Source of the DNA: an uncultured Gammaproteobacteria bacterium
GTDB taxonomy: Bacteria > Patescibacteriota > Patescibacteriia > Magasanikbacterales > JBBTQS01
DNA length: 64,000 nucleotides
Reading direction: 5' to 3'
NCBI GenBank assembly: GCA_965230935.1
Contig: OZ246400.1
Location: 848,864 to 912,863, forward strand
Positions 1-64,000 of this stretch are shown here, one piece after another (position 1 is the first letter of the stretch; each line of letters opens with the position of its first letter). The translations under genes were made by a program, and so were the position numbers. The notes beneath the pieces were generated by a model. It saw only the letters and a program-made list of their open reading frames with translations. It was not told the DNA's origin and made no database searches.

Positions 1-375
1 TATAATCTTAAGTACCCCAAATGGGGCCCAGCAATGGTTGGCGCAGCAGGGCCACTTGCCAATTTATTTCTCGCACTGGTCTTTGGATTGATCATGTTCT
101 TTTTCCCAAGTCCGCAATTGGCTGAACTCTTCTTCATTATTATTTATGCCAATGTGCTGCTCGCAGTATTCAATTTGGTGCCCATCCCACCTCTTGATGG
201 ATCAAAAGTGTTGTTTGCCCTCCTTCCGCCATCGCTCAACCATGTCAAAGTATTCCTGGAGCGCTGGGGCATCTTTCTCGTATTTGTCTTTATCATCTTT
301 CTATTTAGCTGGTTGGCGCCGATTATCACCGGGCTAACCAACTTCTTTATGCAATGGCCAAGGTGGGTGTTTTAA
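1..375 (+). CDS. C-terminal fragment of an M50 site-2 protease (RseP-like), 5' end outside the window
   Basis: Frame 1 is open from base 1. Hydrophobic TM segments and the LVPIPPLDGSKVL motif are typical of M50 metalloproteases. Confidence 0.55.
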   Translation, partial: YNLKYPKWGPAMVGAAGPLANLFLALVFGLIMFFFPSPQLAELFFIIIYANVLLAVFNLVPIPPLDGSKVLFALLPPSLNHVKVFLERWGIFLVFVFIIFLFSWLAPIITGLTNFFMQWPRWVF

Positions 376-477
376 ATGGGGATAGCCTGTGCTCATCACC
401 TCTTGACGTATTTTTAGCGTTTCTGTACAATAGCCGCGTAACAAATTGGTTATTTTTTTGTTCTCAAATAGGCAGGT

Positions 478-897
478 ATGCCAACAATGAACCAACTCAT
501 TCGAAAAGGCCGAAAGCCAAAGCAGAAAAAGTCTGAATCTCCGGCAATGCAGTACGCCTTTAACTCGCTTAAGCGTAAGCGCTCCTATCTTCGTCGTGGT
601 GCGCCATTTAAACGTGGAGTTTGTGTGAAAGTAACCACCAAAACACCGAAAAAGCCTAACTCAGCGCTTCGAAAAATTGCTCGTGTGCGCTTGTCAAACG
701 GTACTGAGGTTTCAGCCTACATTCCTGGTGAAGGGCACAACTTGCAAGAGCACAGTATTGTGCTGATCCGCGGTGGTCGTATTAAAGACCTTCCTGGTGT
801 TCGCTATACTATTGTTCGTGGTGTATATGACACTGCTGGAGTCGAGAATCGAAAGCGTGGTCGTTCACGGTACGGTGCGAAAAAACCAAAATCATAA
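478..897 (+). CDS. rpsL: 30S ribosomal protein S12
   Basis: [14 protein letters not shown]-terminus and the [10 protein letters not shown] motif; it sits at the head of the str operon. Confidence 0.97.
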
Positions 898-900
898 TCT

Positions 901-1371
901 ATGCGCGGTAAACCAGCTCCAAAACGAGAAATTGCTCCAGATCCACGATATGGGAGTATTTTGATTGCCAAGTTCATCAACTATATTATGGAGCGTGGCA
1001 AGAAGAACACCGCTCGCAATATTGTGTACGCTGCATTTGATATTATTTCTGAAAAAACCAAGAAGAATCCAGTAGAAGTGTTTGAAGCAGCGATCAAAGA
1101 AATCACCCCGGCGCTTGAAGTTCGTTCTCGACGTGTTGGTGGTGCCAACTATCAAGTTCCAATGCCAGTTCGTGGTAATCGTCGAAATGCACTTGCGTTT
1201 CGTTGGTTGATCACAGCAGCAAAGAACAAAAAAGGCAAGCCAATGCGTGAGAAACTTGCAGGTGAAATCATGGCAGCATCAACTGGAGAAGGTGATGCGG
1301 TCAAGAAAAAGCAGGATGTTCATCGCATGGCAGAGTCTAACCGTGCATTTGCACACTTTGCCCGTTACTAA
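901..1371 (+). CDS. rpsG: 30S ribosomal protein S7
   Basis: Typical S7 length and sequence; it follows rpsL. Confidence 0.96.
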
Positions 1372-1382
1372 GTCCATTATTT

Positions 1383-3464
1383 ATGCCCCGAGAATATTCT
1401 TTGGATAATACTCGTAATATCGGTATTATCGCCCATATTGACGCCGGAAAAACTACGGTTACCGAGCGTATTTTGTTTTATACCGGCCGTAAGCACAAGA
1501 TTGGTGAGGTGCATGAGGGCGCAGCGGAGATGGACTGGATGGAGCAAGAGCAAGAGCGGGGGATTACGATTACATCAGCAGCAACAACCTGTTTTTGGAA
1601 TGATACTCGTATTAACATTATTGACACTCCAGGACACGTTGACTTTACCGCCGAGGTAGAGCGCAGTTTGCGTGTACTTGATGGTGGAGTTGTTATTTTT
1701 GATGGTGTTGCTGGGGTTGAGCCACAATCAGAGACCGTATGGCACCAAGCAGACAAATATAATGTTCCGCGTATTTGTTTTGTAAACAAACTTGACCGAA
1801 CCGGCGCTGACTTTATCAAAGACATGGAATCAATTCATCAACGATTGACCAAAAAGGCCTATGCCGCACAACTGCCAATTGGTGCAGAAGACAAGTTTCA
1901 AGGGGTGGTTGATTTGCTTACCCGTCGCGCGTTTATTTATAAGGATGACATGGGTAAGGAGATCGAAGAAACTGATGTGCCGGAGGACATGAAAGAACAA
2001 GTAGAGGAATACCGCGCAAAGTTGATCGAAGCCATTGTTGAGCATGATGAGCAACAAATGAATGACTTTTTTGAAGGAAAAGAAATTCCAGTGGAGGAGC
2101 TCAAAAAGACACTGCGCAAAGCCACTATTGCATATGACATTATTCCAGTATTTTGTGGTTCAGCGCTTAAAAATAAAGGCGTGCAAAAGTTGCTTGATGC
2201 CGTAGTTGAATATCTTCCCAGTCCACTTGATGTGCCGGCGGTTGAAGGGATTGATGTAAACGATGAGGAAAAGACCATGACGCGCGAGGCAGAGGATAGT
2301 GGTCCATTTTCTGCATTGGCATTTAAAATCATGACCGATCCTTTTGTTGGTAAGTTGACTTTTTTCCGTGTGTATTCAGGTGTGCTGAAGACTGGTTCTT
2401 ACATTTTCAATCCAACATCAGGCAAGAAAGAGCGCATGGGACGCATCTTGCGCATGCATGCAAACTCTCGAGAAGAGGTTCAAGAAGTGTTTGCTGGAGA
2501 GATTGCAGCCGCAGTTGGACTTAAAGATACGCGCACCGGGGACACGTTGTGTGATGAAAATCACAAGATTATTCTCGAATCTATTACATTCCCAGAGCCG
2601 GTGATTGCAGTTGCGGTTGAACCAAAGACCAAGCAAGACCAAGAAAAGATGGGATTGGCATTGGCAAAACTTTCAGAAGAAGACCCAACATTCCAAGTGC
2701 GTACTGACGAGGAGACCGGACAGACGATTATCTCAGGAATGGGTGAGCTGCACCTCGACATTATTATTGATCGCATGAAGCGTGAGTTTAAGGTAGAGGC
2801 AAATGTTGGTGCCCCACAAGTTGCGTATCGCGAAACTATTCGCACGCAGGCAGAAGCCGAAGGAAAGTTTATCAAGCAATCTGGTGGTCGCGGACAATAC
2901 GGTCATTGTTGGTTGCGGGTTGAGCCACTTGAAGAAGGGAAAGAAGGACTTGAGTTTGGTGATCAAATTAAAGGTGGTGTCATTCCAAAAGAGTACATTC
3001 CAGCAATTGGAAAGGGTGTTAAAGAAGCAATGGATCGCGGTATTATTGCCGGCTACCCACTCATTAACATCAAAGCAACCGTATACGATGGATCATTCCA
3101 CGAAGTTGACTCTTCAGAGGCAGCGTTTAAAATGGCCGGATCAATCGCGTTCCAAGCAGCAGTTAAATTGGCAAAACCAGTATTACTCGAGCCAATGATG
3201 AAAGTCGATGTTACCACTCCTGAGGAGTTTATGGGTGATGTGATTGGAGACATCAACAGTAAACGTGGACAGGTTCAAGAAATGACTGATCAGGGACAGG
3301 CTAAATTAGTGAAGTCTTTGGTACCGCTTTCTGAGATGTTTGGCTACACCACTACTTTGCGTAGCATGACCCAAGGACGAGCAAGTTCAAGCATGGAGTT
3401 TTCTCACTATGCTGAGGTGCCAAAAAATGTTGCACAAGAAGTTGCTGAGGGTAAAAAATCCTAA
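1383..3464 (+). CDS. fusA: Elongation factor G
   Basis: GTPase G1 motif AHIDAGKTT, 693 aa, in the str operon. Confidence 0.97.
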
Positions 3465-3468
3465 CGAT

Positions 3469-3792
3469 ATGATTTCCCCTGCACTTCGTCACATTCTTGA
3501 TCTGACCGCCAAAACAGGCGATCGATGTGTGGTGTTTGATGCACAAACAGAAGAGTCTTTTGTGCTCATGCCAGTGGCTCATTATGAGCAACTTCTGGAC
3601 AAAATGGGGAAAACTTCTGTCATTGCTAGCTCATCTCCGGTTGAACAAGCAAACGAAGATATTGCACTTTGGCGGGAGCAGCAGCGTGGGCAAGAAGTAG
3701 GTCAAGATAAAAATTTGACTGAGTTAAGCGAAAAAGATACGACAGAAACAGTGGCTGAGGACGAAAGATTCTATATCGAGCCGGTGGAGTAG
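3469..3792 (+). CDS. Hypothetical 107-aa protein with a Phd/YefM-antitoxin-like N-terminal half and an acidic tail
   Basis: ATG at 3469 lies right after the fusA stop. The stretch ISPALRHILDL...VVFDAQTEESFVLMPVAHYEQLLD follows the Phd/YefM pattern. No partner toxin is adjacent. Confidence 0.4.
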   Translation: MISPALRHILDLTAKTGDRCVVFDAQTEESFVLMPVAHYEQLLDKMGKTSVIASSSPVEQANEDIALWREQQRGQEVGQDKNLTELSEKDTTETVAEDERFYIEPVE

Positions 3793-3930
3793 GGATACGT
3801 GGGGAAAAGGCATAATCGGTGTTGACAGCCCACAAACCTACATGCTATAATCGCCACGCTTTATTTGCATAAAATAACGTAATTACTATTAATTGTTGTC
3901 AGGACTTGCCCTGGCACGCGAAACAAACTT

Positions 3931-5124
3931 ATGGCAGAAATGTTTGACCGAAGTAAGCCGCACGTGAACGTTGGTACTATTGGCCACGTTGACCACGGTA
4001 AAACTACTCTTACCGCAGCAATCCTTAAGGTATTGGCTGCAGCTGGTAAGATTGCACAAAATAAAGATGTTGACCAAATTGACGCAGCTCCAGAAGAACG
4101 CCAACGTGGTATTACTATTGCGACTGCGCACGTTGAGTATGAAACTGACAAGCGTCACTATGCACACGTTGACTGTCCAGGACACGCTGACTATGTGAAA
4201 AACATGATCACCGGTGCTGCACAGATGGATGGTGCGATTTTGGTTGTAAACGCTGCTGATGGTCCTATGCCACAAACCCGTGAGCACATTTTGCTTGCAC
4301 GTCAGGTTGGTGTGCCATATATCGTGGTATTTTTGAACAAAGTTGACCAAGTTTCAGATCCAGAACTGATTGATCTTGTTGAAGAAGAGGTACGTGACTT
4401 GCTCACCAAGTATGAATTTCCAGGTTCAGAGACCCCAATCATTCGTGGGTCAGCGCTTAAGGCACTTGAAAATCCAGGAGATGAGGCTGCTGCCAAGCCA
4501 ATCATGGATTTGATGGATGCACTTGATTCATACATTCCAGAGCCAGAGCGTGATACTGATAAGGATTTCTTGATGCCAATTGAGGACGTGTTCTCAATCG
4601 AAGGACGCGGTACGGTGGTTACTGGTCGTGTTGAGACCGGAATTGTTAAAGTAGGTGAAGAGATCGAGATCGTTGGTATGGGAGACGAGACTACGAAGAC
4701 AACCGTTACCGGTGTGGAGATGTTTAACAAGTCCTTGGATCAAGGACAAGCAGGAGACAACGCTGGTATTTTGCTTCGTGGTACTAAGAAAGATGAAGTA
4801 CAACGCGGGCAAGTGTTGGCAAAGCCAGGTACTATTACTCCACATACTGAGTTTGAAGCTGAGGTATACGCATTGTCAAAAGAAGAAGGTGGACGTCATA
4901 AGCCATTCTTCAAAGGATACAAGCCGCAGTTTTACATTCGTACCACTGATGTGACTGGTGAAGTTACTTTGCCAGAAGGCACTGAAATGGTAATGCCAGG
5001 AGATACCGTGAATGTAACTATCAAATTGCTTGTACCAGTTGCCCTTGCAGAAAAGCAACGATTTGCGATCCGCGAAGGCGGACGAACCGTTGGTGCTGGA
5101 GTGGTAACGAAGATTTTGAAATAA
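3931..5124 (+). CDS. tuf: Elongation factor Tu
   Basis: [10 protein letters not shown] motif, 397 aa. Confidence 0.97.
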
Positions 5125-5130
5125 AGCTAG

Positions 5131-5165
5131 TCCCGCTCACTTGAGGGCGGGATTATGGTTTCTTT
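5131..5165 (+). terminator. Putative intrinsic terminator or attenuator after tuf
   Basis: Inverted repeat tcccgctca..tgagggcggga followed by a T-rich stretch. Confidence 0.35.
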
Positions 5166-5177
5166 CAAAACCAAACC

Positions 5178-5531
5178 ATGAGCGAAACGACAAAAACAAC
5201 GAAGGCTACGAAAAGCGCGCAAGAAATTACGCAGCGCATTCGTATTAAGATTCGTGCCTATGATAGTACGGTGATTGATGAATCAACCCGTACGATTATG
5301 GATACCGCGACTCGTACTGATGCCAATGTTGTTGGTCCTATCCCACTTCCCACTGAAGTGCGAAAGTACACGGTCAATCGCTCAACGTTTGTGCATAAGA
5401 CCTCACGCGAACAGTATGAGGTGCGCATTCACAAACGACTCATCGACATCATCAACCCGACCCCGAAGACGATTGATGCGTTGATGAATCTCAATCTGCC
5501 ATCCGGGGTAGACATTGAGATGAAGATGTAA
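5178..5531 (+). CDS. rpsJ: 30S ribosomal protein S10
   Basis: IRIKIRAYD...[16 protein letters not shown] is S10-like. Confidence 0.95.
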
Positions 5532-5653
5532 CTTAATACGACTGGTGGTTACAAGGTGATAAGATCCCTCAGCAGGAAAACATCACGGCGAAGCTGACAG
5601 TTAGGAGAAATTCATTACAGATAGTTCACACAACTTCTTCATTGCGAGGAAGG

Positions 5654-5700
5654 CTAGAAATTGTCATAAATTCCTTGATGATAATTTCTAGTCTTTTCGT
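5654..5700 (+). promoter_or_regulatory. Hairpin (9-bp perfect inverted repeat ctagaaatt/aatttctag plus T-tract) in an unusually long rpsJ-rplC spacer
   Basis: The spacer between S10 and L3 is 205 bp. The inverted repeat is followed by tcttttcgttt, so it is a possible attenuator. Confidence 0.3.
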
Positions 5701-5735
5701 TTACCTGGCTCATCAGGAAACCCAAAGTCTATACT

Positions 5736-6506
5736 ATGAAATTCTTACTCGGATCAAAACTCAACATGACCCAAATCTTCCATGAAAGTGGCAAGGTTAT
5801 TCCAGTTACTCGTGTTGCCGCTGGGCCGTGTGTGGTAACCCACGTGAGTGATCGTCCTGATGGATCACGCGCCGTACAAGTTGGGTTTGGTGAGCGTAAG
5901 GCCAAAAAGATGAATAAGGCAATGCAGGGTCATCTTAAGGATTTACCACGTGCAAAATTTTTGCGTCAATTTGTGACCAAGCAAGAGCTCAAGCGCGGCG
6001 ATATGTTACGGGTAACGTCATTTGGAACAGGGGATCGTGTTGCTGTTACTGGTACTTCTAAAGGAAAAGGATTTCAAGGTGTAGTAAAACGTCACGGTTT
6101 TGCTGGATCTCCAGCAACTCATGGACACAAAGATCAGTTACGCATGCCTGGTTCGATTGGTGCTACTGATGCTGCTCGCGTGTTTAAAGGAACTCGCATG
6201 GGAGGACACATGGGTGATGAGCGCGTGACGGTGACGAATCTTGAGGTGGTTGGCGTGGATGAAGAGAAGAACGAGTTATTGATTAAAGGTGCGATTCCTG
6301 GCGCGCGTGGTGGATTGGTTATGATTGCTGCGCAAGGGGAGATGGAAGTTGTGGTACCTGAAGCACCGGCACAGCAGAAGGCTGATGAAGGACTTTCGGC
6401 TGAGCAACCAAAACAAGAAGAAGCTCCAAAAGAAGTAGCACAGGATGAAGCACCTGCCGAGTCAGCACCAGAAAAAGAGCAAGAGAAAGCAGAAGAAACC
6501 ACATAA
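5736..6506 (+). CDS. rplC: 50S ribosomal protein L3, with an acidic/Lys-rich C-terminal extension
   Basis: L3 core sequence plus an EAPAQQKADEG...EKEQEKAEETT tail. Confidence 0.95.
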   Translation: MKFLLGSKLNMTQIFHESGKVIPVTRVAAGPCVVTHVSDRPDGSRAVQVGFGERKAKKMNKAMQGHLKDLPRAKFLRQFVTKQELKRGDMLRVTSFGTGDRVAVTGTSKGKGFQGVVKRHGFAGSPATHGHKDQLRMPGSIGATDAARVFKGTRMGGHMGDERVTVTNLEVVGVDEEKNELLIKGAIPGARGGLVMIAAQGEMEVVVPEAPAQQKADEGLSAEQPKQEEAPKEVAQDEAPAESAPEKEQEKAEETT

Positions 6507-6507
6507 T

Positions 6508-7140
6508 ATGGCACAAGTGAAAGTGTACAACCAAACTGGAAAAGAAGTTGAAACGCTTGAGTTGGCGGACGCAGTATTTGGTGTTGACGTGAATCCGACT
6601 GTGGTGCATGAGGTGGTGGTTGCCGCACAAGCCAATGCACGACAAGTGTTGGCACACACCAAAGGCCGATCAGAAGTTCGTGGTGGTGGGAAAAAGCCAT
6701 GGCGACAAAAAGGAACTGGTCGGGCACGACACGGATCAATTCGGTCACCACTTTGGCGTGGTGGTGGAATTACCTTTGGGCCAACCAAAGAACGTAATTT
6801 TGCTAAGCGTACCAACAAGAAGGTGAAAAAAGCGGCAATGCGCATGGTACTTTCTGATCGTGTGGCACAAGGGAATTTGATTGTGATTGATGAGCTTGCA
6901 TTCGAACAAGTGAAAACTGCTGCATTTGCCAAGATGAAAAATGCATTGCCATGCGGGTATCGCCGCGCAGTGGTGGTAACTGATCAGAAAAGTCCAGAGG
7001 TGTTGCGCATGACTAATAACTTGCAAGATGTTGACACAACCTTTGTGGGTGAGCTTGGTGTGCTTGATGTGGTGAATCACCCGTGTATGATCGTAAGCAA
7101 GAAAGCAGTACAGGCACTTGAAGCCAAGTATACGAAGTAA
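6508..7140 (+). CDS. rplD: 50S ribosomal protein L4
   Basis: The ATG at 6508 directly follows the rplC stop. MAQVKVYNQTGKEV N-terminus. Confidence 0.93.
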   Translation: MAQVKVYNQTGKEVETLELADAVFGVDVNPTVVHEVVVAAQANARQVLAHTKGRSEVRGGGKKPWRQKGTGRARHGSIRSPLWRGGGITFGPTKERNFAKRTNKKVKKAAMRMVLSDRVAQGNLIVIDELAFEQVKTAAFAKMKNALPCGYRRAVVVTDQKSPEVLRMTNNLQDVDTTFVGELGVLDVVNHPCMIVSKKAVQALEAKYTK

Positions 7141-7141
7141 T

Positions 7142-7624
7142 ATGGGAATTTTCTCAAAGTGGAAAAAGAAAAAGACCGATGAACAGCTTGCTGCAGCGAG
7201 TGAGGTTAAGAGTGCGCCAAAAACAACTGCAAAAGCGGCCAAGGTCGTAAAAAAAGATGGTAAGGCGACCGTTGATCAAAAGGCAGTGTCAGAGAAGAGT
7301 GCTAAAACAGCGCCAGCTCCAGCAGTACCACAAACCGGAGGAACATTAGCAAATGTTTTGGTTCGTACCCATATTACAGAAAAAGCAGCAGGTCATGAGG
7401 GCGAGGGGGTCTATACCTTTGAGGTGTCACCTCGTGCAAACAAGTACATGATTGCCCAGGCGGTTCAGAATCGTTTTCATGTTGAGGTAGCAAAAGTGAC
7501 GATTATGAACCGCCGTGGTAAGCGAGTCCGTTTTGGTACTCGTCGCGGTAAGCGCAAAGACCGTAAATTAGCGCGTGTCACCTTGGTAAAAGGACAGACA
7601 CTCAGTGTGCATAAAGGAGTTTAA
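7142..7624 (+). CDS. rplW: 50S ribosomal protein L23, with a Lys/Ala-rich N-terminal extension
   Basis: ATG at 7142. The C-terminal half is L23-like. Confidence 0.9.
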
Positions 7625-7632
7625 TCATTGGT

Positions 7633-8484
7633 ATGCCGATTAAAAAGTACAAACCAACGAATAAAGGACGTCGCAACATGAGTGTTGACACGTTTGCTGA
7701 TATTACCAAAACCAAGCCAGAGAAGAGTTTGATTATCCCACGCAAGAAATTTGCTGGCCGCTCAAAAGGAAAGATCACTGTTCGTCATAAAGGTGGTGGG
7801 AACAAACGCTACATCCGATTGGTGGACTTCAAACAAGATCGATACGATGATCCTGCAACGGTGCTTTCTATTGAATATGATCCAAACCGAAACGCACGAA
7901 TTGCACTTGTTGAATATGCTGATAAAGAAAAGCGATACATTTTGGCTCCTGACGGGCTCAAAGTAGGGGACACGGTAGTGAGTTCACAAAAAGCACTTGA
8001 TGCGAAGTTAGGTACGCGCATGCCACTTGAGTTTATTCCAATTGGTTCGTTTGTGCACAACATCGAGTTTGCTCCACGCAAAGGCGGACAGATTGCTCGC
8101 GGTGCTGGAACACAGGTGCAGCTTATGGGTCTTGAAGGAAAGTACGCGCAGTTGAAGATGCCATCAGGTGAGATTCGAAAGTTTGCCAAAGAATGTAGTG
8201 CGAGTGTTGGCATGGTCAGCAATCCAGATTACCGACTGATTCGATGGGGAAAGGCCGGTCGCATGCGCCATCGTGGCATTCGTCCAACCGTCCGTGGTAA
8301 GGTAATGAACCCATGTGATCACCCCCACGGTGGTGGTGAAGGGCGCCAAAGTATTGGTATGAAAGCGCCAAAGACTCCATGGGGTAAAAAAGCACTTGGA
8401 GTAAAGACCCGAAACCGCAAAAAGGCAAGTAGTAAGTTTATTGTTTCTCGCCGGCCAACCGGTAAGAAACGACGACGTCGATAA
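7633..8484 (+). CDS. rplB: 50S ribosomal protein L2
   Basis: 283 aa with conserved L2 motifs. Confidence 0.97.
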
Positions 8485-8488
8485 TCAT

Positions 8489-8776
8489 ATGTCACGAAGT
8501 TTGAAAAAAGGACCATTTACTGACGAGAAGTTGCTCAAAAAGGTTACAAAGGCCAAGGCGAACAATGATAAAAAGCCAATTAAAACTTGGTCTCGTCGCA
8601 GCACCATTACCCCAGATATGGTTGGGATGTCATTTGGTGTGCATAATGGGAAAGATTTTATTACCGTGGTAGTGGTTGAGGACATGGTGGGACATAAGTT
8701 GGGTGAGTTTTCACCAACCCGTAAATTCATCCGCCATGGTGGTAAGATGCAGAAAAGTTTAGAGCAAAAGAAATAA
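8489..8776 (+). CDS. rpsS: 30S ribosomal protein S19
   Basis: [11 protein letters not shown]-terminus. Confidence 0.95.
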
Positions 8777-8779
8777 TAT

Positions 8780-9253
8780 ATGGAAACCGTCAAAGTACAC
8801 GCCCGACTCCGTTTCATGCGTATCTCAGTTAAGAAGGTGCGGATTGTTTTGCGTGCGATTAGCGGGATGAACGTTGACGAGGCTCAGGCACAGTTGACTA
8901 TGATGAATAAACGATCAACTGGTCCGATTGCAAAATTGTTGGCAAGTGCTGTTGCAAATGCGACCAATAATTTTAACTTGGATAAGAGTAGTTTGCGTAT
9001 CGCGCAGATTATGGCGGACAAAGGGCCAATGCTCAAGCGTTGGCGAGCTCGCGCACGTGGTGTGGCTGCACCAATTCGAAAACACATGAGTCACATTCAT
9101 ATTATTTTGGAAGGTACTCCGGTAGCAACTCCAGAGAAAAAAGGAGCAAAGGCGTCTGAGGCTACGCCAAAAAGTTCAGAAGAAAAGAAAGCAAAAAGTA
9201 CCAAGACCACAAAGGCTCCGGCCAAAGTGAAGAAGGAAGCTAAAACCGCATAA
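8780..9253 (+). CDS. rplV: 50S ribosomal protein L22, with a Lys-rich C-terminal extension
   Basis: L22 core plus a KKAKSTKTTKAPAKVKKEAKTA tail. Confidence 0.95.
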   Translation: METVKVHARLRFMRISVKKVRIVLRAISGMNVDEAQAQLTMMNKRSTGPIAKLLASAVANATNNFNLDKSSLRIAQIMADKGPMLKRWRARARGVAAPIRKHMSHIHIILEGTPVATPEKKGAKASEATPKSSEEKKAKSTKTTKAPAKVKKEAKTA

Positions 9254-9257
9254 TCAT

Positions 9258-9929
9258 ATGGGTCATAAAGTCCATCCAAAAATTTATCGAATCGGCACAT
9301 TGTATCCTTGGGATTCACGCTGGTTTGGACGTAAGAATAAGTACAAGTCATACTTGAAGCTTGAAATTGCGTTGCGAAAGTTTTTGGAAAAAGAGGTTCG
9401 TGAAGCAGGACTTGAGAGTATTTCCGTTGCGCACAATGCACAAGATGTCACCATTAGTTTGCGTGTGGCAAAGCCCGGACTTATCATTGGTCGTGGTGGT
9501 GCTGGAATTGAAGAGCTGAAGAAAAAGATTCAAAATAAGTTTTTCAACAAAAAGAGCAATGTTAAAGTGCAAGTGTTTGAAGTGCGTGACCCATCACGTT
9601 CCGCGAAGATCGTTGCCGGGCAAATGGCGCGAGATATTGAAAAGCGTATGCCGTTTCGTCGTGTGCTCAAGCAAGCGGTCGAGCGTGTAATGAAAGCCAA
9701 GGCAGAAGGAGTAAAGGTAAGTGTAGCTGGACGACTTAATGGTGCTGATATTGCTCGTCGCGAAACCATCTCACAAGGAAAAATCCCACTCACGACGCTT
9801 CGTGCTGATGTTGATTATGCATTAGTAGAAGCGAACACGATTTATGGAGTCATTGGTGTGAAAGTGTGGATTTATCGTGGAGAGCATTTTGGTCGATTGG
9901 ATAAGTTTGCCTCTCAAGAGAGTAAATAA
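9258..9929 (+). CDS. rpsC: 30S ribosomal protein S3
   Basis: KH and S3-C domains; MGHKVHPKIYRIG N-terminus. Confidence 0.97.
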   Translation: MGHKVHPKIYRIGTLYPWDSRWFGRKNKYKSYLKLEIALRKFLEKEVREAGLESISVAHNAQDVTISLRVAKPGLIIGRGGAGIEELKKKIQNKFFNKKSNVKVQVFEVRDPSRSAKIVAGQMARDIEKRMPFRRVLKQAVERVMKAKAEGVKVSVAGRLNGADIARRETISQGKIPLTTLRADVDYALVEANTIYGVIGVKVWIYRGEHFGRLDKFASQESK

Positions 9930-9935
9930 TGCTGT

Positions 9936-10352
9936 ATGTTGTTACCAAAGAAAGTAAAACATCGTAAATGGCATAAAGGCCGCCGTCGAAACAAAGGCGT
10001 TGCAACTCGCAAAGTCAATGTTGATTTTGGTGCGTATGGTCTTAAAGCGATGGAGCATTGTTGGATTACCAGTCGACAGATTGAGTCAGCTCGTCGTGCG
10101 ATGACACGGTATCTTGCTCGTGGTGGTAAAATCTGGATTCGCATTTTCCCACAAAAGCCAGTAACCAAGAAAGGTTCTGAAGTACCGATGGGAAGTGGTA
10201 AAGGTGCCGTTGACCATTATGTTGCGGTAGTAAAGCCGGGGACGATCTTGTTTGAAATGGATGGAGTGGATGAGGAAAAGGCCCGTCGTGCAATGGAGTT
10301 GGCATCACACAAGTTGCCGATTAAGACGCGTTTTGTAACCAAGCATGTATGA
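9936..10352 (+). CDS. rplP: 50S ribosomal protein L16
   Basis: [12 protein letters not shown]-terminus. Confidence 0.97.
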
Positions 10353-10552
10353 AGATGAAAGATTTAGTCAAAAAAGATGCTGCAGAGTTGCAGGACATGA
10401 TCATTGAAGCGGAGAAAGAAAAGGAAACACTTTCGTTTGCTGTATTTGCAGGCGAGGAGCAGGGGGTTCGTAAGTTGCGATCACTGAAAAAGGACATTGC
10501 ACGGATGAAAACTCGATTGGCACAACTTACCTTGACGGATTCGCAAAAATAA
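10349..10552 (+). CDS. rpmC: 50S ribosomal protein L29
   Basis: 67 aa; overlaps rplP by ATGA. Confidence 0.92.
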
Positions 10553-10576
10553 GGCACCATACTGACACTTTACTCT

Positions 10577-10843
10577 ATGGAAAACACAAAAACATCAACA
10601 CAATCATCACGACGCCGCCAGTTGCAAGGGGTTGTGGTTGGTGTTGCCGGAGACAAAACCGTTAGCGTACGTGTTGATCGTCAAAAGTTGAACTCCTTGT
10701 ATCAAAAGCGATATACGGTAAGTAAAAAGTATTTAGTTCATGATTCAGCTAATAGTGTTGCCATTGGAGATAAAGTAACGATTGAAGAGATTCGCCCGAT
10801 GAGTAAGCGTAAGCGATTTCGTATTGTGCCACGCAAAGCATAA
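10577..10843 (+). CDS. rpsQ: 30S ribosomal protein S17
   Basis: [20 protein letters not shown] motif. Confidence 0.95.
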
Positions 10844-10848
10844 GCCCT

Positions 10849-11220
10849 ATGATTCAACATCAATCCATGCTCAACGTCGCGGATAACAGCGGAGCCAAAA
10901 AGCTCATGTGTATTCGTGTACTTGGCGGATATCAAAAACGATATGCGCGGGTTGGTGATATCATTACCTGTACCGTTAAAATGGCAGCGCCACGAGGTGC
11001 CGTGAAAAAGGGTGAGGTGGTACATGCGGTTATCGTACGTCAACAAAAAGAAGTCCGTCGTCCTGATGGTACGTATGTACGTTTTGATGACAACGCGGCT
11101 GTGGTAGTTGATCGAAAGAGTAAAGAACCAAAAGGTACCCGTATTTTTGGACCAGTAGCGCGTGAGTTGCGTATCAAAGGGTTCCAGAAGATTATCTCAC
11201 TTGCTCCAGAAGTATTGTAA
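10849..11220 (+). CDS. rplN: 50S ribosomal protein L14
   Basis: [19 protein letters not shown]-terminus. Confidence 0.97.
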
Positions 11221-11224
11221 TCAT

Positions 11225-11557
11225 ATGAAGCTTAAGATTAAGACAGGTGACAATGTAACTGTGATTGCCGGCAAGGACAAAGGAAAGTCAGGTAAGGTTA
11301 TTCAAGTATTTCCAAAAAAGCAACGCGTTGTCGTTGAAGGGGTAAATATTTTGAAAAAGCATCTGCGATCACGTAAACAAGGTGAGCCAGGACAGCGAAT
11401 TGAGCTGCCAGCGCCACTGCATGTTTCTAATGTGAAAAAGACCGCTGCGCCAGCAAAGAAAAAAGATGAAAAGAAAGGGAGTACCAAGGCAGCAGATAAA
11501 AAAACAGATAAACCAGTAGCAAAGGATAGCAAAAAAACTGATTCCAAGAAGAAATAA
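11225..11557 (+). CDS. rplX: 50S ribosomal protein L24, with a Lys-rich C-terminal extension
   Basis: ATG at 11225; KOW motif in [25 protein letters not shown]. Confidence 0.93.
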
Positions 11558-11559
11558 GT

Positions 11560-12093
11560 ATGTTGCAAGACCATTATCAACAAGCAGTAGTACCAAAGCT
11601 TAAAGAGCGTCTGAATAAGACGAACCTCTTTGCATTGCCAAAGTTGAAAAAAGTGGTCATCAACGTTGGTGTTGGTAAGCACACCAAGGACGAAGCATTT
11701 ATTGAGGCAGTAGAGAAGACATTAGCAGCAATTACTGGACAAAAGCCAGTACGCACCAAAGCACGATTGTCTATTTCAAACTTCAAGCTTCGTGAAGGGA
11801 TGATTGTTGGCGTCAAAGTCACGATTCGAGGAAAGCGCATGTACGACTTCGTTGAGAAGTTGCTTCGCGTGACCTTTCCTCGTGTGCGTGATTTTCGCGG
11901 CATTTCCAAAAAGGGATTTGATCGCCAAGGGAATTATACAATCGGCTTTCGTGAGCAGATTGCTTTTCCTGAGGTATCCCCTGAAGAGGCAACTCATAGT
12001 CATGGGTTAGAAGTGACCGTGGTTACTACTGCACGAAATCAAGAAGAAGCGCAGGTTCTTTTGGAAGAACTTGGCTTCCCATTTAAGCAATAA
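11560..12093 (+). CDS. rplE: 50S ribosomal protein L5
   Basis: 177 aa with conserved L5 motifs. Confidence 0.97.
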
Positions 12094-12100
12094 ACACAAT

Positions 12101-12286
12101 ATGGCATCAAGCGCACACATTGCGAAAGTCAAGAAGCAGCCAAAGTTTAGCTGTCGTCGTTTGAATCGATGTTTCCACTGTGGTCGAAAGAAGGGCTACA
12201 TGCGCGACTTTGATTTGTGCCGTATTTGTTTTCGTGAATTCGCCAACGCCGGGTTGCTTCCTGGTGTTCGTAAGTCAAGCTGGTAA
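12101..12286 (+). CDS. rpsZ: 30S ribosomal protein S14, type Z (zinc-binding, 61 aa)
   Basis: CxxC...CxxC zinc motif ([26 protein letters not shown]). Confidence 0.92.
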
Positions 12287-12287
12287 T

Positions 12288-12677
12288 ATGCATACCGATC
12301 CTATTGCAGACATGTTAACTCGCATTCGAAATGCGGCCCGTGTAAAAAAGGGTGAACTTTTGGTGCCATATTCTCGAATGAAATTTGGTTTGGCGAAGAT
12401 TTTAGAGCGTGAAGGCTATATTCTTTCTGCAGAAAAAGTTGAAGAAGCACGAGCACAGATTCGCATTCGTTTGAAATATCAAGGTGATCGTAGTGTGATC
12501 AGTCAGATTACCCGCATTAGTAAACCTGGTCACCGTAAGTATGCTGGAAAAGATGAGTTGCCAGTGGTGCGTAACAACTATGGTATTACGGTTGTTTCTA
12601 CATCAAAGGGTGTGATGACGAATAAAGAAGCACGAAAGGCAGGAGTTGGTGGTGAGGTGTTATTCATGGTCTATTAA
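12288..12677 (+). CDS. rpsH: 30S ribosomal protein S8
   Basis: MHTDPIADMLTRIRNA N-terminus. Confidence 0.95.
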   Translation: MHTDPIADMLTRIRNAARVKKGELLVPYSRMKFGLAKILEREGYILSAEKVEEARAQIRIRLKYQGDRSVISQITRISKPGHRKYAGKDELPVVRNNYGITVVSTSKGVMTNKEARKAGVGGEVLFMVY

Positions 12678-12678
12678 T

Positions 12679-13224
12679 ATGTCACGTATTGGAAAGCAAC
12701 AATTGAGTATCCCAACAGATGTTACCGTGACGGTGGCCAGTGATGTCATTACGGTAAAAGGACCAAAAGGACAACTGCAGCAAGCGGTACATCCTGCAGT
12801 GACTATTACGGTTGCCGATAATACCGCTCAAGTGAATGTTGCTCATCCTGACAAAAAAGATGAACGATCATTGTGGGGACTTTATGCCAGTTTGCTTAAG
12901 AATATGATCCAAGGGGTAAGTCAGGGATTTGAACGTAAGCTCGAGATCAATGGAGTGGGGTATAAAGTTGCGCAACAAGGCAATGGACTCAAACTTGATT
13001 TGGGATTTTCTCACTCTATTCAGTTTGACTTACCAGAAGGAGTGCAAGCGCAAGTAGAGAAGAATACCATCACCATCTCTGGTATTGATAAACAACAAGT
13101 TGGTCAGGTCGCAGCTGATATTCGTAAATTACGAAAGCCAGAACCCTATAAAGGTAAAGGAATTAAGTATGACGATGAAATTATTCGTCGTAAGGCCGGT
13201 AAAGCAGCTAAGGCTGCTGCCTAA
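12679..13224 (+). CDS. rplF: 50S ribosomal protein L6
   Basis: MSRIGKQQLSIP N-terminus. Confidence 0.95.
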   Translation: MSRIGKQQLSIPTDVTVTVASDVITVKGPKGQLQQAVHPAVTITVADNTAQVNVAHPDKKDERSLWGLYASLLKNMIQGVSQGFERKLEINGVGYKVAQQGNGLKLDLGFSHSIQFDLPEGVQAQVEKNTITISGIDKQQVGQVAADIRKLRKPEPYKGKGIKYDDEIIRRKAGKAAKAAA

Positions 13225-13227
13225 TCA

Positions 13228-13605
13228 ATGTATATGAAAAGCGCTACTGCTCAAAAACAAGAAAAACGCATGCGCCGACACCGTCGTGTCCGGGCGAAGG
13301 TTTCTGGTACTGCTACTCGACCGCGATTGAATGTGTACCGTGGGTTGACTACGGTGTATGTGCAGTTGATTGACGATATTTCTGGCAAAACTATTGCTTC
13401 GGTACATACCAAAAAGATTGCAAAAGCAGATGCTGGGGAACGAACCGGCAAAGTAGCATTGGCATATACTGCAGGAAAGCAAATTGCTGAGCTTGCAAAA
13501 GCGGCAGGAATTACCGAGTGTGTGTTTGATCGCGGAGGATTTCGATATCATGGTCGGGTAAAAGCAGTAGCAGAAGGTGCACGCGAAGGCGGGCTTACAT
13601 TCTAA
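13228..13605 (+). CDS. rplR: 50S ribosomal protein L18
   Basis: Basic N-terminus and a conserved C-terminus. Confidence 0.93.
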
Positions 13606-13610
13606 ATACT

Positions 13611-14255
13611 ATGGAAGAAGAGCAAAAAACAACTCAAACGAAAGACGCGGCAAAGACTCCAGCGACTTCACCATCATCAGCCACAGATGTCGCAAAGAAG
13701 GCGCCGACACAGCGTGCTGGATCATCAAGAGGTGGTGCGCGTGGCGGACAACGTGGTGGTGGACGAGATCGTCGCCCACGTCGGGGTGGTCGTCGTCCAG
13801 AACGAGAAAAGCCTGAATTTGATCAGACTATTGTTGAACTTGCGCGGGTAACGCGTGTGACCAAGGGTGGTAAGCGTTTGCGTTTTCGATGTTGTTTGGT
13901 AATTGGTGATCGTAAAGGTCGTGTAGGATATGGTGTTGCCAAGGGAGCTGATGTGCAGATCGCCGTTGAAAAAGCATATCGTCAGGCCAAGAAAAATATG
14001 ATCACTGTACCACTAGTGAATGGCACTATTCCATTTGATATTACAGCAAAGTCCACTTCAGCTAAAGTCATGTTAAAGCCGGCGCCAAAAGGTTCGGGAG
14101 TGATTGCTGGTGGTGCGTTGCGAACCGTATTTGAATATGCCGGTATCCCAAATATTTCTAGCAAAATCATGGGATCAAAAAACAAAATCAATAATATTAA
14201 AGCGACGTTTGTAGCATTCGAAGAACTTTCCTCAATGCTTAAACATCGCAAATAA
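13611..14255 (+). CDS. rpsE: 30S ribosomal protein S5, with an Arg/Gly-rich N-terminal extension
   Basis: S5 core (RVTKGGKRLRF) preceded by an RGG-rich stretch. Confidence 0.93.
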   Translation: MEEEQKTTQTKDAAKTPATSPSSATDVAKKAPTQRAGSSRGGARGGQRGGGRDRRPRRGGRRPEREKPEFDQTIVELARVTRVTKGGKRLRFRCCLVIGDRKGRVGYGVAKGADVQIAVEKAYRQAKKNMITVPLVNGTIPFDITAKSTSAKVMLKPAPKGSGVIAGGALRTVFEYAGIPNISSKIMGSKNKINNIKATFVAFEELSSMLKHRK

Positions 14256-14260
14256 GGCTT

Positions 14261-14701
14261 ATGAGTACTACTGGCCACACACTTAAAAAGAACACGCAGG
14301 CACGATCATCTCGTCGCCGTCTTGGTCGTGGAAACGCAAGCCATGGAAACTATAGTGGTCGTGGGATGAAAGGACAACGTTCTCGTTCTGGCGGAAAGTC
14401 AGGTTTGGCACGTCGGTCATTTATGCGTAATCTACGCAATATTCCAAAACATGGTGGGTTTACCAGTCCGCATGGGAAAGCAGCAACCGTCACGCTTGGC
14501 ATGATCAATACCCATTTTGCTGATGGTGATGTTGTGGCGCCACACACATTGCTTAAGAAACAAGTCATTGCTACAATCAAGTCAGGTGTTAAAATCGTCA
14601 GCAAGGGTGAATTGAGTAAGAAGGTTACGGTTAAAGGGTGTAAGACGTCGGCTCAAGCAAAGGCAGCCATTGAAAAAGCTGGTGGCACCATTGTCGCATA
14701 A
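14261..14701 (+). CDS. rplO: 50S ribosomal protein L15 (no L30 gene precedes it)
   Basis: L15 sequence. The S5-L15 gap is only 5 bp, so rpmD is absent. Confidence 0.95.
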   Translation: MSTTGHTLKKNTQARSSRRRLGRGNASHGNYSGRGMKGQRSRSGGKSGLARRSFMRNLRNIPKHGGFTSPHGKAATVTLGMINTHFADGDVVAPHTLLKKQVIATIKSGVKIVSKGELSKKVTVKGCKTSAQAKAAIEKAGGTIVA

Positions 14702-14734
14702 GCGCAGTAAGCGTTTGCGCGTATTCAATTTGGT

Positions 14735-16009
14735 ATGGATAAGTTGAAAAAGATTTTTCAAATTAAAGATGTGCGACGAAGCATTCTCTATGTGATTGGG
14801 ATGCTTATTCTTTTTCGATTATTGGCAAATATTCCAGTTCCAGGTGTTGATGTGCAAAACCTCAACGCGTTCTTTAGTAGTAACCAGATTTTCGGTGTGC
14901 TCAATGTATTCTCTGGTGGGACGCTGGAGAGTTTTTCTGTAGTGATGCTTGGTGTTGGTCCGTATATCACCTCTTCAATTATTTTTCAACTTCTCGCGAT
15001 GGTTGTGCCACGACTTGAGGAGTTACAAAAAGAAGGAGAGTACGGGCAGAAAAAGATCAATCAGTACACTCGAATTGTCAGCATTCCGTTGGCTGCTATT
15101 CAAGCATATGGGTTTGTAACGTTGTTGCGACAACAAACCCATTTAAACATCTTTCCGAATCTCACCGGCTTTCAACTTTTGACTATTATTGTGACCGCGA
15201 CCGCCGGAACCACCTTTTTGATGTGGATGGGTGAGCTGATCTCAGAGAAGCGTGTTGGTAATGGTATTTCGTTGTTGATTTTTGCTGCTATTGTGGCGAG
15301 TTTTCCAACTTCAGTCCGAAACGTGATTGCCACATTTGATGCCACACAAATCCCAATGCTTATTGGTATCGCGATTTTGGCAATCGTAACCATTGTGGGA
15401 GTTATCTTTGTCACTGAAGGACAGCGTAATGTGCCGATCTCTTATGCTCGCGCTACCGGTGGTGGTCGGGTAAGTGGCGGGGTACAATCCTCGCTCCCTC
15501 TGCGAGTAAACATGGCCGGAGTCATCCCAATTATTTTTGCCATCTCATTGGTCCTCTTTCCACCACTTATTGCACAGTTTTTTGTACGAGCCAGAACGGA
15601 GTGGATCGCTGATTTTGCCAACTGGGTTATTCAGATTTTCCAAAATCAACTCTTTTACGGCATTGTCTACTTTGTTTTGGTATTTGTCTTCACCTATTTT
15701 TATACTTCAGTAGTAGTGCATCCGGATCGCATGTCAGAAAACCTCCAAAAACAAGGCGCATTTATTCCTGGGATTCGCCCAGGGACACAGACAGAAAAGT
15801 ACTTGCACAAAGTAATCACTCGCATTACATTTGTCGGTGCTACGTTTTTGGCTGCAATCGCGGTGTTACCGCTGGTTGTGCAATTCTTCACCAATACCAA
15901 CACATTGCTTATTGGTGGTATGAGCTTGCTGATCGTCGTGAGTGTTGCCATTGAATCATGGAAACAAATTGATGCGCAGATCACCATGCGTAGTTACGAT
16001 AATGTTTAG
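14735..16009 (+). CDS. secY: Preprotein translocase SecY
   Basis: 424 aa with 10 transmembrane segments and conserved SecY motifs. Confidence 0.95.
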   Translation: MDKLKKIFQIKDVRRSILYVIGMLILFRLLANIPVPGVDVQNLNAFFSSNQIFGVLNVFSGGTLESFSVVMLGVGPYITSSIIFQLLAMVVPRLEELQKEGEYGQKKINQYTRIVSIPLAAIQAYGFVTLLRQQTHLNIFPNLTGFQLLTIIVTATAGTTFLMWMGELISEKRVGNGISLLIFAAIVASFPTSVRNVIATFDATQIPMLIGIAILAIVTIVGVIFVTEGQRNVPISYARATGGGRVSGGVQSSLPLRVNMAGVIPIIFAISLVLFPPLIAQFFVRARTEWIADFANWVIQIFQNQLFYGIVYFVLVFVFTYFYTSVVVHPDRMSENLQKQGAFIPGIRPGTQTEKYLHKVITRITFVGATFLAAIAVLPLVVQFFTNTNTLLIGGMSLLIVVSVAIESWKQIDAQITMRSYDNV

Positions 16010-16011
16010 CT

Positions 16012-16383
16012 ATGGGTATTTTCTTTGATCAGCTGTTAGGTCGATCAACAAACAAACGAGGGAATCAAGAGGGGGATGGTGGCCACCAAGATTTTGAAAA
16101 TTCAGAAAGAGCATACGAAGCTATCGCGCGTATGATCAAGGCTCGATTTGGACCGGGAAAGCCCTTCAAAGCCCTGAATACTACTCGTGAGTGTGAGGCA
16201 TTAGCCAAAGAAGTCGCTGGGGGATTGCTCCGTAATGGTAATATTCATGAGATTCGCCGTAATGAAAAAAATCGTAAAGAATTTTTGAAAGACCTGGCGG
16301 AAAAGTACAACTTTACTCCACGTCATGCAGTGAAGTTTCGAGATGCAGTGCTCGCAGTATTTCCAAATCGTAAAGGAAAGTAA
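16012..16383 (+). CDS. Hypothetical 123-aa basic protein inserted between secY and adk
   Basis: The ORF is translationally coupled (2-bp gap after the secY stop). I recognise no domain. Confidence 0.45.
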   Translation: MGIFFDQLLGRSTNKRGNQEGDGGHQDFENSERAYEAIARMIKARFGPGKPFKALNTTRECEALAKEVAGGLLRNGNIHEIRRNEKNRKEFLKDLAEKYNFTPRHAVKFRDAVLAVFPNRKGK

Positions 16384-16386
16384 GGT

Positions 16387-17013
16387 ATGCATCGTATTGT
16401 GTTGATTGGGCCGCAAGGGAGCGGCAAAGGGACGCAGGGAGAGTTACTCGCTGCGCATTTTTCTATTCCTACCATCTCTCTTGGCTCGTTGTATCGTGCC
16501 CATATTAAAGCGCAGAGTGAGACTGGAAAGAAGATCAAGTCGTATGTTGAGTCAGGAGCACTTGTTCCTGATGACATTGGTAAAGAAGTTATGCGAGAGC
16601 GCGTAGCGCAAGATGATGCAAAACCAGGATTTATTCTTGATGGATACCCGCGCAACGCCAAGCAATGCGCTGATCTTGAGGAGTTTGCTACAATAGATGC
16701 GGTGTTGGTAATCGGTATTTCTGATGAAGAAGCAGTAAAGCGAATTTCTGGCCGTCGACAATGTTCTCAAGGGCATATTTACCATGTGACGTTTAATCCT
16801 CCGCAGCAAGAGGGAGTTTGTGATCATGATGGTGAGCAATTGTACCAGCGCGACGACGACACCAAAGAAGCGGTACAAAAACGTTTGGCAATTTATCATG
16901 CTGAGACCGAACCAATTATTCAACATTATCGTGATCAAGGAATCGTCCACGACATTGATGGTGCGCAATCAGTTCAGGATGTTCAACAGTCTATTGTAGA
17001 TGTATTGCGATGA
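16387..17013 (+). CDS. adk: Adenylate kinase
   Basis: P-loop GPQGSGKGTQ; the LID region has a variant Cys/His/Cys/Asp tetrad. Confidence 0.95.
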   Translation: MHRIVLIGPQGSGKGTQGELLAAHFSIPTISLGSLYRAHIKAQSETGKKIKSYVESGALVPDDIGKEVMRERVAQDDAKPGFILDGYPRNAKQCADLEEFATIDAVLVIGISDEEAVKRISGRRQCSQGHIYHVTFNPPQQEGVCDHDGEQLYQRDDDTKEAVQKRLAIYHAETEPIIQHYRDQGIVHDIDGAQSVQDVQQSIVDVLR

Positions 17014-17057
17014 GTAAGGAAACATGGTAGCATAGAAACAATTAATCATACCTCTTT

Positions 17058-17444
17058 ATGAAAAAGGTCAAGACACAGACAAGTGTGGTGGCAGCAGTGG
17101 CAGTAGCATTGTTGGTAGTTTTTGGAGCTGGTTTAGCAGCGTATGCCGCAGGATTTTTGCCGCAAAGCACCTATGATCGTTTGCGTGAGCGTCGATTAGA
17201 ACAATATAGTCAAGAACATAAACAAAAACAGGAGTGGCTCAAGAAAAAGGCAGAAGCAAAGTATCAATTAGATCGTCGTCGTCGATTGTGGTACGGCCAA
17301 AAAGGTGGCGGTGGAAGCGCGGGATATGATACACCGGGGTACGACACTCCTGGTTACGAAACACCGGGGTACGAGACGCCAGGGTATGACACTCCAGGAT
17401 ATGATACACCCGGTTACGAAACACCGGGGTATCAGTTTCCCTAG
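17058..17444 (+). CDS. Small secreted or membrane-anchored protein with 8 C-terminal TPGY[DE] pentapeptide repeats
   Basis: N-terminal hydrophobic segment, then a coiled/basic stretch, then GYDTPGYDTPGYETPGYETPGYDTPGYDTPGYETPGYQFP. Confidence 0.6.
   Translation: MKKVKTQTSVVAAVAVALLVVFGAGLAAYAAGFLPQSTYDRLRERRLEQYSQEHKQKQEWLKKKAEAKYQLDRRRRLWYGQKGGGGSAGYDTPGYDTPGYETPGYETPGYDTPGYDTPGYETPGYQFP
17322..17441 (+). repeat. Imperfect 15-bp tandem DNA repeats encoding the TPGY[DE] pentapeptides
   Basis: Read directly from the sequence. Confidence 0.6.
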
Positions 17445-17453
17445 TCGCTGATT

Positions 17454-19454
17454 TTGAATTACATAGTTATGACGTGTAAAAAACACTGGGTATTTACCGG
17501 TGTTTTTTCATGGTGCGCGTTGGTGCTGATTTCAAGTATTCTATATATTGTTGCGGGAATCACCATACTCTCCACAATTGTGGTGCTGATTCTTGTGGCA
17601 TGGTTGGTGAGGATATGGTGTAAAAAAATCAGTGGCATACAGAATCGTTTTGTGGGTGAGCCAACGGTCATTCCTTGGATTCCATCATCAACACGTGCGT
17701 TATTTTTTACCGTACTTGTGATTGGACTTGATGGATTACTGGTCGCATTGTTGTATTTATCACGTGAGACCTTTGCATTACACTCCCCGTGGGAAATTGT
17801 CAGCTCATTTCATTTTATTGTGTTTGGTTTCACTACATTTGTACTTCTCCTTTTGAGTTTTAAAACACAAAGTCGATTGCTCTATAGTGCAATTGGTTTT
17901 CATAGTGCCTTGGTATTTGGTACTGCAGTATTTGCGTTTCCCTTTGGGTTTGGATTCGATCCACTGATCCATCAGGCTGCAGAACTTTATATTGCTGAAC
18001 ATGGAAAAATTTTACCTCTCCAGCCATTTTATATCGGTCAATACGCACTTGTTGGTGTAGTGCATGTGCTGAGCCGAGTATCTATCATCGGTATTGATCA
18101 GTGGTTATTACCAGTATTGGCAACTTTCTCAATCCCAGCGGTTGGCATGGTCAGCCTTCGGTATGTTTGGAAATTGCCCCACGCAGTCTCCCAAGCAAGT
18201 ATGGTGGCATTACCATTGCTGTTAGTTATGGGATTAACCTTTACCGTGCCGTTTAATCTTACGTTGGTCTATTTGGTGTGGTGGCTATTTTTGTTGCCGT
18301 TGATACAAGAGTCGGGTTGGCGGGGATCACTTTTGCTTTGGATGATTGTTCTAACAACACTCATTACCCACCCGCTCCTTGGAATGGGGATGCTATTTGC
18401 CACTGGGGGTGCTCAATTGCTTTATCGAATGTCTTCGCGCAAACGCAGTGTACGTTATTCTTGGCTACGTATGATAGCATTTGCGTTGCTTATTGGCATA
18501 GGTACCTTGGCCATGTTTGGTCTATATCGAGTTCTTCAAGGTGAATCGTTTGTACATACATGGATGTTTTGGGAGCACCTCGGTCGTTTTTGGTGGTTGT
18601 TTGGTTTTCCATATGAAGTACATCATGTCTCAGTTGGATATCAACTATTATATTATGCTGGATATGGGTTGTTGTATGGCACAATTATATTTGCGCTAGT
18701 GGCAATGGTGCGGTATACACGTGTGGTTTTATGGGTTCGTCAAACTATCTTAATGCTAGTGCTTGGCACGGTATTGAGTGCAATGTTGCTGAGCACTATG
18801 ATTACGATTCCAGGTGTGATTCATTATGAACAATTCGAATTTGTTGCCCGTTTGCGCAATGCCTTGCATGTCATGGTATTTCCAATGGTGGTTATCCCAA
18901 TCATGTATGCAATGTATAAACTCAAAGAAAAGGGCCAGGGCAGGAGAGTGGTAGCTAGTGTGCTATTGGCCGGAGTGATCACGCTCGGCTACTATTGGAT
19001 GTATCCGCAACACAATGATGTGCAATTTCGGAGTGGCTGGAATGTAGCAGCTCATGATATTGAGACGGTTCAAGTGATTGAACATCACGCACAAGAGCAT
19101 TCATATGCAGTACTCAGCGATCAGCTTATTGCTGCTGTTGGTCTGCGAGAGTTTGGATTTGAAAATACCGTTCCTACTATTGATCATCAACCAGCACACC
19201 GGTATGCAATTTCTCCAAAAGAGGTGTTGCATCCGTTTGCACAGCAAATGCTCTATGCGCGGCTCGCCCAAGACACCCTAGAGCAGGTATTTGCTGCAGT
19301 CGCAATCGATCGGTTGTATGTCGCAATCCATGAGTATTGGTTTCGATTGGATAATATTGCTCAAGAAGCTGTCTTACTTGGCGGCACACAGCTTAAGAGC
19401 CCATATGGAGTACAAGTATTCTATTGGGACATAAACCATGGACAAGAAAAGTAA
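17454..19454 (+). CDS. Large polytopic membrane protein (at least 12 TMS) with a roughly 200-aa C-terminal soluble domain; possibly a GT-C-type glycosyltransferase (speculative)
   Basis: 666 aa and very hydrophobic. It is inserted between adk and map. Confidence 0.55.
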   Translation: MNYIVMTCKKHWVFTGVFSWCALVLISSILYIVAGITILSTIVVLILVAWLVRIWCKKISGIQNRFVGEPTVIPWIPSSTRALFFTVLVIGLDGLLVALLYLSRETFALHSPWEIVSSFHFIVFGFTTFVLLLLSFKTQSRLLYSAIGFHSALVFGTAVFAFPFGFGFDPLIHQAAELYIAEHGKILPLQPFYIGQYALVGVVHVLSRVSIIGIDQWLLPVLATFSIPAVGMVSLRYVWKLPHAVSQASMVALPLLLVMGLTFTVPFNLTLVYLVWWLFLLPLIQESGWRGSLLLWMIVLTTLITHPLLGMGMLFATGGAQLLYRMSSRKRSVRYSWLRMIAFALLIGIGTLAMFGLYRVLQGESFVHTWMFWEHLGRFWWLFGFPYEVHHVSVGYQLLYYAGYGLLYGTIIFALVAMVRYTRVVLWVRQTILMLVLGTVLSAMLLSTMITIPGVIHYEQFEFVARLRNALHVMVFPMVVIPIMYAMYKLKEKGQGRRVVASVLLAGVITLGYYWMYPQHNDVQFRSGWNVAAHDIETVQVIEHHAQEHSYAVLSDQLIAAVGLREFGFENTVPTIDHQPAHRYAISPKEVLHPFAQQMLYARLAQDTLEQVFAAVAIDRLYVAIHEYWFRLDNIAQEAVLLGGTQLKSPYGVQVFYWDINHGQEK

Positions 19455-19474
19455 AATCAGCTAGGGTAGAGTAT

Positions 19475-20272
19475 ATGGTTAAAGATCAAGAAGCAATTAC
19501 ACAGATTAAAGAGAATGGTGCATTGCTTGGCGCCATTGTTGATGAGTTGATCGCTCATGCTCAGCCGGGTATTACCACACAAGAACTCGATGCCTTGGCT
19601 GAGAAACGTATCAAAGAAGTTGGCGGCTTGCCGGCCTTTAAGGGGTACAAACCCACCTGGTCACATAATGGTTTTGCTGGGACAATTTGTGCATCGATCA
19701 ATCAAGAGGTGGTTCATGGTGTGCCATCTTCTCGAGTTCTTAAATCAGGTGATTTACTTGGTATTGATATTGGGATGCAATGGCCGCATACCAAAGCTAA
19801 AAAAGGATACTTCACTGATACCGCAGTTACGTTCGCGGTGGGCAGGGCTGATTCCACTGAGCATCAACAACTCCTTGATCGTACGCAACAGGCACTGCAT
19901 CGTGCAATAAAAGTGGCACGTCCTGGAAACAGTGTTGCTGATATTGGACGAGCGGTAGAGGAATTCATTACTCCATTTGGGTATGGAATTGTTACCTCAT
20001 TGGTTGGTCATGGTGTAGGGTATTCGATTCACGAAGAGCCTAACATCCCAAACGTGTATCGTGAGCAAAATGAGTCAATCAAGTTGGTTCCGGGAATGGT
20101 GGTGGCGCTCGAGCCAATGATCACACTTGGATCAGGAGATGTGGCTACTGCTGAAGATGGTTGGACAATTGAGACTATTGACCATAGTTATGCCGCTCAT
20201 TTTGAGCACACGATTGTGATTGAAGATCGTGGCGAACCACACATTGTAACCAGGCGTCCATCAGAAAAATAA
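19475..20272 (+). CDS. map: Methionine aminopeptidase type I
   Basis: Pita-bread fold metal ligands (D..D..H..E..E). The ATG at 19475 is preferred over the upstream alternative start. Confidence 0.93.
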   Translation: MVKDQEAITQIKENGALLGAIVDELIAHAQPGITTQELDALAEKRIKEVGGLPAFKGYKPTWSHNGFAGTICASINQEVVHGVPSSRVLKSGDLLGIDIGMQWPHTKAKKGYFTDTAVTFAVGRADSTEHQQLLDRTQQALHRAIKVARPGNSVADIGRAVEEFITPFGYGIVTSLVGHGVGYSIHEEPNIPNVYREQNESIKLVPGMVVALEPMITLGSGDVATAEDGWTIETIDHSYAAHFEHTIVIEDRGEPHIVTRRPSEK

Positions 20273-20273
20273 T

Positions 20274-20657
20274 ATGGCAGTTTTGGGTATTGATTATGGT
20301 GATAAGCATGTTGGACTTGCGTATCGCGCAGATGATGTTGATGTTGTAGTGCCGTTTGGTACACTTGAGCGTCATGATGACGCAACACTTGGTCAAGAGA
20401 TTTATCAATTGGTTGCTGCTGAAGATATCACTGCAGTTGTGGTTGGCATGCCGGTACATACGAGTGGTCGCGTGAGTGAACAAAGTCAAAAGACCACTCA
20501 GTTTATCGAGCAGCTCCAACAGATAATTACTATTCCGATCCACACGGTCTCTGAAGTGCTTACCAGTAAGGCGGCAGCAGACATGCCATATCCCCAAGCA
20601 AGTATTCATGAGAAGTCCGCACTGTTGATTTTACAAGAGTGGTTGGCCAATCAATAA
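20274..20657 (+). CDS. ruvX: Holliday-junction resolvase-like YqgF/RuvX (pre-16S rRNA nuclease)
   Basis: LGIDYGDKHVGLA N-terminus. Confidence 0.9.
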   Translation: MAVLGIDYGDKHVGLAYRADDVDVVVPFGTLERHDDATLGQEIYQLVAAEDITAVVVGMPVHTSGRVSEQSQKTTQFIEQLQQIITIPIHTVSEVLTSKAAADMPYPQASIHEKSALLILQEWLANQ

Positions 20658-20659
20658 GT

Positions 20660-21196
20660 ATGTCAACACTCATTACCACTCAGGCCATAATATTGCATGG
20701 TGATTATTTTCGCGAAAAAGACTTTCGCGTGAGTTTTCTAAGTCGTGATGTTGGTCTTCATGACGCCATTGCGATTGGTGCTAAAAAGTCAGTGAGTAAA
20801 CAGCGTGCGCGACTGGAGAGTGGCACAATCACCGAACTTGCGTTTGCCAAAGGAAGACGATTTGATCGCATTACTACTTCAGAACCGTTGGTGGTGCCAA
20901 ATCATATTCGTGTATCATTACCAAAGCTGACCGCGCTTCAATTTTTGAGCGCAAGTATTTTGAATACTACACGACGAGGCGAACCAATGCCGGAGTTGTA
21001 TCTCTTTTGCGCAAAAGCAATATTAGCACTAGAAAAACTTTCAGAAACTGACGTGCCCGGGTGGTGTGATTTGGTAGCAAAAAAAATTATTGAGCATGCT
21101 GGATTTGCACCAACTGCAAATGCACCATTGCGATCCCAAATGGAGTTCTTTTTTGAAAAACCAATGCGTGCTTGGGACGTGTTGCAGGTGGTATAA
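20660..21196 (+). CDS. recO: RecO-like recombination mediator (short form)
   Basis: N-terminal OB-fold pattern AIILHGDYFREKDFRVSFLSRDVGLHDAIAIGAKK resembles RecO. It is only about 179 aa and has no obvious zinc finger. Confidence 0.5.
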   Translation: MSTLITTQAIILHGDYFREKDFRVSFLSRDVGLHDAIAIGAKKSVSKQRARLESGTITELAFAKGRRFDRITTSEPLVVPNHIRVSLPKLTALQFLSASILNTTRRGEPMPELYLFCAKAILALEKLSETDVPGWCDLVAKKIIEHAGFAPTANAPLRSQMEFFFEKPMRAWDVLQVV

Positions 21197-21258
21197 AAAA
21201 GTAGAGAGCCCGACAGCAATGTTTACACATTCACAAACTTTTGGTAGACTGATCTCGT

Positions 21259-22554
21259 ATGAAATCAACAATATTTATCGCTAAGATTAGCGAATATTTA
21301 GACCAGGACGTCACACTTTCTGGATGGATTAGTAATGTCCGATCGTCTGGGAAAATTATGTTTTTGCAACTGCGGGATGGTTCAGGGTTTATTCAAGCAA
21401 TCTTGAGTCAGCCTGATGTTGCCCCAGAGGTATGGGAGAAAGCGCAAACCATTACGCAAGAAAGTGCCGTAACACTCACCGGGACAGTCAGCAAGCACCC
21501 TAAAAAAGAAGCATACGAACTTCAGGTTTCTGATGTGCAAATCTTACAACTTGCTCACGAATATCCTATTGGTAACAAAGAGCACGGCGTCGATTTTTTG
21601 ATGGAAAATCGCCATTTGTGGTTACGTTCCAAAAAGCAGTGGGCAGTGCAGCGGGTTCGTAATACGGTAATCAATGCCATTTATGAATTTTTCAATCAAC
21701 AAGGATTCATTAAAATCGATTCACCGATTTTAACGCCAAATGCATGTGAGGGAACCACAACACTGTTTGAAGTTCCATACTTTGATCAGGGGAGTGCGTA
21801 TCTTTCCCAAAGTGGACAGTTATATCTTGAAGCGGCAATCATGGCACATAGTCGAGTGTTTGACTTTGGACCAGTGTTTCGTGCTGAGAAAAGCAAGACG
21901 CGTCGACATCTCACTGAGTTTTGGATGATGGATGCAGAGATGGCTTTTTGTGATTATGTACAGAACATGGATATTCAGGAGCAGTTGTTTAAACATATTG
22001 CAGCGCGCGTATTGCAAGACAATCAACAAGAGCTTGAAATTCTTGAGCGTGACCAATCCATTTTGCAGGCCATTGTAGAGCAGCCGTTTAAACGCATGGC
22101 TCACCGCGAAGCAGTTGAATATTTACAATCAAAAGGTTCGGATATTACGTATGATGATGATTTGGGAGGAGATGACGAGACCACACTTACTGCTGAGTTT
22201 GGTGTCCCGGTGTTTGTACATACGTGGCCAGCAAAGATCAAATCGTTTTATATGAAGCGAGCAGAGGATGAAACCTATGTTCTTGGAAGTGATTTGATTG
22301 CTACGGATGGGTACGGGGAGATTAGTGGAGGATCAGAGCGTGAAGAGAATTACGACGTATTATTAGGAAGAATTCACGAAGAAGGATTAGATCAAAAGGA
22401 TTTTGAATGGTACCTGGATCTGCGTAAGTATGGTTCAGTTCCGCATAGTGGTTTTGGTCTCGGGCTTGAGCGTACCGTCGCGTGGATGTGTGGGGTCAAG
22501 CATGTTCGTGAGACCATTCCATTTCCACGGACTATTATGCGGTTGCGTCCGTAA
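21259..22554 (+). CDS. asnS: Asparaginyl-tRNA synthetase
   Basis: Class II motifs; FRAEKSKTRRHLTEFWMMDAEMAF is AsnRS-type. Confidence 0.88.
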   Translation: MKSTIFIAKISEYLDQDVTLSGWISNVRSSGKIMFLQLRDGSGFIQAILSQPDVAPEVWEKAQTITQESAVTLTGTVSKHPKKEAYELQVSDVQILQLAHEYPIGNKEHGVDFLMENRHLWLRSKKQWAVQRVRNTVINAIYEFFNQQGFIKIDSPILTPNACEGTTTLFEVPYFDQGSAYLSQSGQLYLEAAIMAHSRVFDFGPVFRAEKSKTRRHLTEFWMMDAEMAFCDYVQNMDIQEQLFKHIAARVLQDNQQELEILERDQSILQAIVEQPFKRMAHREAVEYLQSKGSDITYDDDLGGDDETTLTAEFGVPVFVHTWPAKIKSFYMKRAEDETYVLGSDLIATDGYGEISGGSEREENYDVLLGRIHEEGLDQKDFEWYLDLRKYGSVPHSGFGLGLERTVAWMCGVKHVRETIPFPRTIMRLRP

Positions 22555-22577
22555 TGATATTTGGAGATGTCGCCGAT

Positions 22578-22613
22578 AATACAAAATACCCCTGCGAGGG
22601 GGTATTTTGTATT
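22578..22613. terminator. Bidirectional intrinsic terminator between convergent asnS and the membrane-protein gene
   Basis: Perfect palindrome aatacaaaatacccc-tgcgag-ggggtattttgtatt. Confidence 0.7.
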
Positions 22614-22634
22614 GCAATGAACCAAAAAAGCAGC

Positions 22635-22979
22635 TTATTTTTTGCTGCCCATAAATCCTCCGACCAAGAAAATGATTGCAACTACGATATGGAGGATGGT
22701 GTCATGGGTGTTTACGTTCAACCAGCTATTAAACGCGTCCCATCCCAGGAGGCCAAATAATGCGACCAGCAGATAGATGATACCGAAAAGCTTGAGAAAG
22801 CCTTGTGCTGATGCCTCGCCCTTCATCCCAAAGCCAAGAGCCAAAAGACCGGTAGCTAAGTGGATGATGTTGTGCCACATATTCACACCAAATCCAAGGA
22901 GTTCATCTTCAACAAAGAAGCCGGCAAGCCCCACAATAATGAAGATCACACCAAAGAGTACTGCGATATTTTTTGCCAT
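22635..22979 (-). CDS. Small membrane protein (DUF4383-like, 114 aa)
   Basis: ATG at 22979 with a strong GGGGGTG RBS. MAKNIAVLFGVIFIIVGLAGFF N-terminus; four transmembrane segments. Confidence 0.55.
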   Translation of the reverse strand: MAKNIAVLFGVIFIIVGLAGFFVEDELLGFGVNMWHNIIHLATGLLALGFGMKGEASAQGFLKLFGIIYLLVALFGLLGWDAFNSWLNVNTHDTILHIVVAIIFLVGGFMGSKK

Positions 22980-23128
22980 GTAAATCACCCCCTTTCTGTT
23001 TGGAAGATAGTGTATTCTATGCAAATAGTATACCGAAAATATGTAAAAATGAGTACACATAACCAACTTTACGTCAAGGGAAAGAGTCGGTATACTGGCA
23101 GTACATAATTTCGTTAATTTAGACAGAT

Positions 23129-24538
23129 ATGGCACGTACACTTGCCACAGAGGCCGTTGCACAGGAGGGGAAAGAGATAACAATTAAAGGTTGGGTACAC
23201 GCGCGACGCAATATGGGAAAGATCGTATTTTTAGATATGCGTGATCGTAGTGCTACTGTGCAGGTGGTATGTGTTCCAGCAGAGCTTGACGAAAGCTCAG
23301 CTGAGCGTCTTAATGGAATCCGCCCAGAGTTTGTGCTTGAGATTGTTGGCGTTGTGCAAAAGCGAGGAGAAAAGCAAATAAATCCTGATATGCCAACCGG
23401 AACGATTGAGATTTTGGCAAAATCTTTGACCGTACTTAATGAATCCAAAACACCGCCGTTTGAACTTGATCGTGATACTGCTGGAGTCAGTGAGGAGGTG
23501 CGGATGAAGTATCGATACTTGGATTTACGTACTGAGCGTGTTGCACGCAACATGAAGTTGCGTAGTGAATTTGTGCGTTTGTGTCGCGAATTTTTGCATG
23601 CAAATGATTTTGTAGATATTGAAACACCGCTTCTTACCAAATCTACTCCAGAAGGTTCGCGAGATTTTGTTGTGCCTTCACGGTTACAACCAGGAAAGTT
23701 TTACGCATTACCGCAAAGTCCACAACAATACAAACAGTTATTGATGGTTGCTGGGTTTGAGCGGTACTTTCAATTCTCTCGCGCCATGCGTGACGAGGAT
23801 CCGCGGGCTGATCGAGGTTTTGAACACACTCAGATTGATATTGAGATGAGCTTTGTACAGCGTGATGATGTGATGCAAATGACTGAAGATATGGTTACCC
23901 AAACCGTTGAAAAACTTGGGTATGTGGTTAAAGAAAAACCATGGCCTCGCTTTACCTATGCCCAAGCTATGGAGCAGTTTGGTGCAGACAAATTTGATTT
24001 GCGTACTGAAGAAGAGAAACAGCAGGGGAATGTTCTTGCCTATGCGTGGGTGGTTAATTTTCCGTTTTTTGAAAAGGATGACAAAAGTGGTAACTGGACA
24101 TTTACCCACAATCCATTTTCTCAGCCATTGGCAGAACATCTTGAAGATCATCTTGCTGGCAAGAATACAGCTGATATTCTCACATCACAATACGACATGG
24201 TGTGTAATGGGAGTGAATCTGGCGGGGGCAGTATCCGTGCACATGATCCAGAAGTGCTGCGAGCGACCTATCGCACTATGGGCTACACCGATGAGCAAAT
24301 TGAAGAATCAGTTGGCCACATGCTTGAGGCGTTTTCATATGGTGCACCACCACATGGTGGCATCGCTCTTGGTGTGGATCGCAACATTATGAACTTGACC
24401 GGTGAGGAGTACATTCGTGAAGTTCAGGCATTTCCTATGACCGGCTCGGGGAATACTGCAGCGATGGATGCCCCATCAATACTACCCGCTGATGTGTTGG
24501 CTGAGTACGATTTATACCACAAACCAAAATCGTCCTAA
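23129..24538 (+). CDS. aspS: Aspartyl-tRNA synthetase, bacterial-type motif 2 but lacking the GAD insertion (469 aa)
   Basis: RAMRDEDPRADRGFEHTQIDIEMSF; the region after DKFDLR shows no GAD domain. Confidence 0.88.
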   Translation: MARTLATEAVAQEGKEITIKGWVHARRNMGKIVFLDMRDRSATVQVVCVPAELDESSAERLNGIRPEFVLEIVGVVQKRGEKQINPDMPTGTIEILAKSLTVLNESKTPPFELDRDTAGVSEEVRMKYRYLDLRTERVARNMKLRSEFVRLCREFLHANDFVDIETPLLTKSTPEGSRDFVVPSRLQPGKFYALPQSPQQYKQLLMVAGFERYFQFSRAMRDEDPRADRGFEHTQIDIEMSFVQRDDVMQMTEDMVTQTVEKLGYVVKEKPWPRFTYAQAMEQFGADKFDLRTEEEKQQGNVLAYAWVVNFPFFEKDDKSGNWTFTHNPFSQPLAEHLEDHLAGKNTADILTSQYDMVCNGSESGGGSIRAHDPEVLRATYRTMGYTDEQIEESVGHMLEAFSYGAPPHGGIALGVDRNIMNLTGEEYIREVQAFPMTGSGNTAAMDAPSILPADVLAEYDLYHKPKSS

Positions 24539-24541
24539 CCT

Positions 24542-25243
24542 ATGCCCGGATTTGTTGTTGCGCATGAGACATTTACCGGACCACTTGATTTGTTGTTGCA
24601 TTTAATCTCGCGCGACGAAATGGAAATCACCAACGTATCGCTTCGGTCGGTCACCGATGATTTTTTATCCTACCTTGATGATCATGAGCACATGCCAGAG
24701 TATGAGCTTGCTGATTTCTTAGTGATCGCCTCACGATTGTTGTATCTTAAGTCGCGAGCGATCTTACCGGCAGTGTTCGCTCCTGAGGAGGAGCAGGAGA
24801 TTGATTTGGCAACACAGCTGAAGATGTACAAGGCATTTGTTCAGGCAAGTGAAAAAATCCAGGAGCAGATTAGTAAACAACAATTTAGTTTTGGCCGCGA
24901 TCAAATTGTGGTTGAACATGAGCAAGGATTTTATCCACCAGAACAAGTGCATACAGCAGATCTTCAAGGCGCATTCACTCGGGTAGTGGAACGTCTAAAA
25001 CCATTTTTTAGTTTCCCAGAAGAAACCTTACAGCGGATTACCTCAATTAAAGAAACCATTACCTCGATTCGACGGTTTTTTACTTCGCGCAAGCAGAGTA
25101 CGTTTCGTGAGGTGGTACGTGGGGCACAGACAAAGAGCGAAGTCGTTATGCATTTCCTTGCCTTGCTTGAATTAGTAAAGCAGCATGAGCTATCAGTGGC
25201 GCAATCAGGAACGTTTGATGACATTGAGTTACGACGTATCTAA
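24542..25243 (+). CDS. scpA: Segregation and condensation protein A
   Basis: FTGPLDLLLHLI motif. Confidence 0.88.
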   Translation: MPGFVVAHETFTGPLDLLLHLISRDEMEITNVSLRSVTDDFLSYLDDHEHMPEYELADFLVIASRLLYLKSRAILPAVFAPEEEQEIDLATQLKMYKAFVQASEKIQEQISKQQFSFGRDQIVVEHEQGFYPPEQVHTADLQGAFTRVVERLKPFFSFPEETLQRITSIKETITSIRRFFTSRKQSTFREVVRGAQTKSEVVMHFLALLELVKQHELSVAQSGTFDDIELRRI

Positions 25244-25272
25244 GTTTGAATAAATTACGGTATACTAGTGGT

Positions 25273-25824
25273 ATGGCAACAGTAGCACAACTTGAATCCA
25301 TTTTGTTTGTAAGTAGTGGCCCGCTTTCGCGTGCGAAACTTGCAAAGCTTTTGGCTATTCGTACATCAGAAGTTGGGGAGCTGGTTGACATGCTGAAAGC
25401 AAAATGGCAACAAACGGAATCAGGTATTGTGCTTCTTGAAAATGGTGAGCATGTTCAGTTGATGTCTCATCCTGATAATAGTGAGTTGGTCGCTCAGTTT
25501 TTGAAAGATGAGACAACCGGAGAACTCACCCGTCCATCGCTAGAAACACTTGCGATCATTGCGTACCGTCAACCAATTACCAAACCAGAGCTGGAGCAGA
25601 TTCGTGGAGTCAACTGTAGTTTGATCTTGCGTAATTTATTAATGCGCGGGTTAATCATCGAACAGGAAGATGCAAAGCGCATGCAGTCCGTGTATGCGAT
25701 TACCATGGATTTTTTACGTCTCCTTGGTATTAACTCAGTCAAAGAATTGCCTGACTTTGCAGATTTGCATAACCATCAATATATTACTGATGTGTTGGCA
25801 CAAATTTCAGAGAATCCGTCATGA
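25273..25824 (+). CDS. scpB: Segregation and condensation protein B
   Basis: LESILFVSSGPLS motif; ATG at 25273. Confidence 0.88.
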   Translation: MATVAQLESILFVSSGPLSRAKLAKLLAIRTSEVGELVDMLKAKWQQTESGIVLLENGEHVQLMSHPDNSELVAQFLKDETTGELTRPSLETLAIIAYRQPITKPELEQIRGVNCSLILRNLLMRGLIIEQEDAKRMQSVYAITMDFLRLLGINSVKELPDFADLHNHQYITDVLAQISENPS

Positions 25825-26807
25825 TTATTTTGATTATTCTCATTATTGTCGTTATTGGATTTGCTGCTGGGCCAGTGGATAGTTTTCGTTCTCCAGATGA
25901 TCAGTATAATCCGGCAATCCATTTACAATTATCTCAAGGGCAGCGCCAGCGCGGCACCGAAGGTGGTGACATTAGTCCTGATCGATTTTTAATTTCTCGT
26001 GAACGGTATTTACCACCCCAACGTATTGAGAATCGTGAATTTTCGACACCACTTTCTGCTCAGAGCGCTGTGGTAGTTGATTTGGCCAGCAACGAAATTT
26101 TGTTTGCAAAAAACATTGATGCGCAACGTGCAATTGCAAGTATTACAAAACTCATGAGCGCCATGGTGGTGATTGACACCAGTCCAGACTGGGATGCGCT
26201 TGTAACAATTACCCAAGATGATATGCGTCTTGGACGTGAATATGTTTCAGCAGGAGAACAACTAAGTGTGCGACAACTCTTTTTTGCCTCACTTGTTGGT
26301 TCATCAAACACAGCAACTGTTGCTTTGGCGCGCAGCACTGGTTTACCAGATAAAGAATTTGCTGCCCGGATGAACCAAAAGGCAAAAGTCATGGGGCTGG
26401 TTCAAACCACATTTGTTGAGCCGACAGGTCTTGACGCGCAAAATGTCTCAAGTGCTCGTGAGCTTGCGGTATTATTACGGTACGCGCTGGGGTATCAAGA
26501 TATTGCCTATGCAACCACCCAGCAGAGTTATCGGTTTGCCAATCGAACGGTGTATCAAACAAATTGGTTACTCACCGGACAAGTCACCCGGTTGAGTTCG
26601 GCCAAGTTAATTGGTGGCAAGACGGGGTACATTGATAGTGCTGGATACAATTTTGCAACGCAATATCAACAGAACAATCACATAATCGCCGTGATTGTAT
26701 TAGGGGCTGATGATCATTTTGCTCGTTTTACTGAAGCTGATATGTTAGCGGCCTGGAGTTATGATACCTATGCGTGGATAGGTGACCCTGCGTATGAATA
26801 TCGTTAA
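25821..26807 (+). CDS. D-alanyl-D-alanine carboxypeptidase (S11 peptidase, DacA-like), N-terminal TM anchor
   Basis: SxxK active-site motif ASITKLM. Confidence 0.8.
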   Translation: MIILIILIIVVIGFAAGPVDSFRSPDDQYNPAIHLQLSQGQRQRGTEGGDISPDRFLISRERYLPPQRIENREFSTPLSAQSAVVVDLASNEILFAKNIDAQRAIASITKLMSAMVVIDTSPDWDALVTITQDDMRLGREYVSAGEQLSVRQLFFASLVGSSNTATVALARSTGLPDKEFAARMNQKAKVMGLVQTTFVEPTGLDAQNVSSARELAVLLRYALGYQDIAYATTQQSYRFANRTVYQTNWLLTGQVTRLSSAKLIGGKTGYIDSAGYNFATQYQQNNHIIAVIVLGADDHFARFTEADMLAAWSYDTYAWIGDPAYEYR

Positions 26808-27297
26808 TACCCTTATGCAATTTCTTGGTGGACTGCCGCATGAAGTGGCAGTAATGATTATTGCCATGACGCCAATTGGTGAGTTGCGTGCAAGTATTCC
26901 CATTGCGCTTACGGTATATGATATGTCAGTAGTGGCAGCTGTTGGTTATAGTATTCTTGGGAATATCGTTCCCGCACTCTTGATCTATTGGCTCATTGCC
27001 CCGATTAGTGCTTGGTTGTCAAAAATAAACAAAACGTGTAATCGATTTTTTACTTGGTTGTTTTCCCGAACGCGCAAAAAATTTAGCGCACGAAAATACG
27101 CAGGGTATGAGTTGATTGCTTTAATACTCTTTATTGGTATCCCATTGCCGATGACGGGTGCGTGGACCGGCGCAGTTGCCGCATGGTTGTTTGGTATGAA
27201 GCCGCAATATGCAATTCCTGGATTTGTAATTGGTCTTGTCCTTTCAGCGTCAATTGTTGTATCGGTCACATTTGGTGGAATCGCCGTGTTGCACTAA
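26794..27297 (+). CDS. Small multi-pass membrane protein (COG2426-like putative small export protein)
   Basis: Hydrophobic, 167 aa. Assignment is by weak pattern resemblance only. Confidence 0.4.
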   Translation: MNIVNTLMQFLGGLPHEVAVMIIAMTPIGELRASIPIALTVYDMSVVAAVGYSILGNIVPALLIYWLIAPISAWLSKINKTCNRFFTWLFSRTRKKFSARKYAGYELIALILFIGIPLPMTGAWTGAVAAWLFGMKPQYAIPGFVIGLVLSASIVVSVTFGGIAVLH

Positions 27298-27309
27298 AGA
27301 TGTAATTTC

Positions 27310-28317
27310 TTACGATCTCCACAATTCAATCGCTTTTTCCCACATTTCACGGCGATTGTGGTACTCTTTTAGCCAATACCACCATTCCCCGCCCCATAGA
27401 TAAATATCAGAAAATCCACTCGATCGAGCATACTGAATATTTTCATCAAAAATTTTAGGGTTCATGGTTTTATACATACTCTCAATCGTCTCGAGTGGAA
27501 ATGATTTTCCAGTCCATGGTTCGGCTTGCAGTTCAGAAAGGACAATGGTTTCAACACCCCGTTTATTTACTACATACTGACGCAAGGCATACATAGCAGG
27601 AGATACTGGATAGGTGATCTCCTCAACAATTGGTTTCCAAATTACACGATACAAACTCACGCCGAGCACATCACCCAATTGTCCAGTACCGGTCCAATCC
27701 CCAAACTCACCGCTTGCCGTGACCATAATTGGACGATCATCCAAGCTGCGCACCAAAGCAATTTCTTGTTTTAAGAATTCAAGATCAGGTGCAGGACATT
27801 CGCCAAAAAATGGAAGCAGTGGTTCGTTTTCTACTTGCCAATGCGTGATCACTGGTTCATTTTTGTAATGCGCTATTACTGCGGACAACATATTGAGCAC
27901 TTCTTGTTGTTGTTCTGGTTCTGAAAGTGACTGTGCCCACTGTGGAACATGGCACTCCGGCCAACGAGGTAAGCGTCGACCAATACCCAAGGTAACGGTT
28001 CCGCCTCGTTTTTTCACTTGGTCAATTTGCCAATCGAGATCTTCAAAGTGAAATTCGTTGTTTGGCCACTCAAGGTCATTCCAATAGGCGGAAAGACGAA
28101 AATGACGAATCCCAACCTCATCAAGTAATGCAATAAAGTTCGCTTTCCAATCAAGACCAAGGTGTTGTGCATGACCTTTGCTAAAGGTCATGCCATATCG
28201 CGGCGGCTCTTCAGGAGTGTAATCCAGTGAAAAAGAATACCCATAGATAACACCAATGAGCAGCAGTAGCAGGATAAACCATTTCACATGGTGATGGTTT
28301 GGTTTACGCAAAATCAT
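27310..28317 (-). CDS. Membrane-anchored GH-A clan glycoside hydrolase (GH5/GH42-like)
   Basis: N-terminal TM segment; HWQVENEP catalytic-acid motif typical of clan GH-A. Confidence 0.6.
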   Translation of the reverse strand: MILRKPNHHHVKWFILLLLLIGVIYGYSFSLDYTPEEPPRYGMTFSKGHAQHLGLDWKANFIALLDEVGIRHFRLSAYWNDLEWPNNEFHFEDLDWQIDQVKKRGGTVTLGIGRRLPRWPECHVPQWAQSLSEPEQQQEVLNMLSAVIAHYKNEPVITHWQVENEPLLPFFGECPAPDLEFLKQEIALVRSLDDRPIMVTASGEFGDWTGTGQLGDVLGVSLYRVIWKPIVEEITYPVSPAMYALRQYVVNKRGVETIVLSELQAEPWTGKSFPLETIESMYKTMNPKIFDENIQYARSSGFSDIYLWGGEWWYWLKEYHNRREMWEKAIELWRS

Positions 28318-29630
28318 ACTTCAGGTTCCTCGCGGGCCTCATGACCAATGAACCGTAGCAAATCATGATCAATCGCATTATCTTTGCAAATACGTTGGTA
28401 CACCTTTGCGCTATTACGAACCGTACGTTTTTGTGTTTGGTAGTCTACGCCAATCAAACCAAATCGCGGTTCGAAACCTTTGTTCCATTCGAAGTTATCA
28501 AGTAATGACCAGTAACAATATCCGCGTACGTCAGCGTTTGCTTGAATTGCGTGATACACTTCTTTGACATGTGCGACAATAAATCGACTGCGTCGATGAT
28601 CATTCATGGCAGCCAACCCATTCTCAGTAATATAAATCGGCAAGTCATATTGCTTCATGTTCATGATGGTTTGAAACAAGCCGGTCGGGTACAATTCCCA
28701 ACCAAGATCAGAACCTTCTCGATGTTCTTCTCGCGCGTCTACAGTTTCAATGGTAAAGAATCCACTTTTACGAATACGAGTATGAAAATAATAATTGATG
28801 CCGATAAAATCATGTGTTCCTTTTGAGCGACGTAAAAAATAGTGGTTCCATACATAATTGAGCAGTTTCATTTTGAGAAAGTGTTCGAATTTCCAAAATC
28901 GATAGGACTCAAGAGAAAATGTGTTTTTGGCAATGCCGACTTGTGCGTTTTTTTGTGCGCAGTGAATAATGCGATAGGCACGTTTGTGTGCTTTGACCAT
29001 ATGTCGCAGTACACGCCAGTAGGAGAATGCCGATTTGCGTTGCGGTGGCCAGGTTCCGCGTAGAAAACTATTACTGGTATAGACGTTTGGCTCGTTGATT
29101 GTTACCCAAAGATCAATTACTGATTTGTATTCTTTGACGACGCGCTGCACATACCGTGCAAAATAATATGGTGCATGACGGGATTCCCATCCACCACGCT
29201 GCACAAACCAGATTGGACTGGTAAAGTGATGGAGTGTCACCATGACGGTGAAGCCTTTCTTTTTGAGCGTGCGTAGCACATCATGATAATGGGCAATGGC
29301 TTTACGGTTGAATTTGCCCGGAGTTGGTTCAATACGACTCCATTCAATAGAAAGACGATGGATAGTGTGGCCAAGTTTTTTCGCAAGCGCAAAATCTTTT
29401 TTATAGCGGTGGTATTGGTCAGCTGCATCTCCTGAAATTGATCCATCCAGGATATTTCCTTCGTGTTGTTCCCATTGGGACCAGTCATTCTTATTTCCGC
29501 CTTCGACTTGATGCGCAGCTGTTGCTGCTCCCCACAAAAATCCTTTCGGAAAGCGTAAGGTATCGTGATCATGAATCTTGCACGTTGGGCAAGCTGTGGT
29601 CGCCTGATTATTGGTGTGCCTCCTTTTCAT
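28314..29630 (-). CDS. GH1 family beta-glucosidase/beta-galactosidase
   Basis: FLWGAATAAHQVEG, TINEP and ITENG signatures. Confidence 0.9.
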   Translation of the reverse strand: MKRRHTNNQATTACPTCKIHDHDTLRFPKGFLWGAATAAHQVEGGNKNDWSQWEQHEGNILDGSISGDAADQYHRYKKDFALAKKLGHTIHRLSIEWSRIEPTPGKFNRKAIAHYHDVLRTLKKKGFTVMVTLHHFTSPIWFVQRGGWESRHAPYYFARYVQRVVKEYKSVIDLWVTINEPNVYTSNSFLRGTWPPQRKSAFSYWRVLRHMVKAHKRAYRIIHCAQKNAQVGIAKNTFSLESYRFWKFEHFLKMKLLNYVWNHYFLRRSKGTHDFIGINYYFHTRIRKSGFFTIETVDAREEHREGSDLGWELYPTGLFQTIMNMKQYDLPIYITENGLAAMNDHRRSRFIVAHVKEVYHAIQANADVRGYCYWSLLDNFEWNKGFEPRFGLIGVDYQTQKRTVRNSAKVYQRICKDNAIDHDLLRFIGHEAREEPEV

Positions 29631-29634
29631 AGCA

Positions 29635-30549
29635 TTATACGCCGATAAAGATCAGCCCAGTAATAATGAGTGCAACTGCCAGTGAAGTAGTGAGTAAATT
29701 TTTTCCAAGAAGTTTTTCGCCAATAATCTTTGGGTATTTTTTCCCAAATACCACAACGATTCCAATGAGGAATACATATTGCACCCCTTGGAGTGCGTTA
29801 ACTACTGTCGCATTGGTAAGTGAGATAGCATACAACAACATTACCAATGCAACTGCGCCAAATAACTTGTTGCTCAGGACAAGCCATTCAAGTTTGCTTC
29901 GTCTTTTCTTTGAGGCCAAATGAATATCTTTACGGATTTGTGGGGAGAGGAGTAAGAGTAACGCAACCATGGCTGAGCCAATTCTTGACCAGATCAGCCC
30001 ATTAACAAAACTTACTTCAGTAAAGAGGAGTTTGGTGGTGGCAAAGGAAATTCCAAATAACGCACTCGCGATAACCATGTTTCGAATAGTTTTCACCGAT
30101 AGCTTTTTTGTTGTTGAATCTTCAGTATTAAAACCAATAATAAACGAACCGCTTACGAGCAGTAGAATTGCATATGGTGCGTACATAACATCTTCAGGAA
30201 GTCCTGGGATTCCAATCACATACGATGTAACTAAGGTAAACAATGGAACCAGACCTCCTACGAATGGCGCAACATGCGCTGCTTGGGATTGCTTAAGTGA
30301 TTTAAAGAAAAAGAGCGAGGCAAAAGTGAATGCGCTTCCTGCGATAAAAGCAATACCGTATTGACTCACGCGTTCGAGTGATGAAAAGCCAAATGGTGCA
30401 AAAACAAATGCCGCAAGGCTCAGGACACTGATGTAAAAGGTGTACGCATACTCACTTTTCATTGCCTTTGATACCACAAAACGGTCGGCAATAAATACTG
30501 CTGCATAGATGAAATGGGCGACTAAAACAATAATTAACCAAAGTGGCAT
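29635..30549 (-). CDS. EamA/DMT superfamily transporter (10 TMS)
   Basis: Two-repeat hydrophobic architecture. Start set at MPLWLIIVLV. Confidence 0.65.
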   Translation of the reverse strand: MPLWLIIVLVAHFIYAAVFIADRFVVSKAMKSEYAYTFYISVLSLAAFVFAPFGFSSLERVSQYGIAFIAGSAFTFASLFFFKSLKQSQAAHVAPFVGGLVPLFTLVTSYVIGIPGLPEDVMYAPYAILLLVSGSFIIGFNTEDSTTKKLSVKTIRNMVIASALFGISFATTKLLFTEVSFVNGLIWSRIGSAMVALLLLLSPQIRKDIHLASKKRRSKLEWLVLSNKLFGAVALVMLLYAISLTNATVVNALQGVQYVFLIGIVVVFGKKYPKIIGEKLLGKNLLTTSLAVALIITGLIFIGV

Positions 30550-30598
30550 ATGAAAAAATACGTACGAAAAATCGCACGTACAGTATACCATATCAAGG

Positions 30599-30672
30599 TA
30601 CCAGGGGCGGGGATTGAACCCGCGACCTTAGCGTTATGAGTGCTACGCTCTAACCAACTGAGCTACCCTGGT
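30599..30672 (-). tRNA. tRNA with CAT anticodon (elongator Met or Ile2/lysidine type)
   Basis: I folded the cloverleaf by hand: 7-bp acceptor stem ACCAGGG/CCCTGGT, D-arm GCTC-AGTTGGTTA-GAGC, anticodon loop CTCATAA, T-arm GCGGG-TTCAATC-CCCGC. Confidence 0.85.
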
Positions 30673-30716
30673 GGAGTGAGAAAACAAAAATGCTTGCATT
30701 TTTATTTTTGAACGAA

Positions 30717-30752
30717 GTCAGGGTAGCGACGCAGTTGCTACCCTGGTGGAAG
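30717..30752. repeat. Hairpin (cagggtagc/gctaccctg) whose 3' arm plus flank duplicates the 14 nt gctaccctggtgga at the tRNA 5' end (30662-30675)
   Basis: An exact 14-nt direct repeat and a 9-bp inverted copy, read directly from the sequence. Confidence 0.5.
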
Positions 30753-30788
30753 GGTAGTAGTGCAAAGCGGCTATCTAGACCTCGCTTT

Positions 30789-31778
30789 TTATTGAATTGT
30801 CAACATTACAATTTCTGGTGGAGTAAACAACCGCGCACGAGGTCCTGATTCTCCCAAACCGCTGGTGACATACAATAGCTGCCGATTCCACCATCGAGAT
30901 AATCCACGGTAATGCTCTTTAGGCAACCATGTCTCAGCATCACCGATCGGTCCAATAAATGGCAGGCTGATCTGACCCCCATGCGTGTGTCCTGATACTA
31001 TCAAATCAAAGGTGTTGGGGTCAATACCTTGCTCCTCAGCATAGTTTTGAAAATAAAACATGCTGTCCGGGTTGTGTGCAAGCATGAGTATGGCATCGCC
31101 ATCGCCCGTAACCGAGGCAAAATCTTGCTCCAATGCCCAGGGATCATCAGCACCAAAAATAGTGATTGCTTGTTCATGAATCGGTACGGTAACACTTGTG
31201 TTGTCCAGGTAAATAATCCCAAGCGCACGCATGGCATTCTGTACTCTCTGTGCCGCGCTTCCGCTACGGTACGATTGTACTGGATCAGCAATACCATGTT
31301 CATGGTTGCCATGCACTGCATAAAATGGGTATTGCTGCGCAAGAGTGGCAAGTGGAGTTAACCATTGGGTTTCATCTTCAACTGCAGTTCCGTCATTTTG
31401 TACAAAGTCTCCTGGGTACAAAATAAGGTCCGGGTTCTCTTGCGCAACTTGCTTGACGATGCGTTGTACAAAATTGGTTCTGTGGTATGGGCCAGCTTGA
31501 ATGTCAGAGAATAACGCAATGCGGATCGGATGATTGAGTTCTGCTGGGATGTCAATTGTTTCGTGTCGTGTGATAATAATTTTGGGTTCAATAAAACTTC
31601 CATAGAAAATGATCGCTGCAAACAACAAGAAAAGTGTGGCGATGCCACTACTAATTTGCACATGATGGTGCGCCCAACGACCGGGGGTATTTTTGTCGCG
31701 CAAAATAAAATAAGCCACAAGCAGTGGCACCGTAATCAATCCAATAATAATCACATCAAAAAACGCACTGAAGGTCAT
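30789..31778 (-). CDS. Membrane-anchored metallophosphoesterase (calcineurin-like, YkuE-type)
   Basis: GDFV, GNHE and GHTHGG motifs. Confidence 0.8.
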   Translation of the reverse strand: MTFSAFFDVIIIGLITVPLLVAYFILRDKNTPGRWAHHHVQISSGIATLFLLFAAIIFYGSFIEPKIIITRHETIDIPAELNHPIRIALFSDIQAGPYHRTNFVQRIVKQVAQENPDLILYPGDFVQNDGTAVEDETQWLTPLATLAQQYPFYAVHGNHEHGIADPVQSYRSGSAAQRVQNAMRALGIIYLDNTSVTVPIHEQAITIFGADDPWALEQDFASVTGDGDAILMLAHNPDSMFYFQNYAEEQGIDPNTFDLIVSGHTHGGQISLPFIGPIGDAETWLPKEHYRGLSRWWNRQLLYVTSGLGESGPRARLFTPPEIVMLTIQ

Positions 31779-31786
31779 ATAATTTT

Positions 31787-31872
31787 GGTGCCGTGGGAGA
31801 GAATCGAACTCTCACACTGTTGCCAGTACTGGATTTTGAGTCCAGCGCGTCTACCAATTCCGCCACCACGGC
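31787..31872 (-). tRNA. tRNA-Leu (CAA)
   Basis: Acceptor stem GCCGTGG/CCACGGC, anticodon loop CTCAAAA, long variable arm, encoded CCA. Confidence 0.88.
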
Positions 31873-31924
31873 AGCTACCAACGTGTCCATTTTTCTGCTA
31901 TACTTAGGACACAGTGCCATTAGT

Positions 31925-32689
31925 ATGTCGCAAATCATTGCGGTTGTCAACCAGAAAGGAGGGGTCGGGAAAACCACCACTTCAGTGAACCTTGCTGCAG
32001 CATTTGCCCAGCAAGGCAAGTTTGTTTTGTTGGTCGATTTGGACCCTCAGGCAAATGCCACCAGTGGTGTGGGGATTAATCACCGTGAATTATCCCATGG
32101 GCTCTATGATGCACTGATTGGGCAAAAGCCATTTCATCAGATCATCCAAGATACTGCTCACGAAGGGTATCGAATTGCTCCGGCAACTGCAGGTCTATCA
32201 GGAGCAAACATCGAATTGGTCGAAGTTGAAGATCGAGAGTTTCAGTTGTACAAAGTATTACTCGAAGCGCGTCACGCGTATGATTACATTATTATTGATT
32301 GTCCGCCGTCACTTGGGCTATTGACGATTAATGGTTTGGTGGCAGCAGATACGGTCTTGATCCCGGTGCAAGCAGAGTATTATGCACTTGAAGGATTGGG
32401 TTCGCTGCTCCATACGATTAATTTAGTAAAAGAAAATCTTAAACCAGAATTAACGGTTGGTGGTGCAATCCTCACCATGTTTGATAGTCGTAATCGACTT
32501 TCACAAGATGTATTTGAGGAGCTGTACAAATATTTTCCTGACACTATTTTTCGCAGCATTATTCCGCGTACTGTGCGATTGGCTGAGGCACCAAGTTTTG
32601 GTAAAACCATTTTCCATTATGATCCAAGTAGTAAGGGTGCAAAAGCATATCGCCGGCTAGCCCGAGAAGTACTTGAGACGTTAGAGTAA
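31925..32689 (+). CDS. parA: Chromosome partitioning ATPase ParA/Soj
   Basis: Deviant Walker A motif NQKGGVGKTT. The ATG at 31925 is preferred, because the long ORF-track ORF overlaps the tRNA. Confidence 0.92.
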   Translation: MSQIIAVVNQKGGVGKTTTSVNLAAAFAQQGKFVLLVDLDPQANATSGVGINHRELSHGLYDALIGQKPFHQIIQDTAHEGYRIAPATAGLSGANIELVEVEDREFQLYKVLLEARHAYDYIIIDCPPSLGLLTINGLVAADTVLIPVQAEYYALEGLGSLLHTINLVKENLKPELTVGGAILTMFDSRNRLSQDVFEELYKYFPDTIFRSIIPRTVRLAEAPSFGKTIFHYDPSSKGAKAYRRLAREVLETLE

Positions 32690-32694
32690 CCTTT

Positions 32695-33567
32695 ATGGCA
32701 TTAGGACGAGGATTGGGATCACTGATCCCACAGAAACAAACACGAAATCGCGTGCATCGCAGCACGTCAGCTTCTGGTAAAGAAAAAAAGCCAATTGCAC
32801 TGCACGTTGCAGTTAAAGATATCATGATCAATCCTGAGCAGCCACGAAAGAATTTTACCCGTGAGGCCATGCAAGAGTTGATCGCTTCAATTAAAGAGCA
32901 TGGTATTTTGCAACCACTTTTGGTCAGTGAAAAAACAGATGGTACCTATGAGTTGATTGCTGGTGAGCGACGATTGCGCGCAGCACAGATGATCAATTTA
33001 GTAACCGTGCCAGCAGTATTACGCCAGACAAAAGATGATCAAGAAAAATTAGAACTCGCGCTTATTGAAAATATTCAACGTGCTGATTTGAATATTATTG
33101 AAGAAGCGTGTGCGTACGAGCGATTTGTTACTGAATTTGGATTGAGTCCTGAGCAAATTGGCGCACGAGTAGGGAAGGCACGCACCACGGTGACTAACAT
33201 CATGCGACTGTTAAGCTTACCTGATGAAGTTCAAAAGGCATTGATTGACGGAAAACTTTCTATGGGAAAGGCGCGTGCACTTGCTGGTATTACTGATCCC
33301 AAAGAACAGCTCAAGATGTTTGCTGCTATGATCGGTGAGGGAGTAACCGTGCGTGATGTAGAGCAGGCAGTCCAACGCAGCAAGCGTCGAACCGGCGGGA
33401 AAGGGTTGGTACGTCGCGATCCTAATGTAATGGATGCAGAAGACAAGTTGCGCAAGAGGCTTGGTACCAAAGTACGAATCACCAAGCGAGGGGAGAAGGG
33501 AAAAGTAGAAATTGAGTTTTACTCAGCAGAAGAGTATCGCACCGTACTTAGTTCTCTTCTGTCGTAA
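32695..33567 (+). CDS. parB: Chromosome partitioning protein ParB/Spo0J
   Basis: ParB box GERRLRAA and a helix-turn-helix. Confidence 0.92.
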   Translation: MALGRGLGSLIPQKQTRNRVHRSTSASGKEKKPIALHVAVKDIMINPEQPRKNFTREAMQELIASIKEHGILQPLLVSEKTDGTYELIAGERRLRAAQMINLVTVPAVLRQTKDDQEKLELALIENIQRADLNIIEEACAYERFVTEFGLSPEQIGARVGKARTTVTNIMRLLSLPDEVQKALIDGKLSMGKARALAGITDPKEQLKMFAAMIGEGVTVRDVEQAVQRSKRRTGGKGLVRRDPNVMDAEDKLRKRLGTKVRITKRGEKGKVEIEFYSAEEYRTVLSSLLS

Positions 33568-35032
33568 TCTTGTTGAGTAGCCATGACGCCAAATTTTGTT
33601 TGCTGTGTTGTTTGATACAACTGCGTGCATGGTTGGTCTTCGCAAATTTGATCCAGTCAGGACTTGGTCCCTTTCTTTTTTTATCAGTGGTGATGTCAAC
33701 CAAGTCCCCACTCTTGAGCGGTTGGCTCAGTGGTGTCATCGTGTCATTTACTCGCGCTCCAACGCAGGTATTACCAACATCGGTATGGATGGCATAGGCA
33801 AAATCGATTGGTGTCGCATTTTCCGGTAAATCAATTACGTCTCCTTTAGGTGTAAAGACAAAGATGCGATTTTGAAATACGTCGATCTTGAGATGCTCCA
33901 GATCTTGGAGTCGTTGCATAATATCTTTTTGTACTTCAGCTAGTTCTTTAATCCATTGCAATCGCTTTGAAGGAATTCGCGAACCTTGTTCATCATAATG
34001 CCAATGGGATGCAATACCGTACTCAGCATCATCATGCATTTCTTGTGTTCGGATTTGAAATTCTACAATCTCGCCATTGGTACAAAACACGGTTGTGTGA
34101 AGTGACTGATAGCCATTTGGCTTTGGCTGCGCAATGTAGTCTTTGATCCGTCCTTTGAGGGGGCGCCACACTTTATGAATAATTCCTAGAACGGCATAAC
34201 AGTCTGCGACGCTGGGAACGATAATTCGTAGAGCTACAAGATCGTAAATCTTATCAATATTACGATCATACTTCATCAGTTTTTTATACAGACTGTACAA
34301 TCGTTTTGTTCGCCCATGAATATCAAGTGTTGGAATAGACTCTTTTTCGAGCTCTTTTTTGATCTGCCGTTGAATTTGACGCAGATATTTTTCTTTCTCA
34401 TCAAATTGTTCGCTGATCAGGTTTTTTACCCATTTATATTCTTTCGGATATACATATTTAAATGATTCGTCCTCAAGACGTCCTTTCATATCACCCATCC
34501 CAAGACGGTTGGCAATCGGTGCATAGATCTCCAGGCTTTCTAGTGCAATGCGGTATTGCTTTTTTGGGGGGAGTGAGTCAAGTGTTTGAAGGTTATGTAA
34601 TCGGTCGGCAAATTTTACAATCATCACGCGCACATCATTGGCAACGGCCACAAACATTTTACGAAGGTTTTCAATGTACCGTTCTACACCACGATATTTG
34701 AGCTTTCCTAATTTGGTGATTCCTGAAACAATGGTCTCAATGTCTTTTCCAAAGTTCTTTTCAATATCCTCAAGCGTTACATTGGTATCTTCTGGAACAT
34801 CATGCAGCAATGCCGCCAAGATAATAGATTCATGCATTTCCATCTCAGCCAGCAATGTTGCCGCGGCGAGCGGATGGATAATATATGGTTCTCCGGATTT
34901 TCGACGTTGTCCTTTATGAGCATTATTCGCAAAGTCATAGCAGAGTTTGACCAATTCTAAATCCGCCCCTTTGTTTTTGGCGGAAATAGTCTTCAATAGT
35001 CGATCAATGGTATAAGCCTTTGGTTTTGCCAT
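33548..35032 (-). CDS. rel: Short RelA/SpoT homolog (HD hydrolase, synthetase and TGS domains; no C-terminal regulatory domains)
   Basis: HD motif HDVPEDT and a synthetase domain. It ends shortly after the TGS domain, at 494 aa. Confidence 0.9.
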   Translation of the reverse strand: MAKPKAYTIDRLLKTISAKNKGADLELVKLCYDFANNAHKGQRRKSGEPYIIHPLAAATLLAEMEMHESIILAALLHDVPEDTNVTLEDIEKNFGKDIETIVSGITKLGKLKYRGVERYIENLRKMFVAVANDVRVMIVKFADRLHNLQTLDSLPPKKQYRIALESLEIYAPIANRLGMGDMKGRLEDESFKYVYPKEYKWVKNLISEQFDEKEKYLRQIQRQIKKELEKESIPTLDIHGRTKRLYSLYKKLMKYDRNIDKIYDLVALRIIVPSVADCYAVLGIIHKVWRPLKGRIKDYIAQPKPNGYQSLHTTVFCTNGEIVEFQIRTQEMHDDAEYGIASHWHYDEQGSRIPSKRLQWIKELAEVQKDIMQRLQDLEHLKIDVFQNRIFVFTPKGDVIDLPENATPIDFAYAIHTDVGNTCVGARVNDTMTPLSQPLKSGDLVDITTDKKRKGPSPDWIKFAKTNHARSCIKQHSKQNLASWLLNKITTEEN

Positions 35033-35063
35033 ATGGATATCGCTATATTTAGCGTACTCTTGC

Positions 35064-35092
35064 TTGACAATTTTGTCTATATGTGCTATAGT
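35064..35092 (+). promoter_or_regulatory. Near-consensus sigma70-type promoter TTGACA-N17-TGcTATAGT
   Basis: Exact -35 hexamer, 17-bp spacer and an extended -10 element, read directly from the sequence. Confidence 0.55.
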
Positions 35093-35098
35093 CTGCGC

Positions 35099-35160
35099 AG
35101 GTGATGTTTAGGTATAACCTAAGCCAAGAGGGAAACCGCCAGACTGTTGGCGGTTTTTCT
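35099..35160 (+). ncRNA. Candidate small RNA of about 60 nt (promoter to terminator unit, no ORF)
   Basis: It starts about 7 nt after the -10 element. It contains the ttaggt-ata-acctaa hairpin and ends at a strong terminator. Confidence 0.35.
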
Positions 35161-35165
35161 TTTGT
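35134..35165 (+). terminator. Intrinsic terminator (8-bp stem aaccgcca/tggcggtt followed by TTTTTCTTTTGTTTT)
   Basis: Read directly from the sequence. Confidence 0.7.
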
Positions 35166-35281
35166 TTTAGGCAATTTGCTATTGACCAGAGTATGCAGGA
35201 ATGATACCCTATGCTCGTGGTTCGAGAGGGCCTGAGCATCACCATTGGCACGAGGTTACCTCATTCGAGCCACACAAAGTA

Positions 35282-35309
35282 TCCCAGCATTGCTGGGATT
35301 TTTTGTTTG
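35282..35309 (+). terminator. Intrinsic terminator (cccagca/tgctggg followed by TTTTTTGTTTG)
   Basis: Read directly from the sequence. It follows a 10-bp G.U-containing stem at about 35212-35271 that is more stable in the plus sense. Confidence 0.55.
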
Positions 35310-35310
35310 T

Positions 35311-35364
35311 AAATCAAAACGCCCCCTCCTGCGTTGTGCGCGAAATGCGCTGCAGAAGGGGACG
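35311..35364 (-). terminator. Intrinsic terminator of the high-GC lipoprotein gene (13-bp GC-rich stem followed by TTTTGATTT on the minus strand)
   Basis: Stem cgtccccttctgc/gcaggagggggcg containing two G.U pairs in the minus sense. Confidence 0.5.
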
Positions 35365-35421
35365 CCTCAAGTTGTTGGTGAGTGTGTGGATCAGTTGCGC
35401 TGGTGAGGCGCTACCGAAGCA

Positions 35422-36381
35422 TCACTCGCCAGGACAGGTGACGACCTGGTTGAACGATTCGCTCCCGCACGAGTAGTCGTCGCAAACCGTCAGGGTGATG
35501 GTGAACTCGCCGCACTGCACGAACTCGACCGTGGCGTAGGTCTCGGTGTCGTACTTGATCAGCGGGGACTGCACGTCGGCCTCGACCGCCGTGACCTCCC
35601 ACTGGTAGCTGTCCACCATGCCGAAGTGGTCGGTGCTGGAGCCGGACTTGGTCCCGTCGAGGCTGATGTGCTTGAGCGTGTCGATGGCGATCGACTGCGG
35701 CTCGTTGATCAGGTCGATGGGGTTCCAGCTCTGGCTGTACGCCATGGCCTTGATCCGGGCGGTGGGCGCCGGCGCCTGGGTGGCGTAGCCACCGAGGCTG
35801 AGCTCGTAGGTGTGGTTCTCGATCTCAGCCGCGTGCGCCGTGGCCTCGATCGTGAGCACGCCGTAGCGGTACTCAGTGAAATCCACGTCCAGCTCGAGCT
35901 CCTCGTGCGTCTTGGGCTCGAACACGGTCGGGATGGCGCTCTTGTGGCCGGCCTCGATGGTCTGGAACCGGTTCTTGGTCGCCACATCGAAGTCCGCCTC
36001 GCCGTCGCCGTACACCACCACGTCGATCACCTCGACGTCCACGCTGTACTCGCACCCGTTGTGCACCTGGATCATGCGCTGAGTCGCGCCGCCCAGGTAC
36101 GTATCGGGGAACTCGTACGTCGCAGGGATGGTGATGCACTTGGACAGCGCCGCCGCCTCCACGTCCTGCTCGTTGTCGCTCGTCTCGTCGGACCCAGCCA
36201 GCTCGGCCGGCGGCCCCTCGGGCTCACCGTGCTCGCCGAAGCCGCAGTCGCCCTTGTAGATCTCGGCGACCTCCCAGCCGCGCTCGATCGTGGGGTCGGA
36301 CTCGGCCATGCAGCCGATCTGCGGGGTGGCAGCGATGAAAAGGACGAAGATGAGCGACGCGTTGTTGATAACCCGCTTCAT
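35422..36381 (-). CDS. High-GC secreted lipoprotein of unknown function (319 aa, Asp/Glu-rich, three Cys pairs)
   Basis: Signal peptide with a lipobox (FIAATPQIGC) and a GGAGGC RBS. About 65% GC, in sharp contrast to its flanks. The antisense ORF at 35626-36552 is compositional noise. Confidence 0.7.
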   Translation of the reverse strand: MKRVINNASLIFVLFIAATPQIGCMAESDPTIERGWEVAEIYKGDCGFGEHGEPEGPPAELAGSDETSDNEQDVEAAALSKCITIPATYEFPDTYLGGATQRMIQVHNGCEYSVDVEVIDVVVYGDGEADFDVATKNRFQTIEAGHKSAIPTVFEPKTHEELELDVDFTEYRYGVLTIEATAHAAEIENHTYELSLGGYATQAPAPTARIKAMAYSQSWNPIDLINEPQSIAIDTLKHISLDGTKSGSSTDHFGMVDSYQWEVTAVEADVQSPLIKYDTETYATVEFVQCGEFTITLTVCDDYSCGSESFNQVVTCPGE

Positions 36382-36554
36382 GAGAATGCCTCCGTTGCTT
36401 ACTGTCTCTTACTGTTGCGCTCAAACGCCGGCACCTGCCGACTCGTACTTGGGGTAAACCCGTTCCGTAGGGAATACATTTACTGTTTTTGGAAAATGCC
36501 CTCCTTACGAAGCGTTTTCTTAAACAACGTAAAATCAACTCGAAATAACTGAGA

Positions 36555-36583
36555 AGTATAGCACAAAAAAGCAGTTTTGTCAA
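36555..36583 (-). promoter_or_regulatory. Near-consensus promoter TTGACA-N17-TGcTATACT on the minus strand, about 170 nt upstream of the lipoprotein gene
   Basis: Reverse complement of 36555-36583, read directly from the sequence. Confidence 0.5.
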
Positions 36584-36631
36584 GGTTTGAAGGCTTAAAT
36601 AAGCTAATTTTGCTAAAAGTAGCAATAATAA

Positions 36632-36660
36632 AAATTGCCCAAATTGGGCAATTTTTACTT
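36632..36660. terminator. Bidirectional intrinsic terminator downstream of topA (aaattgccc-aaatt-gggcaattt between A and T tracts)
   Basis: Read directly from the sequence. Confidence 0.65.
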
Positions 36661-36679
36661 TTTTCAATTGTGAAGAAAT

Positions 36680-38911
36680 TTATTCTTGATCCGGTGCAGT
36701 TCCTTTATACTTACACACTTTATCACTACATTTAGTCGTGCCTTTGGCCCCGTATACTAAGAGTGATTTACAATCGGGGCATTTTTCTCCAGTAGGCTTA
36801 CTCCAGAGCGCAAAGTCACAATCAGGATATTGATTACAGCCATAAAAACTTCGACCACGTTTGCTCTTCTTTTCAATAATCTCTCCTTTTTTACACTGAC
36901 TACAATTTACTCCGGTCTTTTTTTCAATCGCTTTAATGGTTTTGCAATCCGGATACCCAGTACACCCAAGGAATGGACCATATCGACCATGTTTGAGTGC
37001 CATTGGTTTACCACATTTTTCACACGGCTGCGCATCTGCTTCAAGGGATGCTTCTTGTTCTCGCTCCTCTTTATCAAATGGTTCGGTATGTCGACAATCA
37101 GGATAGCCGGTGCAGGCATAAAATTTTCCAAAGCGGCCAGTTTTAATCACCATGGCCTTACCACAGTCAGTACAGGTTTGATCTGTAGCTTCTTCGGTGA
37201 GTTCTTTTTTGTCAATTGTTTCTTCTTTTTCCATAACCAATTTATTAAATGGTTCATAAAAATCATGTAAAAGCGTAGTCCACTTCTTTTTGCCGTGTGC
37301 GATAGAATCAAGATCAGTTTCCACCTGTGCAGTAAAATCATAATCCACAATTTGTGGAAAGTGTTTGGTAAGAAGGGTATTCACTACCGTGCCGATATCA
37401 GTTGGTTTAAGTCGTTTGTTTTCAGTCCGTGCAACATAATTGCGTTTCTCAATCGTCGCAATGGTCGGTGCATAGGTTGATGGGCGACCAATCCCATGTT
37501 CTTCCAGTACTTTCACCAGCGTTGCATCAGAATAGCGAGCCGGTGGTTCTGTAAAATGCTGTTTTGCTTCTACCGTTTTGGCAGTGACCACTTGCGCTTC
37601 TTCAAGTTCAGGCAATAAGGTTTCTTTGGTGAGCCCGGGGTACACTTTCAAAAATCCTTCAAACGTAATTGTCGAACCACTTGCACGGAACAGATAGGTT
37701 TTCTTCCCGTCATTTTCCACATCAATTGTGGTTTGGGCAAGTTGGGCATCTGCCATTTGAGTTGCCACGGCACGGTTCCAGATAAGCGCATAGAGCTTTA
37801 ATTGGCGCGGGGTTAGATGCCCCTTCATATCTTGCGGTGTGTAATGAATATGTGTTGGACGAATCGCTTCATGCGCTTCTTGCGCACCTTTTGCCTTTTT
37901 GCCAAATACTCGTGGTTTTGTCAGTTGATATTCTTTTCCAAAATGATCTGCAACAAAGCTATTTGCTTCCCCTAAAAATTTTGATGAAAGATTGACGGAG
38001 TCAGTACGCATATACGTAATCAATCCGACTTGTGAACCATCAATGGCAATACCTTCGTATAATTGTTGCGCAATCATCATGGTTTGTTTTGAAGAAAATC
38101 CAAGTCGATTGTTTGCGTCTTGTTGCAGAGTCGAGGTGCGATACGGTGGTTGCGGTGCTTTTTTCTTGTCTTTACGAACCACCTTCGCAATGTGATAGGC
38201 ACTGTCTTTAAGATCATCAGTAATCGCTTTGGCGGATTTCTCAGATTTGATCGCAAACTTATCAAGTTTTTTTCCACCAATGCTATGGAGCTTGGCTTCG
38301 AATGTTTCTTTTTGTTTTGTTTCAAATACACTTGGAATACTCCAATACTCTTTCGGTACAAATGCGGTAATCTCATTTTCACGCTCAACAATTAAGCGCA
38401 TGGCAACCGATTGTACACGTCCAGCTGATAATCCACGCGCTACCTTTTTCCAAAGAAGGGGAGAGAGACGATATCCAACCAAACGATCAAGTACCCGTCG
38501 TGCTTGTTGCGCATCAACCATCTGCATATCAATGGTACGAGGTTGCTTGAGCGCTTCGTCAATAGCATGTTTGGTAATCTCATGAAACGTAATACGCTTT
38601 GATGTTTTAGGATCAAGCCCAAGCGCATGAGCCAAATGCCAAGAGATAGCTTCACCTTCACGATCTTCGTCAGTGGCAAAGTAGATTTCTTCTGCGCGTT
38701 TTGCGGCTTTTTTTAGTTCAGTAATCAGTTTTTTCTTATCATCAGGAATAACATATTCAGGTGCAAAATTATCTTCAACATCGACACCGATTTTGCTTTT
38801 TGGCAAATCTCGAATATGACCAAAAGAGGATTCAACTTTGTATCCCTTTCCTAAAAATTTTGAAATGGTTTTTGCCTTTGTAGGCGACTCAACGATAACA
38901 AGTGATGACAT
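36680..38911 (-). CDS. topA: DNA topoisomerase I with C-terminal zinc ribbons
   Basis: TOPRIM N-terminus (IVESPTKAK) and multiple C4 zinc ribbons. Confidence 0.95.
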   Translation of the reverse strand: MSSLVIVESPTKAKTISKFLGKGYKVESSFGHIRDLPKSKIGVDVEDNFAPEYVIPDDKKKLITELKKAAKRAEEIYFATDEDREGEAISWHLAHALGLDPKTSKRITFHEITKHAIDEALKQPRTIDMQMVDAQQARRVLDRLVGYRLSPLLWKKVARGLSAGRVQSVAMRLIVERENEITAFVPKEYWSIPSVFETKQKETFEAKLHSIGGKKLDKFAIKSEKSAKAITDDLKDSAYHIAKVVRKDKKKAPQPPYRTSTLQQDANNRLGFSSKQTMMIAQQLYEGIAIDGSQVGLITYMRTDSVNLSSKFLGEANSFVADHFGKEYQLTKPRVFGKKAKGAQEAHEAIRPTHIHYTPQDMKGHLTPRQLKLYALIWNRAVATQMADAQLAQTTIDVENDGKKTYLFRASGSTITFEGFLKVYPGLTKETLLPELEEAQVVTAKTVEAKQHFTEPPARYSDATLVKVLEEHGIGRPSTYAPTIATIEKRNYVARTENKRLKPTDIGTVVNTLLTKHFPQIVDYDFTAQVETDLDSIAHGKKKWTTLLHDFYEPFNKLVMEKEETIDKKELTEEATDQTCTDCGKAMVIKTGRFGKFYACTGYPDCRHTEPFDKEEREQEASLEADAQPCEKCGKPMALKHGRYGPFLGCTGYPDCKTIKAIEKKTGVNCSQCKKGEIIEKKSKRGRSFYGCNQYPDCDFALWSKPTGEKCPDCKSLLVYGAKGTTKCSDKVCKYKGTAPDQE

Positions 38912-38961
38912 ACGAAAAAAATACTAACTGTGCTTGAGCATAAATGAGGCTCTGATGATTG

Positions 38962-40344
38962 TCAAATGGTATACGGATTAGCAGCGCGATTTTCAAGAAT
39001 ATCTTGCTCAGATATCCAGTGGGTACGCAACTCACCAGCAAGGAATACTGAGCCGGTAATAAGGACAATATCTTGTGGGTGCGCCCGGTTACGTGCTCGC
39101 GCAAGTGCTTGTTGTGGTTGCGCGTATTGTTTTACATCAGCGCAATACTGTTTGGCGAGTGTTGCAAGCATATGTGGCTGTGCTGATTTACGATAGGTAT
39201 TTTTCGTGAACCGCGTGGTGTATATTGCAGTAGCATGTGGAGCAATCGTGCGGATGATACGTAGCAAATCTTTGTTTTCAGCAATACCAATCACCAGATG
39301 AACCCGCGTGTCTTTGCGGTGTTTACGAATGGCAACAAGAGCATCGCGGGTTGAGCGCATTTTATCTGGATTGTGCGCGCCATCAACAATCACCAGTGGT
39401 GTGTCATAGATTACCTCAAAACAAGTTGGTCGGCTGACAGTTGCTAGACCTTTTTGAGTAGCTATCTTTGATAGTCGAAGCGCATGTGCTGCCTCAATGG
39501 CAAGTGTGGCATTACTTGCTTGGTGTGCACCGATAATCGGCATGGAGTATTGCTGTCTCTGGTAGGTAAACTCGGTGCCAAGTTCGGACAGTATGATATT
39601 GCTTGGCGCACTGACATAATGTATTGTTTTTGGTTTGTGCTTTTTCATCTCCTTTGCAAACACCGCACGAACTGCTTTGGTTTTCTCAGCACTGATAAAG
39701 TGCGTTCCTGATTTAATGATCCCAGCTTTTTCCCAGGCAATTTTGGTTTTGGTTTTGCCCAGCAAGTCCGTGTGATCAAGTCCAACATTGGTAATGATGG
39801 TGACATCAGGAGTGGGGATGGTATTGCTTGCGCTAAAGCGTCCGCCAAGGCCGACCTCAATGACCGCATACTGAACTTTTTTTTGTGCAAAATGCAAAAC
39901 AGTCATGGCAAACATGACTTCAAAAAATGACACCATCCCAAATGGAGAAATCTTGGCGGCAATCGTAAGTGCACGGCGCATTGTTTTGACTAAGCGCGTA
40001 AAGGCAATCAAGGAAATGAATTTTTTATTCACTCGGATACGCTCGATCGCTGTGGTCGGATGCGGGGAGTAGGTTGACCCAACTGATTTGCCGGCAGCGA
40101 GCAGGATTTCATGTACCATCTGTGTGGTAGAGCCTTTACCACTTGTTCCGGTGATATGAATATAATGAGGGATTGCACGTTCGGGGTTGCCGAGCAAATC
40201 TAAAAACCACTGTGTGCGTTGCAAGAAGATCTCGCACTCTTTGTAATTATTCATGTATTCCTTTTTGGGGAATTGGTTGATAAAATCAATCAGCTCTTTG
40301 AGTGATTGATGATAGTCATTGATTTGGGTTTTGCGATAGCGCAT
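38962..40344 (-). CDS. folC: Folylpolyglutamate synthase / dihydrofolate synthase (Mur ligase family)
   Basis: HITGTSGKGST P-loop and an EVGLGGRF motif. Confidence 0.85.
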   Translation of the reverse strand: MRYRKTQINDYHQSLKELIDFINQFPKKEYMNNYKECEIFLQRTQWFLDLLGNPERAIPHYIHITGTSGKGSTTQMVHEILLAAGKSVGSTYSPHPTTAIERIRVNKKFISLIAFTRLVKTMRRALTIAAKISPFGMVSFFEVMFAMTVLHFAQKKVQYAVIEVGLGGRFSASNTIPTPDVTIITNVGLDHTDLLGKTKTKIAWEKAGIIKSGTHFISAEKTKAVRAVFAKEMKKHKPKTIHYVSAPSNIILSELGTEFTYQRQQYSMPIIGAHQASNATLAIEAAHALRLSKIATQKGLATVSRPTCFEVIYDTPLVIVDGAHNPDKMRSTRDALVAIRKHRKDTRVHLVIGIAENKDLLRIIRTIAPHATAIYTTRFTKNTYRKSAQPHMLATLAKQYCADVKQYAQPQQALARARNRAHPQDIVLITGSVFLAGELRTHWISEQDILENRAANPYTI

Positions 40345-40353
40345 GAAGGTATT

Positions 40354-41427
40354 TTACAAACGAATGTATTGTTGTCCACCGGTGTCTTTTGCAAAGCCGG
40401 CAAGTTCCATTGCCATTATAGTACGGAGAATATCTTTTTGTGGCAAATTACTTTTGGCAATCAGACGGTCAATTGTCTGCGGGGTAGTATTAAGCAATGC
40501 GTATAGCTGGGTAAATTTTTCAGGCACTACTCGTGATGTTTGGGATGACGATGCAACTTCAAGTAGCTGCAAGATCTGGTCAGGATGCGTGATACTATAT
40601 GCTCCTTGTGCGATCAACTCATTTGCCCCGGCACTGGAATGTGAAAAAATGGATCCAGGAATTGCGCCAACAGATCGGTGGTATTCAAGTGCTAATCGTG
40701 CGGTGATCTTCGCTCCGGATTTACTCGCCGCTTCAATGACCAACGTCATAGCACACATTCCGGCAATGATACGATTACGACGTGGATAGGAGTATTTGTG
40801 TGATGGCATTGTTGGCGGAAATTCACTGATGATCGCGCCGTGGTGTTGAATGATATTTCGTGCCAAGCCTAGATGGTGTTTGGGGAAGAGGTGTGCATCA
40901 TTGCATCCTCCTGGCAAAATCGCTGCAGTGTAGCCACCACTAGCAAGGGTGGTTTGGTGCGTGTGACCATCAACACCATAGGCAAGGCCGCTGATGACCC
41001 CTACATTGTGTTGCGTCAGAGGCGGCACAATATGTTCGATCACTTGTCGTCCATATGGAGTGATTTTTCGTGAACCAACAACTGCAACAAGTGGTAGTTG
41101 TGGTGGTGGGAGTTTGCCTCGCACAAATAGTATTGCAGGCGCGTCTGGAATTTGTTTGAGTAGTTTTGGATAGGGGACATCTTGGTAGGTGATCGGGTGA
41201 ATTAACTCATCTACGAGATATTGCCAAAGACGATCAGGGTTGCATTGTTTGCGCCAATCACAAAACTCCTCAATTTTGATTTGCGGTACGTGTGGTGTTT
41301 TGATTTTGGAAGACGACAATGTCCACACCTTTTTGGGGTGATGGTGATGCAACACAGCTCTCAGGTGTTGTGGACGCCACTTGGGATAGGATGCGATTGC
41401 CGTCAAAAACCATGACGGATGCTCCAT
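40354..41427 (-). CDS. dprA: DNA processing protein DprA/Smf
   Basis: Rossmann-like motifs VAVVGSRK and ISGLAYGVD. Confidence 0.88.
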   Translation of the reverse strand: MEHPSWFLTAIASYPKWRPQHLRAVLHHHHPKKVWTLSSSKIKTPHVPQIKIEEFCDWRKQCNPDRLWQYLVDELIHPITYQDVPYPKLLKQIPDAPAILFVRGKLPPPQLPLVAVVGSRKITPYGRQVIEHIVPPLTQHNVGVISGLAYGVDGHTHQTTLASGGYTAAILPGGCNDAHLFPKHHLGLARNIIQHHGAIISEFPPTMPSHKYSYPRRNRIIAGMCAMTLVIEAASKSGAKITARLALEYHRSVGAIPGSIFSHSSAGANELIAQGAYSITHPDQILQLLEVASSSQTSRVVPEKFTQLYALLNTTPQTIDRLIAKSNLPQKDILRTIMAMELAGFAKDTGGQQYIRL

Positions 41428-41430
41428 AGC

Positions 41431-41970
41431 TTAGCGCAAAAATTTTTCCTCAATGAGGATTGGTAATTGATTGAGTATACCACGAAGCTTCATGCGCTCC
41501 AAGAGTGAGAGGTTTCCTAAAACGTATTTTTCTGTTGGAATACGTGGGTGTCGTCCAATGCCAATACGAATTCGCCAAAATGCTTTTGTTCCAATCTCAT
41601 GAATGACTGAAAGCACGCCATTGTGTCCAGCCGCACTTTTATCAAATTGTACGCGAACTTCTCCTGGAGCAATATCCAAGTCATCGTGAATTACCACCAA
41701 ATCTTCTGCAAGCGCATCGTGCCAATGGAGGAGTGCACGAATACTTACTCCGGAGCGGTTCATGTAGGTTTGTGGTTTTGCCAAAACAACTTTGTGTTTT
41801 CCCATCCGTCCATCACACGTGATGGCATTGGTTTTGCGTTGTTCAGTCCAGTTGGAGCAAGACCACTCGCTTTTGTGTCGACGCAGATGATCTACTGCTA
41901 AAAAACCAACATTATGTCGGTTATGTTCGTATTGTTTTCCTGGATTGCCAAGTCCAACAATGAGCACCAT
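41431..41970 (-). CDS. pth: Peptidyl-tRNA hydrolase
   Basis: LIVGLGNPG and HNVGF motifs. Confidence 0.93.
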   Translation of the reverse strand: MVLIVGLGNPGKQYEHNRHNVGFLAVDHLRRHKSEWSCSNWTEQRKTNAITCDGRMGKHKVVLAKPQTYMNRSGVSIRALLHWHDALAEDLVVIHDDLDIAPGEVRVQFDKSAAGHNGVLSVIHEIGTKAFWRIRIGIGRHPRIPTEKYVLGNLSLLERMKLRGILNQLPILIEEKFLR

Positions 41971-41971
41971 A

Positions 41972-43327
41972 TTAACGCTTATACTTTCGAATATACACGG
42001 TTACCGGTGTTCCTTCAAAATCAAAATGTTCACGAAGTTGATTTTCAAGAAAATGGATGTAGGAATCATGTACCGATGTTTTGTATTTAATGACCGCCTC
42101 AAACACCGGCGGTTCAGTGGCAACTTGAGAGAAGGAAAGAACTTTGGGATGTCGTGATCCTTTGCCGCGTGACGGACGATGTTTTTTTGTAACGGTCTTG
42201 AGCCATGTTTCAAGCACGTCCGGTTCAATAATTTTTTTCCGTTGTTGCACCACACGCTCGACTGTTTCAAAAATTTGGTGAACTTTAGTTCCTGATTTGG
42301 CACTCACAAATATAATCGGTGCCCAGGTTAAAAATGGATAATACCCATGAATCATTTTAATAAACAAGCTTCGCGCTTCTTGGCTGTGATCTTCAACCAG
42401 GTCCCATTTGTTGACGATCACAACAATCCCGGCGTGCTTGCCCTCGATGAGGCTCATTAGATGTTTTTCTTGTGACGAGAATGGCTCAGTGGCATCAAGG
42501 ACAAGTAAAGCGACCTGAGCATCATCAAAGGATCGAATACTGTCAGCTACACCAAGTTTCTCTAGTCCTTTTTGTACCCGTGCTTTTTTACGAATTCCGG
42601 CAGTATCAATGAATCGAAAATACTTGTCGTCGTGGAGAATATCCACATCAAATGATTCACGAGTGGTATGTGGAATCTCGCTTACAATGACTTCTCGCGC
42701 TCCGGCTAAGGCGTTTAAGAGTGATGATTTGCCAACATTTGGTTTTCCAATAATCGTAACCCGTGCTGCAATCTCTCGTTCAAGAGCGCAAGAGTGGTCT
42801 TGGCGTAAGGGGAGCAATTGATGTACGGCGTCAAGCATGTCACCAATGCCGCTTCCGTTTGCTGCAGAGACGGGAAGTGGGTCACCAAATCCAAGTGCAC
42901 TCCATTCATGAGAGAATGCATGGGTACGCCAATTATCGGTGTCAGCCTTATTTGCAACAACCACCACCGGTTTGTTTAGTTTACGTAGTCGTTTTGCTAA
43001 TTCTTTTTCTTGTGGCAATGTCCCAATTTGCACATCAACAACAAACACCACAACATCAGCTTCGGCAAGCGCCAGCTCTGATTGCTCAAGTACTTCTCGT
43101 TCAAACAACAGTTCGTTTTCAAAAGTGAGTCCGCCGGTGTCAACTACCATGATTGCCTCACCGCGCCAGTACAAGATTCCGGTGTTGCGCGTGCGTGTGG
43201 TTCCGGAGACATCAGAGACCAGTGCTTTTTGTTTTTCAATGAGTCGATTGAACAATGTTGATTTTCCAACATTTGTTCTCCCTACTAACGCTATCGTTGG
43301 GTACGTTGTTGGTGCTTTGCGTTTCAT
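41972..43327 (-). CDS. der: GTPase Der/EngA (two GTPase domains plus KH domain)
   Basis: Two G-domains (GRTNVGKST and GKPNVGKSS). Confidence 0.93.
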   Translation of the reverse strand: MKRKAPTTYPTIALVGRTNVGKSTLFNRLIEKQKALVSDVSGTTRTRNTGILYWRGEAIMVVDTGGLTFENELLFEREVLEQSELALAEADVVVFVVDVQIGTLPQEKELAKRLRKLNKPVVVVANKADTDNWRTHAFSHEWSALGFGDPLPVSAANGSGIGDMLDAVHQLLPLRQDHSCALEREIAARVTIIGKPNVGKSSLLNALAGAREVIVSEIPHTTRESFDVDILHDDKYFRFIDTAGIRKKARVQKGLEKLGVADSIRSFDDAQVALLVLDATEPFSSQEKHLMSLIEGKHAGIVVIVNKWDLVEDHSQEARSLFIKMIHGYYPFLTWAPIIFVSAKSGTKVHQIFETVERVVQQRKKIIEPDVLETWLKTVTKKHRPSRGKGSRHPKVLSFSQVATEPPVFEAVIKYKTSVHDSYIHFLENQLREHFDFEGTPVTVYIRKYKR

Positions 43328-44787
43328 AGCGATGCTGTGGTGATATCGTCTCCCAAGATAATCAGAATGTCGCTGTCCTCTTGTGCGGTGGTTGGGATTT
43401 CTTGTGCTGGTATTACTTGGGCATCAAGAAGTTCTGCCAATTGTGTTGTTTCATCTTCAAATTCACCATCGCGCAAATCATAGATTACGGTTGAGGTGAA
43501 TGGGCGATTTTCAGCGTTTCCAATACTATGCACGAAATGATCCTGCTCGGTAATGCGTGCTTTGATCTTGGCCGCGAGTCCTACTACCCAGGTACCATTT
43601 TGAATTTCAATACTTGCCGCACCTTCTGGTTTAATAATTTCTTCTTCTTTTTCCGGAACAATCACGACTCGATCAGATAAGGTGGTGGTTCCGTTGATTT
43701 GTCCGCCAAAGATGTCACGAATCGCAATTTGAATTTGGCGAAACGTTCGATCTCGTGGCAAAAGCATGTAAAGATTTTCACCACTGCCATTGGCAAGCAG
43801 GCCGCCCGGTGCGTCAGATAATACTAAGCTGTTGATATTATCAGTGTCTAAGTTTTTTGCAATACGTACCAGTTGCAATGCCGTACTAATATCAGCATTG
43901 GTGACAATATTGTGCGAAAGCGTCTTGCGCAAGCTGTTTAACTTTCCTGGGTTAAGTAGCGTGGAAAGGGAAAGGAGTTTGTTTTTAAAGCCAACAATAA
44001 CTTTTTGTTGACGGCGTGATCGGGCAAAGTCCGAACCCTCGCCATTGCCTCCATGACGCGAGCGAGCATAGTGTAATGCTGTTTCACCATCAAGGTGTTG
44101 TGGTCCGGCTTCAAACTCAACGGTTTGGTATTGATGATTGTCAGTAGGGAATCGGGTATCAATAAAATCTCGATCAACCACTACATCAATACCACCTACT
44201 TCGTTGATGAGTTGTTCGAACCCGGCAAAATCCATGCGAACGTAGTAATGGATTGGCTGTTGGGTGATTTGTTCAATCACGCGGATTGCATGTTCGGCAC
44301 CATTACCAGGCTCTTCAAGTTCACCAAACGCATTTGCATGATTAATTTTACGCCATCCATATCCTGGGATAGGTACGGCAAGATCGCGGGGAATAGACAC
44401 CATGGAAATTTCATCTGTCGATGGTTTGATGCTCGCTAAGATAATGGTATCAGTGAGATAGGCACCATCATGTCCTGCTCCGCCCATTCCCAAAAATACA
44501 ATGTTAATCCGGTCTGCTTTCAGTCCGTCAATTCTTCCTTCATCATTCAAAATCAGATTACGCAGTGTGCCGAAAAAACCAGAATGATGTTCGCCTCGAT
44601 ACCATCCTTCATCGCTGTTAGGTCCATCAGTACCAAAGACTACTCCGCTTACCCATGTGGTAAAGAAGAGTGCCGCAATGATTAAAGAAAAAAACAACCC
44701 AGTGCGGCGAAGGACTCGCATAAACCCGCCTTTGCGGGCTGTTGGGCTTTCTTGGTGTTTGATTTGTTGTAGAAAGTCGTTTTCCAT
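43324..44787 (-). CDS. LytR-CpsA-Psr (LCP) family cell-envelope phosphotransferase
   Basis: N-terminal TM segment and an LCP core (NIVFLGMGG...DTIILASI). Confidence 0.85.
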   Translation of the reverse strand: MENDFLQQIKHQESPTARKGGFMRVLRRTGLFFSLIIAALFFTTWVSGVVFGTDGPNSDEGWYRGEHHSGFFGTLRNLILNDEGRIDGLKADRINIVFLGMGGAGHDGAYLTDTIILASIKPSTDEISMVSIPRDLAVPIPGYGWRKINHANAFGELEEPGNGAEHAIRVIEQITQQPIHYYVRMDFAGFEQLINEVGGIDVVVDRDFIDTRFPTDNHQYQTVEFEAGPQHLDGETALHYARSRHGGNGEGSDFARSRRQQKVIVGFKNKLLSLSTLLNPGKLNSLRKTLSHNIVTNADISTALQLVRIAKNLDTDNINSLVLSDAPGGLLANGSGENLYMLLPRDRTFRQIQIAIRDIFGGQINGTTTLSDRVVIVPEKEEEIIKPEGAASIEIQNGTWVVGLAAKIKARITEQDHFVHSIGNAENRPFTSTVIYDLRDGEFEDETTQLAELLDAQVIPAQEIPTTAQEDSDILIILGDDITTASL

Positions 44788-44951
44788 GCTTATTCAGCGT
44801 CAGTATACTCTAAAAATAGTGAATAGACTAGAGGTGGGTATGCACATGAATCACTGTATTTTTTGCTTAAATTTTGACAAATTTTTTTCTGCAAAAATAA
44901 GCATATATTTTGTTTTTTTCTTAAAATAAGCCAAAAAACTGCATTATAAAC

Positions 44952-44980
44952 TTGACAAAAGCACCAAAATGTGTTATAGT
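44952..44980 (+). promoter_or_regulatory. Near-consensus promoter TTGACA-N17-TGtTATAGT upstream of island 2
   Basis: Read directly from the sequence. Confidence 0.55.
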
Positions 44981-45006
44981 CTTTTGTTCTTTTCATGTGC
45001 TTTTTG

Positions 45007-45097
45007 CGCGAGTTGTGTAGAGGAGGGGTCAGTAGATTGGCTCAAATATTCAAAGGAGGCCTGCAATCTACGACAGCAGTTCTCTGCACAACTCGCG
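45007..45097 (+). ncRNA. 91-nt structured leader element: 16-bp outer stem (one G.U) enclosing an 8-bp inner stem, with the SD-like AAGGAGG exposed in the apical region
   Basis: cgcgagttgtgtagag pairs with ctctgcacaactcgcg; gtagattg pairs with caatctac. Read directly from the sequence. Confidence 0.4.
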
Positions 45098-45144
45098 TAA
45101 GAAGTCTGGTGCTTGGTCTGAAACCCAAACGTTGGAGGAAGAGG

Positions 45145-45303
45145 ATGCCTTTGAACAACCCATTGATGGTCACCTGCGGGAACCGTCGCTGTCGCGCGCA
45201 CGTGGCGCTGCTGTACATGCGCGTGCCGTGTACCTCGGTCCGATTGTATCGCTCATACCTATGGGAGATACTGAGGATGTTATTTACAAATCGTGTAGAA
45301 TAA
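45145..45303 (+). CDS. Possible 52-aa Cys-rich small ORF in the leader
   Basis: Good RBS (GGAGGAAGAGG then ATG). Translation is MPLNNPLMVTCGNRRCRAH...; there is no other support. Confidence 0.2.
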   Translation: MPLNNPLMVTCGNRRCRAHVALLYMRVPCTSVRLYRSYLWEILRMLFTNRVE

Positions 45304-45481
45304 TCAGGTATACCTGTACGAATCAGCTGTCTATCTCTGAGGTGCAACGTCGCATCTTGAGCTCTAAGCAATTGAGCGTGCAGGTATGCACACATCGATG
45401 ACCTTGGAGGGTCCGATGATTTTTTCCGTTTTGACCACTTTGGCCACTATCAGCAACCCCAACGACTCCGAGGAGGGAGCC

Positions 45482-47170
45482 ATGAGCGACGACAAGAAGA
45501 GCAAGAAGAAGTCGCCGCCGGCCCCGGCGGAGGCGAACGAGGGCGATGCGAAGCGCAAGTACGAGCCGGGTGACGGGCCCTACGAGCGCGTTCACGCGGA
45601 CGTCATCGGCTCGATGGAGGCGCAGTACTGCTGCAATCCTTTCGACCAGGCCGACGCGTGTGACTTCACCGGCGGTCCGGACGAGCTGACGTTGCCGAGC
45701 TTCAAGGCGCTCAACAGCAGCATCAGCCGGGTGCACGGGCTCAAGCGCGGGTTCTTCCCGGGTGACGAGGCCATCTACGCCCGTTGCCCGCAACACGCGC
45801 ACGAGGTCCGGTACGGCAACCGGACGATCCGCGAGACCTTCAAGTACACGGCCGATCGTTGGGCCGGTAAGGGTCGGACCCCGAGCACCTGGATGGCGCA
45901 GCCGCTGCCGCACCCCGAGGCCTTCAATAAGCACCCGTACTGCACTCCGTGCAGCGGGAGCTGCGGCGGCCTGTGGCTCGAGACCAACCTGTACGCCCCG
46001 CAGCCCGAGGCGCTCGTGGAGCAGCTGGAGGACGTCGAGTCCACCGGCGCGCTCACGCGGGAGCACTTCGGCGCGCATCTGCTGTGCAAGCGGTGCGTGG
46101 ACGCTGACGCGGTCGAGCAGGGGACCCTCGTCGAGTTCGCCACGATCGTGGCGGCCTTGGGTTGGGAGCCGCGGGAGTACGTGCCCGAGGCGCTCGATCT
46201 CGAGGGGTTCGAGGGGACGCAGGTCACGGTTGAGCACCCGCAGCTCGAGGTCTCGCAGAAGCTCCAGGCCGTGGTTCGTTCGACTCACACGTCGTTCGGG
46301 GTGTTCGCCCGCATCGTGGATGACGGACGTGACGCCCTGTTGCGTTGGGAGGACGTCAACGCGGACTACAACGTGGGTGACGTGATCGACATCTGGATCG
46401 CGCGGCTGCACTGCAAGACGGGTGAGGACGGCGAGTCGGATCGCCTCTTCATCTGGGCGGCGGACACCAAGCCCGTGCTCTTGGCGGACGTCAAGTCCGG
46501 CCAGGAGTTCGATGGCGAGGTGGCCTCCCACGCGCCCTTCGGCATGTTCGTGCGCATCGGTCCGGCTCTGCCGGCTGGTGTCGTGCACAAGAGCGTGCTG
46601 AGCGGCCGTTCGCGCGACGACTTCCCGGTGAACACGTTCGTCCGGGTCATGGTCAGCGACGTGGACCACAAGCGTTCTCGACTCAACCTCGTGTTGGTCG
46701 AAGACGTGGAGGGAAGCAGAGCGGTCCAGGACTGGAAGGCGCAGGCGCCGGGAGCGGAGGACGTGGTCTCGGTCGACCAGGAGGTGGGGAAAGGTAAGAC
46801 CCCCACCAAGGTCGGCCTGACCATGGTTCCGCCCAAGTCCGAGCAGCCCAAGTCCAAGAAGTCCCGGTTCGTCCCCAGGCGCCGCACGACGTACGTGGTG
46901 GGTCCCAAGCCCGCCGCTGCGCAGCAGCGTGAGGAGGTCGAGGCGCAGCTCGCCGATGCCGCCAAGGTGTTCGGTGAGGCCGAGCACATCCAGAAGACCG
47001 GTACCTACGGGGCCGGATCCAAGGACAGCATCGGTCGCTCGCTCGAGGGGCGCAAGGCCGGTAAGGCCAAGCGCTCGAAAGCCGAGGAGATCAAGGATCG
47101 GACGCTCAAGGTGTTCGGCGACCTCTTCAACGTCCGCCAGGGCAAGGGCAAGAAGGGCAAGGGCAACTGA
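45482..47170 (+). CDS. High-GC 562-aa protein: N-terminal Cys/His-rich region, three S1/OB-like RNA-binding domains and a Lys/Arg-rich tail
   Basis: GAGGAGGG RBS 6 nt upstream of the ATG. One canonical S1 motif (GQEFDGEVASHAPFGMFVRIGPALPAGVVHKSVLS) and two degenerate ones. About 66% GC with GC3-rich codons. The antisense 622-aa ORF is noise. Confidence 0.7.
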   Translation: MSDDKKSKKKSPPAPAEANEGDAKRKYEPGDGPYERVHADVIGSMEAQYCCNPFDQADACDFTGGPDELTLPSFKALNSSISRVHGLKRGFFPGDEAIYARCPQHAHEVRYGNRTIRETFKYTADRWAGKGRTPSTWMAQPLPHPEAFNKHPYCTPCSGSCGGLWLETNLYAPQPEALVEQLEDVESTGALTREHFGAHLLCKRCVDADAVEQGTLVEFATIVAALGWEPREYVPEALDLEGFEGTQVTVEHPQLEVSQKLQAVVRSTHTSFGVFARIVDDGRDALLRWEDVNADYNVGDVIDIWIARLHCKTGEDGESDRLFIWAADTKPVLLADVKSGQEFDGEVASHAPFGMFVRIGPALPAGVVHKSVLSGRSRDDFPVNTFVRVMVSDVDHKRSRLNLVLVEDVEGSRAVQDWKAQAPGAEDVVSVDQEVGKGKTPTKVGLTMVPPKSEQPKSKKSRFVPRRRTTYVVGPKPAAAQQREEVEAQLADAAKVFGEAEHIQKTGTYGAGSKDSIGRSLEGRKAGKAKRSKAEEIKDRTLKVFGDLFNVRQGKGKKGKGN

Positions 47171-47258
47171 GACCTGGTAGAGGCCAGGCACTACACGACA
47201 ACAACAACTGGTTTTGGGGCGGCGCGGACAACGGAGTAACTTCCCGCGTTTGCGTCGC

Positions 47259-47308
47259 CCCTGTCCAATAGTGCAGCTCAGTATACTGAGAGATACTATT
47301 GGGCAGGG
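47259..47308 (+). promoter_or_regulatory. 50-bp near-perfect palindrome (14-bp arms flanking the self-complementary CTCAGTATACTGAG), immediately upstream of the RBS of the next gene
   Basis: Read directly from the sequence. Operator-like. Confidence 0.35.
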
Positions 47309-47326
47309 AAGACAAGGAGGGCCATC

Positions 47327-48001
47327 TTGAAGAGTTTTTCCTCTTTTCGTCTGGTTCGGCGAAGAGGGTTTCGATGGTCAGTGCTGCTTGTCATGCTGGT
47401 CATCTTCATCTTGATTTTTGTCCCGTTGGAGGTGGCACCTATGACGACTACGCCGGAACATGTGGTGAGCTGTGATGCGCCCAGCAAGGTCGTCGTCAGT
47501 TTCACTCAGGAGCAGATGCGCCAACAGGTGAGCCGGGTGTTTCCGATCAATTTGCCTGAGGTGGTGCGCATGGTGGACGTGGTGCTGCACGATCCATCGA
47601 TCACCTTGAACCAGATCAGCGCCAGCACAGTCACACTGGAGCTCGGCGCAACGTTGGTGGTGAGCACGCCATTGCCTGGTGTTCCGGAAGGGCGGTATCG
47701 TGCAACGATCAGCGCCACCGGATCGTTGGTGTACGGCAATGTGCACAAGGCCGTGTACATCAGTGAGTTTGCCATCACGCAGCTCACGCTCAGCGGACGT
47801 CTTGCGCATGTTCAGGACTCGACGCGCTTGCGCGCGTATGTCCAGGAGGTGTTGCAACAGCAGGTGCTGAGTAATGTGCCGCTGTACCGGACAAGTGAGG
47901 CTCAACTCGCCACGATCGCACCAAATGCGGCTGTGGTACAGGCTGCACTCACCCCCAGTGGGGAGGTGCACATTGGTCTGAGCTGGGATGAGCACCGCTG
48001 A
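47327..48001 (+). CDS. DUF1439 (YceB-like) family protein with signal peptide; TTG start
   Basis: AAGGAGGG RBS 7 nt upstream of the TTG. Basic-hydrophobic N-terminus. Resemblance to the DUF1439 pattern. About 58-60% GC. Confidence 0.55.
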   Translation: MKSFSSFRLVRRRGFRWSVLLVMLVIFILIFVPLEVAPMTTTPEHVVSCDAPSKVVVSFTQEQMRQQVSRVFPINLPEVVRMVDVVLHDPSITLNQISASTVTLELGATLVVSTPLPGVPEGRYRATISATGSLVYGNVHKAVYISEFAITQLTLSGRLAHVQDSTRLRAYVQEVLQQQVLSNVPLYRTSEAQLATIAPNAAVVQAALTPSGEVHIGLSWDEHR

Positions 48002-48028
48002 TCACTCGACAACTCATACAACCGTTGG

Positions 48029-48065
48029 CCGCGCGAGCAAACTGCACGCGCGGCTTTCGAATTTG
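48029..48065 (+). terminator. GC-rich hairpin terminator ending island 2 (gccgcgcg...cgcgcggc followed by tttcgaattt)
   Basis: Read directly from the sequence. Confidence 0.45.
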
Positions 48066-48091
48066 CAAAAAAACTAAGGAATTTGTATACT
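48063..48091 (+). promoter_or_regulatory. Promoter TTGCAA-N17-TATACT for hup
   Basis: Read directly from the sequence. Confidence 0.5.
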
Positions 48092-48129
48092 TGCGCTGTT
48101 ATTGTTAACTCTTAACGCCTACCAACATT

Positions 48130-48414
48130 ATGGCTAAAGGAATTACTAAGTCTCAACTTATGAATGAGTTGGGTGAAAAGTGGGGTGTCAGCAAAAAAGA
48201 GGCTGCTGAAATGCTTGAAGCATTAGTGCAACTTGCATACCACCACGCAAAGACTGATGGGGAAATGATGATCCCTGGTCTTGGGAAGCTGGTAAAAGCA
48301 CACCGTAAAGCACGTATGGGTCGTAACCCAGCAACCGGTGAGCAAATTCACATCCCTGCTAAGACTGTGGCAAAGTTCCGTTTAGCAAAGGCCGCAAAAG
48401 ACGCAATTCTCTAA
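48130..48414 (+). CDS. hup: HU/IHF family DNA-binding protein
   Basis: 94 aa; GFGKF-like arm (IPGLGKLVKAHRKARMGRNPATGEQI). Confidence 0.9.
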   Translation: MAKGITKSQLMNELGEKWGVSKKEAAEMLEALVQLAYHHAKTDGEMMIPGLGKLVKAHRKARMGRNPATGEQIHIPAKTVAKFRLAKAAKDAIL

Positions 48415-48432
48415 ACGTAGAATTACGAGACA

Positions 48433-48458
48433 AAAAAGCCGCGCAAGCGGCTTTTTTG
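48433..48458. terminator. Bidirectional terminator between the convergent HU genes (aaaaaagccgcgcaagcggctttttt)
   Basis: Read directly from the sequence. Confidence 0.7.
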
Positions 48459-48491
48459 ATGGGTATTCCTTTTTCGGTACCTAGTAAAGAC

Positions 48492-48914
48492 CTACGACGT
48501 TGGTGCTGAATCACCTGTCGAGTCATCTGCCGGAGAAGATGGTTCCGGAGGTGAGGCCGGGGCACTTGGGGTTGGTGTTTCAGTAGCTGGTGTTGAAGGG
48601 GCTGCAGGTGCACTTCCTTCGTGTTGAGATTTCTTGAGTGCATCCTTAAGGTTTTTTCCGGCCTTAAACTTGGCTACTTTAGTAGGATTGATGGTAATTT
48701 TTTCACTTGGATTTTGTGGGTTCACCCCAATACGACCTGCACGAACACGTGCGGAGAACGTACCAAATCCAGCAAGAACCACCTCACCGTTCATTTTAAG
48801 GGTATCAGTGGTGATACTCATAAAGGCCTCAACCATATCTTCGGCCTCTTTTTTGCTCACACCAACTTTGGCGCTAATTGCATCGGCTAATTCTGCTTTA
48901 TTCATGTTCGTCAC
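48492..48914 (-). CDS. HU family DNA-binding protein with a Pro/Ala/Ser/Thr-rich acidic C-terminal tail
   Basis: HU core (GFGTFSARVRAGRIGVNPQNPSEKI) plus a roughly 45-aa PAST-rich tail. Confidence 0.85.
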   Translation of the reverse strand: MTNMNKAELADAISAKVGVSKKEAEDMVEAFMSITTDTLKMNGEVVLAGFGTFSARVRAGRIGVNPQNPSEKITINPTKVAKFKAGKNLKDALKKSQHEGSAPAAPSTPATETPTPSAPASPPEPSSPADDSTGDSAPTS

Positions 48915-48968
48915 CTCCCTCTAGGAGTAGGTTATTTTACACAATCAGTGTACCAGAAGTATGCAAAT

Positions 48969-50492
48969 TTAGCGAGCGTATTCAATAACTCGTGTCTCGC
49001 GGATCACTGTGACCTTTACTTCACCAGGATATTTGATTTCTGACTCAATATTGCGAGCAATATTCTTGGCCAAGCCAAATGCACCGTAATCGTCCAGATT
49101 TTTAGGGTTCACAAACACGCGAATTTCACGTCCTGCCTGAATCGCATAGGCTTTTTCAACTCCAGGATGGCTATTAGCTATGTTTTCAAGTTCTTCAAGC
49201 TTTTGGATATACAGCTCATGAGAGTCTCGTCGGGCTCCTGGACGTGCCCCAGAAAGCGCATCTGCTACTTTGGAAATCGAACCAAGCAATGTCTTTGGTG
49301 CGTCCTCATGATGGGCAACACAACAATAGGCAATCTCTTCCGGCATGTTGAATTTTTTCATGATGGCATAGCCAATTTCTGGATGTCCTCCTTGAGTTTC
49401 GTGATCTACCGCTTTTCCAATATCATGGAACAATCCTGCTTTTTTGGCAGCAACCGGGTCAGCGCCTAACTCTTTTGCAAGCATTTCAGAGAAATATGCC
49501 ACTTCTTTTGAATGTTTGAGTTGGTTTTGGCCAAAGCTGGTGCGGTATTTCAATCGTCCTAAAATAGACACAAGCTTTGGATCAATGCCGGTAATACCAA
49601 GTTCATACAGCACTTCTTCACCGGCGCGTTTAATATCAAGTGCTAACTCCTTTTTGGCCTCTTCAACAAAGTTTTCAATACGCGCCGGATGGATCCGACC
49701 ATCTTTAAGCAGTTTCTCTAATGTGATTCGTGCCACTTGACGACGAATCGGCGCAAAACTTGAGATAGTAACCACACCAGGGGTCTCATCGATAATAAAG
49801 TCACAGCCGGTGAGGCGCTCAAGCATGCGGATGTTGCGCCCCTCTTTTCCAATAATGCGTCCCTTCATTTCTTCATTAGGGATTTCTACCACGCTGGTTG
49901 CATTTTCTGAGACTGTTGAAGCCGCATACCGTTCCATAATGACCGAGAGTTTGCGATTGGCAATGCGCTCAAGTTCTTCTTCGTCTTCTCGTTGGAGTTT
50001 TTGGATGCGACTTGCAAGCTCTTCTTTTGATTGCTCTTCTACTTTTTCGAGCAACTGTGTTTTGGCGTCTTCCACTGATAATTTTGCCACTCCTTCAAGC
50101 TTGGTAATTTCTTGATTGCGGATGTCCTCAATCTCAGTTGCCTTATTTTTGACTAATTCGATCTGCTCTTTGAGCTTTTCTTGTCGATCCTGAAACTCCA
50201 TGAGCTTTTGATCAAACATGTTTTCTCGTTTTTCAAGTCGATCTTGTGTTTGTTTGAGCTCATTGCGTCGGGTTTGTTCTTCTTTTTTGGCTTCATCTAA
50301 TACATGCAATGCCTTCTCCTTGGCCTCAAGCATGATCTGTTGCTGTTTGGCTTTGGTCTCGGTGAGCATTTTGTCAGCTCGTGCTTCAATAGAGTTGGCA
50401 TTGGCAGCAGCAAGTTGCTTGCGCAACACGTACCCAATAGCAAAACCGACAATGGCAGTACCCAGTGCAATAAGAATGGTAGTGGTAGTCAT
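48969..50492 (-). CDS. rny: Ribonuclease Y
   Basis: N-terminal TM segment, coiled coil, KH domain (IGKEGRNIR) and HD domain (GLFHDIGK). Confidence 0.93.
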   Translation of the reverse strand: MTTTTILIALGTAIVGFAIGYVLRKQLAAANANSIEARADKMLTETKAKQQQIMLEAKEKALHVLDEAKKEEQTRRNELKQTQDRLEKRENMFDQKLMEFQDRQEKLKEQIELVKNKATEIEDIRNQEITKLEGVAKLSVEDAKTQLLEKVEEQSKEELASRIQKLQREDEEELERIANRKLSVIMERYAASTVSENATSVVEIPNEEMKGRIIGKEGRNIRMLERLTGCDFIIDETPGVVTISSFAPIRRQVARITLEKLLKDGRIHPARIENFVEEAKKELALDIKRAGEEVLYELGITGIDPKLVSILGRLKYRTSFGQNQLKHSKEVAYFSEMLAKELGADPVAAKKAGLFHDIGKAVDHETQGGHPEIGYAIMKKFNMPEEIAYCCVAHHEDAPKTLLGSISKVADALSGARPGARRDSHELYIQKLEELENIANSHPGVEKAYAIQAGREIRVFVNPKNLDDYGAFGLAKNIARNIESEIKYPGEVKVTVIRETRVIEYAR

Positions 50493-50683
50493 ATGATTTT
50501 GGTGGTGCCAAAATCAAAAGAGAAGATCACACGAAGTTATTCTCGTGTGAGAGTCAGTGTGTGGGTGAGATAAGTAAAACGTGTGTACATAAGTGACTCA
50601 ACCAGATGCTGTCTGACGATCTTCGCTTCAATTTCAGCAATTACCTTACAAAATTAAATTTCTGTACCGCTAGTGTAGCGTAT

Positions 50684-51364
50684 TTATGCTTGATTGGCAA
50701 GTGTTAGTGACTGCCAGTTTTCAGTGGTGATTTGGGTAATTTCATGGCATTGATCAAGGGAATATTGACCAATTCGTGTGCGAGTAAGTGCACTGGCATA
50801 GGCGCCGCAGCCAAGTGTTTGACCGATGTCATGGATAAGCGTCCGGATGTAGGTTCCAGGACCACATACAATACGCAATTGTGCTTGTTGATTTTGGGTA
50901 TCAACGTGGAGCAGTTCAATAGATGAGATGCTAATGGTTGTTGGTTGGCGGGCAATAGTTTTTCCAGCACGCGCCAATTCATACAGTTTTTTTCCTTGAA
51001 TTTTTTTGGCACTATACATTGGTGGTATTTGTGAGATGTTGCCAATAAATTTGGGGAGAACTTGTTGAAGAGTCTCTTGGGTGATTGTTGCAGGATGAGG
51101 ATGTGGTGTAATGATGCCGTCACTATCTTGAGTGTCGCTGACGGCACCAAATTGTGCAGTGGCAATATATTCTTTTTCAAGCGCTTTAAATTGATCAATA
51201 GATTTGGTGCTTTCGCGAGTAATGGCGACAATAAGTACCCCGGTAGCAAAAGGGTCAAGTGTGCCAGCGTGGCCGATTTTTTTCTCACCAGTAATACTGC
51301 GTAATTTAGCGACAATATCGTGAGAAGTCCATTCTTTTGGTTTATTGATGCACACAAATGGCAT
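50684..51364 (-). CDS. truB: tRNA pseudouridine-55 synthase TruB
   Basis: GHAGTLDPFATGVL motif. Confidence 0.92.
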   Translation of the reverse strand: MPFVCINKPKEWTSHDIVAKLRSITGEKKIGHAGTLDPFATGVLIVAITRESTKSIDQFKALEKEYIATAQFGAVSDTQDSDGIITPHPHPATITQETLQQVLPKFIGNISQIPPMYSAKKIQGKKLYELARAGKTIARQPTTISISSIELLHVDTQNQQAQLRIVCGPGTYIRTLIHDIGQTLGCGAYASALTRTRIGQYSLDQCHEITQITTENWQSLTLANQA

Positions 51365-51513
51365 ATACTGAGTTTTAGGATTGATAATATGTTCAAACTA
51401 TACTAGTATCATCAATACTACTCAAGACAAGTCATGACGGATGGTGCGTGTCCTATATTTAGGGTAGGCATGGTCCGTTATACAGCCACGGGTTGGTTGG
51501 AGGAGTACCTCAG

Positions 51514-52416
51514 ATGATAATTGAAGTCGGCCCAGACGGGGGGAGCGTAAAGCATCCTCCTCCTGCTGGCAGCAGCGAAGACCGGCGGCGTCGTGGCCGT
51601 AGCAGAGGTCGACGCGGTGGTCGGCGAGGAAAAGGAACAGGAGGTTCAAAACTCGATTCGTCAAATAGGGCCTCGGGTGGTGCAGACCCTCCTAGGCTAG
51701 TCGTAAGGGGGAAAGAACCACCATCGGATAGTCCTCCCGACGAGTCAGTGTTACTGGCCGCACAGTTGATGGAGCTTGTAGAGGGCTCTTTAGACTCGAG
51801 CGGGTTGCCAGGCTTGCGGGAATTTGATCCTGAGTTGAGCTCAGAGGATCGCGAGGAGTTGCGTCAACGGTTTCGAGAGGTCGTGGCCAAGTTGTGCGCG
51901 CACGTGGATCAGTTGCAGCTTCACCAGCTGGCGCTCCAGCCAGATGTCGGTGGACCGCTTCGCGAGGTGCGTCTATGCTTGCTCGGCTGGATGGATCTTG
52001 CGAGTGCTCGACGCAAAGCGGTGTATGCGGCGCTTGATCGCGCAATACTCGCCTTGATCGCGCAAGAGGAGAGCGACCCAAAGGAGTCACTTGGACGTAC
52101 CCAGCGTCGGCGGCGTGAGCGACGTTCACGGATTGCACGTCAAGTGCGACAGCTTCGCTTGCGCCTGGAATCTATCCATCCCGGCAAGGATGGTATGAGT
52201 TTTCAGGAGTACGATCTTGTGCGTCCGGCCCTTGAAGGGCAAATTCGTCGATTGGCTGAAGTTCGAGATTTGAGACGCAACAGACGGGCACAGACCCTCT
52301 TTGCTCATCTGCTCGAGACTCTGCCTATGTGGCGCGGGCTTCCAAGAGCAGAACGACGAGTAGTGCTCTATGAGCTCAGACGGCTTGAGAGGCTGTTCAC
52401 GGACTCAGACTCGTAG
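51514..52416 (+). CDS. High-GC hypothetical protein (300 aa; Arg/Gly-rich N-terminus, Arg/Leu-rich helical remainder)
   Basis: GGAGGAG RBS 7 nt upstream of the ATG at 51514. About 60% GC; the antisense ORF is noise. No recognisable domain. Confidence 0.55.
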   Translation: MIIEVGPDGGSVKHPPPAGSSEDRRRRGRSRGRRGGRRGKGTGGSKLDSSNRASGGADPPRLVVRGKEPPSDSPPDESVLLAAQLMELVEGSLDSSGLPGLREFDPELSSEDREELRQRFREVVAKLCAHVDQLQLHQLALQPDVGGPLREVRLCLLGWMDLASARRKAVYAALDRAILALIAQEESDPKESLGRTQRRRRERRSRIARQVRQLRLRLESIHPGKDGMSFQEYDLVRPALEGQIRRLAEVRDLRRNRRAQTLFAHLLETLPMWRGLPRAERRVVLYELRRLERLFTDSDS

Positions 52417-52443
52417 TCCATACCATCCAACAAACAACACGAT

Positions 52444-52471
52444 GCAGCGTCAACGGCGCTGCTTTGGTTTT
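52444..52471 (+). terminator. Hairpin terminator (gcagcg-tcaacgg-cgctgc followed by TTTGGTTTT) ending island 3
   Basis: Read directly from the sequence. Confidence 0.45.
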
Positions 52472-52491
52472 GGGCTGATATGTCCTGAATC

Positions 52492-52519
52492 TTGCATTTT
52501 TTCTCGATTTTGCTATACT
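52492..52519 (+). promoter_or_regulatory. Promoter TTGCAT-N16-TGcTATACT for infB
   Basis: Read directly from the sequence. Confidence 0.5.
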
Positions 52520-52537
52520 CCCAGCACATTTCATCCT

Positions 52538-54580
52538 ATGAACGTCACTGAACTTGCACGGCGCATGCGCATGAACACCGCAACGCTCCTGGAAATTCTC
52601 CCGGAGTTTGGTTTTGATATTGGGAAACGCGCGATTAAAGTAGATGATCGGATTGCGCAGAAGATTTTGCGGCAAAGTAAATACATTAAAGAGGCGCTTG
52701 AGAAGCGTAAAGAAGAAGAGGCAAAAAAGCGCAAAGAGTTGGAACGTCAGATGCGTCAGGAAAAAGGGGAGAGTGTTGTGATTCCTGATCGTATTACCGT
52801 ACGCGAATTTGCTGATCGGCTTGGGTTGCCGGTAACAACAATTATTGCGGAGTTGATGAAGAATGGTATTTTGGCAAACTTAAATGAAAATATTGATCGG
52901 GATACCGCAACTGTGTTAGCCGAAGACCTTGGTTTTATTGTACAGCAGCAAGATCAAGATGCTCAGGAAGTTGAAAGTGAGCAGGTGGTTGATTCTCTTG
53001 AGACGGCACTTGGTCAACAAGATAGCGAGGCATTTGTTGCTCGTCCACCGGTTGTGGTGGTGATGGGACATGTAGATCATGGAAAAACAAGCTTGCTTGA
53101 TGCGGTGCGTAAGACCAATGTAATTGCCGGTGAATCCGGTGGAATTACCCAACACATTGGTGCCTATCAGGTTGATCACACCATGAAAGAGGGTGGTGAA
53201 TCTCGTAAAGTGACTTTTGTTGATACTCCAGGACATGAGGCGTTTACGGTTATGCGATCACGTGGTGCGCGAGTTGCTGATATTGCGATTTTAGTGGTGG
53301 CTGCTGATGATGGGGTCATGCCACAGACTGTTGAAGCAATTGATATTATCAATGCGGCAAAGTTGCCCATGGTTGTGGCAATCAACAAGATGGACAAAGA
53401 AGGTGCAAATCCTGAAAAAGTAAAAACAGAACTTTCACAGCGTAATATTGTTCCAGAAGAGTGGGGAGGAAAAGTACCGATGGTGCAGATTTCTGCCAAA
53501 GAAGGGACAAACATCGACGCCTTGCTTGAAACGGTATTGCTGATGGCTGATGTTCACGAAGAGGCAATTGTAGCAGATCCTGACCATTCTGCTGTTGGAA
53601 CCGTGGTTGAGTCCCATGTTGATAAAGGTGAGGGGCCAGTTGCTACGATTTTGGTCCAAGCTGGCACCCTTCGTCGTGGTGATGTTTTGGCAGTGAATGG
53701 ACAGATCTATGGAACGGTTCGGGCAATGAAAGATTTTCGTGCAGATGATGTTAAAGAGGCTGGTCCGTCAATGCCGGTCAAGATTTTGGGATTCAAAGCT
53801 GCTCCGTCAGTTGGTGATATTTTAGATGTGGCTGCAGCAAAAGATGCCACAAAGATTAAGAAAACCAAGACAACTAGTAAGCCAGCTACCGTGGTTGCGC
53901 CGGTATCCTCATCTGATGAAGATGAAGAAGACGAAGGCAAGAAAAAGATGTTGTACGTAGTGCTGAAAGCCGATGTGCTTGGTTCGCTTGAGGCAATTTT
54001 GGCGTCAATTGAAAAGTTTGTGCATGATGAAGTCGGGGTGAAGGTTGTGGGTAAAGGTCTTGGCAATATCACCGAGGCTGAGATTGATCGCGCAACATCC
54101 ACTGGTGCGCAAGTATTTGCGTTTCATGTAGCGGTTCCACCATCAGTAAAAGACTTGGCAAAAGATAAAGAAGTGGTGGTGCAGCGTTTTGAAGTGATTT
54201 ATAAGTTGCTTGAGTATATTGAAGCAGAGTTGCAAAAGCTTTTGCCGTCAGAGCGCATTGTGCATGAATTGGGTCATGCAACCGTGAAGGCGATTTTCCG
54301 TAAAGATAAAAGTGCTATGACGGTTGGATCGTTGTTGGAGGATGGTAAGTTTACCTTGGAGGCGCGCGTGCGCATCAAGCGCGGTGGTGAGGTGATTGGA
54401 GATGGTAAGATTGAGAGTTTGCAGATTGGTGCCTCAAAAGAAAAAGAGATTCCCGCAGGAACTGAGTTTGGTATGCGGGTAGTAAGCAAGACAGGAATTG
54501 AAGAGGGTGATATACTGGAAGCCTACACCGAAGAGGTGAAGCAGCGAAAAATTGAATTTAAACACGTTACTCAAGAGTAA
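52538..54580 (+). CDS. infB: Translation initiation factor IF-2
   Basis: IF2-N domain (MNVTELARRMRM), G-domain ([12 protein letters not shown]) and a C-terminal beta-barrel. The start is set at 52538 rather than the long ORF-track start. Confidence 0.93.
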   Translation: MNVTELARRMRMNTATLLEILPEFGFDIGKRAIKVDDRIAQKILRQSKYIKEALEKRKEEEAKKRKELERQMRQEKGESVVIPDRITVREFADRLGLPVTTIIAELMKNGILANLNENIDRDTATVLAEDLGFIVQQQDQDAQEVESEQVVDSLETALGQQDSEAFVARPPVVVVMGHVDHGKTSLLDAVRKTNVIAGESGGITQHIGAYQVDHTMKEGGESRKVTFVDTPGHEAFTVMRSRGARVADIAILVVAADDGVMPQTVEAIDIINAAKLPMVVAINKMDKEGANPEKVKTELSQRNIVPEEWGGKVPMVQISAKEGTNIDALLETVLLMADVHEEAIVADPDHSAVGTVVESHVDKGEGPVATILVQAGTLRRGDVLAVNGQIYGTVRAMKDFRADDVKEAGPSMPVKILGFKAAPSVGDILDVAAAKDATKIKKTKTTSKPATVVAPVSSSDEDEEDEGKKKMLYVVLKADVLGSLEAILASIEKFVHDEVGVKVVGKGLGNITEAEIDRATSTGAQVFAFHVAVPPSVKDLAKDKEVVVQRFEVIYKLLEYIEAELQKLLPSERIVHELGHATVKAIFRKDKSAMTVGSLLEDGKFTLEARVRIKRGGEVIGDGKIESLQIGASKEKEIPAGTEFGMRVVSKTGIEEGDILEAYTEEVKQRKIEFKHVTQE

Positions 54581-54592
54581 ATTTGAATCATT

Positions 54593-54910
54593 ATGGATAT
54601 CACAGATGCAAATTTTGAAACCGAAGTTTTGAAGAGTGAAGTGCCAGTACTGGTTGATTTTTGGGCACCGTGGTGTGGACCATGCCAAATGATGAAGCCG
54701 CTGGTTGAAGAGATGGAGCAGGAATTAAATGGCAAAGGTGAGTACAAAGTAGTAAAAATGAATGTGGATGAGAATTCAGCAACTCCTGGTAAATATGGGG
54801 TGATGAGTATCCCAGCGTTTAAGGTGTTTAAAGGTGGTGAGGTGGTTGGACAGGCTGTTGGTGGGCAGACCAAGGAGCAATTGATGGAGCTGTTGGGTCA
54901 GGCAAAGTAA
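54593..54910 (+). CDS. trxA: Thioredoxin
   Basis: WCGPC active site. Confidence 0.93.
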   Translation: MDITDANFETEVLKSEVPVLVDFWAPWCGPCQMMKPLVEEMEQELNGKGEYKVVKMNVDENSATPGKYGVMSIPAFKVFKGGEVVGQAVGGQTKEQLMELLGQAK

Positions 54911-54933
54911 ATTAGTAAAAAATGATTTTTATT

Positions 54934-54958
54934 AAGCGCCCTTCGGGCGCTTTTTTGT
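54934..54958 (+). terminator. Intrinsic terminator after trxA (aagcgccc-ttcg-ggcgctttttt)
   Basis: Read directly from the sequence. Confidence 0.7.
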
Positions 54959-55005
54959 GCCGTTGACTTTTCCTTCACTTTTCGCGAGAATAAAGACACT
55001 GTCTT

Positions 55006-57978
55006 ATGAAAGAATACGATTTTCAATCTATTGAGCCTAAATGGCAGAAATACTGGGAAAAGCACGGCACGTTTCGTGCGCATGATTTTTCAGCTGACAA
55101 GCCCAAGTACTATCCATTAGTTGAGTTTCCGTATCCATCGGGTGCTGGTTTGCATGTTGGTCATCCACGTCCATACACTGCGCTTGATATTGTGGCGCGC
55201 AAACGTCGCATGGAAGGCTACAATGTGCTTTATCCCATTGGGTGGGATGCATTTGGGTTGCCGACGGAAAACTACGCCATTAAGACCGGTCGTCCGCCGG
55301 CTGAAGTTACTGCCGAGAATATCGAGACATTTACGCAGCAGATCAAGTCTTTGGGTATTTCATTTGATTGGTCACGCGAGGTAAATACCACTGACCCATC
55401 ATATTATAAGTGGACACAATGGATTTTTTTGAAATTATTTGAACATGGCTTGGCTTATAAAGCGAATATTCCAATCAACTGGTGTTTGTCATGCAAGATT
55501 GGATTGGCTAACGAAGAAGTGGTGGAAGGGAAGTGTGAGCGGTGTGGTGGTGAAGTAGAGAAGCGTGACAAAGAACAATGGATGCTGGCGATCACCAAAT
55601 ATGCTGATCGACTGCTTGCAGATTTGGACACCATTGATTACATCGAGCGTGCGAAGGTGCAGCAACGCAATTGGATTGGGCGAAGTGAAGGGGTGCGCTG
55701 GGTTCAGAAGATCAAAGATTTTGATATTGAGATCAAAGCATTTGATTCAGTACCACAAACCTACATGGCGCAAACATTTGCCGTGATTGCTGCGGATCAT
55801 CCATTGCTTAAGACGTTGGTTGAAGGTACTGAGCATGAGGGGCCAGTCATGAAAAAAGCTAAAGAGATTTTGGCGGCTAAGATGAGTGACAAATATGACG
55901 AAGATAAGCAGATGGAGGGCATTTTTACCGGTCGCTACATTGAGGATCCGTTTGGCACAGGGGATTTACCGATTTGGGTTGCATCATTTGCTATTGCTGA
56001 TTATGGATCTGGGATTGTGAATTGTAGTGCCCATGATGAGCGAGATTTTGCGTTTGCCAAAAAGTTTGATATTCCGTTGCGGCCAGTGATGTTCCCAGAA
56101 GATAAGGACGAGGCGCAAAAGGTTCGCGATTTGGAGTATTGTTATCATCACGATGAGAATGCCGTGCTTGCCGCTCCTGAGCAATTTGCTGGGCGTAAAT
56201 GGGGTGAGGCGCGCGAGGATATTATTGCGCATGTTGAAAGCCTTGGTATTGGCGAGCGAGCAGTACAATATAAATTGCGTGATTGGGTATTTTCTCGTCA
56301 GCGCTATTGGGGAGAGCCGATTCCTTTGGTTAAATGCGAGCCATGTGGTGGATGGATACCAATTCCGATTGAGCAACTTCCACTTACGTTGCCCGAAGTT
56401 AAAAAATACGAACCAACTGATACCGGGGAGTCACCGCTGGCAGCAATGGAGGATTGGGTAAACACCACGTGTCCAAAATGTGGTGGGCCGGCTAAGCGTG
56501 AGACCGATACCATGCCAAACTGGGCCGGGAGTAGTTGGTACTTTTTGCGCTATTGTAGCCCGGATGATCCAGAGTTTTTCACGCATGAGAAAAAATGGAA
56601 GCGCGACGCAATCGAGCCAAATGATCATGACAAGGCGGTGTGGCAAACGTTTATGTTATTGCGTGATGCGTTTTCCAGTGCTGGTGTGCGATTTTGGGTG
56701 TGTGGAAGCCTGCTGATTAATGCACTTAACCGCGCAATCTGGAAACACATGGACGATTTAGACATTCATGTGCACAGCCGGGATTATGAGCAGGCAATTG
56801 CACTGTTGGAGTCATTAGGTATGACTATGAATCAACGACGAGAGGGAAGTTGTCAGATGACCCATGGTGAAGTGGATATTGAGTTGATCGCAATTGATGA
56901 AGCAAATGGCCACCAATATTCCTATTATGCCAATGGTCAGCGTATTGTTTTGGCGCGTAATGACTGGGAGTTGGTAGAGCGTGGCGAGCTGTTTGGTGAG
57001 AGCTTCAGTACAGTGTCTCCTTGGCATGCGTTGTGGCAGTATACGTATTTGCAAAAATATTTCGAACGAGAAAAAGAAGGTGATGAAGATAAGAAAGCTT
57101 TCTTGAAAGAATATCTGGAGGATCCGGTAAATTATTGGATGGGTGTTGATTGGTATAACGGTGGTATGGAACATACCGTATTGCATTTGTTGTATTCACG
57201 GTTCTGGAACAAGTTTTTGTTTGACATTGGTGCTGTGCCAGTGAGCGAGCCGTACAATAAACGCACCAGCCATGGATTGATCTTGGCTGAAGGTGGAGAG
57301 AAGATGAGTAAATCTCGGGGGAATGTTATTAATCCAAATGAGATTGTGGAGCAGTTTGGCGCGGACACATTGCGCACATATGAAATGTTTATTGGACCAT
57401 TTGATCAGCATGCGGCATGGTCTACCAAAGGATTGGTTGGGGTACATCGATTTTTAGAAAGGATCTGGAAGGTTCAGGAAAAGGTTGATCAGGTGGCTGA
57501 TGATCAGGTTGATTCGGCATTGATGCAAAAGATGCATTACACCATTGCCAAGGTTGATGCTGATATTGAAGCGATGCGGTTTAACACGGCGATTGCCGCA
57601 CTCATGGAATTAAACAATGTATTGATGAAAGAGGAGGTGGTACCGCTTTCGGTGTATCGAACGTTGGTGCAATTATTAAGTCCTTTTGCGCCGCATCTGT
57701 GTGAAGAGCTTTGGCAAACATTTGGTGATTCTGATGTTTCGATTTCAAAAGCCCAGTGGCCAGTTGTTGATCCTACTTGGTTAGTACATGAAGAAGTTAC
57801 CATTGTGGTGCAAGTAAACGGAAAGGTTCGTGCGCAAGTAGATGTGAGTGTAGATATTCCTGAAGATGAGCTTAAAGCATTGGCATTAGCTGAGCCAAAA
57901 GTCGCTAAATGGCTTGATGGGAAAACGCCGCAAAAGATAATTGTGGTTGCAGGAAAGTTGGTGAGCATTGTGGTCTAA
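55006..57978 (+). CDS. leuS: Leucyl-tRNA synthetase carrying an extra roughly 175-aa insertion
   Basis: HVGH and KMSKS motifs, a CP1 region and zinc knuckles. At 990 aa it is well above the typical bacterial length. Confidence 0.93.
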   Translation: MKEYDFQSIEPKWQKYWEKHGTFRAHDFSADKPKYYPLVEFPYPSGAGLHVGHPRPYTALDIVARKRRMEGYNVLYPIGWDAFGLPTENYAIKTGRPPAEVTAENIETFTQQIKSLGISFDWSREVNTTDPSYYKWTQWIFLKLFEHGLAYKANIPINWCLSCKIGLANEEVVEGKCERCGGEVEKRDKEQWMLAITKYADRLLADLDTIDYIERAKVQQRNWIGRSEGVRWVQKIKDFDIEIKAFDSVPQTYMAQTFAVIAADHPLLKTLVEGTEHEGPVMKKAKEILAAKMSDKYDEDKQMEGIFTGRYIEDPFGTGDLPIWVASFAIADYGSGIVNCSAHDERDFAFAKKFDIPLRPVMFPEDKDEAQKVRDLEYCYHHDENAVLAAPEQFAGRKWGEAREDIIAHVESLGIGERAVQYKLRDWVFSRQRYWGEPIPLVKCEPCGGWIPIPIEQLPLTLPEVKKYEPTDTGESPLAAMEDWVNTTCPKCGGPAKRETDTMPNWAGSSWYFLRYCSPDDPEFFTHEKKWKRDAIEPNDHDKAVWQTFMLLRDAFSSAGVRFWVCGSLLINALNRAIWKHMDDLDIHVHSRDYEQAIALLESLGMTMNQRREGSCQMTHGEVDIELIAIDEANGHQYSYYANGQRIVLARNDWELVERGELFGESFSTVSPWHALWQYTYLQKYFEREKEGDEDKKAFLKEYLEDPVNYWMGVDWYNGGMEHTVLHLLYSRFWNKFLFDIGAVPVSEPYNKRTSHGLILAEGGEKMSKSRGNVINPNEIVEQFGADTLRTYEMFIGPFDQHAAWSTKGLVGVHRFLERIWKVQEKVDQVADDQVDSALMQKMHYTIAKVDADIEAMRFNTAIAALMELNNVLMKEEVVPLSVYRTLVQLLSPFAPHLCEELWQTFGDSDVSISKAQWPVVDPTWLVHEEVTIVVQVNGKVRAQVDVSVDIPEDELKALALAEPKVAKWLDGKTPQKIIVVAGKLVSIVV
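56600..57125 (+). other. Inserted domain within LeuS resembling the Lnu/ANT(2'') nucleotidyltransferase fold (PF10706-like), likely degenerate
   Basis: RFWVCGSLLINAL...KHMDDLDIHVHSRDYEQAIALLESLG...EVDIELIAI parallels YWLDGGWGVDVL...REHRDIDIDFDAQHTQKVIQKLEDIG...YLDIHPINL of Lnu(A) and the ANT(2'')-Ia pattern. The insert lies between YFLRY and the GGMEH motif. Confidence 0.45.
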
Positions 57979-57994
57979 TCGTGGATATAGTGGG

Positions 57995-58023
57995 GAGCCT
58001 GGCATGTTGCCAGGCTCTTTTTA
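57995..58023 (+). terminator. Intrinsic terminator after leuS (gagcctggca-tgt-tgccaggctc followed by TTTTT)
   Basis: Read directly from the sequence. Confidence 0.75.
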
Positions 58024-58056
58024 ATTAGATATACTGATCTAATTTTCATCTCGGTC

Positions 58057-59376
58057 ATGTGGCAATTTCTATGGCGATCTCCCTCAAAACGATTTATCAT
58101 CATTGGCGTAGTGCTATTGGTGGTGATTGGTGTGGGTAGTATTGTTGGTGAGTATCAATTGGCCAGACAGGTTCATCATGATGAGTGGGTGGAGTTTGTT
58201 GGCATTATTGATCGTGAAGTAGTGAGCCGGTCATATTATCAAGAGGTGGTAGTGATGGAGCCGCGGTGGGGGATGATTCAGCTTCGGGTGCCAAGATTTC
58301 CTCAGTATCGCTACGGCGATGAAGTGTTGGTGAGTTGTGATATCAAACATCCGGATGCTGATCATGTACAAGGTGATTTTAACTACGGGCGGTATTTGCG
58401 CATACAGGGAATTGATTGGGTTTGTGAAGATGTGCATATCCAGCGGTTGAGGTATCGTCGAAGATACACCTGGCGAGCCGGTATTATTTGGCTTCGTCAA
58501 CAAGTGGGAGAAGTGGTTTCTGCAATTTGGCCGGAGCCACATGCCTCACTCATTGCCGGGATTTTGTATGGAGCACGAGTTGGTTTGCCAGACGACATCA
58601 AGGAACAATTTTCGCATGTTGGTCTTACGCATATCATGGCGGTGTCAGGATACAATGTCACCATTGTGGCAAGTGTGGTCATGGCGCTGTTGCGCGGAGT
58701 TGGGATTGGACGTAAGCAGGCATTTGGATTTGTGGGAGTTGGTGTTGGAGTGTTTGTGCTTTTTGTTGGTGCAAGTGCATCAGCAGTACGCGCTGGAATC
58801 ATGGGGGTGGTCGCACTTCTTGGGAAAACCCTTGGTCGGGGGAGTGCTGCAGCGCCGGTGTTAGTAATAAGTGCGCTGTTGATGAGTCTGCATACCCCAT
58901 TGGTGTTGATGTATGATGTTGGGTTTCATTTGTCAATGGTGGCAACTATTGGATTGATTTATGGATCACCAATTATCGAAGGATATCTTGGATGGATGAC
59001 TTCTCGTTTTGGATTGCGCGAGATCGTCTCTACCAGTGTGAGCGCAATTATATTTACTGCGCCAATTATCGCGTTTGTATTTGGTTCGCTTTCATTGGTC
59101 TCGTTGTTGGCGAATATTATCGTGTTGCCGGTGATCCCCATTTTGATGATGAGCGCAGCAGTGAGTGCTGGCATTGGATTGATTTGGCAATTGGGTGGTG
59201 TGATAAGTGGGATGATTGCCTGGGCAATCAGTGGATATGTATTGATGGTGGTACGTTGGTTTTCTCAATTGTCTTGGGTGCAAATTCATGTGCAGATATC
59301 ACTCGTAGGGGTGTGTATTGCATATAGCATATTACTGGTATGGGTATATTGGCATCGAAAAAAGTCACTAATCTAA
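58057..59376 (+). CDS. comEC: ComEC/Rec2 N-terminal module (DUF4131 plus competence membrane domain)
   Basis: Multi-TM protein with ILYGARVGLPDDIKEQFSHVGLTHIMAVSGYNV. Confidence 0.8.
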   Translation: MWQFLWRSPSKRFIIIGVVLLVVIGVGSIVGEYQLARQVHHDEWVEFVGIIDREVVSRSYYQEVVVMEPRWGMIQLRVPRFPQYRYGDEVLVSCDIKHPDADHVQGDFNYGRYLRIQGIDWVCEDVHIQRLRYRRRYTWRAGIIWLRQQVGEVVSAIWPEPHASLIAGILYGARVGLPDDIKEQFSHVGLTHIMAVSGYNVTIVASVVMALLRGVGIGRKQAFGFVGVGVGVFVLFVGASASAVRAGIMGVVALLGKTLGRGSAAAPVLVISALLMSLHTPLVLMYDVGFHLSMVATIGLIYGSPIIEGYLGWMTSRFGLREIVSTSVSAIIFTAPIIAFVFGSLSLVSLLANIIVLPVIPILMMSAAVSAGIGLIWQLGGVISGMIAWAISGYVLMVVRWFSQLSWVQIHVQISLVGVCIAYSILLVWVYWHRKKSLI

Positions 59377-60200
59377 TTGTTGCAGTGCTGTTGGTGGTCG
59401 TTGTGGGTGGAGCGTGGTATTGGCAACGGTTTTTGCGTTATGCCACGATTCATTTTTTAGATGTTGGCCAAGGTGATGCGACATTAATTCATGTGCCACC
59501 AAACACACAAATGTTGATTGATTGTGGTCGTGATGCGCAAGGACTTGCTGCGCTCGCACGCACGCAACCATATTTTGATCGTACGATCGAGTATCTTGTG
59601 CTTACCCATGCTGACGCTGATCATTATGCCGGGTGTATTGATATTCTTACGCGCTATACTGTTGAACAATTTGTATTTACCGGTTTGGGCAAACGGGATC
59701 ATGCATTATGGAATGCATTTATGAGTCATGTTCAACAAGGAGGGAGTGAGATTGTTCAGCTTGTAGATACGCATACGTGGTATTTGGATCATGTAACAAT
59801 TACCAGTCTTTTCCCAGATCAAAACATTGTTACCCATCCGCTTCGTTTTGGTTCACAGGTAAGTCAGGGAAACAACGCATCAGTGGTGTTGCGTATTGAT
59901 GCGTCACACACATCGTATTTACTCATGGGTGATGCCGAAAAACAACAGGAACAATATCTCGTGCAACAATATGGTAGCGCACTTCAGTCTGATGTGCTCA
60001 AAGTTGGCCATCATGGAAGTGCCACGTCTTCAACTGAAGAATTTTTACAACACGTCGGTGCTGGCACTGGTGTTATTTCTTCAGGAAAAGAGAATCGGTA
60101 TGGGCATCCTGCTGCGCGAGTTGTTGCAAGACTCAAACGCCATGACATACAGGTTCGTCGTACTGACCTAGAGGGAGATGTTCAATTTATGCTATACTAG
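59340..60200 (+). CDS. comEC: ComEC C-terminal metallo-beta-lactamase domain as a separate ORF (overlaps the previous ORF by 37 nt in another frame)
   Basis: HxHxDH (LTHADADH) and GHHGS motifs with an N-terminal TM segment. Confidence 0.75.
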   Translation: MGILASKKVTNLIVAVLLVVVVGGAWYWQRFLRYATIHFLDVGQGDATLIHVPPNTQMLIDCGRDAQGLAALARTQPYFDRTIEYLVLTHADADHYAGCIDILTRYTVEQFVFTGLGKRDHALWNAFMSHVQQGGSEIVQLVDTHTWYLDHVTITSLFPDQNIVTHPLRFGSQVSQGNNASVVLRIDASHTSYLLMGDAEKQQEQYLVQQYGSALQSDVLKVGHHGSATSSTEEFLQHVGAGTGVISSGKENRYGHPAARVVARLKRHDIQVRRTDLEGDVQFMLY

Positions 60201-60217
60201 GGCAAAATAGTTGTACT

Positions 60218-61705
60218 ATGAAATATTTTTATACCAGATTTCTTGTAGGGGTTTGTTGTGCGCTCATGATGGTTTTTGCTATCCCATCAGCGCATGCGCA
60301 AGGTGTGGGGTTTGTGCCGAGTAGTGGCGTGTGGTTTTCAGAAGAAGTATTTTTTGAAGGTGACACCGTAAAACTCTACACCGTGGTGGTGAATAATACT
60401 TACAATATCTTGTCTGGTGTTCTTGGGTTTTATGATAATGATTCATTAATTGGAGAAGTGGTGTTTTCAAATATTACCTTTGAATCAGCAAAACAAGTTT
60501 CAATTAATTGGACACCAACCACTGGAGATCATAACTTGAGTGCGCGTTTTATCACGATTACTGGAGAAAAAATTGGCGGAGGAAGTGAAACACTTGATGA
60601 AGCAGAATTTAATGGAGGAAATACCGTGGTGAACACTGCCCAATTTGTTGACTTAGATACTGACGGTGACAATGTTGGAAATGAAGTTGATGATGATGAC
60701 GACAATGATGGACTGAGCGATGACGAAGAGGCACAAGTTGGTTCTGATCCGCTGGTAGGGGATACCGACGGCGATGGGATTAGTGATCAGAAAGAAGTTC
60801 GCAATGGCACCAGTCCAATTAAGAGCGACACTGACGGGGATGGTGTAGATGATAGTAGTGATATATTTCCAACTGATGGGAGTGAGTCAGCTGATGTTGA
60901 TGGCGATGGTATAGGGGACAATGCAGACATTGATGATGACAATGACGGACTATCTGATAGTGACGAACGCAATTTGGGTTCTGATCCACTGGTAAGCGAC
61001 ACTGATGGCGATGGGTTGAGTGATAAGCAAGAAGCCGATGCCGGATCAAGTCCAATTAAGAGCGACACCGACGGCGATGGGCTTTCTGATGCGCAAGAGG
61101 TGGAGTTTGGAACTGACGCTACCAATGCCGACACTGATGGCGATGGGCTTTCTGACGCACAAGAAAAAGAAAAAGAAACTGATGCTACCAACGCGGACAC
61201 TGATGGTGATGGATTGTCTGATGGCGATGAGGTCAGCGTTGGGACAAGCCCGTTGTTTCAAGATTCAGACGGCGATGGAGTCAACGATGATACTGATCCG
61301 TTCCCTATGAATGATCAGGAGTCACAAGACACTGATGGCGATGGTGTAGGGGACAATGCCGATGAAGATGATGATAATGATGGGCTCTCTGATGAGCGCG
61401 AAGTCGAGCTCGGGTTAAATCCACTGTCGGCCGATTCTGATGAGGATGGCTTGGATGATAATCATGAAATTGATGTGCTGGGTACTGATCCAACATTAGC
61501 TGACTCTGATGGTGATGGTGCTGTGGATGGTGATGAAGTGCAAGCTGGTACTGATCCGTCATCAGCAGATTCAACTCCTGAAGTCGTGCGCAAAGAAGAA
61601 GGCGGCATGTCTGTACGTTCTATTTTGTTGAGCTTGGCTGTGCTCTCGACATTAGGTCTGTTGGTGTTTGGTACTCTATATGTTCGCAAAAGACACGAGT
61701 TATAG
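60218..61705 (+). CDS. Secreted, C-terminally membrane-anchored surface protein with about 15 thrombospondin type-3-like calcium-binding repeats
   Basis: Signal peptide, a roughly 120-aa N-terminal domain, DTDGDG[LI]SD repeats and a C-terminal TM plus RKRHEL. Confidence 0.75.
   Translation: MKYFYTRFLVGVCCALMMVFAIPSAHAQGVGFVPSSGVWFSEEVFFEGDTVKLYTVVVNNTYNILSGVLGFYDNDSLIGEVVFSNITFESAKQVSINWTPTTGDHNLSARFITITGEKIGGGSETLDEAEFNGGNTVVNTAQFVDLDTDGDNVGNEVDDDDDNDGLSDDEEAQVGSDPLVGDTDGDGISDQKEVRNGTSPIKSDTDGDGVDDSSDIFPTDGSESADVDGDGIGDNADIDDDNDGLSDSDERNLGSDPLVSDTDGDGLSDKQEADAGSSPIKSDTDGDGLSDAQEVEFGTDATNADTDGDGLSDAQEKEKETDATNADTDGDGLSDGDEVSVGTSPLFQDSDGDGVNDDTDPFPMNDQESQDTDGDGVGDNADEDDDNDGLSDEREVELGLNPLSADSDEDGLDDNHEIDVLGTDPTLADSDGDGAVDGDEVQAGTDPSSADSTPEVVRKEEGGMSVRSILLSLAVLSTLGLLVFGTLYVRKRHEL
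60640..61560 (+). repeat. Tandem TSP3-type (DxDxDGxxDxxE) coding repeats
   Basis: Read directly from the translated sequence. Confidence 0.6.
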
Positions 61706-62459
61706 CGTTGCGATTGGTTTGGCATTGCTATTGACATTTTGGACTCCACTCACTGCGATGGGAGTCCCTTTAGAATATATTGTTGCAAATCAGGATGCTG
61801 ATGGCGATGGAATACCTAATGGTGACGAGCGCCAGCGGTATTATACTGATCCTCATGTGGCAGATACTGATGGTGATGGGTATACTGATGGGTTGGAAAT
61901 TGCAAACGGGTATTCCCCACATGCGGCTGATACCACATTGAGTGGGCATGATTATGATGGTGATGGCATGAATGATTTTTTGGAGCTCGCGTTTAAAACA
62001 GATATGGGAAACCCAGATACTGATGGTGATGGGTATGTCGATGGATTGGAAATTAGAGCAAAGTATGATCCGCGTACTGCTGAACCAGTGAGGCTACGCA
62101 AGCGTATCCATGTTGATATCAGTGAACAGTATTTGAATTTCTTTTTGGGTGATGTGAAAATGGGTGGGTTTTTAGTTTCAACCGGTCGTGCTGGTCTTGA
62201 TACGCCGATTGGGACATTTGCGGTGCGGGATAAAATTCCAGTACATGAATATCGCGGAGCAAACTATTATTATCCTGGCACTAAATGGAATTTACGTTTT
62301 CATGGCGTTCCACCAAAGTCGTTTTTAATCCATGGTGCGTATTGGCATGATAATTGGGGAACCCCGATGAGTGGGGGATGTGTCAATGTGAGCTATGAGC
62401 ACATGGAGGGACTATATCATTGGGCTGATGTTGGCACTGAGGTTGCGATTGTGCCATAG
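61680..62459 (+). CDS. L,D-transpeptidase (YkuD domain) with N-terminal TSP3-like repeats
   Basis: Catalytic HG...SGGC motif (LIHGAYWHDNWGTPMSGGCVNV). The start is set at the ATG at 61680. Confidence 0.8.
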   Translation: MFAKDTSYSVAIGLALLLTFWTPLTAMGVPLEYIVANQDADGDGIPNGDERQRYYTDPHVADTDGDGYTDGLEIANGYSPHAADTTLSGHDYDGDGMNDFLELAFKTDMGNPDTDGDGYVDGLEIRAKYDPRTAEPVRLRKRIHVDISEQYLNFFLGDVKMGGFLVSTGRAGLDTPIGTFAVRDKIPVHEYRGANYYYPGTKWNLRFHGVPPKSFLIHGAYWHDNWGTPMSGGCVNVSYEHMEGLYHWADVGTEVAIVP

Positions 62460-62477
62460 CAGACTGCTGGTGGAACC

Positions 62478-63395
62478 ATGGTTATGGCACGAAAAAATCT
62501 TAGACACTTTGTTCAAAAAATGCTCCGTTGGTTTGCAAAACATCAGCGGAGTTTGCCTTGGCGCAAGACACGTAATTCGTATCGCGTGTGGGTGAGTGAA
62601 GTGATGGCACAACAAACGCAGATTGAACGAGTGCTACCAAAGTATCGGGCGTTTATTCGTCAATTTCCAACGGTGCAGGATTTGGCTCATGCGCGTCAGA
62701 CCGATGTGGTTAAGTCATGGAGTGGATTAGGATATAATCGTCGGGCGGTGTTGATGCACCGTGCAGCGCAAATGGTAGTGCAGAAGTGGGATGGGAAGTT
62801 TCCTCAAACGCTTGATGAGTTAAAGCAACTTCCAGGAGTAGGGGAATACATTGCGCGGGCAATACTATCTTTTGCATATCATCAACCGGTGATGTTGATT
62901 GATACTAACCATCGTCGGGTAATGCAACGGATTTTTTTCGGTCAGCCAAAACATGCGGATCGTGAGTCAATTCAGAAGATGGATACCCGTGTGATGAAAC
63001 AGTTGGACAAGGTTTCTGAAGAGTTATCTTCTAAAGAAGACGGGCATTGGCGATTCAATCAAGCGCTCATGGATTTTGGTGCGATGCAATGTACATCAGC
63101 ATCACCAAAATGTTCGAGCTGTCCCATGCGCACTATCTGTGTTGCTGGTCCTCAATTGTTAGCTGGCACGCGAGAGACACGCAACGTGGTCAAAAGTAGT
63201 CAAGGAACGTTTGTTGGTTCGAACCGGTGGTATCGTGGGAAAGTGGTGCGGTTGTTACAAGGACAACAGCGGATGATGATTTCTCGAATTGCCAAAGAGT
63301 TGGATTTGGATGAGCAAAAGACCCATGGTATTATTGAATCGCTGGTTCGTGATGGATTGCTCACGAAGAGTAAACACTATTGTTCACTGAAATAA
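62478..63395 (+). CDS. mutY: HhH-GPD family DNA glycosylase, MutY-like (A/G-specific adenine glycosylase)
   Basis: HhH-GPD motif (LPGVGEYIARAIL) and a 4Fe-4S cluster loop (CTSASPKCSSCPMRTIC). Confidence 0.75.
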   Translation: MVMARKNLRHFVQKMLRWFAKHQRSLPWRKTRNSYRVWVSEVMAQQTQIERVLPKYRAFIRQFPTVQDLAHARQTDVVKSWSGLGYNRRAVLMHRAAQMVVQKWDGKFPQTLDELKQLPGVGEYIARAILSFAYHQPVMLIDTNHRRVMQRIFFGQPKHADRESIQKMDTRVMKQLDKVSEELSSKEDGHWRFNQALMDFGAMQCTSASPKCSSCPMRTICVAGPQLLAGTRETRNVVKSSQGTFVGSNRWYRGKVVRLLQGQQRMMISRIAKELDLDEQKTHGIIESLVRDGLLTKSKHYCSLK

Positions 63396-63398
63396 GTA

Positions 63399-63479
63399 TG
63401 ATGAGTACATTGTTAAAAGTATTGGTGATCATCACCATTGTGGGTGCAGTTGGGCTTTTGGTAGCATCGGCATTTTAGG
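63399..63479 (+). CDS. Possible 26-aa hydrophobic micropeptide
   Basis: MMSTLLKVLVIITIVGAVGLLVASAF lies between mutY and pyrH. There is no other support. Confidence 0.2.
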
Positions 63480-63480
63480 T

Positions 63481-64000
63481 ATGAAAAAAACCATTGTCAT
63501 GTCAGTGGGCGGCTCGATGGTCGCGCCATATGAAGGTGATGGTAGCCGTTTTATTAAACGGCTCCGGTCGCTTTTTTTGAAGTATAGTAAAAAGGGATTT
63601 CGATTTATTATTATTGTTGGTGGAGGATCTACCTGTCGCATATATCAAAATTGGTTACGTAAGTGTGGAGTAACTGATGATTTTTCTGTTGATAGTATTG
63701 GGATTAAGTCCACACATCTTAATGCTCATTTTGTGGCGCGTGCATTAGGCAAGCTTGCACATGATGAGATTATTACGACACCTAAAAAGATCACGCGATT
63801 TTTGCGACCAGTAGTGATTGCTGGTGGGAGTAAGCCTGGTTCGTCCACTGATCTTGGAGCGGTAAAGTTAGCGCAAAAAAATAACGCACACATGGTGGTG
63901 AACTTGAGCAATATAGATTATGTGTACACCGCCGATCCACGAAAGAACAAAAACGCCAAACGGTTGGTAGCACTTAATTGGAAACAGATGCAAAAGATTG
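63481..64000 (+). CDS. pyrH: Uridylate (UMP) kinase, 3' end outside the window
   Basis: Amino-acid kinase family motifs VMSVGGS and IIVGGGS. Frame 1 is open to the end of the window. It is absent from the ORF track because no stop falls in the window. Confidence 0.8.
   Translation, partial: MKKTIVMSVGGSMVAPYEGDGSRFIKRLRSLFLKYSKKGFRFIIIVGGGSTCRIYQNWLRKCGVTDDFSVDSIGIKSTHLNAHFVARALGKLAHDEIITTPKKITRFLRPVVIAGGSKPGSSTDLGAVKLAQKNNAHMVVNLSNIDYVYTADPRKNKNAKRLVALNWKQMQKI

Follow-up and report, generated by a model that had tools for sequence, protein, structure and literature searches.

Two genes lie between adk and map on the forward strand of the window, by which we mean the whole 64-kb stretch of DNA that was analyzed. 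The features of the locus are as follows.

16387 to 17013, + strand: adk, the upstream flank (Pfam ADK, E 1e-41).
17058 to 17444, + strand: gene for a PGY-repeat protein of 128 aa, predicted to be exported and anchored (ORF, identical public gene call, AF2 secondary structure, ortholog in L004).
17316 to 17435, + strand: repeat tract, SAGYD followed by seven units of TPGY plus D, E or Q, with a period of 15 nt; the proposed acceptor module (TRF, codon divergence, P-G-Y core).
17454 to 19454, + strand: gene for a membrane protein with a GT-C fold, 666 aa (661 aa from ATG 17469), a member of an undescribed family in the Patescibacteria.
17937 to 18083, + strand: largest outer loop of the membrane protein (residues 162-210), the candidate catalytic loop (invariant alignment columns, model helices, positive-inside rule).
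19002 to 19454, + strand: C-terminal alpha/beta domain, soluble and predicted to be located outside the cytoplasm (residues 517-666).
19475 to 20272, + strand: map, encoding methionine aminopeptidase, the downstream flank (Pfam Peptidase_M24).

Both open reading frames had been proposed in a first-pass annotation and both are real, as public gene calls on contigs of the same organism agree on 128 aa for the small protein, 661 aa for the large protein and 265 aa for the product of map. The large gene may start at TTG 17454 (666 aa) or at ATG 17469 (661 aa), the latter being the public call. The start of map is most likely ATG 19475 rather than TTG 19424, and thus there is no overlap between map and the large gene, the stop codon of which is 20 nt from the map start. 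A scan for promoters and terminators gave nothing above the shuffle expectation and no sign of separate transcription for either of the genes between adk and map. The genes downstream of map are ruvX and recO rather than those of the alpha operon, and an unannotated ORF of 123 aa (16012-16383) is located between secY and adk. The position between adk and map had been thought to be meaningful, but this placement is common only to the window and its closest relative, locus L004.

The 128-aa protein begins with a Lys/Thr-rich N-terminus and an Ala/Val/Gly-rich hydrophobic helix that ends in A-Y-A/A (residues 1-31), which we predict to be a signal-anchor or a cleavable signal. In a single-sequence AF2 model, a TM helix (residues 7-31) is followed by a long charged helix (residues 36-82) and a disordered tail; in the sequence, a GGGG hinge lies between the charged helix and the repeats. 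The tail had been described as eight units of TPGY followed by D or E; a tail of eight GY units is indeed present at residues 87-126 (SAGYD, TPGYD, TPGYE, TPGYE, TPGYD, TPGYD, TPGYE, TPGYQ), but only seven of these are exact TPGY units, the first being degenerate and the last ending in Q. A TRF analysis of the tract yielded a period of 15, with 7.5 copies and 74% DNA matches. Within the TPGY core, several codons are used for each residue (T aca/act/acg, P ccg/cct/cca/ccc, G ggg/ggt/gga, Y tac/tat) and all nucleotide differences are synonymous, which indicates that the peptide is under purifying selection at the codon level and that the array is not the product of recent slippage. The ortholog in L004 shows 50% identity across 125 aligned residues (E 3e-26). 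As a sequence query against 5.8 billion proteins, the protein matched only itself. The small proteins that accompany the large one, here called partners, represent a repeat class and not a single detectable orthologous family, and a profile built from ten of the small partners was needed to retrieve more of them. The “PGY repeat” of the literature, which refers to eukaryotic Caspr/neurexin IV, is unrelated.

The large protein contains about 15 TM helices, as counted from AF2 secondary structure and hydropathy, as against the “at least 12” of the first-pass annotation, which had also recognized the soluble domain at the C-terminus. Among 36 homologs, the loops proposed to face inward had a K+R density of 0.226, as compared to 0.060 for the outer loops. 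By the positive-inside rule, this contrast assigns all of the conserved motifs, together with the C-terminal domain, to the outer side. The predicted topology is hence N-in/C-out, with all family-invariant residues at the external face and next to the 150-aa C-terminal domain, namely the SPW loop, D169 and H173 of GFGFDPxIH, Y193/Y197, P266, H306-P307 and E459/Q460/R466. The outer loop of 49 residues that harbors D169, the sole invariant acidic residue of the family alignment, follows TM helix 5 rather than TM helix 1. It contains the motif GFGFD169PxIH173QAAE, which opens an amphipathic juxtamembrane helix, as well as the invariant residues G184, Y193, G195 and Y197, and the helices in the model span residues 168-183 (the amphipathic helix, with D169 at its start) and 194-207. 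A conserved “RTD” after the third TM helix was also considered as the source of a catalytic Asp and was discarded, since the Asp is not conserved and is a T in the window protein.

The architecture of the polytopic membrane domain is that of the GT-C enzymes, and the GT-C fold of the large protein is well supported in comparisons of the structural model, in which AftA was the best match. In structural alignments with the mycobacterial GT-C arabinosyl-/mannosyltransferases (AftA/GT85, AftB, AftD, EmbA-C and PimE), identities were 8-13% and sequence similarity was undetectable. In contrast to these enzymes, the family has motifs of its own (SPW, GFGFDPxIHQAAE, THPLLG and YEQxEFxxRL) and extra N-terminal helices. 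Membership in the PMT, ArnT, AglB or YfhO families, which had been suggested, did not hold at the sequence level. No Pfam match was obtained for the large protein or for any of the 36 homologs, including to PMT, PMT_2, MIR and STT3, nor did the large protein match Wzy_C in Pfam or any model in NCBIfam. Searches of the PDB sequences with the family, by phmmer and by profile, gave no match at E <= 10, and there was no sequence-model match to the named GT-C families (GT39 PMT, GT83 ArnT/PMT_2, GT66 STT3, GT85 AftA, GT87 and YfhO). Furthermore, the large protein lacks the WWDYG motif and the partners lack N-x-S/T sequons, which sets the pair apart from AglB/PglB/STT3 (GT66).

This lack of sequence similarity to characterized glycosyltransferases in Pfam, NCBIfam and the PDB might indicate that the GT-C-like fold is present without glycosyltransferase activity, as in a PIG-U/GAB1-like scaffold, a transporter or another enzyme that uses the D/H/H/R constellation. 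We find this quite improbable. The strongest structural matches are all to active GT-C enzymes, and the family is embedded in gene clusters for glycosylation. Moreover, in the main outer loop the invariant Asp is predicted to open a juxtamembrane helix, and the invariant His, Arg and Tyr are predicted to be located on the outer face, as the binding of a lipid-phosphate donor would need.

The first-pass annotation had considered a module specific to this lineage, but members of the enzyme family were identified in 404 species-representative genomes of the Patescibacteria, corresponding to about 1,400 clusters at 50% identity. The family seems to be restricted to the Patescibacteria, is previously undescribed and is without annotation in any of the libraries searched. 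A literature search found no paper that links the Patescibacteria to GT-C enzymes, oligosaccharyltransferases or lipoglycans. The family splits into two clades, one of which contains the window protein (clade A). The genes of the sister clade (clade B) have neighbors that code for GT4, GT2, CDP-alcohol phosphatidyltransferase, HIT and NUDIX proteins and a paralogous GT-C protein, which suggests that the enzyme family works in the synthesis of glycoconjugates. Among these, CDP-alcohol phosphatidyltransferase, GT4, HIT and NUDIX make up the same set of genes as the PIM operon of mycobacteria (PMC3229680). A clade B neighbor of 759 aa showed a profile relation to the enzyme family, and a neighboring membrane protein of 565 aa showed none. 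No homologs of the AAA+, GT4, GT2, CDP-OH transferase, HIT and NUDIX neighbors from related loci were identified in the 64-kb window.

The window's clade is instead linked to a protein gene, and not to genes for arabinogalactan or LAM. A (P)GY-repeat ORF was adjacent on the same strand at 23 of the 81 family loci, as compared to 4 of 2,271 background ORFs (p 8e-18), and all positive loci belong to the window's clade. Between the two clades, an adjacent gene for an exported (P)GY-repeat protein was found at 22/30 loci of the window's clade and 0/49 loci of the sister clade (p 3e-13). The linkage was also recovered in the reverse direction. The profile of small anchor-plus-PGY proteins retrieved 36 proteins, from which seven were picked only by how long their contigs were; all seven are encoded directly downstream of a gene for a protein of 607-695 aa, and six of the upstream genes were confirmed as members of the family (E <= 4e-164). 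The co-occurrence of the two genes, which the first-pass annotation had proposed to check across genomes, is thus borne out. The partner gene precedes the enzyme gene in loci of the Magasanikbacteria-like type and follows it in those of the Uhrbacteria-like type, indicating that the linkage survives rearrangement, and the stop codon of one gene frequently overlaps the start of the next, by 4-20 nt. Much of this linkage may have been inherited as synteny and need not stem from independent events.

That two unrelated lineage-specific genes were inserted into the ribosomal super-operon, and are adjacent without any functional meaning, is strongly disfavored and hardly credible. It would be in line with the finding that the position next to adk and map is not conserved beyond the closest relative. 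Yet the pairing is kept in many species, whichever gene comes first and across different neighborhoods, and it reappears when the search starts from the small protein.

We also considered the possibility that the enzyme accompanies every PGY repeat, and rejected it. A search of metagenome contigs with a DNA pattern for PGYxxPGYxxPGY returned 120 loci, mostly coding for low-complexity proteins of the QPGYG type with high GC content, and none of these contained a member of the family. PGY repeats as such are thus not diagnostic.

A comparison of 23 partners showed that the repeats have a conserved core of P (-2, 0.84), G (-1, 0.85) and Y. The partners have the repeat type in common rather than overall homology, and some carry unrelated C-terminal domains, a pattern that fits a recognized acceptor module. 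Their N-termini are either classic signal peptides (e.g., PSAHA/L in L001) or a basic N-terminus followed by an Ala-rich hydrophobic helix ending in AxA, which predicts that they are exported. In the small partners the anchor is conserved, with a TKTK-like segment and an Ala-rich TM helix.

The first-pass annotation had suggested a pair consisting of a substrate and a GT-C-type O-glycosyltransferase, in which a PMT-like enzyme modifies the Thr of the Thr-Pro motifs. The GT-C fold and the pairing of the genes uphold one part of this proposal; the acceptor site and the assignment to a named family are not supported. GT-C enzymes of the PMT type classically use a Thr flanked by Pro as acceptor (as for MtPMT, PMC12331936), and nearly all repeat units in the window are of the TPGY type. 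However, Thr is present at position -3 in a mean of only 34% of the units over the 23 partners, the repeats of L046 contain neither Ser nor Thr, and those of L003 and L034 contain a single Thr. The Ser/Thr acceptors of PMT (GT39) are thus not conserved in the PGY repeats, and with no match to PMT, PMT_2 or MIR in the enzyme we regard this version of the pair as unlikely.

Our preferred hypothesis, to which we give an even chance, is that the two genes encode a co-transcribed pair in which the PGY repeats are glycosylated by the GT-C enzyme on the exterior of the cell, with Tyr as a possible site. Like other GT-C enzymes, the large protein would use a sugar donor linked to polyprenyl phosphate in the outer leaflet, a reaction that we infer from the fold, and pass the sugar to an extracellular acceptor. 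For the window's clade, this acceptor would most likely be the co-encoded small protein, an identity that we infer from gene linkage only. This protein would be exported by means of its N-terminal signal or signal-anchor and display a disordered Pro-Gly-Tyr tract. Tyr is the most likely site of modification because its hydroxyl is the only nucleophile that is conserved across all partners, and Thr, where it occurs, as in the window, comes second. The result would be a stalk or surface coat that is glycosylated and tethered to the membrane.

Another explanation, which we consider possible although clearly less probable, is that the acceptor of the GT-C enzyme is not a protein but, for instance, a lipoglycan, a teichoic acid-like polymer or peptidoglycan, and that the PGY protein is a stoichiometric accessory subunit or scaffold, which may for example bind glycans by Tyr-sugar stacking, set the polymer length or tether the enzyme. 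The PIM operon-like clusters of the sister clade point to lipid-anchored glycan acceptors, which implies that the ancestral acceptor may not have been a protein, and AftA acts on a polysaccharide. The overlap of start and stop codons suggests equimolar synthesis, the anchor of the small partners is conserved, and such tight linkage, with frequent translational coupling, would be expected of a stoichiometric subunit no less than of a substrate. PGY-type repeats are also common elsewhere without the enzyme, which counts against the pair that we prefer. On the other hand, the partners diverge widely beyond the repeats, and those with cleavable signal peptides would have no TM helix left for docking to the enzyme. 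The only feature common to all of them is a disordered repeat tract, which would be unusual for a structural subunit.

The closest precedent for adjoining genes of a GT-C enzyme and its substrate is TfpW and PilA of the group IV pili in Pseudomonas aeruginosa, and the conserved adjacency is also seen here. The gene for TfpW, an enzyme of the GT-C type, adjoins that for its substrate PilA, and TfpW has a periplasmic loop 1, a large periplasmic C-terminal domain and a lipid-linked sugar as donor (bioRxiv 10.1101/2020.04.19.049825). The substrate of TfpW is a folded pilin that receives D-Araf oligomers on Ser/Thr, whereas here it would be a disordered PGY tract in which Tyr provides the conserved hydroxyl. 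The only well-established attachment of bacterial surface glycans to Tyr in an exported envelope protein is the O-glycosylation of S-layer proteins in Paenibacillus alvei and Thermoanaerobacter (reviewed in PMC2943079). In those proteins the acceptors are single Tyr residues in folded proteins rather than PGY repeats. To our knowledge, the S-layer transferase WsfB is of the Wzy_C/O-antigen-ligase type and not a GT-C enzyme, unlike the large protein studied here. We know of no precedent for the O-glycosylation of Tyr by a GT-C enzyme.

Three-component extracytoplasmic systems combine a GT2 polyprenyl-P-sugar synthase, a GtrA-type flippase and a GT-C enzyme (PMC8035078, PMC11127046). By analogy, a lipid-linked monosaccharide might be made inside the cell, flipped and used outside by the GT-C enzyme. 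However, the targets of such systems are teichoic acids or polysaccharides rather than proteins. The pair described here has adk and map as its neighbors, no polyprenyl-phosphate sugar synthase or flippase was identified close to it, and the 64-kb window contains no homolog of the GT2 or GT4 neighbors of related loci.

A more speculative hypothesis, which we regard as rather unlikely in its full extent, is that a single GT-C family confined to the Patescibacteria has diverged such that one branch elongates a PIM/lipomannan-like lipoglycan while the other glycosylates Tyr in co-encoded, membrane-tethered PGY-repeat proteins. If true, this would be the first O-glycosylation of Tyr catalyzed by a GT-C enzyme, and it would yield a surface glycopolymer primed by a protein, namely a proteoglycan that replaces lipoteichoic acid or lipoglycan in lipid-poor episymbionts.

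The Patescibacteria represent a large share of bacterial diversity and live attached to other cells, and their envelopes are almost uncharacterized. Our findings suggest that the exported PGY protein and the GT-C enzyme probably build a sugar-coated surface protein in an ultra-small bacterium of the CPR/Patescibacteria. The two clades offer testable handles on how the surface is built in this group, one for a glycosylated module of Tyr repeats and the other for a lipoglycan pathway like that of the mycobacterial PIMs, and the partner repeats are a simple sequence signature by which to search for substrates. Should Tyr prove to be the acceptor, the pair would represent a new linkage chemistry for GT-C enzymes, and whether it is or not, the family merits an entry of its own in Pfam and CAZy.

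The two genes lie between adk and map on the forward strand of the window, in the following order:

14735-16009, + strand: secY
16012-16383, + strand: unannotated 123-aa open reading frame (ORF) between secY and adk, also called in public records of the same organism
16387-17013, + strand: adk
17058-17444, + strand: 128-aa ORF, the small repeat protein
17454-19454, + strand: 666-aa ORF, the large membrane protein (public call: ATG at 17469, 661 aa)
from ATG 19475, + strand: map (public call, 265 aa), followed by ruvX and recO
20274-20657: RuvX, downstream of map
20639-21196: RecO N-terminal-domain protein, downstream of RuvX

Public gene calls on contigs of the same organism, one of which is 931 kb long, give an identical gene list, and the closest relative, locus L004, has the same synteny (secY, small ORF, adk, partner, enzyme, map). 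Co-transcription of the pair within the ribosomal super-operon is plausible, since the gaps in the series from adk through the 128-aa and 666-aa genes to map are short (44, 9-24 and 20 nt) and a consensus scan revealed no excess of promoters or terminators. The 123-aa ORF, which had no Pfam or NCBIfam match, has a 116-aa counterpart at the same position in L004 (1951-2301) and is the second insertion into the spc operon that is specific to this lineage. The usual continuation after map, infA-rpmJ-rpsM-rpsK-rpoA, is absent here (19475-22554), and RecO is followed by a 431-aa ORF (region to 22554) that presumably resembles a class II aminoacyl-tRNA synthetase.

Neither the large protein nor 36 of its homologues matched Pfam, NCBIfam or PDB sequences, and by sequence it falls outside every described family. 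A word-seeded search recovered 37 homologues, and an exhaustive profile search 1,388 clusters (50% identity), 1,004 of them with E <= 1e-30 and all of these full length. The relatives come from 404 GTDB species-representative genomes; the 80 genomes retrieved represent Magasanik-, Uhr-, Falkow- and Buchananbacteria, other Patescibacteria and evidently mislabelled MAGs. The family alignment contains the invariant residues P112, W113, G165, D169, H173, G184, Y193, G195, Y197, P266, H306, P307 and R466, and the signature motifs SPW, GFGFDPxIHQAAE, FTVP, THPLLG and YEQxEFxxRL. An AlphaFold2 model built with this alignment was confident (pLDDT 91.6, pTM 0.93), and Foldseek ranked AftA, AglB and ArnT at the top, with AftA as the closest structural relative. 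On the model, the assignment as a GT-C enzyme is solid at the level of the fold, and the chemistry is what we infer.

Model helices, hydropathy and the positive-inside rule, applied over the family alignment, predict about 15 transmembrane (TM) helices with the N-terminus inside and the C-terminus outside. Across the seven loops proposed to be inner, Lys and Arg reach a density of 0.226, against 0.060 for the outer loops. All conserved motifs and a 150-aa C-terminal domain are predicted to lie on the outer face. The largest outer loop of the model has two helices, one of them short; the other is amphipathic and juxtamembrane and is capped by D169, the sole invariant acidic residue of the family. 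In layout this loop recalls EL1, the catalytic loop of GT-C enzymes, and it may be the equivalent. A non-catalytic role for the protein is unlikely.

The location between adk and map is not conserved, and other homologues are found near ATP synthase, groEL or M17 peptidase genes. What recurs is a neighbouring gene for an exported protein with Pro-Gly-Tyr-type (PGY) repeats, such as PAYRP (L001), PGYQPTKPGY (L002), GYVPGY (L003) and PGYTPPGYDTPGY (L011). Among 81 species-level loci, a same-strand adjacent PGY-type ORF was present in 23. Of the 2,271 other ORFs just 4 qualified (p 8e-18), among them a genuine partner located 1.3 kb away. A neighbour-joining tree divides the family into clade A, which holds the window, and clade B. 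The first-pass annotation had proposed that the two genes form a pair, and they do co-occur elsewhere: partners were identified at 22 of 30 clade A loci versus 0 of 49 clade B loci (p 3e-13), and several of the clade A loci without a partner are contig ends or contain similarly anchored ORFs. Conversely, a profile made from ten small partners retrieved 36 proteins of 66-128 aa, and all 7 of 7 sampled solely for lying on long contigs were directly downstream of a 607-695-aa gene; 6 of 6 such genes with DNA at hand were family members (E <= 4e-164). Magasanikbacteria-like loci have the partner upstream of the enzyme, Uhrbacteria-like loci have it downstream, and in many cases the start or stop of the partner gene lies within the enzyme gene; the linkage has thus survived rearrangement. 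Elsewhere, PGY repeats are a common feature of organisms, mostly high-GC ones, that lack the family enzyme; the sole PGY ORF in the 64-kb window is the one adjoining the enzyme gene. The linkage is solid, and chance adjacency is unlikely.

The 128-aa protein begins with MKKVKTQT and a hydrophobic helix of 25 residues, rich in Ala/Val/Gly, that ends in AYA|AG, followed by a long charged helix, GGGG and a tail of SAGYD and seven TPGY[D/E/Q] repeats. The repeat DNA has a period of 15 and 7.5 copies with just 74% identity (TRF), and every nucleotide difference among the 28 TPGY codons is synonymous, so the peptide repeat is maintained by selection. Over its first 125 residues the protein shares 50% identity with its L004 orthologue (E 3e-26), which has in addition a C-terminal domain of about 200 aa. 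In the longer partners (L004 2987-3967; L012 2567-3823) the C-terminal domain has no Pfam match and contains motifs such as YYYxxGxRYxF and (T/N)xxxYAV(T/S)xGGxL(R/H)(K/R)(I/V); here the PGY tract would be a linker from the membrane anchor to a globular surface domain.

Since the N-termini of the partners are either classic signal peptides or a basic Thr/Lys-rich stretch with an Ala-rich hydrophobic helix, often ending AxA, the repeats should be outside the cell, within reach of the GT-C active site. Many partners share an N-terminus rich in Thr and Lys(Arg) ("TKTKT"), after which comes a hydrophobic Ala/Gly/Val-rich helix that ends in AAAxA(F). Some neighbouring ORFs without strong PGY repeats have this N-terminus as well, and it may serve as a dedicated signal for sorting or recognition:

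TKTKT-type N-termini: L011 5732-5995; L014 2773-3111; L016 5677-5904; L022 5908-6240; L031 5461-5862; L048 3853-4065 and 5765-6700; L056 4762-5451

The first-pass annotation proposed the Thr-Pro motifs as the glycosylation sites of a PMT-like enzyme, which may apply to the window's own protein but is not supported by conservation. Averaged over 23 partners, with Tyr at position 0 fixed by construction, the frequencies are 0.84 for P(-2) and 0.85 for G(-1) but just 0.34 for T(-3); L046 has neither Ser nor Thr in its repeat regions, and L003 and L034 have a single Thr there. Tyr is the sole hydroxyl common to all partners.

In clade B, the family gene is accompanied by a conserved cluster (L015, L017, L024, L051, L060, L063, L076 and others; for example L063 1-7398). 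Divergent from it are genes for NUDIX, HIT, a paralogous GT-C protein (700-770 aa; hhalign probability 98.2% against the family profile) and a CDP-alcohol phosphatidyltransferase, and it is followed by one or two convergent GT4 genes, sometimes with GT2. The mycobacterial early-PIM operon has the same set of HIT, PgsA, PimA-type GT4 and NUDIX (PMC3229680), and this analogy supports a role of the entire family in glycoconjugates. For clade B it suggests the elongation of a glycan anchored to lipid, and it is a hint that Patescibacteria possess a PI-anchored lipoglycan pathway. The acceptor in clade A could likewise be a lipoglycan or wall polymer, with the PGY protein in the part of an accessory subunit. 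This is the chief alternative to a pair of enzyme and acceptor, and the less likely of the two: it is favoured by translational coupling and by the conserved anchor, and it is disfavoured by how diverse the partners are and by the cleavable signals that some of them carry.

Where clade A is Uhrbacteria-like, a third neighbour recurs, at 12 of 81 loci and in three reverse look-ups. It is an AAA+ ATPase of 330-377 aa with an N-terminal TM helix and a core like the first domain (D1) of ClpA/B (Pfam AAA and AAA_lid_9), and its gene either immediately precedes the GT-C gene or diverges from it:

AAA+ ATPase: L003 3947-4951 (-); L011 2490-3623; L016 2436-3569; L019 2967-3962; L206 555-1547 (-); L209 252-1385; L210 402-1385 (-)

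These loci thus hold a three-gene module of AAA+, GT-C and PGY proteins; the 64-kb window contains no homologue of the ATPase. In 32 of 81 loci (L020, L033, L037, L068, L078 and others; for example L033 1884-3581, - strand), the gene that lies upstream of the family gene and diverges from it encodes a conserved membrane protein of about 565 aa, which matched nothing in Pfam and is unrelated to the GT-C family by profile; a conserved ORF of about 194 aa often goes with it.

Elsewhere in the window, we observed two islands, at 45-48 kb (G+C 0.58-0.67) and at 35-36 kb (0.57), that stand far above the G+C of the background, about 0.45. They may stem from horizontal transfer or from a chimeric assembly; the second contains a 319-aa ORF with a weak PKD-like match. 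The region 58057-61705 may be a neighbourhood for DNA uptake and surface adhesion.

45000-48000 and 35000-36500: high-G+C islands
45323-47191, - strand: 622-aa ORF without Pfam match, in the 45-48 kb island
47327-48001: DUF1439 protein, in the same island
58057-59376: ComEC/Competence-family membrane protein
60218-61705: 495-aa secreted protein with nine bacterial TSP3 (calcium-binding) repeats

PMT enzymes offer a precedent for the modification of disordered, Pro-rich exported segments, and Tyr glycosylation in S-layers is, as far as is known, performed by a transferase of another type than GT-C. Tyr-linked glycans are known from S-layer systems (PMC2943079), and the nearest functional precedent for adjacent genes for a GT-C enzyme and its protein substrate is TfpW-PilA (bioRxiv 10.1101/2020.04.19.049825). 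Among the papers searched, none links Patescibacteria with such enzymes. The GT-C fold was known already, and it is the sequence family of the enzyme that is new here. The reading we favor, to which we give about an even chance, is that the pair consists of an enzyme and its acceptor: the transferase would take a sugar off a polyprenyl-phosphate carrier and add it onto the exported PGY tract, and the product would be a glycosylated, membrane-tethered stalk.

Follow-up and report, generated by a model that had tools for sequence, protein, structure and literature searches.

Candidate moron-like, GC-rich gene cassettes between housekeeping genes in a Patescibacteria clade

Three GC-rich segments were found in a 64,000 nt stretch of DNA (the window; contig OZ246400.1 of GCA_965230935.1, positions 848,864-912,863, forward strand) from a member of the Patescibacteriota (Magasanikbacterales, GTDB): I1 between relA and topA (~35310-36450), I2 with the genes I2a and I2b between lytR and HU (~45450-48050) and I3 between truB and infB (~51500-52450). 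We somewhat favour the view that they represent moron-like autonomous cassettes of foreign codon type, kept in one Patescibacteria clade. Such a cassette would run from a sigma-70-type promoter through a long leader and a Shine-Dalgarno sequence to one or two genes without full-length relatives and an intrinsic terminator, and would occupy a permissive intergenic slot between conserved housekeeping genes of a CPR chromosome. The coding sequences of I1 and I2a, and probably that of I2b, would have originated outside the lineage, and I1 would have entered before the split from the related genome L019. The GC-rich synonymous sites would have been maintained since entry, rather than being a leftover in decay, either by repeated replacement or because selection acts on the coding sequence or the mRNA.

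The segments stand out by base composition as originally predicted. In 500-nt windows their GC content reached 0.57-0.68, compared to a mean of 0.445 (sd 0.024, maximum 0.51) in the remaining sequence, which places windows inside the islands 5-10 sd over background. The island edges are sharp and the flanks show no GC gradient, and the non-coding DNA within the islands has a GC content of just 0.48-0.60. All three islands contain gene-sized, intact reading frames in intergenic positions with housekeeping genes on both sides, and none of the ORFs of at least 150 aa elsewhere in the window had a comparable GC3. The predicted presence of comEC (58057-59376) and dprA (40354-41427) in the window was likewise confirmed.

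A chimeric assembly or an artificial construction had been raised as alternatives. An ENA MEGAHIT contig (run ERR2281800) and Logan contigs (ERR2281801), thus two assemblers and two runs, reproduced the covered junctions, with 100% identity across all stretches that were fetched or inferred. The fetched MEGAHIT stretch takes in the two junctions of I1 as well as the promoter of I2, and judging from its length the contig presumably continues into I2a; the Logan contig L001 spans the right-hand junction of I2 and the two junctions of I3. Since the junctions match base for base in independent assemblies, the islands are not chimeras. Artificial construction is excluded because public metagenome assemblies and a second genome carry the cassettes. 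This second genome, from another project, contains GC-rich cassettes, an I1 ortholog among them, in one continuous sequence with the same flanking housekeeping genes; moreover, the island genes possess promoters and ribosome-binding sites of native style, in frame with the flanks. Short-read contigs do break inside I1 (Logan gap 35840-36327), and the MEGAHIT contig appears to end in I2a near 46544, with the next Logan contig starting at 46864, but these breaks would fit a lower coverage of GC-rich DNA. An artefact in the form of a chimeric assembly, a contaminating high-GC organism or an engineered construct is hardly conceivable, and the islands are genuine chromosomal DNA.

The I1 cassette is located on the minus strand. 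Its promoter (36555-36583; TTGACAAAACTGCTTTTTTGTGCTATACT) has a perfect -35 element, a 17-nt spacer with the palindrome ACAAAA-N6-TTTTGT and an extended -10 element. It is followed by a 5' leader of ~170 nt (36382-36554), in which GC drops from 0.56 to 0.36 in promoter direction and whose 3' end is the Shine-Dalgarno sequence GGAGG, 7 nt from the ATG. The gene (35422-36381; 319 aa; GC 0.65, GC3 0.94) was assigned to the minus strand because of its GC3 periodicity. In public gene calls an antisense 308-aa ORF was chosen instead. The protein starts with a lipoprotein-type signal (…AATPQIGC), followed by a beta-rich body that weakly matches a PKD/Ig-like domain (Pfam K319L-like PKD, E 4e-4, below the family cutoff). 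Downstream of the gene lies a terminator hairpin (35335-35318) with a T run behind, and a second, bidirectional terminator hairpin (35299-35281) is common to I1 and the neighbouring small RNA B.

Outside the I1 island, a conserved non-coding block (35064-35308, plus strand) comprises two short promoter-to-terminator units. Unit A (small RNA A, 35064-35170) has its promoter at 35064 and a conserved, terminator-ended transcript of ~70 nt; unit B (small RNA B, ~35180-35308) shares its terminator hairpin with I1. The block is 73.5% identical at the nucleotide level to positions 16921-17166 of L019 and is also present in the relative L023; it had no match among Rfam families. The motif TTGACA-N17-TGnTATAnT occurs only four times in the 64 kb (3822, 35064, 36583 on the minus strand, and 44952). 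The promoter at 35064, which had probably been taken as the driver of the first island, drives unit A; the I1 gene lies on the opposite strand, with its promoter at the other side of the island. A near-identical promoter was indeed found in front of I1 and I2, but not I3, which is preceded by a 9/12 match only.

On the plus strand, the I2 promoter (44952-44980; TTGACAAAAGCACCAAAATGTGTTATAGT) precedes a leader of ~500 nt (44987-45481; GC 0.32-0.60), for which no match was found among Rfam families. This leader contains a long hairpin (arms 45000-45022 and 45082-45104) and a possible small ORF of 52 aa, rich in Cys, starting at about 45146. The first gene, I2a (45482-47170; 562 aa; GC 0.667, GC3 0.90), encodes a protein with a Lys-rich tail at the N-terminus, then a Cys-rich stretch (~240 aa) without relatives, two S1/OB domains and, at the C-terminus, a basic tail; in the PDB its weak matches were confined to ribosomal protein bS1. 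With an alternative in-frame start at 45386 it would reach 594 aa. A hairpin with overlapping arms of 32 nt (47254-47313) separates I2a from I2b (47327-48001; 224 aa; GC 0.575, GC3 0.69), whose product has an N-terminal membrane anchor or signal and a DUF1439 domain (Pfam PF07273, E 2.8e-10, above the cutoff). The NCBI call for I2b is 186 aa long with a start at 47441. The cassette ends in a terminator-like hairpin (48028-48066; GCCGCGCG…CGCGCGGC) with a short T-rich stretch, directly followed by the HU promoter (48063-48091).

I3 appears to stand apart, as a gene specific to its lineage that encodes an Arg-rich protein in native-like codons. The gene (51514-52416, plus strand; 300 aa; GC 0.58, GC3 0.53) is preceded by a weak promoter-like site (51381-51409; TTGATA-17-TAGTAT) overlapping the divergent truB promoter, and is followed by an intrinsic terminator (52444-52472) with an 8-bp stem (6/8 G-C) and a T run. 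A good promoter 3' of I3 (about 52493-52521) serves infB. The NCBI call starts at 51493 and yields 307 aa. The protein (17% Arg, 14% Leu, 9% Gly) has a disordered Arg/Gly-rich N-terminus and a subsequent Arg/Leu/Glu-rich segment, predicted to be helical from its composition; its content of Arg, Leu and Gly accounts for the high GC of the gene through codon positions 1 and 2.

Codon bias of the island genes was scored against 45 native genes and revealed that the islands are heterogeneous. I1 and I2a are extreme outliers (z = 14.0 and 12.3), I2b is intermediate (5.9) and I3 falls into the native range (1.9), so that all three islands are compositional outliers by GC, but I3 is not by codon usage. 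The difference in codon usage between I1 and I2a is only 0.059. Both use one extreme high-GC codon dialect, almost without A-ending codons (A3 0.01, CGT and GGT kept), which is foreign to the rest of the genome but also occurs in L019. The predicted set of three insertions from one high-GC donor does not hold in this form: I3 has native-like codons, I2b is doubtful, and no donor was found.

GC3 periodicity, the S1 and DUF1439 matches, the Shine-Dalgarno sequences and the signal peptides support that the genes are real. I1 (lipoprotein signal and Ig-like match) and I2b (DUF1439) probably encode exported envelope or surface proteins, and if so these could meet the host cell. I2a and I3 are likely basic nucleic-acid-binding proteins. 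These assignments are predictions from sub-threshold or generic domain matches, with structure models at pLDDT ~36. I1 and I2 are likely transcribed, judging from sequence, from the strongest promoter type of the window, as is tuf.

In Der protein identity to the window, the closest relative, L019, shows 65%, and those without cassettes at the same sites show 55-58%. According to annotated gene coordinates, L020 and L021 have ~100 nt between topA and relA and 57 nt between infB and truB. In the sequence of L023 the topA terminator is directly followed by the conserved small RNAs and then relA. The predicted insertions are thus borne out against these more distant relatives, whose clean empty sites imply that cassettes were gained or lost whole. 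The strong promoter is missing from the sequence-checked L023 empty site (as judged by eye); hence the I1 promoter belongs to the cassette, and the islands were not slotted behind existing host promoters as had been proposed. L019 itself carries cassettes of the same build, in the same codon dialect and in the same slots. The arrangement of promoter, gene and terminator was found four times, with several cassettes between HU and lytR and a tandem pair following topA. Look-alikes of the I1-type promoter (90-92%) lie at 14787-14811, belonging to the I1 ortholog, and at 6689-6719, belonging to another GC-rich cassette. The I1 ortholog (14935-15786; 27% identity, tblastn E 1e-20; GC3 0.86) occupies the same slot in the same orientation.

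This ortholog bears on the age of I1. At fourfold sites of eight flanking orthologs, window and L019 gave 0.351 observed versus 0.273 expected (n = 973), which is almost saturated. In the I1 pair, fourfold-site GC is 0.87/0.89, a comparison of one ortholog pair at 27% identity over 38 such sites. Because the L019 ortholog is GC-rich despite this near-saturated synonymous divergence, I1 is probably old rather than recent. The original prediction of recent, separate uptakes from a high-GC donor, possibly the host, by natural transformation behind host promoters, with a composition that has not yet drifted, fails for I1 and is doubtful as a general explanation. It would be in line with the comEC and dprA genes, with the sharp boundaries, with the lack of cassettes in more distant relatives and with I1/I2a codons resembling those of a genuine high-GC organism, and the GC3 values of 0.94, 0.90, 0.69 and 0.53 could be taken to reflect a series of ages. 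Experiments on cultivated Saccharibacteria have demonstrated competence (PMC10633639), and horizontal transfer and genomic islands are described for groundwater Patescibacteria (PMC12455944). However, the promoters are part of the cassettes, the codon usage of I3 is not an outlier, searches gave no donor homolog, and the junctions display no microhomology or duplication. Uptake via ComEC and DprA is plausible as an entry route only; nothing at the junctions points to it.

The same ortholog pair, which holds a high GC3 across near-saturating divergence, is also compatible with a purely native origin, i.e. fast-evolving, clade-specific genes in which gene-specific selection, acting for instance on mRNA stability or the speed of translation, or else a local bias in repair or recombination would have driven up GC3. 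I1 is extreme at GC3 only: its GC1 (0.59) and GC2 (0.42) are native values and do not match the expectation for a genome of ~68% GC, which leaves room for this origin, and no homolog was found outside the clade. The non-coding parts of the islands are moderately GC-rich. We nevertheless regard it as unlikely, given the clean empty sites and the flanks without the gradient that biased gene conversion would give. The tuf gene has the same promoter type as the I1 and I2 cassettes yet an ordinary GC3, so strong transcription alone is not the cause of high GC3. To our knowledge there is no precedent for selection shifting GC3 from 0.39 to 0.94 in single bacterial genes.

Searches for a donor, which the original prediction had called for, returned none. 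The four island proteins lack full-length relatives apart from the diverged I1 ortholog in L019. A word-indexed search of I1 and I2a against 5.8 billion proteins was negative, a weak result because the known L019 ortholog was missed as well. In an exhaustive HMMER search against 1.84 billion representatives only residues ~244-499 of I2a were matched, mostly S1 at ~250-436, and scan patterns of GTDB species representatives gave no close relative of I2a but weak S1 matches only. Further, tblastn found no match for I1, I2a and I3 in 50,697 phage records or for I1, I2a and I2b in 72,556 plasmids, nothing useful was retrieved from IMG/VR for all four island proteins, and no PHROG family matched any of eight cassette proteins. 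Neither target-site duplications, flanking or direct repeats nor microhomology were detected at the junctions, and no integrase, tRNA target or phage structural genes in the surroundings. Descent from a decayed prophage or other mobile element, with the cassettes as true phage morons or left-over cargo, would explain the promoter-gene-terminator build with deviant composition and the small, basic products with zinc-ribbon-like motifs and without relatives in both window and L019. Considering these negative searches and the conserved, syntenic housekeeping genes on both sides, such a descent is very improbable.

Several known systems can be compared with the cassettes. Natural competence is reported for Saccharibacteria, a Patescibacteria phylum, in PMC10633639, where comEC is mentioned ten times. 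The window has comEC as well as dprA. By best hits, however, its organism falls outside the Saccharibacteria: the named Der homologs are from the "Patescibacteria group" and Magasanikbacteria (46-55% identity). Its competence is putative, and the junctions bear no sign of transformation. Groundwater Patescibacteria, of the same phylum, contain hundreds of islands and transferred genes making up to 13% of genome length, mostly exchanged between Patescibacteria and with annotated functions (PMC12455944); at least one relative, L020, stems from a sample that its contig name would place in Hainich groundwater. No literature description of single-gene cassettes with GC3 >0.9 and consensus promoters was found; gene callers, which pick the antisense frame, would overlook such genes. 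Integron arrays resemble the cassettes as compact, modular, mostly unrelated orphan genes piling up at a hotspot (HU-lytR in L019), but integrase and attC-like repeats are lacking here and every cassette brings a promoter and a terminator of its own. Horizontally acquired genomic islets are said to follow the amelioration model of Lawrence & Ochman from 1997. Like these, the cassettes are compositional outliers and patchy among relatives; unlike them, they lack an integrase, tRNA target, direct repeat and donor homolog, and the I1 cassette common to window and L019 has not taken on the recipient composition, despite near-saturation of neutral sites between the two. Phage morons, reportedly described by Juhala et al. 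and Hendrix et al. in 2000, are promoter-gene-terminator units of deviant composition. The cassettes share with them an own sigma-70 promoter and intrinsic terminator, a position between conserved genes where nothing is disrupted and the deviant composition. Unlike morons, they reside in a cellular chromosome (topA/relA, lytR/HU, truB/infB), with no phage genes nearby or phage-family matches, and one of them, I1, was kept across a deep lineage split.

In 500-nt windows, the GC content within the three segments I1, I2 and I3 ranges from 0.57 to 0.68, while the sequence outside them has a mean of 0.445 (sd 0.024, maximum 0.51). The segment edges are sharp at 50-nt resolution and no GC gradient extends into topA, relA, lytR, HU, truB or infB. 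Given these sharp boundaries, biased gene conversion extending from the flanks was rejected. Native genes have mean GC1/2/3 values of 0.56/0.39/0.39. The corresponding values are 0.59/0.42/0.94 for the I1 gene (35422-36381, minus strand), 0.66/0.45/0.90 for I2a (45482-47170, plus strand), 0.60/0.43/0.69 for I2b (47327-48001, plus strand) and 0.71/0.50/0.53 for the I3 gene (51514-52416, plus strand). Karlin codon bias, calculated with 45 native genes as reference, gave z values of 14.0 (I1), 12.3 (I2a), 5.9 (I2b) and 1.9 (I3); I3 is the exception among the islands and lies inside the native range. The GC content of I3 stems from its amino acid make-up (17% Arg, 14% Leu, 9% Gly). Codon usage of I1 and I2a is nearly equal (mean difference 0.059), and a comparable GC3 is not reached by any other ORF of at least 150 aa in the window. 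Dinucleotide signatures of the islands deviate with z values of 3.1-5.4. The three GC-rich spikes of the original prediction (0.57-0.68 versus 0.445) are therefore real, yet the differences in GC3 and in codon bias (z from 14.0 to 1.9) mean that they do not form a uniform set, with I3 standing apart from the I1 and I2 cassettes.

The promoter motif TTGACA-N17-TGnTATAnT is present in four copies in the 64 kb, compared to 0.1 expected. These are located at 3822 (+) before tuf, 35064 (+), 36583 (-) and 44952 (+). Strong transcription was rejected as a cause of the high GC3, because tuf combines this promoter type with an ordinary composition. The predicted I1 promoter (36583-36555, minus strand) is followed by a leader of ~170 nt with a GGAGG motif, and terminators are found at 35335-35318 and 35299-35281. 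The copy at 35064, probably regarded as the promoter of this island in the original prediction, is instead predicted to drive a short, terminator-ended transcript; the I1 gene is on the minus strand. The predicted I2 promoter at 44952 (+) reads through a structured leader of ~500 nt (44987-45481), which contains a hairpin with 23-bp arms at 45000-45104. A possible small ORF encoding 52 aa, Cys-rich and with its own GGAGG, starts at ~45146 in this leader. A hairpin lies between I2a and I2b, and a further one at 48028-48054. At I3 the terminator is clear (52444-52462) and the promoter matches at 9/12 positions only, so a consensus promoter accompanies I1 and I2 and not, as had been claimed, each island.

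Long antisense ORFs are present in I1 (35626-36552, plus strand) and I2a (45323-47191, minus strand). As true genes they were rejected: GC peaks at their codon position 1, which marks them as shadows, and every domain match is on the other strand. Nevertheless, the public gene calls (ENA, Logan) chose these shadow ORFs, which explains why protein collections lack the true products of I1 and I2a. GC-rich genes of low-GC genomes may be miscalled systematically. The I1 product has a lipoprotein signal and a PKD/Ig-like match below threshold. An S1 domain (E 9e-7) and basic tails are present in I2a, and an anchor and a DUF1439 domain (E 2.8e-10) in I2b. A family search with the I3 product gave no match. 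PDB sequence searches with I2a and I3 yielded weak bS1 matches and otherwise non-significant ones, and AlphaFold single-sequence models of I1 and I2a were unusable (pLDDT 36). The evidence for these putative functional assignments is weak.

The window is part of a contig of 931,061 bp (NCBI/ENA). Independent data were available from project PRJEB17505, to which exact protein matches link the window, as a MEGAHIT contig (ERR2281800) and Logan contigs (ERR2281801). The fetched MEGAHIT stretch corresponds to window positions 23548-45032 with 100% identity and takes in all of I1 and the I2 promoter; from its length, the whole contig should run on to about 46544, inside I2a. Logan contigs cover 33271-35839, 36328-40353 and 46864-53356, also with 100% identity. 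The breaks of the short-read assemblies fall inside GC-rich genes (35840-36327 and ~46545-46863) and not at junctions. We think that low coverage of GC-rich DNA fits these breaks; population heterogeneity could also account for them. A chimeric assembly, which the original prediction had offered as an alternative, is contradicted by the junctions that the MEGAHIT stretch and the Logan contigs cover, all at 100% identity to the window, and by an orthologous cassette in a genome from another project.

The relationship of the organism was analyzed with the Der GTPase. The best named relatives are 'Patescibacteria group bacterium' and Magasanikbacteria (46-55% identity), and the nearest relatives reach 65%, 61%, 60%, 58% and 55%. 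A JGI metagenome scan with Der found relatives at 34-39% identity only. By these matches the organism belongs to a poorly sampled Patescibacteria (CPR) lineage, and would not evidently be a Saccharibacterium. Relatives keep the gene order infB-truB-rny-HU-HU-[slot]-lytR-der-pth-dprA-mur-topA-[slot]-relA-parB-parA, and the islands do lie between housekeeping genes, as originally described, with flanks that are syntenic in these genomes. According to annotated gene coordinates, two relatives (L020 and L021, Der 55%) have ~100 nt between topA and relA and 57 nt between infB and truB. In a third (L023, 58%) the topA terminator is directly followed by two conserved small RNAs and then relA, hence an empty I1 slot, in which inspection by eye revealed no slot-facing promoter. 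From these empty sites, I1 and I3 are insertions relative to the three genomes, and the I1 promoter arrived with its cassette. None of the fetched loci of L019-L021, L023 and L026 contains the I2 genes; different orphan genes occupy the HU-lytR interval in each genome examined. In L028, a relative at 51%, no GC-rich spikes were found in 21 kb. A basic protein is the product of one small GC-rich gene in L020.

The closest relative (L019, GCA_964480225.1, Der 65%, background GC ~0.44) carries GC-rich cassettes in the same slots. After topA it has two tandem lipoprotein genes (14935-15786, GC3 0.86, and 15968-16828, GC3 0.77), each preceded by a TTGACA-N17 promoter and a Shine-Dalgarno sequence of its own and followed by a terminator. 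A gene for a 176-aa protein adjoins lytR (GC3 0.87), and a further one encodes 97 aa (GC3 0.72). Codon usage of these cassettes matches I1 and I2a (A3 0.01-0.04, C3 ~0.5). I1 is homologous to the first of the two L019 lipoproteins (27% identity over 266 aa, E 1e-20). The two proteins share their lipobox-type signal and a C-terminal CPG(D)E motif, and the two promoter spacers differ at 2 of 17 positions. The I1 spacer (36563-36580) contains the palindrome ACAAAA-N-TTTTGT, which occurs once in the window and again in two L019 cassette promoters (14787-14811, 6689-6719); it could be a candidate operator of a shared regulator. Cassettes of the same build lie at 3300-6720 and 14787-16900 in L019 and at 791-1130 in L020. 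These GC-rich cassettes encode, among others, the 176-aa protein, which is zinc-ribbon-like, and the one of 97 aa, together with a Lys/Arg-rich protein of 79 aa and a small ORF rich in Arg.

The region that separates relA from the I1 cassette contains two short, conserved transcription units (35064-35308, plus strand). In unit A, a perfect promoter and a terminator enclose ~70 nt. The core of unit B is CGTGGTTCGAGAGGGCCTGAGCATCACCATTGGCACGAGGTTACC…GCCACACA, and a terminator comes after it. The block is found in L019 (16921-17166, minus strand) and L023 (~9598-9850, minus strand). Window and L019 share 73.5% nucleotide identity in it, with compensatory changes in hairpins and terminators. Since neither unit matched an Rfam family (nor did the I2 leader), both are candidates for novel small RNAs of the clade. 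The start codon of relA is only 31 nt away from the divergent small-RNA promoter (35033-35063). This leaves two options for relA, a promoter that overlaps the units of the small RNAs or read-through transcription from the I1 cassette.

To what extent the flanks have diverged was estimated from eight ortholog pairs of the window and L019. Where the residue is conserved, fourfold-degenerate sites show 35.1% identity, compared to 27.3% expected at saturation (n = 973), with a GC content of 0.09-0.49. In the I1 pair the fourfold sites have GC contents of 0.87 and 0.89 and an identity of 0.55 versus 0.40 expected (n = 38), and GC3 of the orthologs is 0.94 (window) and 0.86 (L019) where housekeeping fourfold sites are near saturation. 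Under vertical descent of I1, neutral synonymous sites should long have reached the native ~0.39. Two imports of diverged homologs might have occurred, both into this slot with identical orientation and behind the same promoter, but this is less parsimonious than maintenance of the GC-rich state, which we prefer. I1 is best described as probably predating the split from the closest relative. For I1, recent uptake does not agree with an ortholog that keeps its high GC3 despite near-saturated flanking synonymous sites.

The origin of the islands was addressed by homolog searches. A word-indexed protein search with I1 and I2a gave no match; as it missed the real I1 ortholog of L019, this search is insensitive at 27% identity. 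An exhaustive HMMER search with I2a returned 109 matches with all best stretches within residues ~244-499, mostly the S1 region (~250-436), and none reached the Cys-rich N-terminal region of 240 aa or the extreme C-terminus. In a scan of GTDB species representatives, I2a had weak Geobacter S1 matches only, and the source genome was not among the representatives found. Phage records (I1, I2a, I3), plasmid records (I1, I2a, I2b) and IMG/VR (all four island proteins) gave no match, and PHROGs, PADLOC and NCBIfam nothing except weak S1-type matches for I2a. In these searches no homolog from the proposed high-GC donor was found, the only matches being generic ones to the S1 region. Target-site duplications, which the original prediction had proposed to look for, and flanking direct repeats were not found at the islands; illegitimate joins may leave no repeats at the junctions. 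The two tRNA genes of the window are at 30.6 and 31.8 kb. As stated originally, comEC (58057-59376, Competence domain, E 4e-47) and dprA (40354-41427, E 4.5e-66) are encoded in the window. Just downstream of comEC, a 495-aa protein (60218-61705, plus strand) has six bacterial TSP3 (thrombospondin type 3) repeats. In the leucyl-tRNA synthetase (55006-57978, plus strand, 990 aa), residues ~548-632 match nucleotidyltransferase families (Aminoglyc_resit, E 1.4e-5, and NTP_transf_5), which suggests an inserted domain.

Taken together, the original prediction is confirmed in part in its observation and supported in part in its interpretation. Horizontal transfer into Patescibacteria is documented (PMC12455944), as is competence in Saccharibacteria (PMC10633639), so this kind of event is already known. 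If the islands are merely ordinary old horizontal transfers of orphan genes, their significance is modest. A GC3 of ~0.9 kept in a genome of 44.5% GC across near-saturating divergence contradicts the usual picture of amelioration and points to an unrecognised force acting on few genes. To our knowledge, there is no precedent for single-gene units with GC3 >0.9 that have consensus promoters and orphan products, persist across near-saturating divergence and are miscalled by gene finders. A further-reaching reading, which we consider rather unlikely, is that the clade has long kept strongly promoted orphan cassettes in a foreign, high-GC codon dialect, with synonymous sites actively held at ~90% G/C, either by selection or because a high-GC partner keeps re-supplying these slots. 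If true, codon usage of the cassettes would be a readable fingerprint of the host, and databases would largely lack this class of genes, with gene callers reading the wrong strand. Hosts of almost all Patescibacteria are unknown; for host-imported or host-tuned cassettes, the codon dialect would hint at the host from sequence alone. The class will escape surveys that rely on predicted proteins, as the antisense frame is called in I1 and I2a.

Among known systems, integron cassettes are promoterless and read from a common promoter, whereas here each cassette has its own; no integrase is nearby and no repeat is common to the cassette ends. Like horizontally acquired genomic islets, the islands, I3 excepted, deviate in composition and codon usage and are absent from the same site in relatives, although I1 is present in the closest one. 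Unlike for islets, no homologs were found in a plausible donor, generic S1-region matches aside, nor signs of mobility, with housekeeping genes as neighbours and no flanking repeats, and the I1 orthologs have not decayed to the composition of the recipient. The competence machinery required for natural transformation is encoded (ComEC, DprA). With phage morons, I1 and I2 share a predicted promoter of their own (by consensus match) and an intrinsic terminator; for I3 the terminator is clear and the promoter only a 9/12 match. Morons reside in phages or prophages, whereas the flanks here are syntenic housekeeping genes. The cassette proteins matched no PHROG family, and I1, I2a and I3 no phage record. 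The islands are best described as autonomous, moron-like cassettes with codon usage of a foreign type, which one clade of Patescibacteria has retained.

Follow-up and report, generated by a model that had tools for sequence, protein, structure and literature searches.

A candidate pair of co-evolving small RNAs encoded between rel and topA in a putative Magasanikbacteria genome

What two consecutive promoter-to-terminator units are doing in the gap between rel and topA is the question raised by positions 35064 to 35310 of the 64,000-nucleotide stretch of DNA analyzed here (the window), in which two adjacent predicted small noncoding RNA genes lie on the + strand. The best explanation of their sequence features is that RNA1 and RNA2 are two separate, chromosomally fixed small-RNA genes whose transcripts would form a dedicated interacting pair. 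The first-pass annotation had seen both units and proposed a candidate sRNA locus; it missed the conserved promoter that belongs to RNA2 and the co-evolving complementarity between RNA1 and RNA2. The identical sequence is also present in an independent Logan assembly and on a metagenome contig of 87 kb in ENA, and placement through Rel relatives points to a member of Candidatus Magasanikbacteria (Patescibacteria/CPR) as the host.

RNA1 is preceded by a promoter at 35064-35092 (+ strand) composed of TTGACA (35064-35069), a 17-nt spacer, and the extended -10 TGcTATAGT (35084-35092), exactly as first annotated; it matches 11 of 12 consensus positions, has the TG, and ranks first among the sites of the 2.5-kb scan. 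Promoter geometry suggests a start near 35099, and the consensus promoter and terminator together delimit a predicted transcript of ~70 nt (35099-35168) with a free 5' tail, hairpin 1 (35106-35124; GUUUAGGU-AUA-ACCUAAGC), and an intrinsic terminator (35125-35168) with an A-tract, a stem at 35125-35164, and the U-tail UUUUUCUUUU, which together correspond to inverted repeat I1. The fold has an energy of -32.9 kcal/mol (z = -6.05; 0 of 200 shuffles as good), in agreement with the earlier description of a structured short transcript beginning about 7 nt after the promoter and containing two hairpins and a strong terminator. The terminator hairpin is absent from the list of a simple terminator scan, yet its fold is unambiguous, and every locus has a strong RNA1 terminator with a U-run after it. 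The homologues share the layout of RNA1, and a counterpart of hairpin 1 is predicted in 10 of 16. We note that an inner AGUC-GUAA-GAC element with a GNRA tetraloop is kept in the RNA1 terminators of loci L011, L115, L119, L104, L118, and L114, among which the outer stems differ between lineages, and that the window has CCAG-ACUG-UUGG in its place.

RNA2 has its own promoter at 35182-35210 (+ strand), consisting of the -35 TTGACC (35182-35187), a 17-nt spacer, and a weak, TG-extended -10 (TACCCT, 35205-35210), which a simple scan missed because only three of its six positions match the consensus. The predicted ~93-nt transcript (35217-35309), with start and end set by the consensus promoter and terminator, would contain a rod hairpin, an A-rich linker, and a terminator. 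The rod (35217-35273) is formed by P1 (35217-35226 with 35264-35273), P1b (GAGG/CCUC), P2' (GCCU/AGGU), and an apical loop. P1 is the 10-bp stem GUGGUUCGAG/UUCGAGCCAC, including the G.U pairs that had led the first-pass annotation to a plus-sense structure, and the segment 35171-35310 indeed folds at -50.6 kcal/mol (z = -3.67) in the + sense versus -43.5 kcal/mol (z = -2.39) in the - sense. The second terminator, also recognized at first, occupies 35281-35309, with the stem AUCCCAGC-AUU-GCUGGGAU (35281-35299) followed by a U-run; it is listed by the terminator scan and corresponds to inverted repeat I2.

Fifteen further Magasanikbacteria contigs carry both units, in the same order, in their rel-topA gap, giving 16 distinct loci from independent assemblies, with Rel proteins 62 to 79% identical to that of the window; judged from sequence, an arrangement that recurs in this way is far beyond chance. 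A profile search with the intergenic DNA against 80 Rel-anchored loci identified L011 (E = 4e-8) and L021 at the equivalent position upstream of rel, and L022 and L023 were added by reading sequences. A metagenome scan with a degenerate RNA2-core pattern yielded L089, L091, L097, L104, and two partial contigs, the remaining matches being coding false positives, and contigs with close Rel relatives gave L109, L110, L111, L114, L115, L118, and L119. Promoters are kept in register in all 16 loci: TTGACA-N17-TAnnnT, mostly TG-extended, 6 to 7 nt ahead of the RNA1 start, and TTGnnn-N17/18-TAnnnT 6 to 7 nt before the first G of P1 in RNA2, with -10 boxes that in most loci are better than TACCCT. Between the RNA1 terminator and the RNA2 start lie 27 to 121 nt of unconserved sequence, a variability in keeping with two independent units.

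The pair is absent from this site in 30 of 34 Magasanikbacteria-like species representatives fetched through Rel, and such relatives have only a terminator or an unrelated gene in the gap; a looser motif scan of all 120 loci found no extra homologues or displaced copies. The pair is missing from many Magasanikbacteria and is therefore dispensable. Loci with more similar Rel proteins also have more similar RNAs (Spearman 0.51), and the clades are in agreement, which together indicate that the pair is old, vertically inherited, and repeatedly lost. A scan of viral contigs gave a single match, a coding false positive, and no copy of the pair. At L119 only, a third promoter-to-terminator unit (TTGACA-17-AATAGT) lies ~60 to 170 nt downstream of RNA2; its RNA starts with the hairpin UUACCUAU-AAU-AGGUAA, containing a seed-like AGGUAA and an anti-seed-like UUACC, and the unit is possibly a degenerate paralogue of the pair. 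Upstream of rel in L018 there is a long near-perfect inverted repeat with arms of ~60 nt (aggcaggcacttcagtgcctg...gtcccgtagggacgacag / ctgtcgtccctacgggac...) that is unrelated to the RNA pair.

The setting is constant as well. In every readable homologous locus the order is rel leftward, RNA1 and RNA2 rightward, and topA leftward, and the gene after RNA2 is convergent wherever the flank can be read, being either topA or an inserted gene (35422-36381, - strand, in the window). The window rel (33548-35032, - strand) codes for a 494-residue Rel with HD, RelA_SpoT, and TGS domains that aligns to positions 2 to 452 of a 687-position RelA/SpoT model and is without the C-terminal regulatory region, a short form common to all Magasanikbacteria relatives retrieved. 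Beyond rel are parB and then parA; on the other side of the RNA pair a 1.3-kb high-GC insert is followed by topA and folC. Because the folC-topA-rel-parBA synteny is general in the group, the constant head-to-head placement with rel may reflect mere ancestry. From its upstream sequences rel appears leaderless or nearly so, with TTGCCA-17-TACATT-7-ATG in L021, TTGCAA-17-TACATT-7-ATG in L016, and, on the - strand of the window, TTGTCA (35070-35065), 17 nt, TATAGC (35047-35042), 9 nt, and the ATG at 35032. The rel -35 overlaps that of RNA1 on the opposite strand in both the window and L011, and the two promoters may therefore compete.

Several other features of the region are noted in passing. 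The high-GC island (35311-36650) is a single - strand gene (35422-36381; 319 aa; GC3 = 0.94) whose product has a lipoprotein-type signal at its start (MKRVINNASLIFVLFIAATPQIGC) and a weak PKD-like C-terminus; in a genome of 44% GC it looks like a horizontal acquisition. Public annotation of the source contig instead calls a + strand shadow ORF at 35626-36552, with codon-position GC of 0.85/0.42/0.59. The RNA2-topA gap holds differing extra DNA in several relatives: it is GC-rich in L110 (after RNA2) and L119 (243-1886), includes an unannotated 466-aa ORF in L115 (734-2134), and includes a 157-aa membrane-like ORF in L097 (3950-4423). By tblastx, none of the insertions at this site in other loci resembles the window island, and the gap may be a recurrent insertion hot spot. 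Higher-GC segments are also present at window positions 45000-48000 (0.58 to 0.67) and 51000-53000 (0.50), over a background of 0.43 to 0.46, and there are imperfect tandem repeats, probably coding, at 17320-17431 (period 15/30/45) and 61063-61212 (period 66). The longest parA ORF (298 aa; GTG at 31793; 31793-32689) overlaps a tRNA-Leu gene (31786-31872) on the opposite strand; the source annotation has a 254-aa form, and the true parA start is probably downstream of the tRNA.

Neither unit resembles a gene for a protein or a known RNA. The first-pass annotation had found no ORF, which is correct in that no frame is conserved among homologues; two mechanical ORFs do cross the region, one of 44 aa (35101-35235) and the other of 33 aa (35211-35312). 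Homologues break them with stops, such as AGGUAAUAAUAAGG in L021, and L021 and L023 have UAA UAA in RNA1 and UGA in RNA2, so that small ORFs, including one from a leaderless GUG at the RNA2 start, are rejected as not conserved, and with them any toxin protein of a type I toxin-antitoxin system. At the gathering threshold Rfam 15 reports only two tRNAs in the window and only tRNAs in eight homologous loci. With 34900-35500 scanned at E<=10 the best match is Phe_leader (24.2 bits versus a threshold of 55), and the permissive matches to rli52, ctRNA_p42d, and VqmR in that segment are all terminator driven. ARAGORN finds only tRNA-Met and tRNA-Leu, both elsewhere, and no motifs of split tmRNA, SRP, 6S, or tRNA are present. 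The literature yielded nothing on sRNAs of Magasanikbacteria or Patescibacteria, and an RNA pair of this kind is absent both from Rfam and from the literature that could be searched.

Other regulatory identities fare no better. A 5' leader, riboswitch, or attenuator is rejected because no co-oriented gene lies downstream and the next genes are convergent. A cis-antisense pair is incompatible with two nonoverlapping genes on the same (+) strand, and the RNA1:RNA2 complementarity is 10 to 15 bp with G.U pairs and occasional mismatches. A crRNA-tracrRNA or guide-RNA array is not indicated, the only repeats in the window being the two short coding-type tandem repeats mentioned above, and no guide-RNA effector is nearby among rel, parAB, topA, and folC. 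Shine-Dalgarno mimicry, with AGGUGAU of RNA1 as the SD and the RNA2 loop as anti-SD, is contradicted by the L021 and L104 clades, which have GGUAAUA/UAUUACC. What the predicted transcripts do share with generic trans-acting sRNAs is an independent promoter, an intrinsic terminator, an intergenic location, and the absence of a conserved ORF; the reading as an sRNA locus is supported by 16 loci with register kept, compensatory changes in both RNAs, the lack of a conserved ORF, and the lack of a co-oriented gene. RNA1 additionally has a conserved accessible seed with a complementary partner RNA, namely, RNA2, and RNA2 pairs with that sRNA seed as a sponge does, its loop and stem covarying with nt 1 to 15 of RNA1.

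RNA1 begins with 12 to 15 nt of complementarity to the apical portion of the RNA2 hairpin. In the window, the seed a' (35100-35113; GGUGAUGUUUAGGU) faces the anti-seed a (35230-35243; GCCUGAGCAUCACC) with a duplex energy of -24.5 kcal/mol, and a repeat finder independently reported 35100-35112 as the inverted complement of 35231-35243 (inverted repeat I3). Nucleotides 1 to 7 of the seed form a single-stranded toehold, and the remainder, its 3' half, is sequestered in hairpin 1; in the anti-seed, the 3' half (CAUCACC) is in the loop and the 5' half (GCCUGAG) is in P2'. By partition function, nt 1 to 7 of RNA1 have an unpaired probability of ~1 and RNA2 AUCACCAUU is largely unpaired. RNA1 nt 1 to 15 pair with RNA2 nt ~13 to 30 in every locus (-12.8 to -26.2 kcal/mol), and after opening costs the net duplex energy is favorable throughout (-0.4 to -11.8 kcal/mol), the weakest value, -0.4 kcal/mol, belonging to L091, which has a mismatch in the helix. 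Cognate combinations average -20.3 kcal/mol compared with -14.1 for noncognate ones, no other RNA2 pairs better than the cognate one in 11 of 16 loci, and comparison with shuffled RNA1 seeds gives z values of -1.9 to -6.6.

The two sides change together across the lineages. The window seed GGUGAUGUUUAGG is matched by the anti-seed CCUGAGCAUCACC, GGUGAUGCUCAG by CUGAGUAUCACC in L109, GUGAUGUUAAGG by CCUUAACAUCAC in L011, GUGAUACAAA by UUUGUAUCAC in L097, GGUAAUAAUAAGG by CCUUAUUAUUACC in L021, and GGUAAUAUAAAGG by CCUUUAUAUUACC in L104; L022 (GUGAUGUUAAAGG and CCUUUAGCAUCAC) has a matched 1-nt insertion on both sides, and L119 (GGUAAUAUGU(G)AGG and CCUACAUAUUACC) has a bulged G in RNA1. In a manually registered alignment (artificial anchors, gaps written as N), in which each block was checked as a substring of the real sequence and the registration of which MAFFT left unchanged, the 15-pair intermolecular helix is 90% paired with five pairs changed on both sides. 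A second, shorter helix, joining GCCNN in the RNA1 linker to NNGGC in the RNA2 loop, is suggested and is represented in the window by b' (GCCAA, 35123-35127) and b (UUGGC, 35245-35249), and elsewhere by GCCUAA/UUAGGC in L114, GCCAAA/UUUGGC in L115, and GCUGA/UCGGC in L021. Its five pairs are 88% paired versus 9 to 40% when slid, one pair appears as AU, UA, GC, and GU, and only 5 to 6 of 500 shuffles reach the observed values; since related sequences can beat shuffles, this contact is held tentative and is suggestive only. Jointly the two helices have 25 cells changed on both sides and a covariation score of 0.298, compared with at most 0.078 when the partners are slid, and 0 of 500 shuffles reach it, a test to be read with the caveat that the loci are phylogenetically related and that related sequences can surpass shuffles without any structure.

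Covariation within RNA2 supports the rod, which is the minimum-energy fold in 14 of 15 distinct RNA2 hairpins (z = -1.1 to -4.7) and has, from base to tip, a P1 of 8 to 11 bp (often with one bulge), a short P1b, P2' (CCUU/RAGG), and an apical loop of ~14 to 16 nt, (G)CAUCACC-NNN-GGCA. The five pairs of outer P1 are 98.7% paired with four of them changed on both sides, as are three P1b pairs (e.g., GAGG/CCUC, CAAG/CUUG, and AAGA/UCUU), and GGU/ACC in L022 is compensated as GGC/GCC in L089. Plain MAFFT plus RNAalifold on the 15 hairpins recovered only six core pairs because the hypervariable RNA2 stems are misaligned. An alternative hairpin, P3, in which RAGG pairs with a downstream CCUY, fits the data as well as the rod does (91.7% paired; pair types GC 5, AU 4, and GU 3), and P3 and P1b/P2' are mutually exclusive. 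RNA1 would invade the CCU(U) side of P2', and the rod is therefore most simply read as the structure of free RNA2, with P3 forming after RNA1 has bound.

We think it on balance probable, from these sequence comparisons, that the locus codes for a regulator RNA and its anti-regulator, dedicated to each other and inherited vertically, which work through the pairing of a 5' tail with a loop and through strand invasion. RNA1, made from its near-consensus promoter, would meet the CAUCACC of the RNA2 apical loop with its single-stranded 5' end (5'-GGUGAUG), a 7-nt toehold, and invasion would then spread into hairpin 1 of RNA1 and P2' of RNA2 to give an intermolecular helix of 12 to 15 bp, to which the short GCCAA/UUGGC contact may add. 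A toehold followed by strand invasion is the classic scheme for fast antisense pairing. Invasion would release the RAGG strand of RNA2, and since the freed RAGG can re-pair with the downstream CCUY, RNA1 binding probably switches the RNA2 fold. The RNA1:RNA2 duplex is a likely RNase III substrate, so that mutual titration and probably also duplex cleavage would set the level or fold of one partner; as an sRNA and its dedicated sponge or decoy, each RNA could set the free level or conformation of the other.

Whether a third party takes part bears on how this arrangement is read. Targets predicted for the RNA1 seed in the window and in every locus amount to noise, with RNA2 the single site common to all loci, and no mRNA target site is conserved between loci in the flanking 3 to 14 kb of each locus and the 64-kb window. 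Every conserved nucleotide of RNA1 or RNA2 sits in its own stems or in the RNA1:RNA2 helices. With all conserved bases explained and no third-party site found, the pair looks like a closed system.

These same observations lend something to the alternative that the active species is a two-piece functional RNA, either a heterodimer or an RNA2 protein decoy opened by RNA1 (such as a scaffold for an RNP or a rod that sequesters protein), rather than a regulator and a sponge acting on mRNAs: all conserved bases serve mutual binding, the DNA searched offers no mRNA target, both genes have good promoters, the RNA2 rod keeps its shape with internal loops at fixed places, and the GNRA (GUAA) loop of the RNA1 terminator hairpin is retained in several lineages. 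We nevertheless consider it unlikely, given that most relatives lack the pair, that no candidate partner protein is linked to the locus, and that hardly any unpaired nucleotides that could form a catalytic core or specific protein site are conserved. In a specific form, judged rather unlikely, RNA1 and RNA2 would be subunits of one heterodimeric functional RNA specific to this CPR branch, as an RNA-only switch or an openable protein-sequestering rod, possibly wired into growth and stringent control given the fixed head-to-head position with the seemingly leaderless rel. The co-evolving interface would then be an assembly interface rather than a regulatory seed.

An RNA-only toxin-antitoxin or addiction-like module, comparable to type VIII systems, in which one free RNA is harmful and its neighbor neutralizes it by pairing, seems improbable. 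The single copy always at the same chromosomal site, vertical inheritance with rel, and the lack of a copy in the viral contigs scanned all argue against it, and there is no toxin ORF or anything in either RNA to suggest toxic activity. The layout is nonetheless that of trans-encoded type I pairs minus the ORF, with adjacent, independently promoted, and mutually dedicated genes and 12 to 15 nt of co-evolving complementarity, and the patchy distribution among relatives is also in keeping with such a module.

It is highly doubtful that the region is a single read-through transcript of ~210 nt with 35100-35112 and 35231-35243 paired in cis and the internal "terminator" merely structural. Tandem units on one strand, inverted repeat arms (I3) 118 nt apart, and the weak -10 box of the window RNA2 would be compatible with read-through; it is opposed by the in-register promoter before RNA2 and the strong RNA1 terminator with its U-run in all loci and by the variable, unconserved spacer, and the cis pairing would cross P1 of RNA2, which itself covaries. 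Scarcely credible is the reading that these are not RNA genes but a divergent rel promoter region plus bidirectional terminators of flanking genes, or a decayed gene remnant: the RNA1 and rel -35 overlap and an RNA2 terminator abutting the topA 3' end in relatives would suit it, but it cannot explain compensatory changes between segments ~120 nt apart or within RNA2, relatives that lack the pair have one terminator in this gap, there is no conserved coding signal, and the remnant scenario, already raised in the first-pass annotation, is excluded by relatives that carry the same two units or nothing at the site.

If the pair is a regulator and its anti-regulator, as we favor, its retention across lineages with Rel proteins only 62% identical would indicate that riboregulation persists in reduced CPR genomes, which are roughly 1 Mb in size. 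In the searchable literature no trans-acting sRNA or RNA-RNA pair is described for Patescibacteria/CPR. The approximately eight natural seed/anti-seed variants are effectively orthogonal pairs and offer a testable model of toehold-mediated pairing and RNA-RNA co-evolution, and the pair can serve as an annotation marker for an otherwise empty intergenic region.

Among known systems, the proposed pairing is closest in geometry to RNA-IN/RNA-OUT of IS10/Tn10, for which Kittle and colleagues in 1989 are said to have described the 5' end of a linear partner attacking the loop of a ~70-nt hairpin RNA, with pairing then reportedly proceeding down one side of the stem. The likeness is a 5' end entering a hairpin loop followed by stem invasion, which here is predicted. 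RNA-OUT is a 69-nt antisense RNA with 35 nt of complementarity (PMC5006887). It is cis-encoded on the opposite strand with perfect complementarity, targets the transposase mRNA, and resides in a mobile element, whereas the window pair is on the same strand and nonoverlapping, has 12 to 15 nt of complementarity maintained by co-evolution, occupies a fixed chromosomal site, and has no protein-coding partner. In CopA-CopT and RNAI-RNAII, cis-antisense plasmid RNAs that control replication, loop-loop kissing provides a fast exposed-loop contact that is followed by helix propagation and rearrangement of both hairpins. Exposed-loop first contact, propagation, and hairpin rearrangement are predicted for the window pair too, but with tail-to-loop contact, in trans, and on the chromosome.

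The sRNA sponges and anti-sRNAs that have been reviewed, including AgvB-GcvB, SroC-GcvB, and RosA-RoxS (PMC8383071; bioRxiv 10.1101/2021.04.25.441314), likewise involve a trans-encoded RNA that pairs with the seed of another sRNA and controls its free amount. Known sponges usually derive from loci elsewhere (prophages, spacers, or the 3' ends of mRNAs), and the sRNAs on which they act, mostly with the help of Hfq, have defined mRNA regulons, whereas RNA1 and RNA2 are neighboring genes that form a co-evolving closed pair in a CPR host. Adjacent, separately promoted genes with short RNA complementarity are also typical of zorO-orzO and ralR-ralA, that of zorO-orzO being ~18 nt. Both zorO-orzO (PMC3919570) and ralR-ralA, which has 16 nt of complementarity (PMC4041452), are type I toxin-antitoxin loci with trans-encoded antitoxins. 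These require a toxin ORF, and RNA1 and RNA2 are without a conserved reading frame. The window pair lacks the defining features of the RNA-IN/OUT and trans-encoded type I families and departs from the known sponges in the ways described, and it is a candidate RNA family pair that would be new and the first of its type proposed for CPR.

Follow-up and report, generated by a model that had tools for sequence, protein, structure and literature searches.

A GC-rich single-gene insertion between topA and relA in a Patescibacteria (CPR) genome, best read as an old, variable-slot islet for a probable surface lipoprotein

How did a gene of extreme base composition come to lie between topA and relA, and how long has it been there? 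The locus was studied within a window of 64,000 nt (the whole stretch of DNA analysed; GCA_965230935.1 OZ246400.1:848864-912863), from whose first letter all coordinates are counted. An earlier note, made from the sequence alone, had described a high-GC, foreign-looking island between topA and the rel upstream region, and had suggested a sliding-window analysis of GC content as a check. In 300-nt windows, GC content was 0.63–0.69 across approximately 35300–36450 and 0.35–0.47 in the flanks, and the edges were sharp (from 0.41–0.43 to 0.63–0.69 and down to 0.35). Positions 35311–36430 had a GC content of 0.637, compared with a background of 0.447 (sd 0.016, 222 one-kb windows; z = 11.7). The sliding-window analysis confirmed the island: a single-gene, very GC-rich insertion is present between topA and relA in a Patescibacteria (CPR) genome. 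Further GC-rich stretches were found within the window at approximately 45.3–48.0 kb and 51.5–52.4 kb. A base count by hand gave approximately 50–60% GC for untranslated and intergenic sequence within the islands, far below GC3.

The island contains two long, overlapping ORFs, one of 319 aa on the minus strand and one of 308 aa on the plus strand (Table 1). The 319-aa ORF had GC1/2/3 values of 0.59/0.42/0.94, a third-position preference of C3 > G3 >> T3 > A3, and A- or T-ending codons at only 18 of its 320 codons. The GC3 of host genes (n = 42) was 0.386 (sd 0.033), which places the island gene at z = 16.7. Its codon usage was negatively correlated with that of host genes (RSCU r = −0.46) and with that of ribosomal and EF genes (r = −0.39), the latter showing no preference for G/C-ending codons. 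The 308-aa ORF was rejected as a gene: its codon-position profile mirrors that of a GC3-rich gene, and the promoter, the Shine-Dalgarno (SD) sequence, the terminator and the homology to the related protein P0008 (see below) are all on the minus strand. Because the GC3-rich frame, these signals and the frame of the homolog alignment agree, the 319-aa minus-strand ORF is the real gene and the 308-aa ORF is not a gene. Public gene calls nonetheless list the latter, both in an ENA contig covering the locus (L001) and as a product on record for a 931-kb NCBI/ENA contig. Protein databases therefore lack the true protein, which was absent from a collection of 15 billion proteins. Island 2 showed the same situation, with an antisense 622-aa ORF on record and its 594-aa protein likewise absent from the collection. 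Owing to such antisense calls, 'no homolog' results for GC3-rich CPR genes are biased, and protein catalogues may more generally lack GC3-rich genes from mid-GC CPR genomes.

Table 1. Features of the topA–relA slot and of the island gene, in window coordinates.
Feature	Coordinates	Strand	Details
Conserved structured ncRNA (predicted), other edge of slot	35064..35305	+	Promoter 35064-35092, core 35100-35273, terminator 35281-35299
GC-rich intrinsic terminator hairpin with U-rich tail	35314..35370	-	19-bp stem
High-GC tract (island 1), ~64% GC	35320..36440		GC 0.63-0.69 against 0.447, z 11.7
CDS, 319-aa acidic protein, probably secreted or lipid-anchored (stop TGA included)	35422..36381	-	GC3 0.94; P0008 homology in frame
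Domain 2, residues ~205-316, predicted divergent PKD-like beta-sandwich	35434..35769	-	PF22352 E 4e-4
Antisense 308-aa ORF, choice of public gene calls	35626..36552	+	GC1/2/3 0.85/0.42/0.59, mirror of a GC3-rich gene
Domain 1, residues ~78-200, predicted ASH/PapD-like (choice-of-anchor-D-like) beta-sandwich	35782..36150	-	Cys82/Cys110 matched in P0008
Acidic tether, predicted disordered, residues 25-77	36151..36309	-	pLDDT <50 for residues 1-77; no counterpart in P0008
Signal peptide, residues 1-23, and Cys24 (MKRVINNASLIFVLFIAATPQIG/C)	36310..36381	-	Basic n-region, hydrophobic h-region
5' leader, ~167 nt, inferred TSS	36382..36548	-	Implied by promoter position
Shine-Dalgarno GGAGG, 7 nt upstream of ATG (36381)	36389..36393	-	Read from sequence
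Sigma-70-type promoter TTGACA-17-TATACT with TG extension	36555..36583	-	Scores 11/12; unique in window
topA terminator hairpin, upstream edge of slot	36629..36657		13-bp, T-runs on both sides; inverted repeat I4

The junction with topA was recovered independently. An 87-kb MEGAHIT contig (L001; ENA, ERR2281800) matched the window at 100% identity over 12.2 kb that include the whole island, and a Logan contig (L002; ERR2281801) did so from folC across topA, ending 100 nt inside the island. Since two independent assemblies reproduce the topA-side junction, the island is not a chimera.

The earlier note had credited the gene with its own SD sequence, a promoter, a leader of roughly 170 nt and a GC-stemmed terminator, and each of these was found (GGAGG, TTGACA-17-TATACT, approximately 167 nt and a 19-bp stem, respectively). 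The promoter spacer carries the inverted repeat ACAAAA-N6-TTTTGT; promoter-like sites in the region were no more numerous than in shuffled sequences. The terminator lies in a 126-nt stretch whose folding energy, −52.4 kcal/mol, has a z-score of −6.7 over its full length. A riboswitch or structured leader was ruled out, because the fold of the leader was not significant (z = −0.26) and a comparison with Rfam gave no match better than chance. A GGAGG likewise precedes the genes of P0008 and of a third protein, P0017. Apart from promoter and SD, the leaders of the window and of the P0008 locus (L003) could not be aligned.

The encoded protein was acidic (pI 4.2; mature protein pI 4.1, with 55 D + E and 14 K + R), contained eight cysteines and started with a hydrophobic N-terminus reaching up to Cys24, which bears out its earlier description as an acidic, secreted protein of 319 aa. 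The n- and h-regions were those of a lipoprotein: K/R occurred twice within residues 1–7, and Kyte-Doolittle(11) hydropathy peaked at residue 8 (2.82), with values elsewhere not exceeding 1.67. The lipobox was tested with a PROSITE PS51257-type pattern, {DERK}(6)-[LIVMFWSTAG](2)-[LIVMFYSTAGCQ]-[AGS]-C. The sequence PQIGC of the island protein, with P and Q at positions −4 and −3, did not match this strict pattern, whereas P0008 (TMMGC) and P0017 (GAIGC) did. Of the signal peptide and lipobox claimed in the earlier note, the signal-peptide shape and Cys24 stand, and the lipobox proved non-canonical. Cys24 aligned with the lipobox cysteines of P0008 and P0017 in one alignment (A1) and with that of P0008 in another (A2), and the island protein is probably lipid-anchored at this residue and exposed at the surface.

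An AF2 model built with a three-sequence alignment (mean pLDDT 58) predicted two all-beta domains, at approximately residues 78–200 and 205–315, with beta strands throughout residues 207–315 (pLDDT 47–78). For the first domain, the choice-of-anchor D/ASH model (NCBIfam NF012200) scored 14.7 bits over residues 80–158 (E = 0.034), below its cut-off of 45. The second was compared with the Pfam PKD models PF00801, PF18911 and PF22352, and also scored below threshold (PF22352: 20.7 bits, cut-off 27; PF00801: 13.5 bits, cut-off 23.5). With phmmer, residues 220–315 matched P0007, P0009 and P0010 (E = 3.5e-15 to 8.6e-8), which are PKD-repeat proteins according to Pfam; this similarity to bona fide PKD repeats, together with the predicted beta-sandwich, marks the second domain as PKD-like. 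A sequence search of the PDB gave a chance-level match only. The model and these matches are consistent with two Ig-like beta-sandwich domains, an ASH/PapD-like one followed by a divergent PKD domain, both scoring under curated thresholds. Cys290 was invariant across the island protein, P0008 and P0017, and P0008 had counterparts to Cys82, Cys110 and Cys316; the two domains are possibly disulfide-braced. The most likely function, as far as it can be inferred, is binding or adhesion by a module tethered to the cell surface, for which such a build is typical.

Relatives of the protein were few. A word-seeded search of 5.8e9 clusters with the island protein returned no homolog, and HMMER/phmmer against 1.84 billion representatives returned ten proteins, among which P0008 was the sole match over both domains. 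P0008 (283 aa) matched in the minus-strand frame (phmmer E = 5.2e-15; BLASTP 27% identity, E = 1e-23). Its gene, at locus L003 of a related Patescibacteria genome (GCA_964480225.1) from a sister lineage, lies in the same slot and the same orientation, and the gene order there, lytR-der-pth-dprA-folC-topA-[P0008]-[P0017]-ncRNA-relA-parB-parA, matches that of the window. This architecture of the L003 species was assembled three times. GC3 was 0.86 for P0008 and approximately 0.78 for P0017, compared with approximately 0.40 for genes of the L003 genome. P0017 is similarly built (lipobox, acidic, C-terminal Cys). It was considered as a paralog and not accepted as one, the pairwise BLAST values being marginal (E = 0.006 to the island protein, 0.16 to P0008). 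A profile search with alignment A1 returned P0017 alone, a match that is not independent since part of P0017 was in the query. The family alignment found no homolog in JGI metagenomes, and searches of IMG/VR, phage and plasmid sequences found none of the island protein. Homologs were thus confined to two CPR genomes in all collections searched, and no donor lineage could be identified. On these comparisons, the full-length family is new, with two secure members, the island protein and P0008.

The other side of the slot is formed by a candidate ncRNA of approximately 175–205 nt, which adjoins relA back-to-back in what had been called the rel upstream region. Its MFE z-score was −8.3, CM matches were found in five lineages, and compensatory changes occurred at 19 of 51 pairs; a comparison of the ncRNA with Rfam gave no match. 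It thus appears to be a conserved RNA with covariation support.

The adjacency of topA and relA was retained at 38 of the 80 loci retrieved with TopA. Twenty-seven of these had gaps of only 18–452 bp, among them L005, L006 and 25 further lineages, and 11 had insertions of 0.75–4.8 kb; where nothing is inserted, the junction is tight, and it is deeply conserved. In the sister lineage L005 the slot is empty, the topA terminator being followed directly by the ncRNA and relA. GC3-rich insertions in the slot were limited to the window, L003, L008 and L016, and all of them encode proteins with signal peptides. The slot genes of L008 and L016, which are more distant relatives, are unrelated (GC3 0.68–0.73) and have N-terminal signal peptides as well.

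The promoters of P0008 and of the island gene were identical at 24 of 29 nt, including 15 of 17 in the spacer (counted by eye). Among the loci examined, the motif was confined to those of the window species and the L003 species, and it occurs once in the window. Since the promoter is homologous, unique to the slot and in the same orientation in both genomes, the comparison suggests one shared insertion. Such an insertion would be old. Between the window and L003, TopA was 71% and FolC 54% identical, the six flanking proteins ranged from 54 to 71%, and four-fold sites in conserved residues of the six flanking genes were only 31–38% identical, i.e. saturated. The window, L003 and L005 were about equidistant in pairwise comparison. 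With 27% identity between the slot proteins, compared with 54–71% for the flanking proteins, the slot is a conserved position holding highly divergent alleles, as in a flexible genomic island of the replacement type.

We hypothesize that the locus is a variable surface-protein islet of this replacement type, with a foreign-like composition and a horizontal origin, a reading to which we give about even credence. The unit would consist of promoter, leader, CDS and terminator, placed between the topA terminator and the ncRNA that lies back-to-back with relA. The minus strand would be transcribed from the sigma-70-type promoter and translated from the GGAGG SD, and the product would be exported via its N-terminal signal peptide and lipid-anchored at Cys24. 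An acidic, disordered tether of approximately 50 residues would then display the two cysteine-bearing Ig-like domains. Because of the extreme GC3, the source of the CDS would be a high-GC gene pool; alleles in the slot would have been replaced or diversified over time, with a repeated influx into a few permissive slots followed by amelioration. The atypical composition and codon usage (GC z = 11.7, GC3 z = 16.7, RSCU r = −0.46) are those of a horizontally acquired island. Genomic islands have been reported as common in Patescibacteria, although the phenomenon seen here is not described there (PMC12455944).

Several observations count against this reading. No homolog in a donor was found, PQIGC fails the lipobox pattern, and the confidence of the AF2 model is modest. 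There are no direct repeats at the island borders, and the surrounding 17.7 kb contain no repeat of more than 16 nt. Neither an integrase nor a tRNA is present at the borders, where the neighbours are topA, relA, parB and folC; the nearest tRNA is approximately 3.4 kb away, and the signature of a mobile element is lacking at these borders. Mobile elements, integrons, DGRs and cassettes were rejected, as the three islands are neither flanked nor connected by repeats, inverted ones included. The ORFs at 34900–52600 contained no reverse transcriptase (by eye) and no repeat pair typical of a DGR target was found. A tblastn search detected no second copy of the island within the 64-kb window, nor were there silent partial copies in it of the kind used in cassette-based variation (vls/pilS). 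Of the term 'foreign-looking', then, the atypical composition is real, whereas a donor, a mobility signature and a homolog beyond the two CPR genomes were all sought and not found.

An old shared insertion with undiminished GC3 is also hard to reconcile with neutral amelioration: had the insertion taken place in a common ancestor of the window and L003, as the shared promoter suggests, the GC3 signal ought to have been lost by now, given the saturated flanks. For this reason, maintenance in place is kept as a serious rival, unlikely as we consider it. The gene would then be native and vertically inherited, would be older than the divergence of the window and L003 lineages, and would owe its GC3 to a pressure on synonymous sites (the candidates being codon or mRNA selection, codon-based regulation, and locally biased conversion or mutation). 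Slot, orientation, promoter and CDS are homologous in two genomes with saturated four-fold flanking sites, and both copies still have a GC3 of 0.86–0.94. The exhaustive searches without a homolog beyond the two CPR genomes, and the modest 50–60% GC of the non-coding parts of the islands, also fit maintenance in place. Against it, the gene is absent from the sister lineage L005, ribosomal and EF genes do not favour G/C-ending codons (RSCU r = −0.39), and no mechanism is known for such maintenance.

Amino-acid composition, which was regressed on GC3 for 432 genes from 77 loci, bears on the same choice. The protein of the island is close to host proteins (GARP 0.23, FYMINK 0.23, K commoner than R), and the composition of its family was approximately 2 sd less GC-shifted than GC3 predicts, in favour of a native gene. 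This deviation is suggestive, not decisive, as it is within the spread of the 46 background genes whose GC3 exceeds 0.8. A host-like amino-acid composition was downgraded as proof of native origin because the deviation is only approximately 2 sd. The other GC-rich genes resemble ordinary high-GC imports, which also argues against maintenance: the amino-acid compositions of isl2_594, isl2b, a 176-aa gene of L003 and the L016 gene were concordant with a high-GC origin (Isl2 GC3 0.89), and isl3 (GC1 0.71, GC2 0.50, GC3 down to 0.53) shows an ameliorated pattern, i.e. amelioration at work. A homolog search with the 594-aa protein of island 2, aimed at a donor for that island, found no homolog. RSCU values of the islands were correlated with one another (r = 0.85–0.92), which is uninformative since any genes with G/C-ending codons correlate.

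A broader proposal, which we regard as doubtful, is that the clade has a small set of lineage-restricted accessory genes, many of them secreted, at GC3 0.7–0.94 in genomes with a GC3 of 0.39, kept there by a force on synonymous sites that would have lasted long enough for neutral sites to become saturated. If this were true, the pattern would be an intragenomic dimorphism of codon usage (regulatory, at the mRNA level or due to biased conversion) and not the footprint of recent transfer, and such genes would be systematically mis-called antisense and hidden from protein databases.

The reading of the earlier note, a very recent transfer from a high-GC bacterium, would require that the L003 gene was acquired separately, and we find it improbable. 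A GC3 of 0.94 with C3 > G3 >> T3 > A3 is typical of genomes with more than 70% GC and looks unameliorated, the slot is often targeted (insertions in 11 of 38 lineages), and the competence-associated gene dprA lies nearby (40354–41427; the gene called between pth and folC in L001 has the domain PF02481 DNA_processg_A, i.e. dprA). The homologous promoter (24/29; spacer 15/17), unique to the slot and in the same orientation, points instead to one insertion; promoter and SD are host-like, and none of the collections searched held a donor homolog. Close homologs of the same composition in related CPR genomes were to be taken as a sign of ancestry according to the earlier note itself, and this is largely what P0008 provides, in the same slot and between saturated flanks, which speaks against a recent transfer. 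Hardly credible, finally, are the readings of the island as a chimera of the assembly or a contaminant and of the 308-aa ORF as the real gene: the plus-strand ORF is the one in public gene calls and independent contigs tend to break in GC-rich genes (L002 in the island, L004 and the N-gap of L003 inside P0017), but neither L001 nor the Logan contig differs from the window over the junction (100% identity), the L003-species architecture was recovered in three assemblies, the ORF has a mirror-image profile on the strand opposite to promoter, SD and terminator, and the P0008 homology sits in the minus-strand frame.

Overall, the locus is best read as an old, variable-slot islet for a probable surface lipoprotein, and not as a one-off transfer of recent date. 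CPR bacteria are believed to live in attachment to host cells, by way of surface proteins about which little is known. A fast-diverging, probably lipid-anchored protein with two Ig-like domains, encoded with its own promoter in a variable slot, is a concrete candidate for host recognition or phage evasion.

Islets of the Lawrence-Ochman type are horizontally acquired and are detected by their compositional bias. The island shares with them an atypical GC content and codon usage (RSCU r = −0.46), empty sites in relatives and its ORFan status; it differs in having no integrase, tRNA, repeats or donor, and in that its syntenic homolog keeps the bias despite saturated flanks. Variable lipoprotein loci of the Borrelia vlsE type are GC-rich relative to their own genome. 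The island resembles vlsE as a probable lipoprotein gene that is much richer in GC than its genome on average and encodes a seemingly fast-evolving surface antigen, whereas the window has no silent cassettes or internal repeats, no marked GC skew and no sign of segmental gene conversion. Among surface proteins with choice-of-anchor-D/ASH and PKD domains (Porphyromonas gingivalis 2qsv, multi-PKD adhesins), the island protein stands apart in that its predicted domains score under curated cut-offs, its family has two or three members, all from CPR, and it combines a long acidic tether with conserved cysteines. Flexible genomic islands of the replacement type are surface-structure loci located between conserved core genes, such as those for O-antigen (rfb). 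In contrast to rfb islands, the islet is a single gene and not a biosynthetic cluster, its bias is upward (GC3 0.94) and not downward, and two alleles are known, from one strain per species. It is like them in its fixed slot between housekeeping genes, very divergent alleles (27%), presence or absence among relatives, atypical composition, freedom from mobility genes, and a product that is probably exposed at the surface.

The topA–relA slot was bordered on its relA side by a conserved and structured non-coding RNA (ncRNA), encoded back-to-back with relA. The slot genes were inserted between topA and this ncRNA in the window, in the related locus L003 and in locus L007. Counterparts were also located in L005 and L006, in which the slot is empty. 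The ncRNA folded with a minimum free energy of −95.3 kcal/mol (z = −8.3). Across five sequences, 92.9% of cells were paired (43–51% in slid controls) and compensatory changes were found at 19 of 51 pairs; the observed values were reached by none of 500 shuffles. Because these sequences were aligned by fitting them to the model, the alignment favours the model's structure. The strand could be fixed because many G-U pairs were conserved. A matching family was not found in Rfam.

Features of the window and of related loci
Feature	Location	Strand	Remark
ncRNA, conserved and structured	window 35064-35305	+	back-to-back with relA
ncRNA promoter	window 35064-35092	+	TTGACA-17-TATAGT
ncRNA core	window 35100-35273	+	
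ncRNA terminator	window 35281-35299	+	
ncRNA counterpart	L003 12029-12197	-	
ncRNA counterpart	L005 8300-8472	-	
ncRNA counterpart	L006 3199-3353	-	
ncRNA counterpart	L007 11261-11452	-	
Inverted repeat	window 36562-36583	-	ACAAAA-N6-TTTTGT; overlaps -35 element
Inverted repeat	L003 9850-9878		
Assembly break or gap	L002 end		= window 36328
Assembly break or gap	L004 end		
Assembly break or gap	L003 11222-11321		
Island 2 gene	window 45386-47170	+	594 aa, GC3 0.89
Antisense ORF of island 2	window 45323-47191	-	622 aa
Gene adjoining island 2	window 47327-48001	+	224 aa, GC3 0.69
GC-rich ORFan	L003 1150-1680	-	176 aa, GC3 0.87; upstream of lytR
Putative HU-like DNA-binding protein gene	window 48130-48414	+	small; by eye
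Putative HU-like DNA-binding protein gene	window 48492-48914	-	small; by eye
Island 3 gene	window 51493-52416	+	307 aa, arginine-rich
GC3-rich slot gene(s)	L008 8283-10384		topA–relA slot
GC3-rich slot gene(s)	L016 8755-10206		topA–relA slot

The conserved promoter spacer of the lipoprotein-like gene of island 1 contained an inverted repeat which may be an operator site. The GC-rich slot genes were a frequent site of breaks or N-gaps in independent assemblies, among them the Logan contig L002 and the contig L004, which ends inside the second L003 slot gene. GC-dependent coverage loss or strain micro-diversity in the islands could account for these breaks.

The slot adjoining lytR was occupied by island 2 in the window and by the 176-aa ORFan in L003. 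Similarity between the two was not detectable, and the ORFan had no match in Pfam. In the island 2 protein a single S1 RNA-binding domain was recognised (PF00575, E = 9e-7), and a word-seeded search with the protein retrieved no homolog. For the 931-kb NCBI contig, the antisense ORF was recorded and the sense protein was absent. In the protein encoded next to island 2, DUF1439 (PF07273, E = 2.8e-10) was recognised, together with a membrane anchor at the N-terminus; the gene looks like a partly ameliorated import. The two putative HU-like genes were convergent and had a common 41-nt stretch, 80% complementary; the minus-strand product ended in a C-terminal tail rich in Pro, Ser and Thr.

The protein of island 3 consisted of 16% arginine, and its gene deviated in the composition regression (z = +3.9). 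The gene had a GC1 of 0.71, a GC2 of 0.50 and a GC3 of only 0.53, the pattern expected for an old high-GC import with ameliorated third positions. The longest-ORF start of infB overlapped the island 3 end (window 52370-52600, +), and this ORF opened with a Cys/Arg-rich stretch, non-native in look. The true start of IF-2 is probably a downstream methionine (MNVTELARR...).

The topA–relA slot was also occupied in the more distant Patescibacteria L008 and L016, by genes with a GC3 of 0.68–0.73 whose products carried a signal peptide. The L016 slot protein combined PASTA, Ig and InlB-B-repeat-like domains, with GEGEGE linkers between them.
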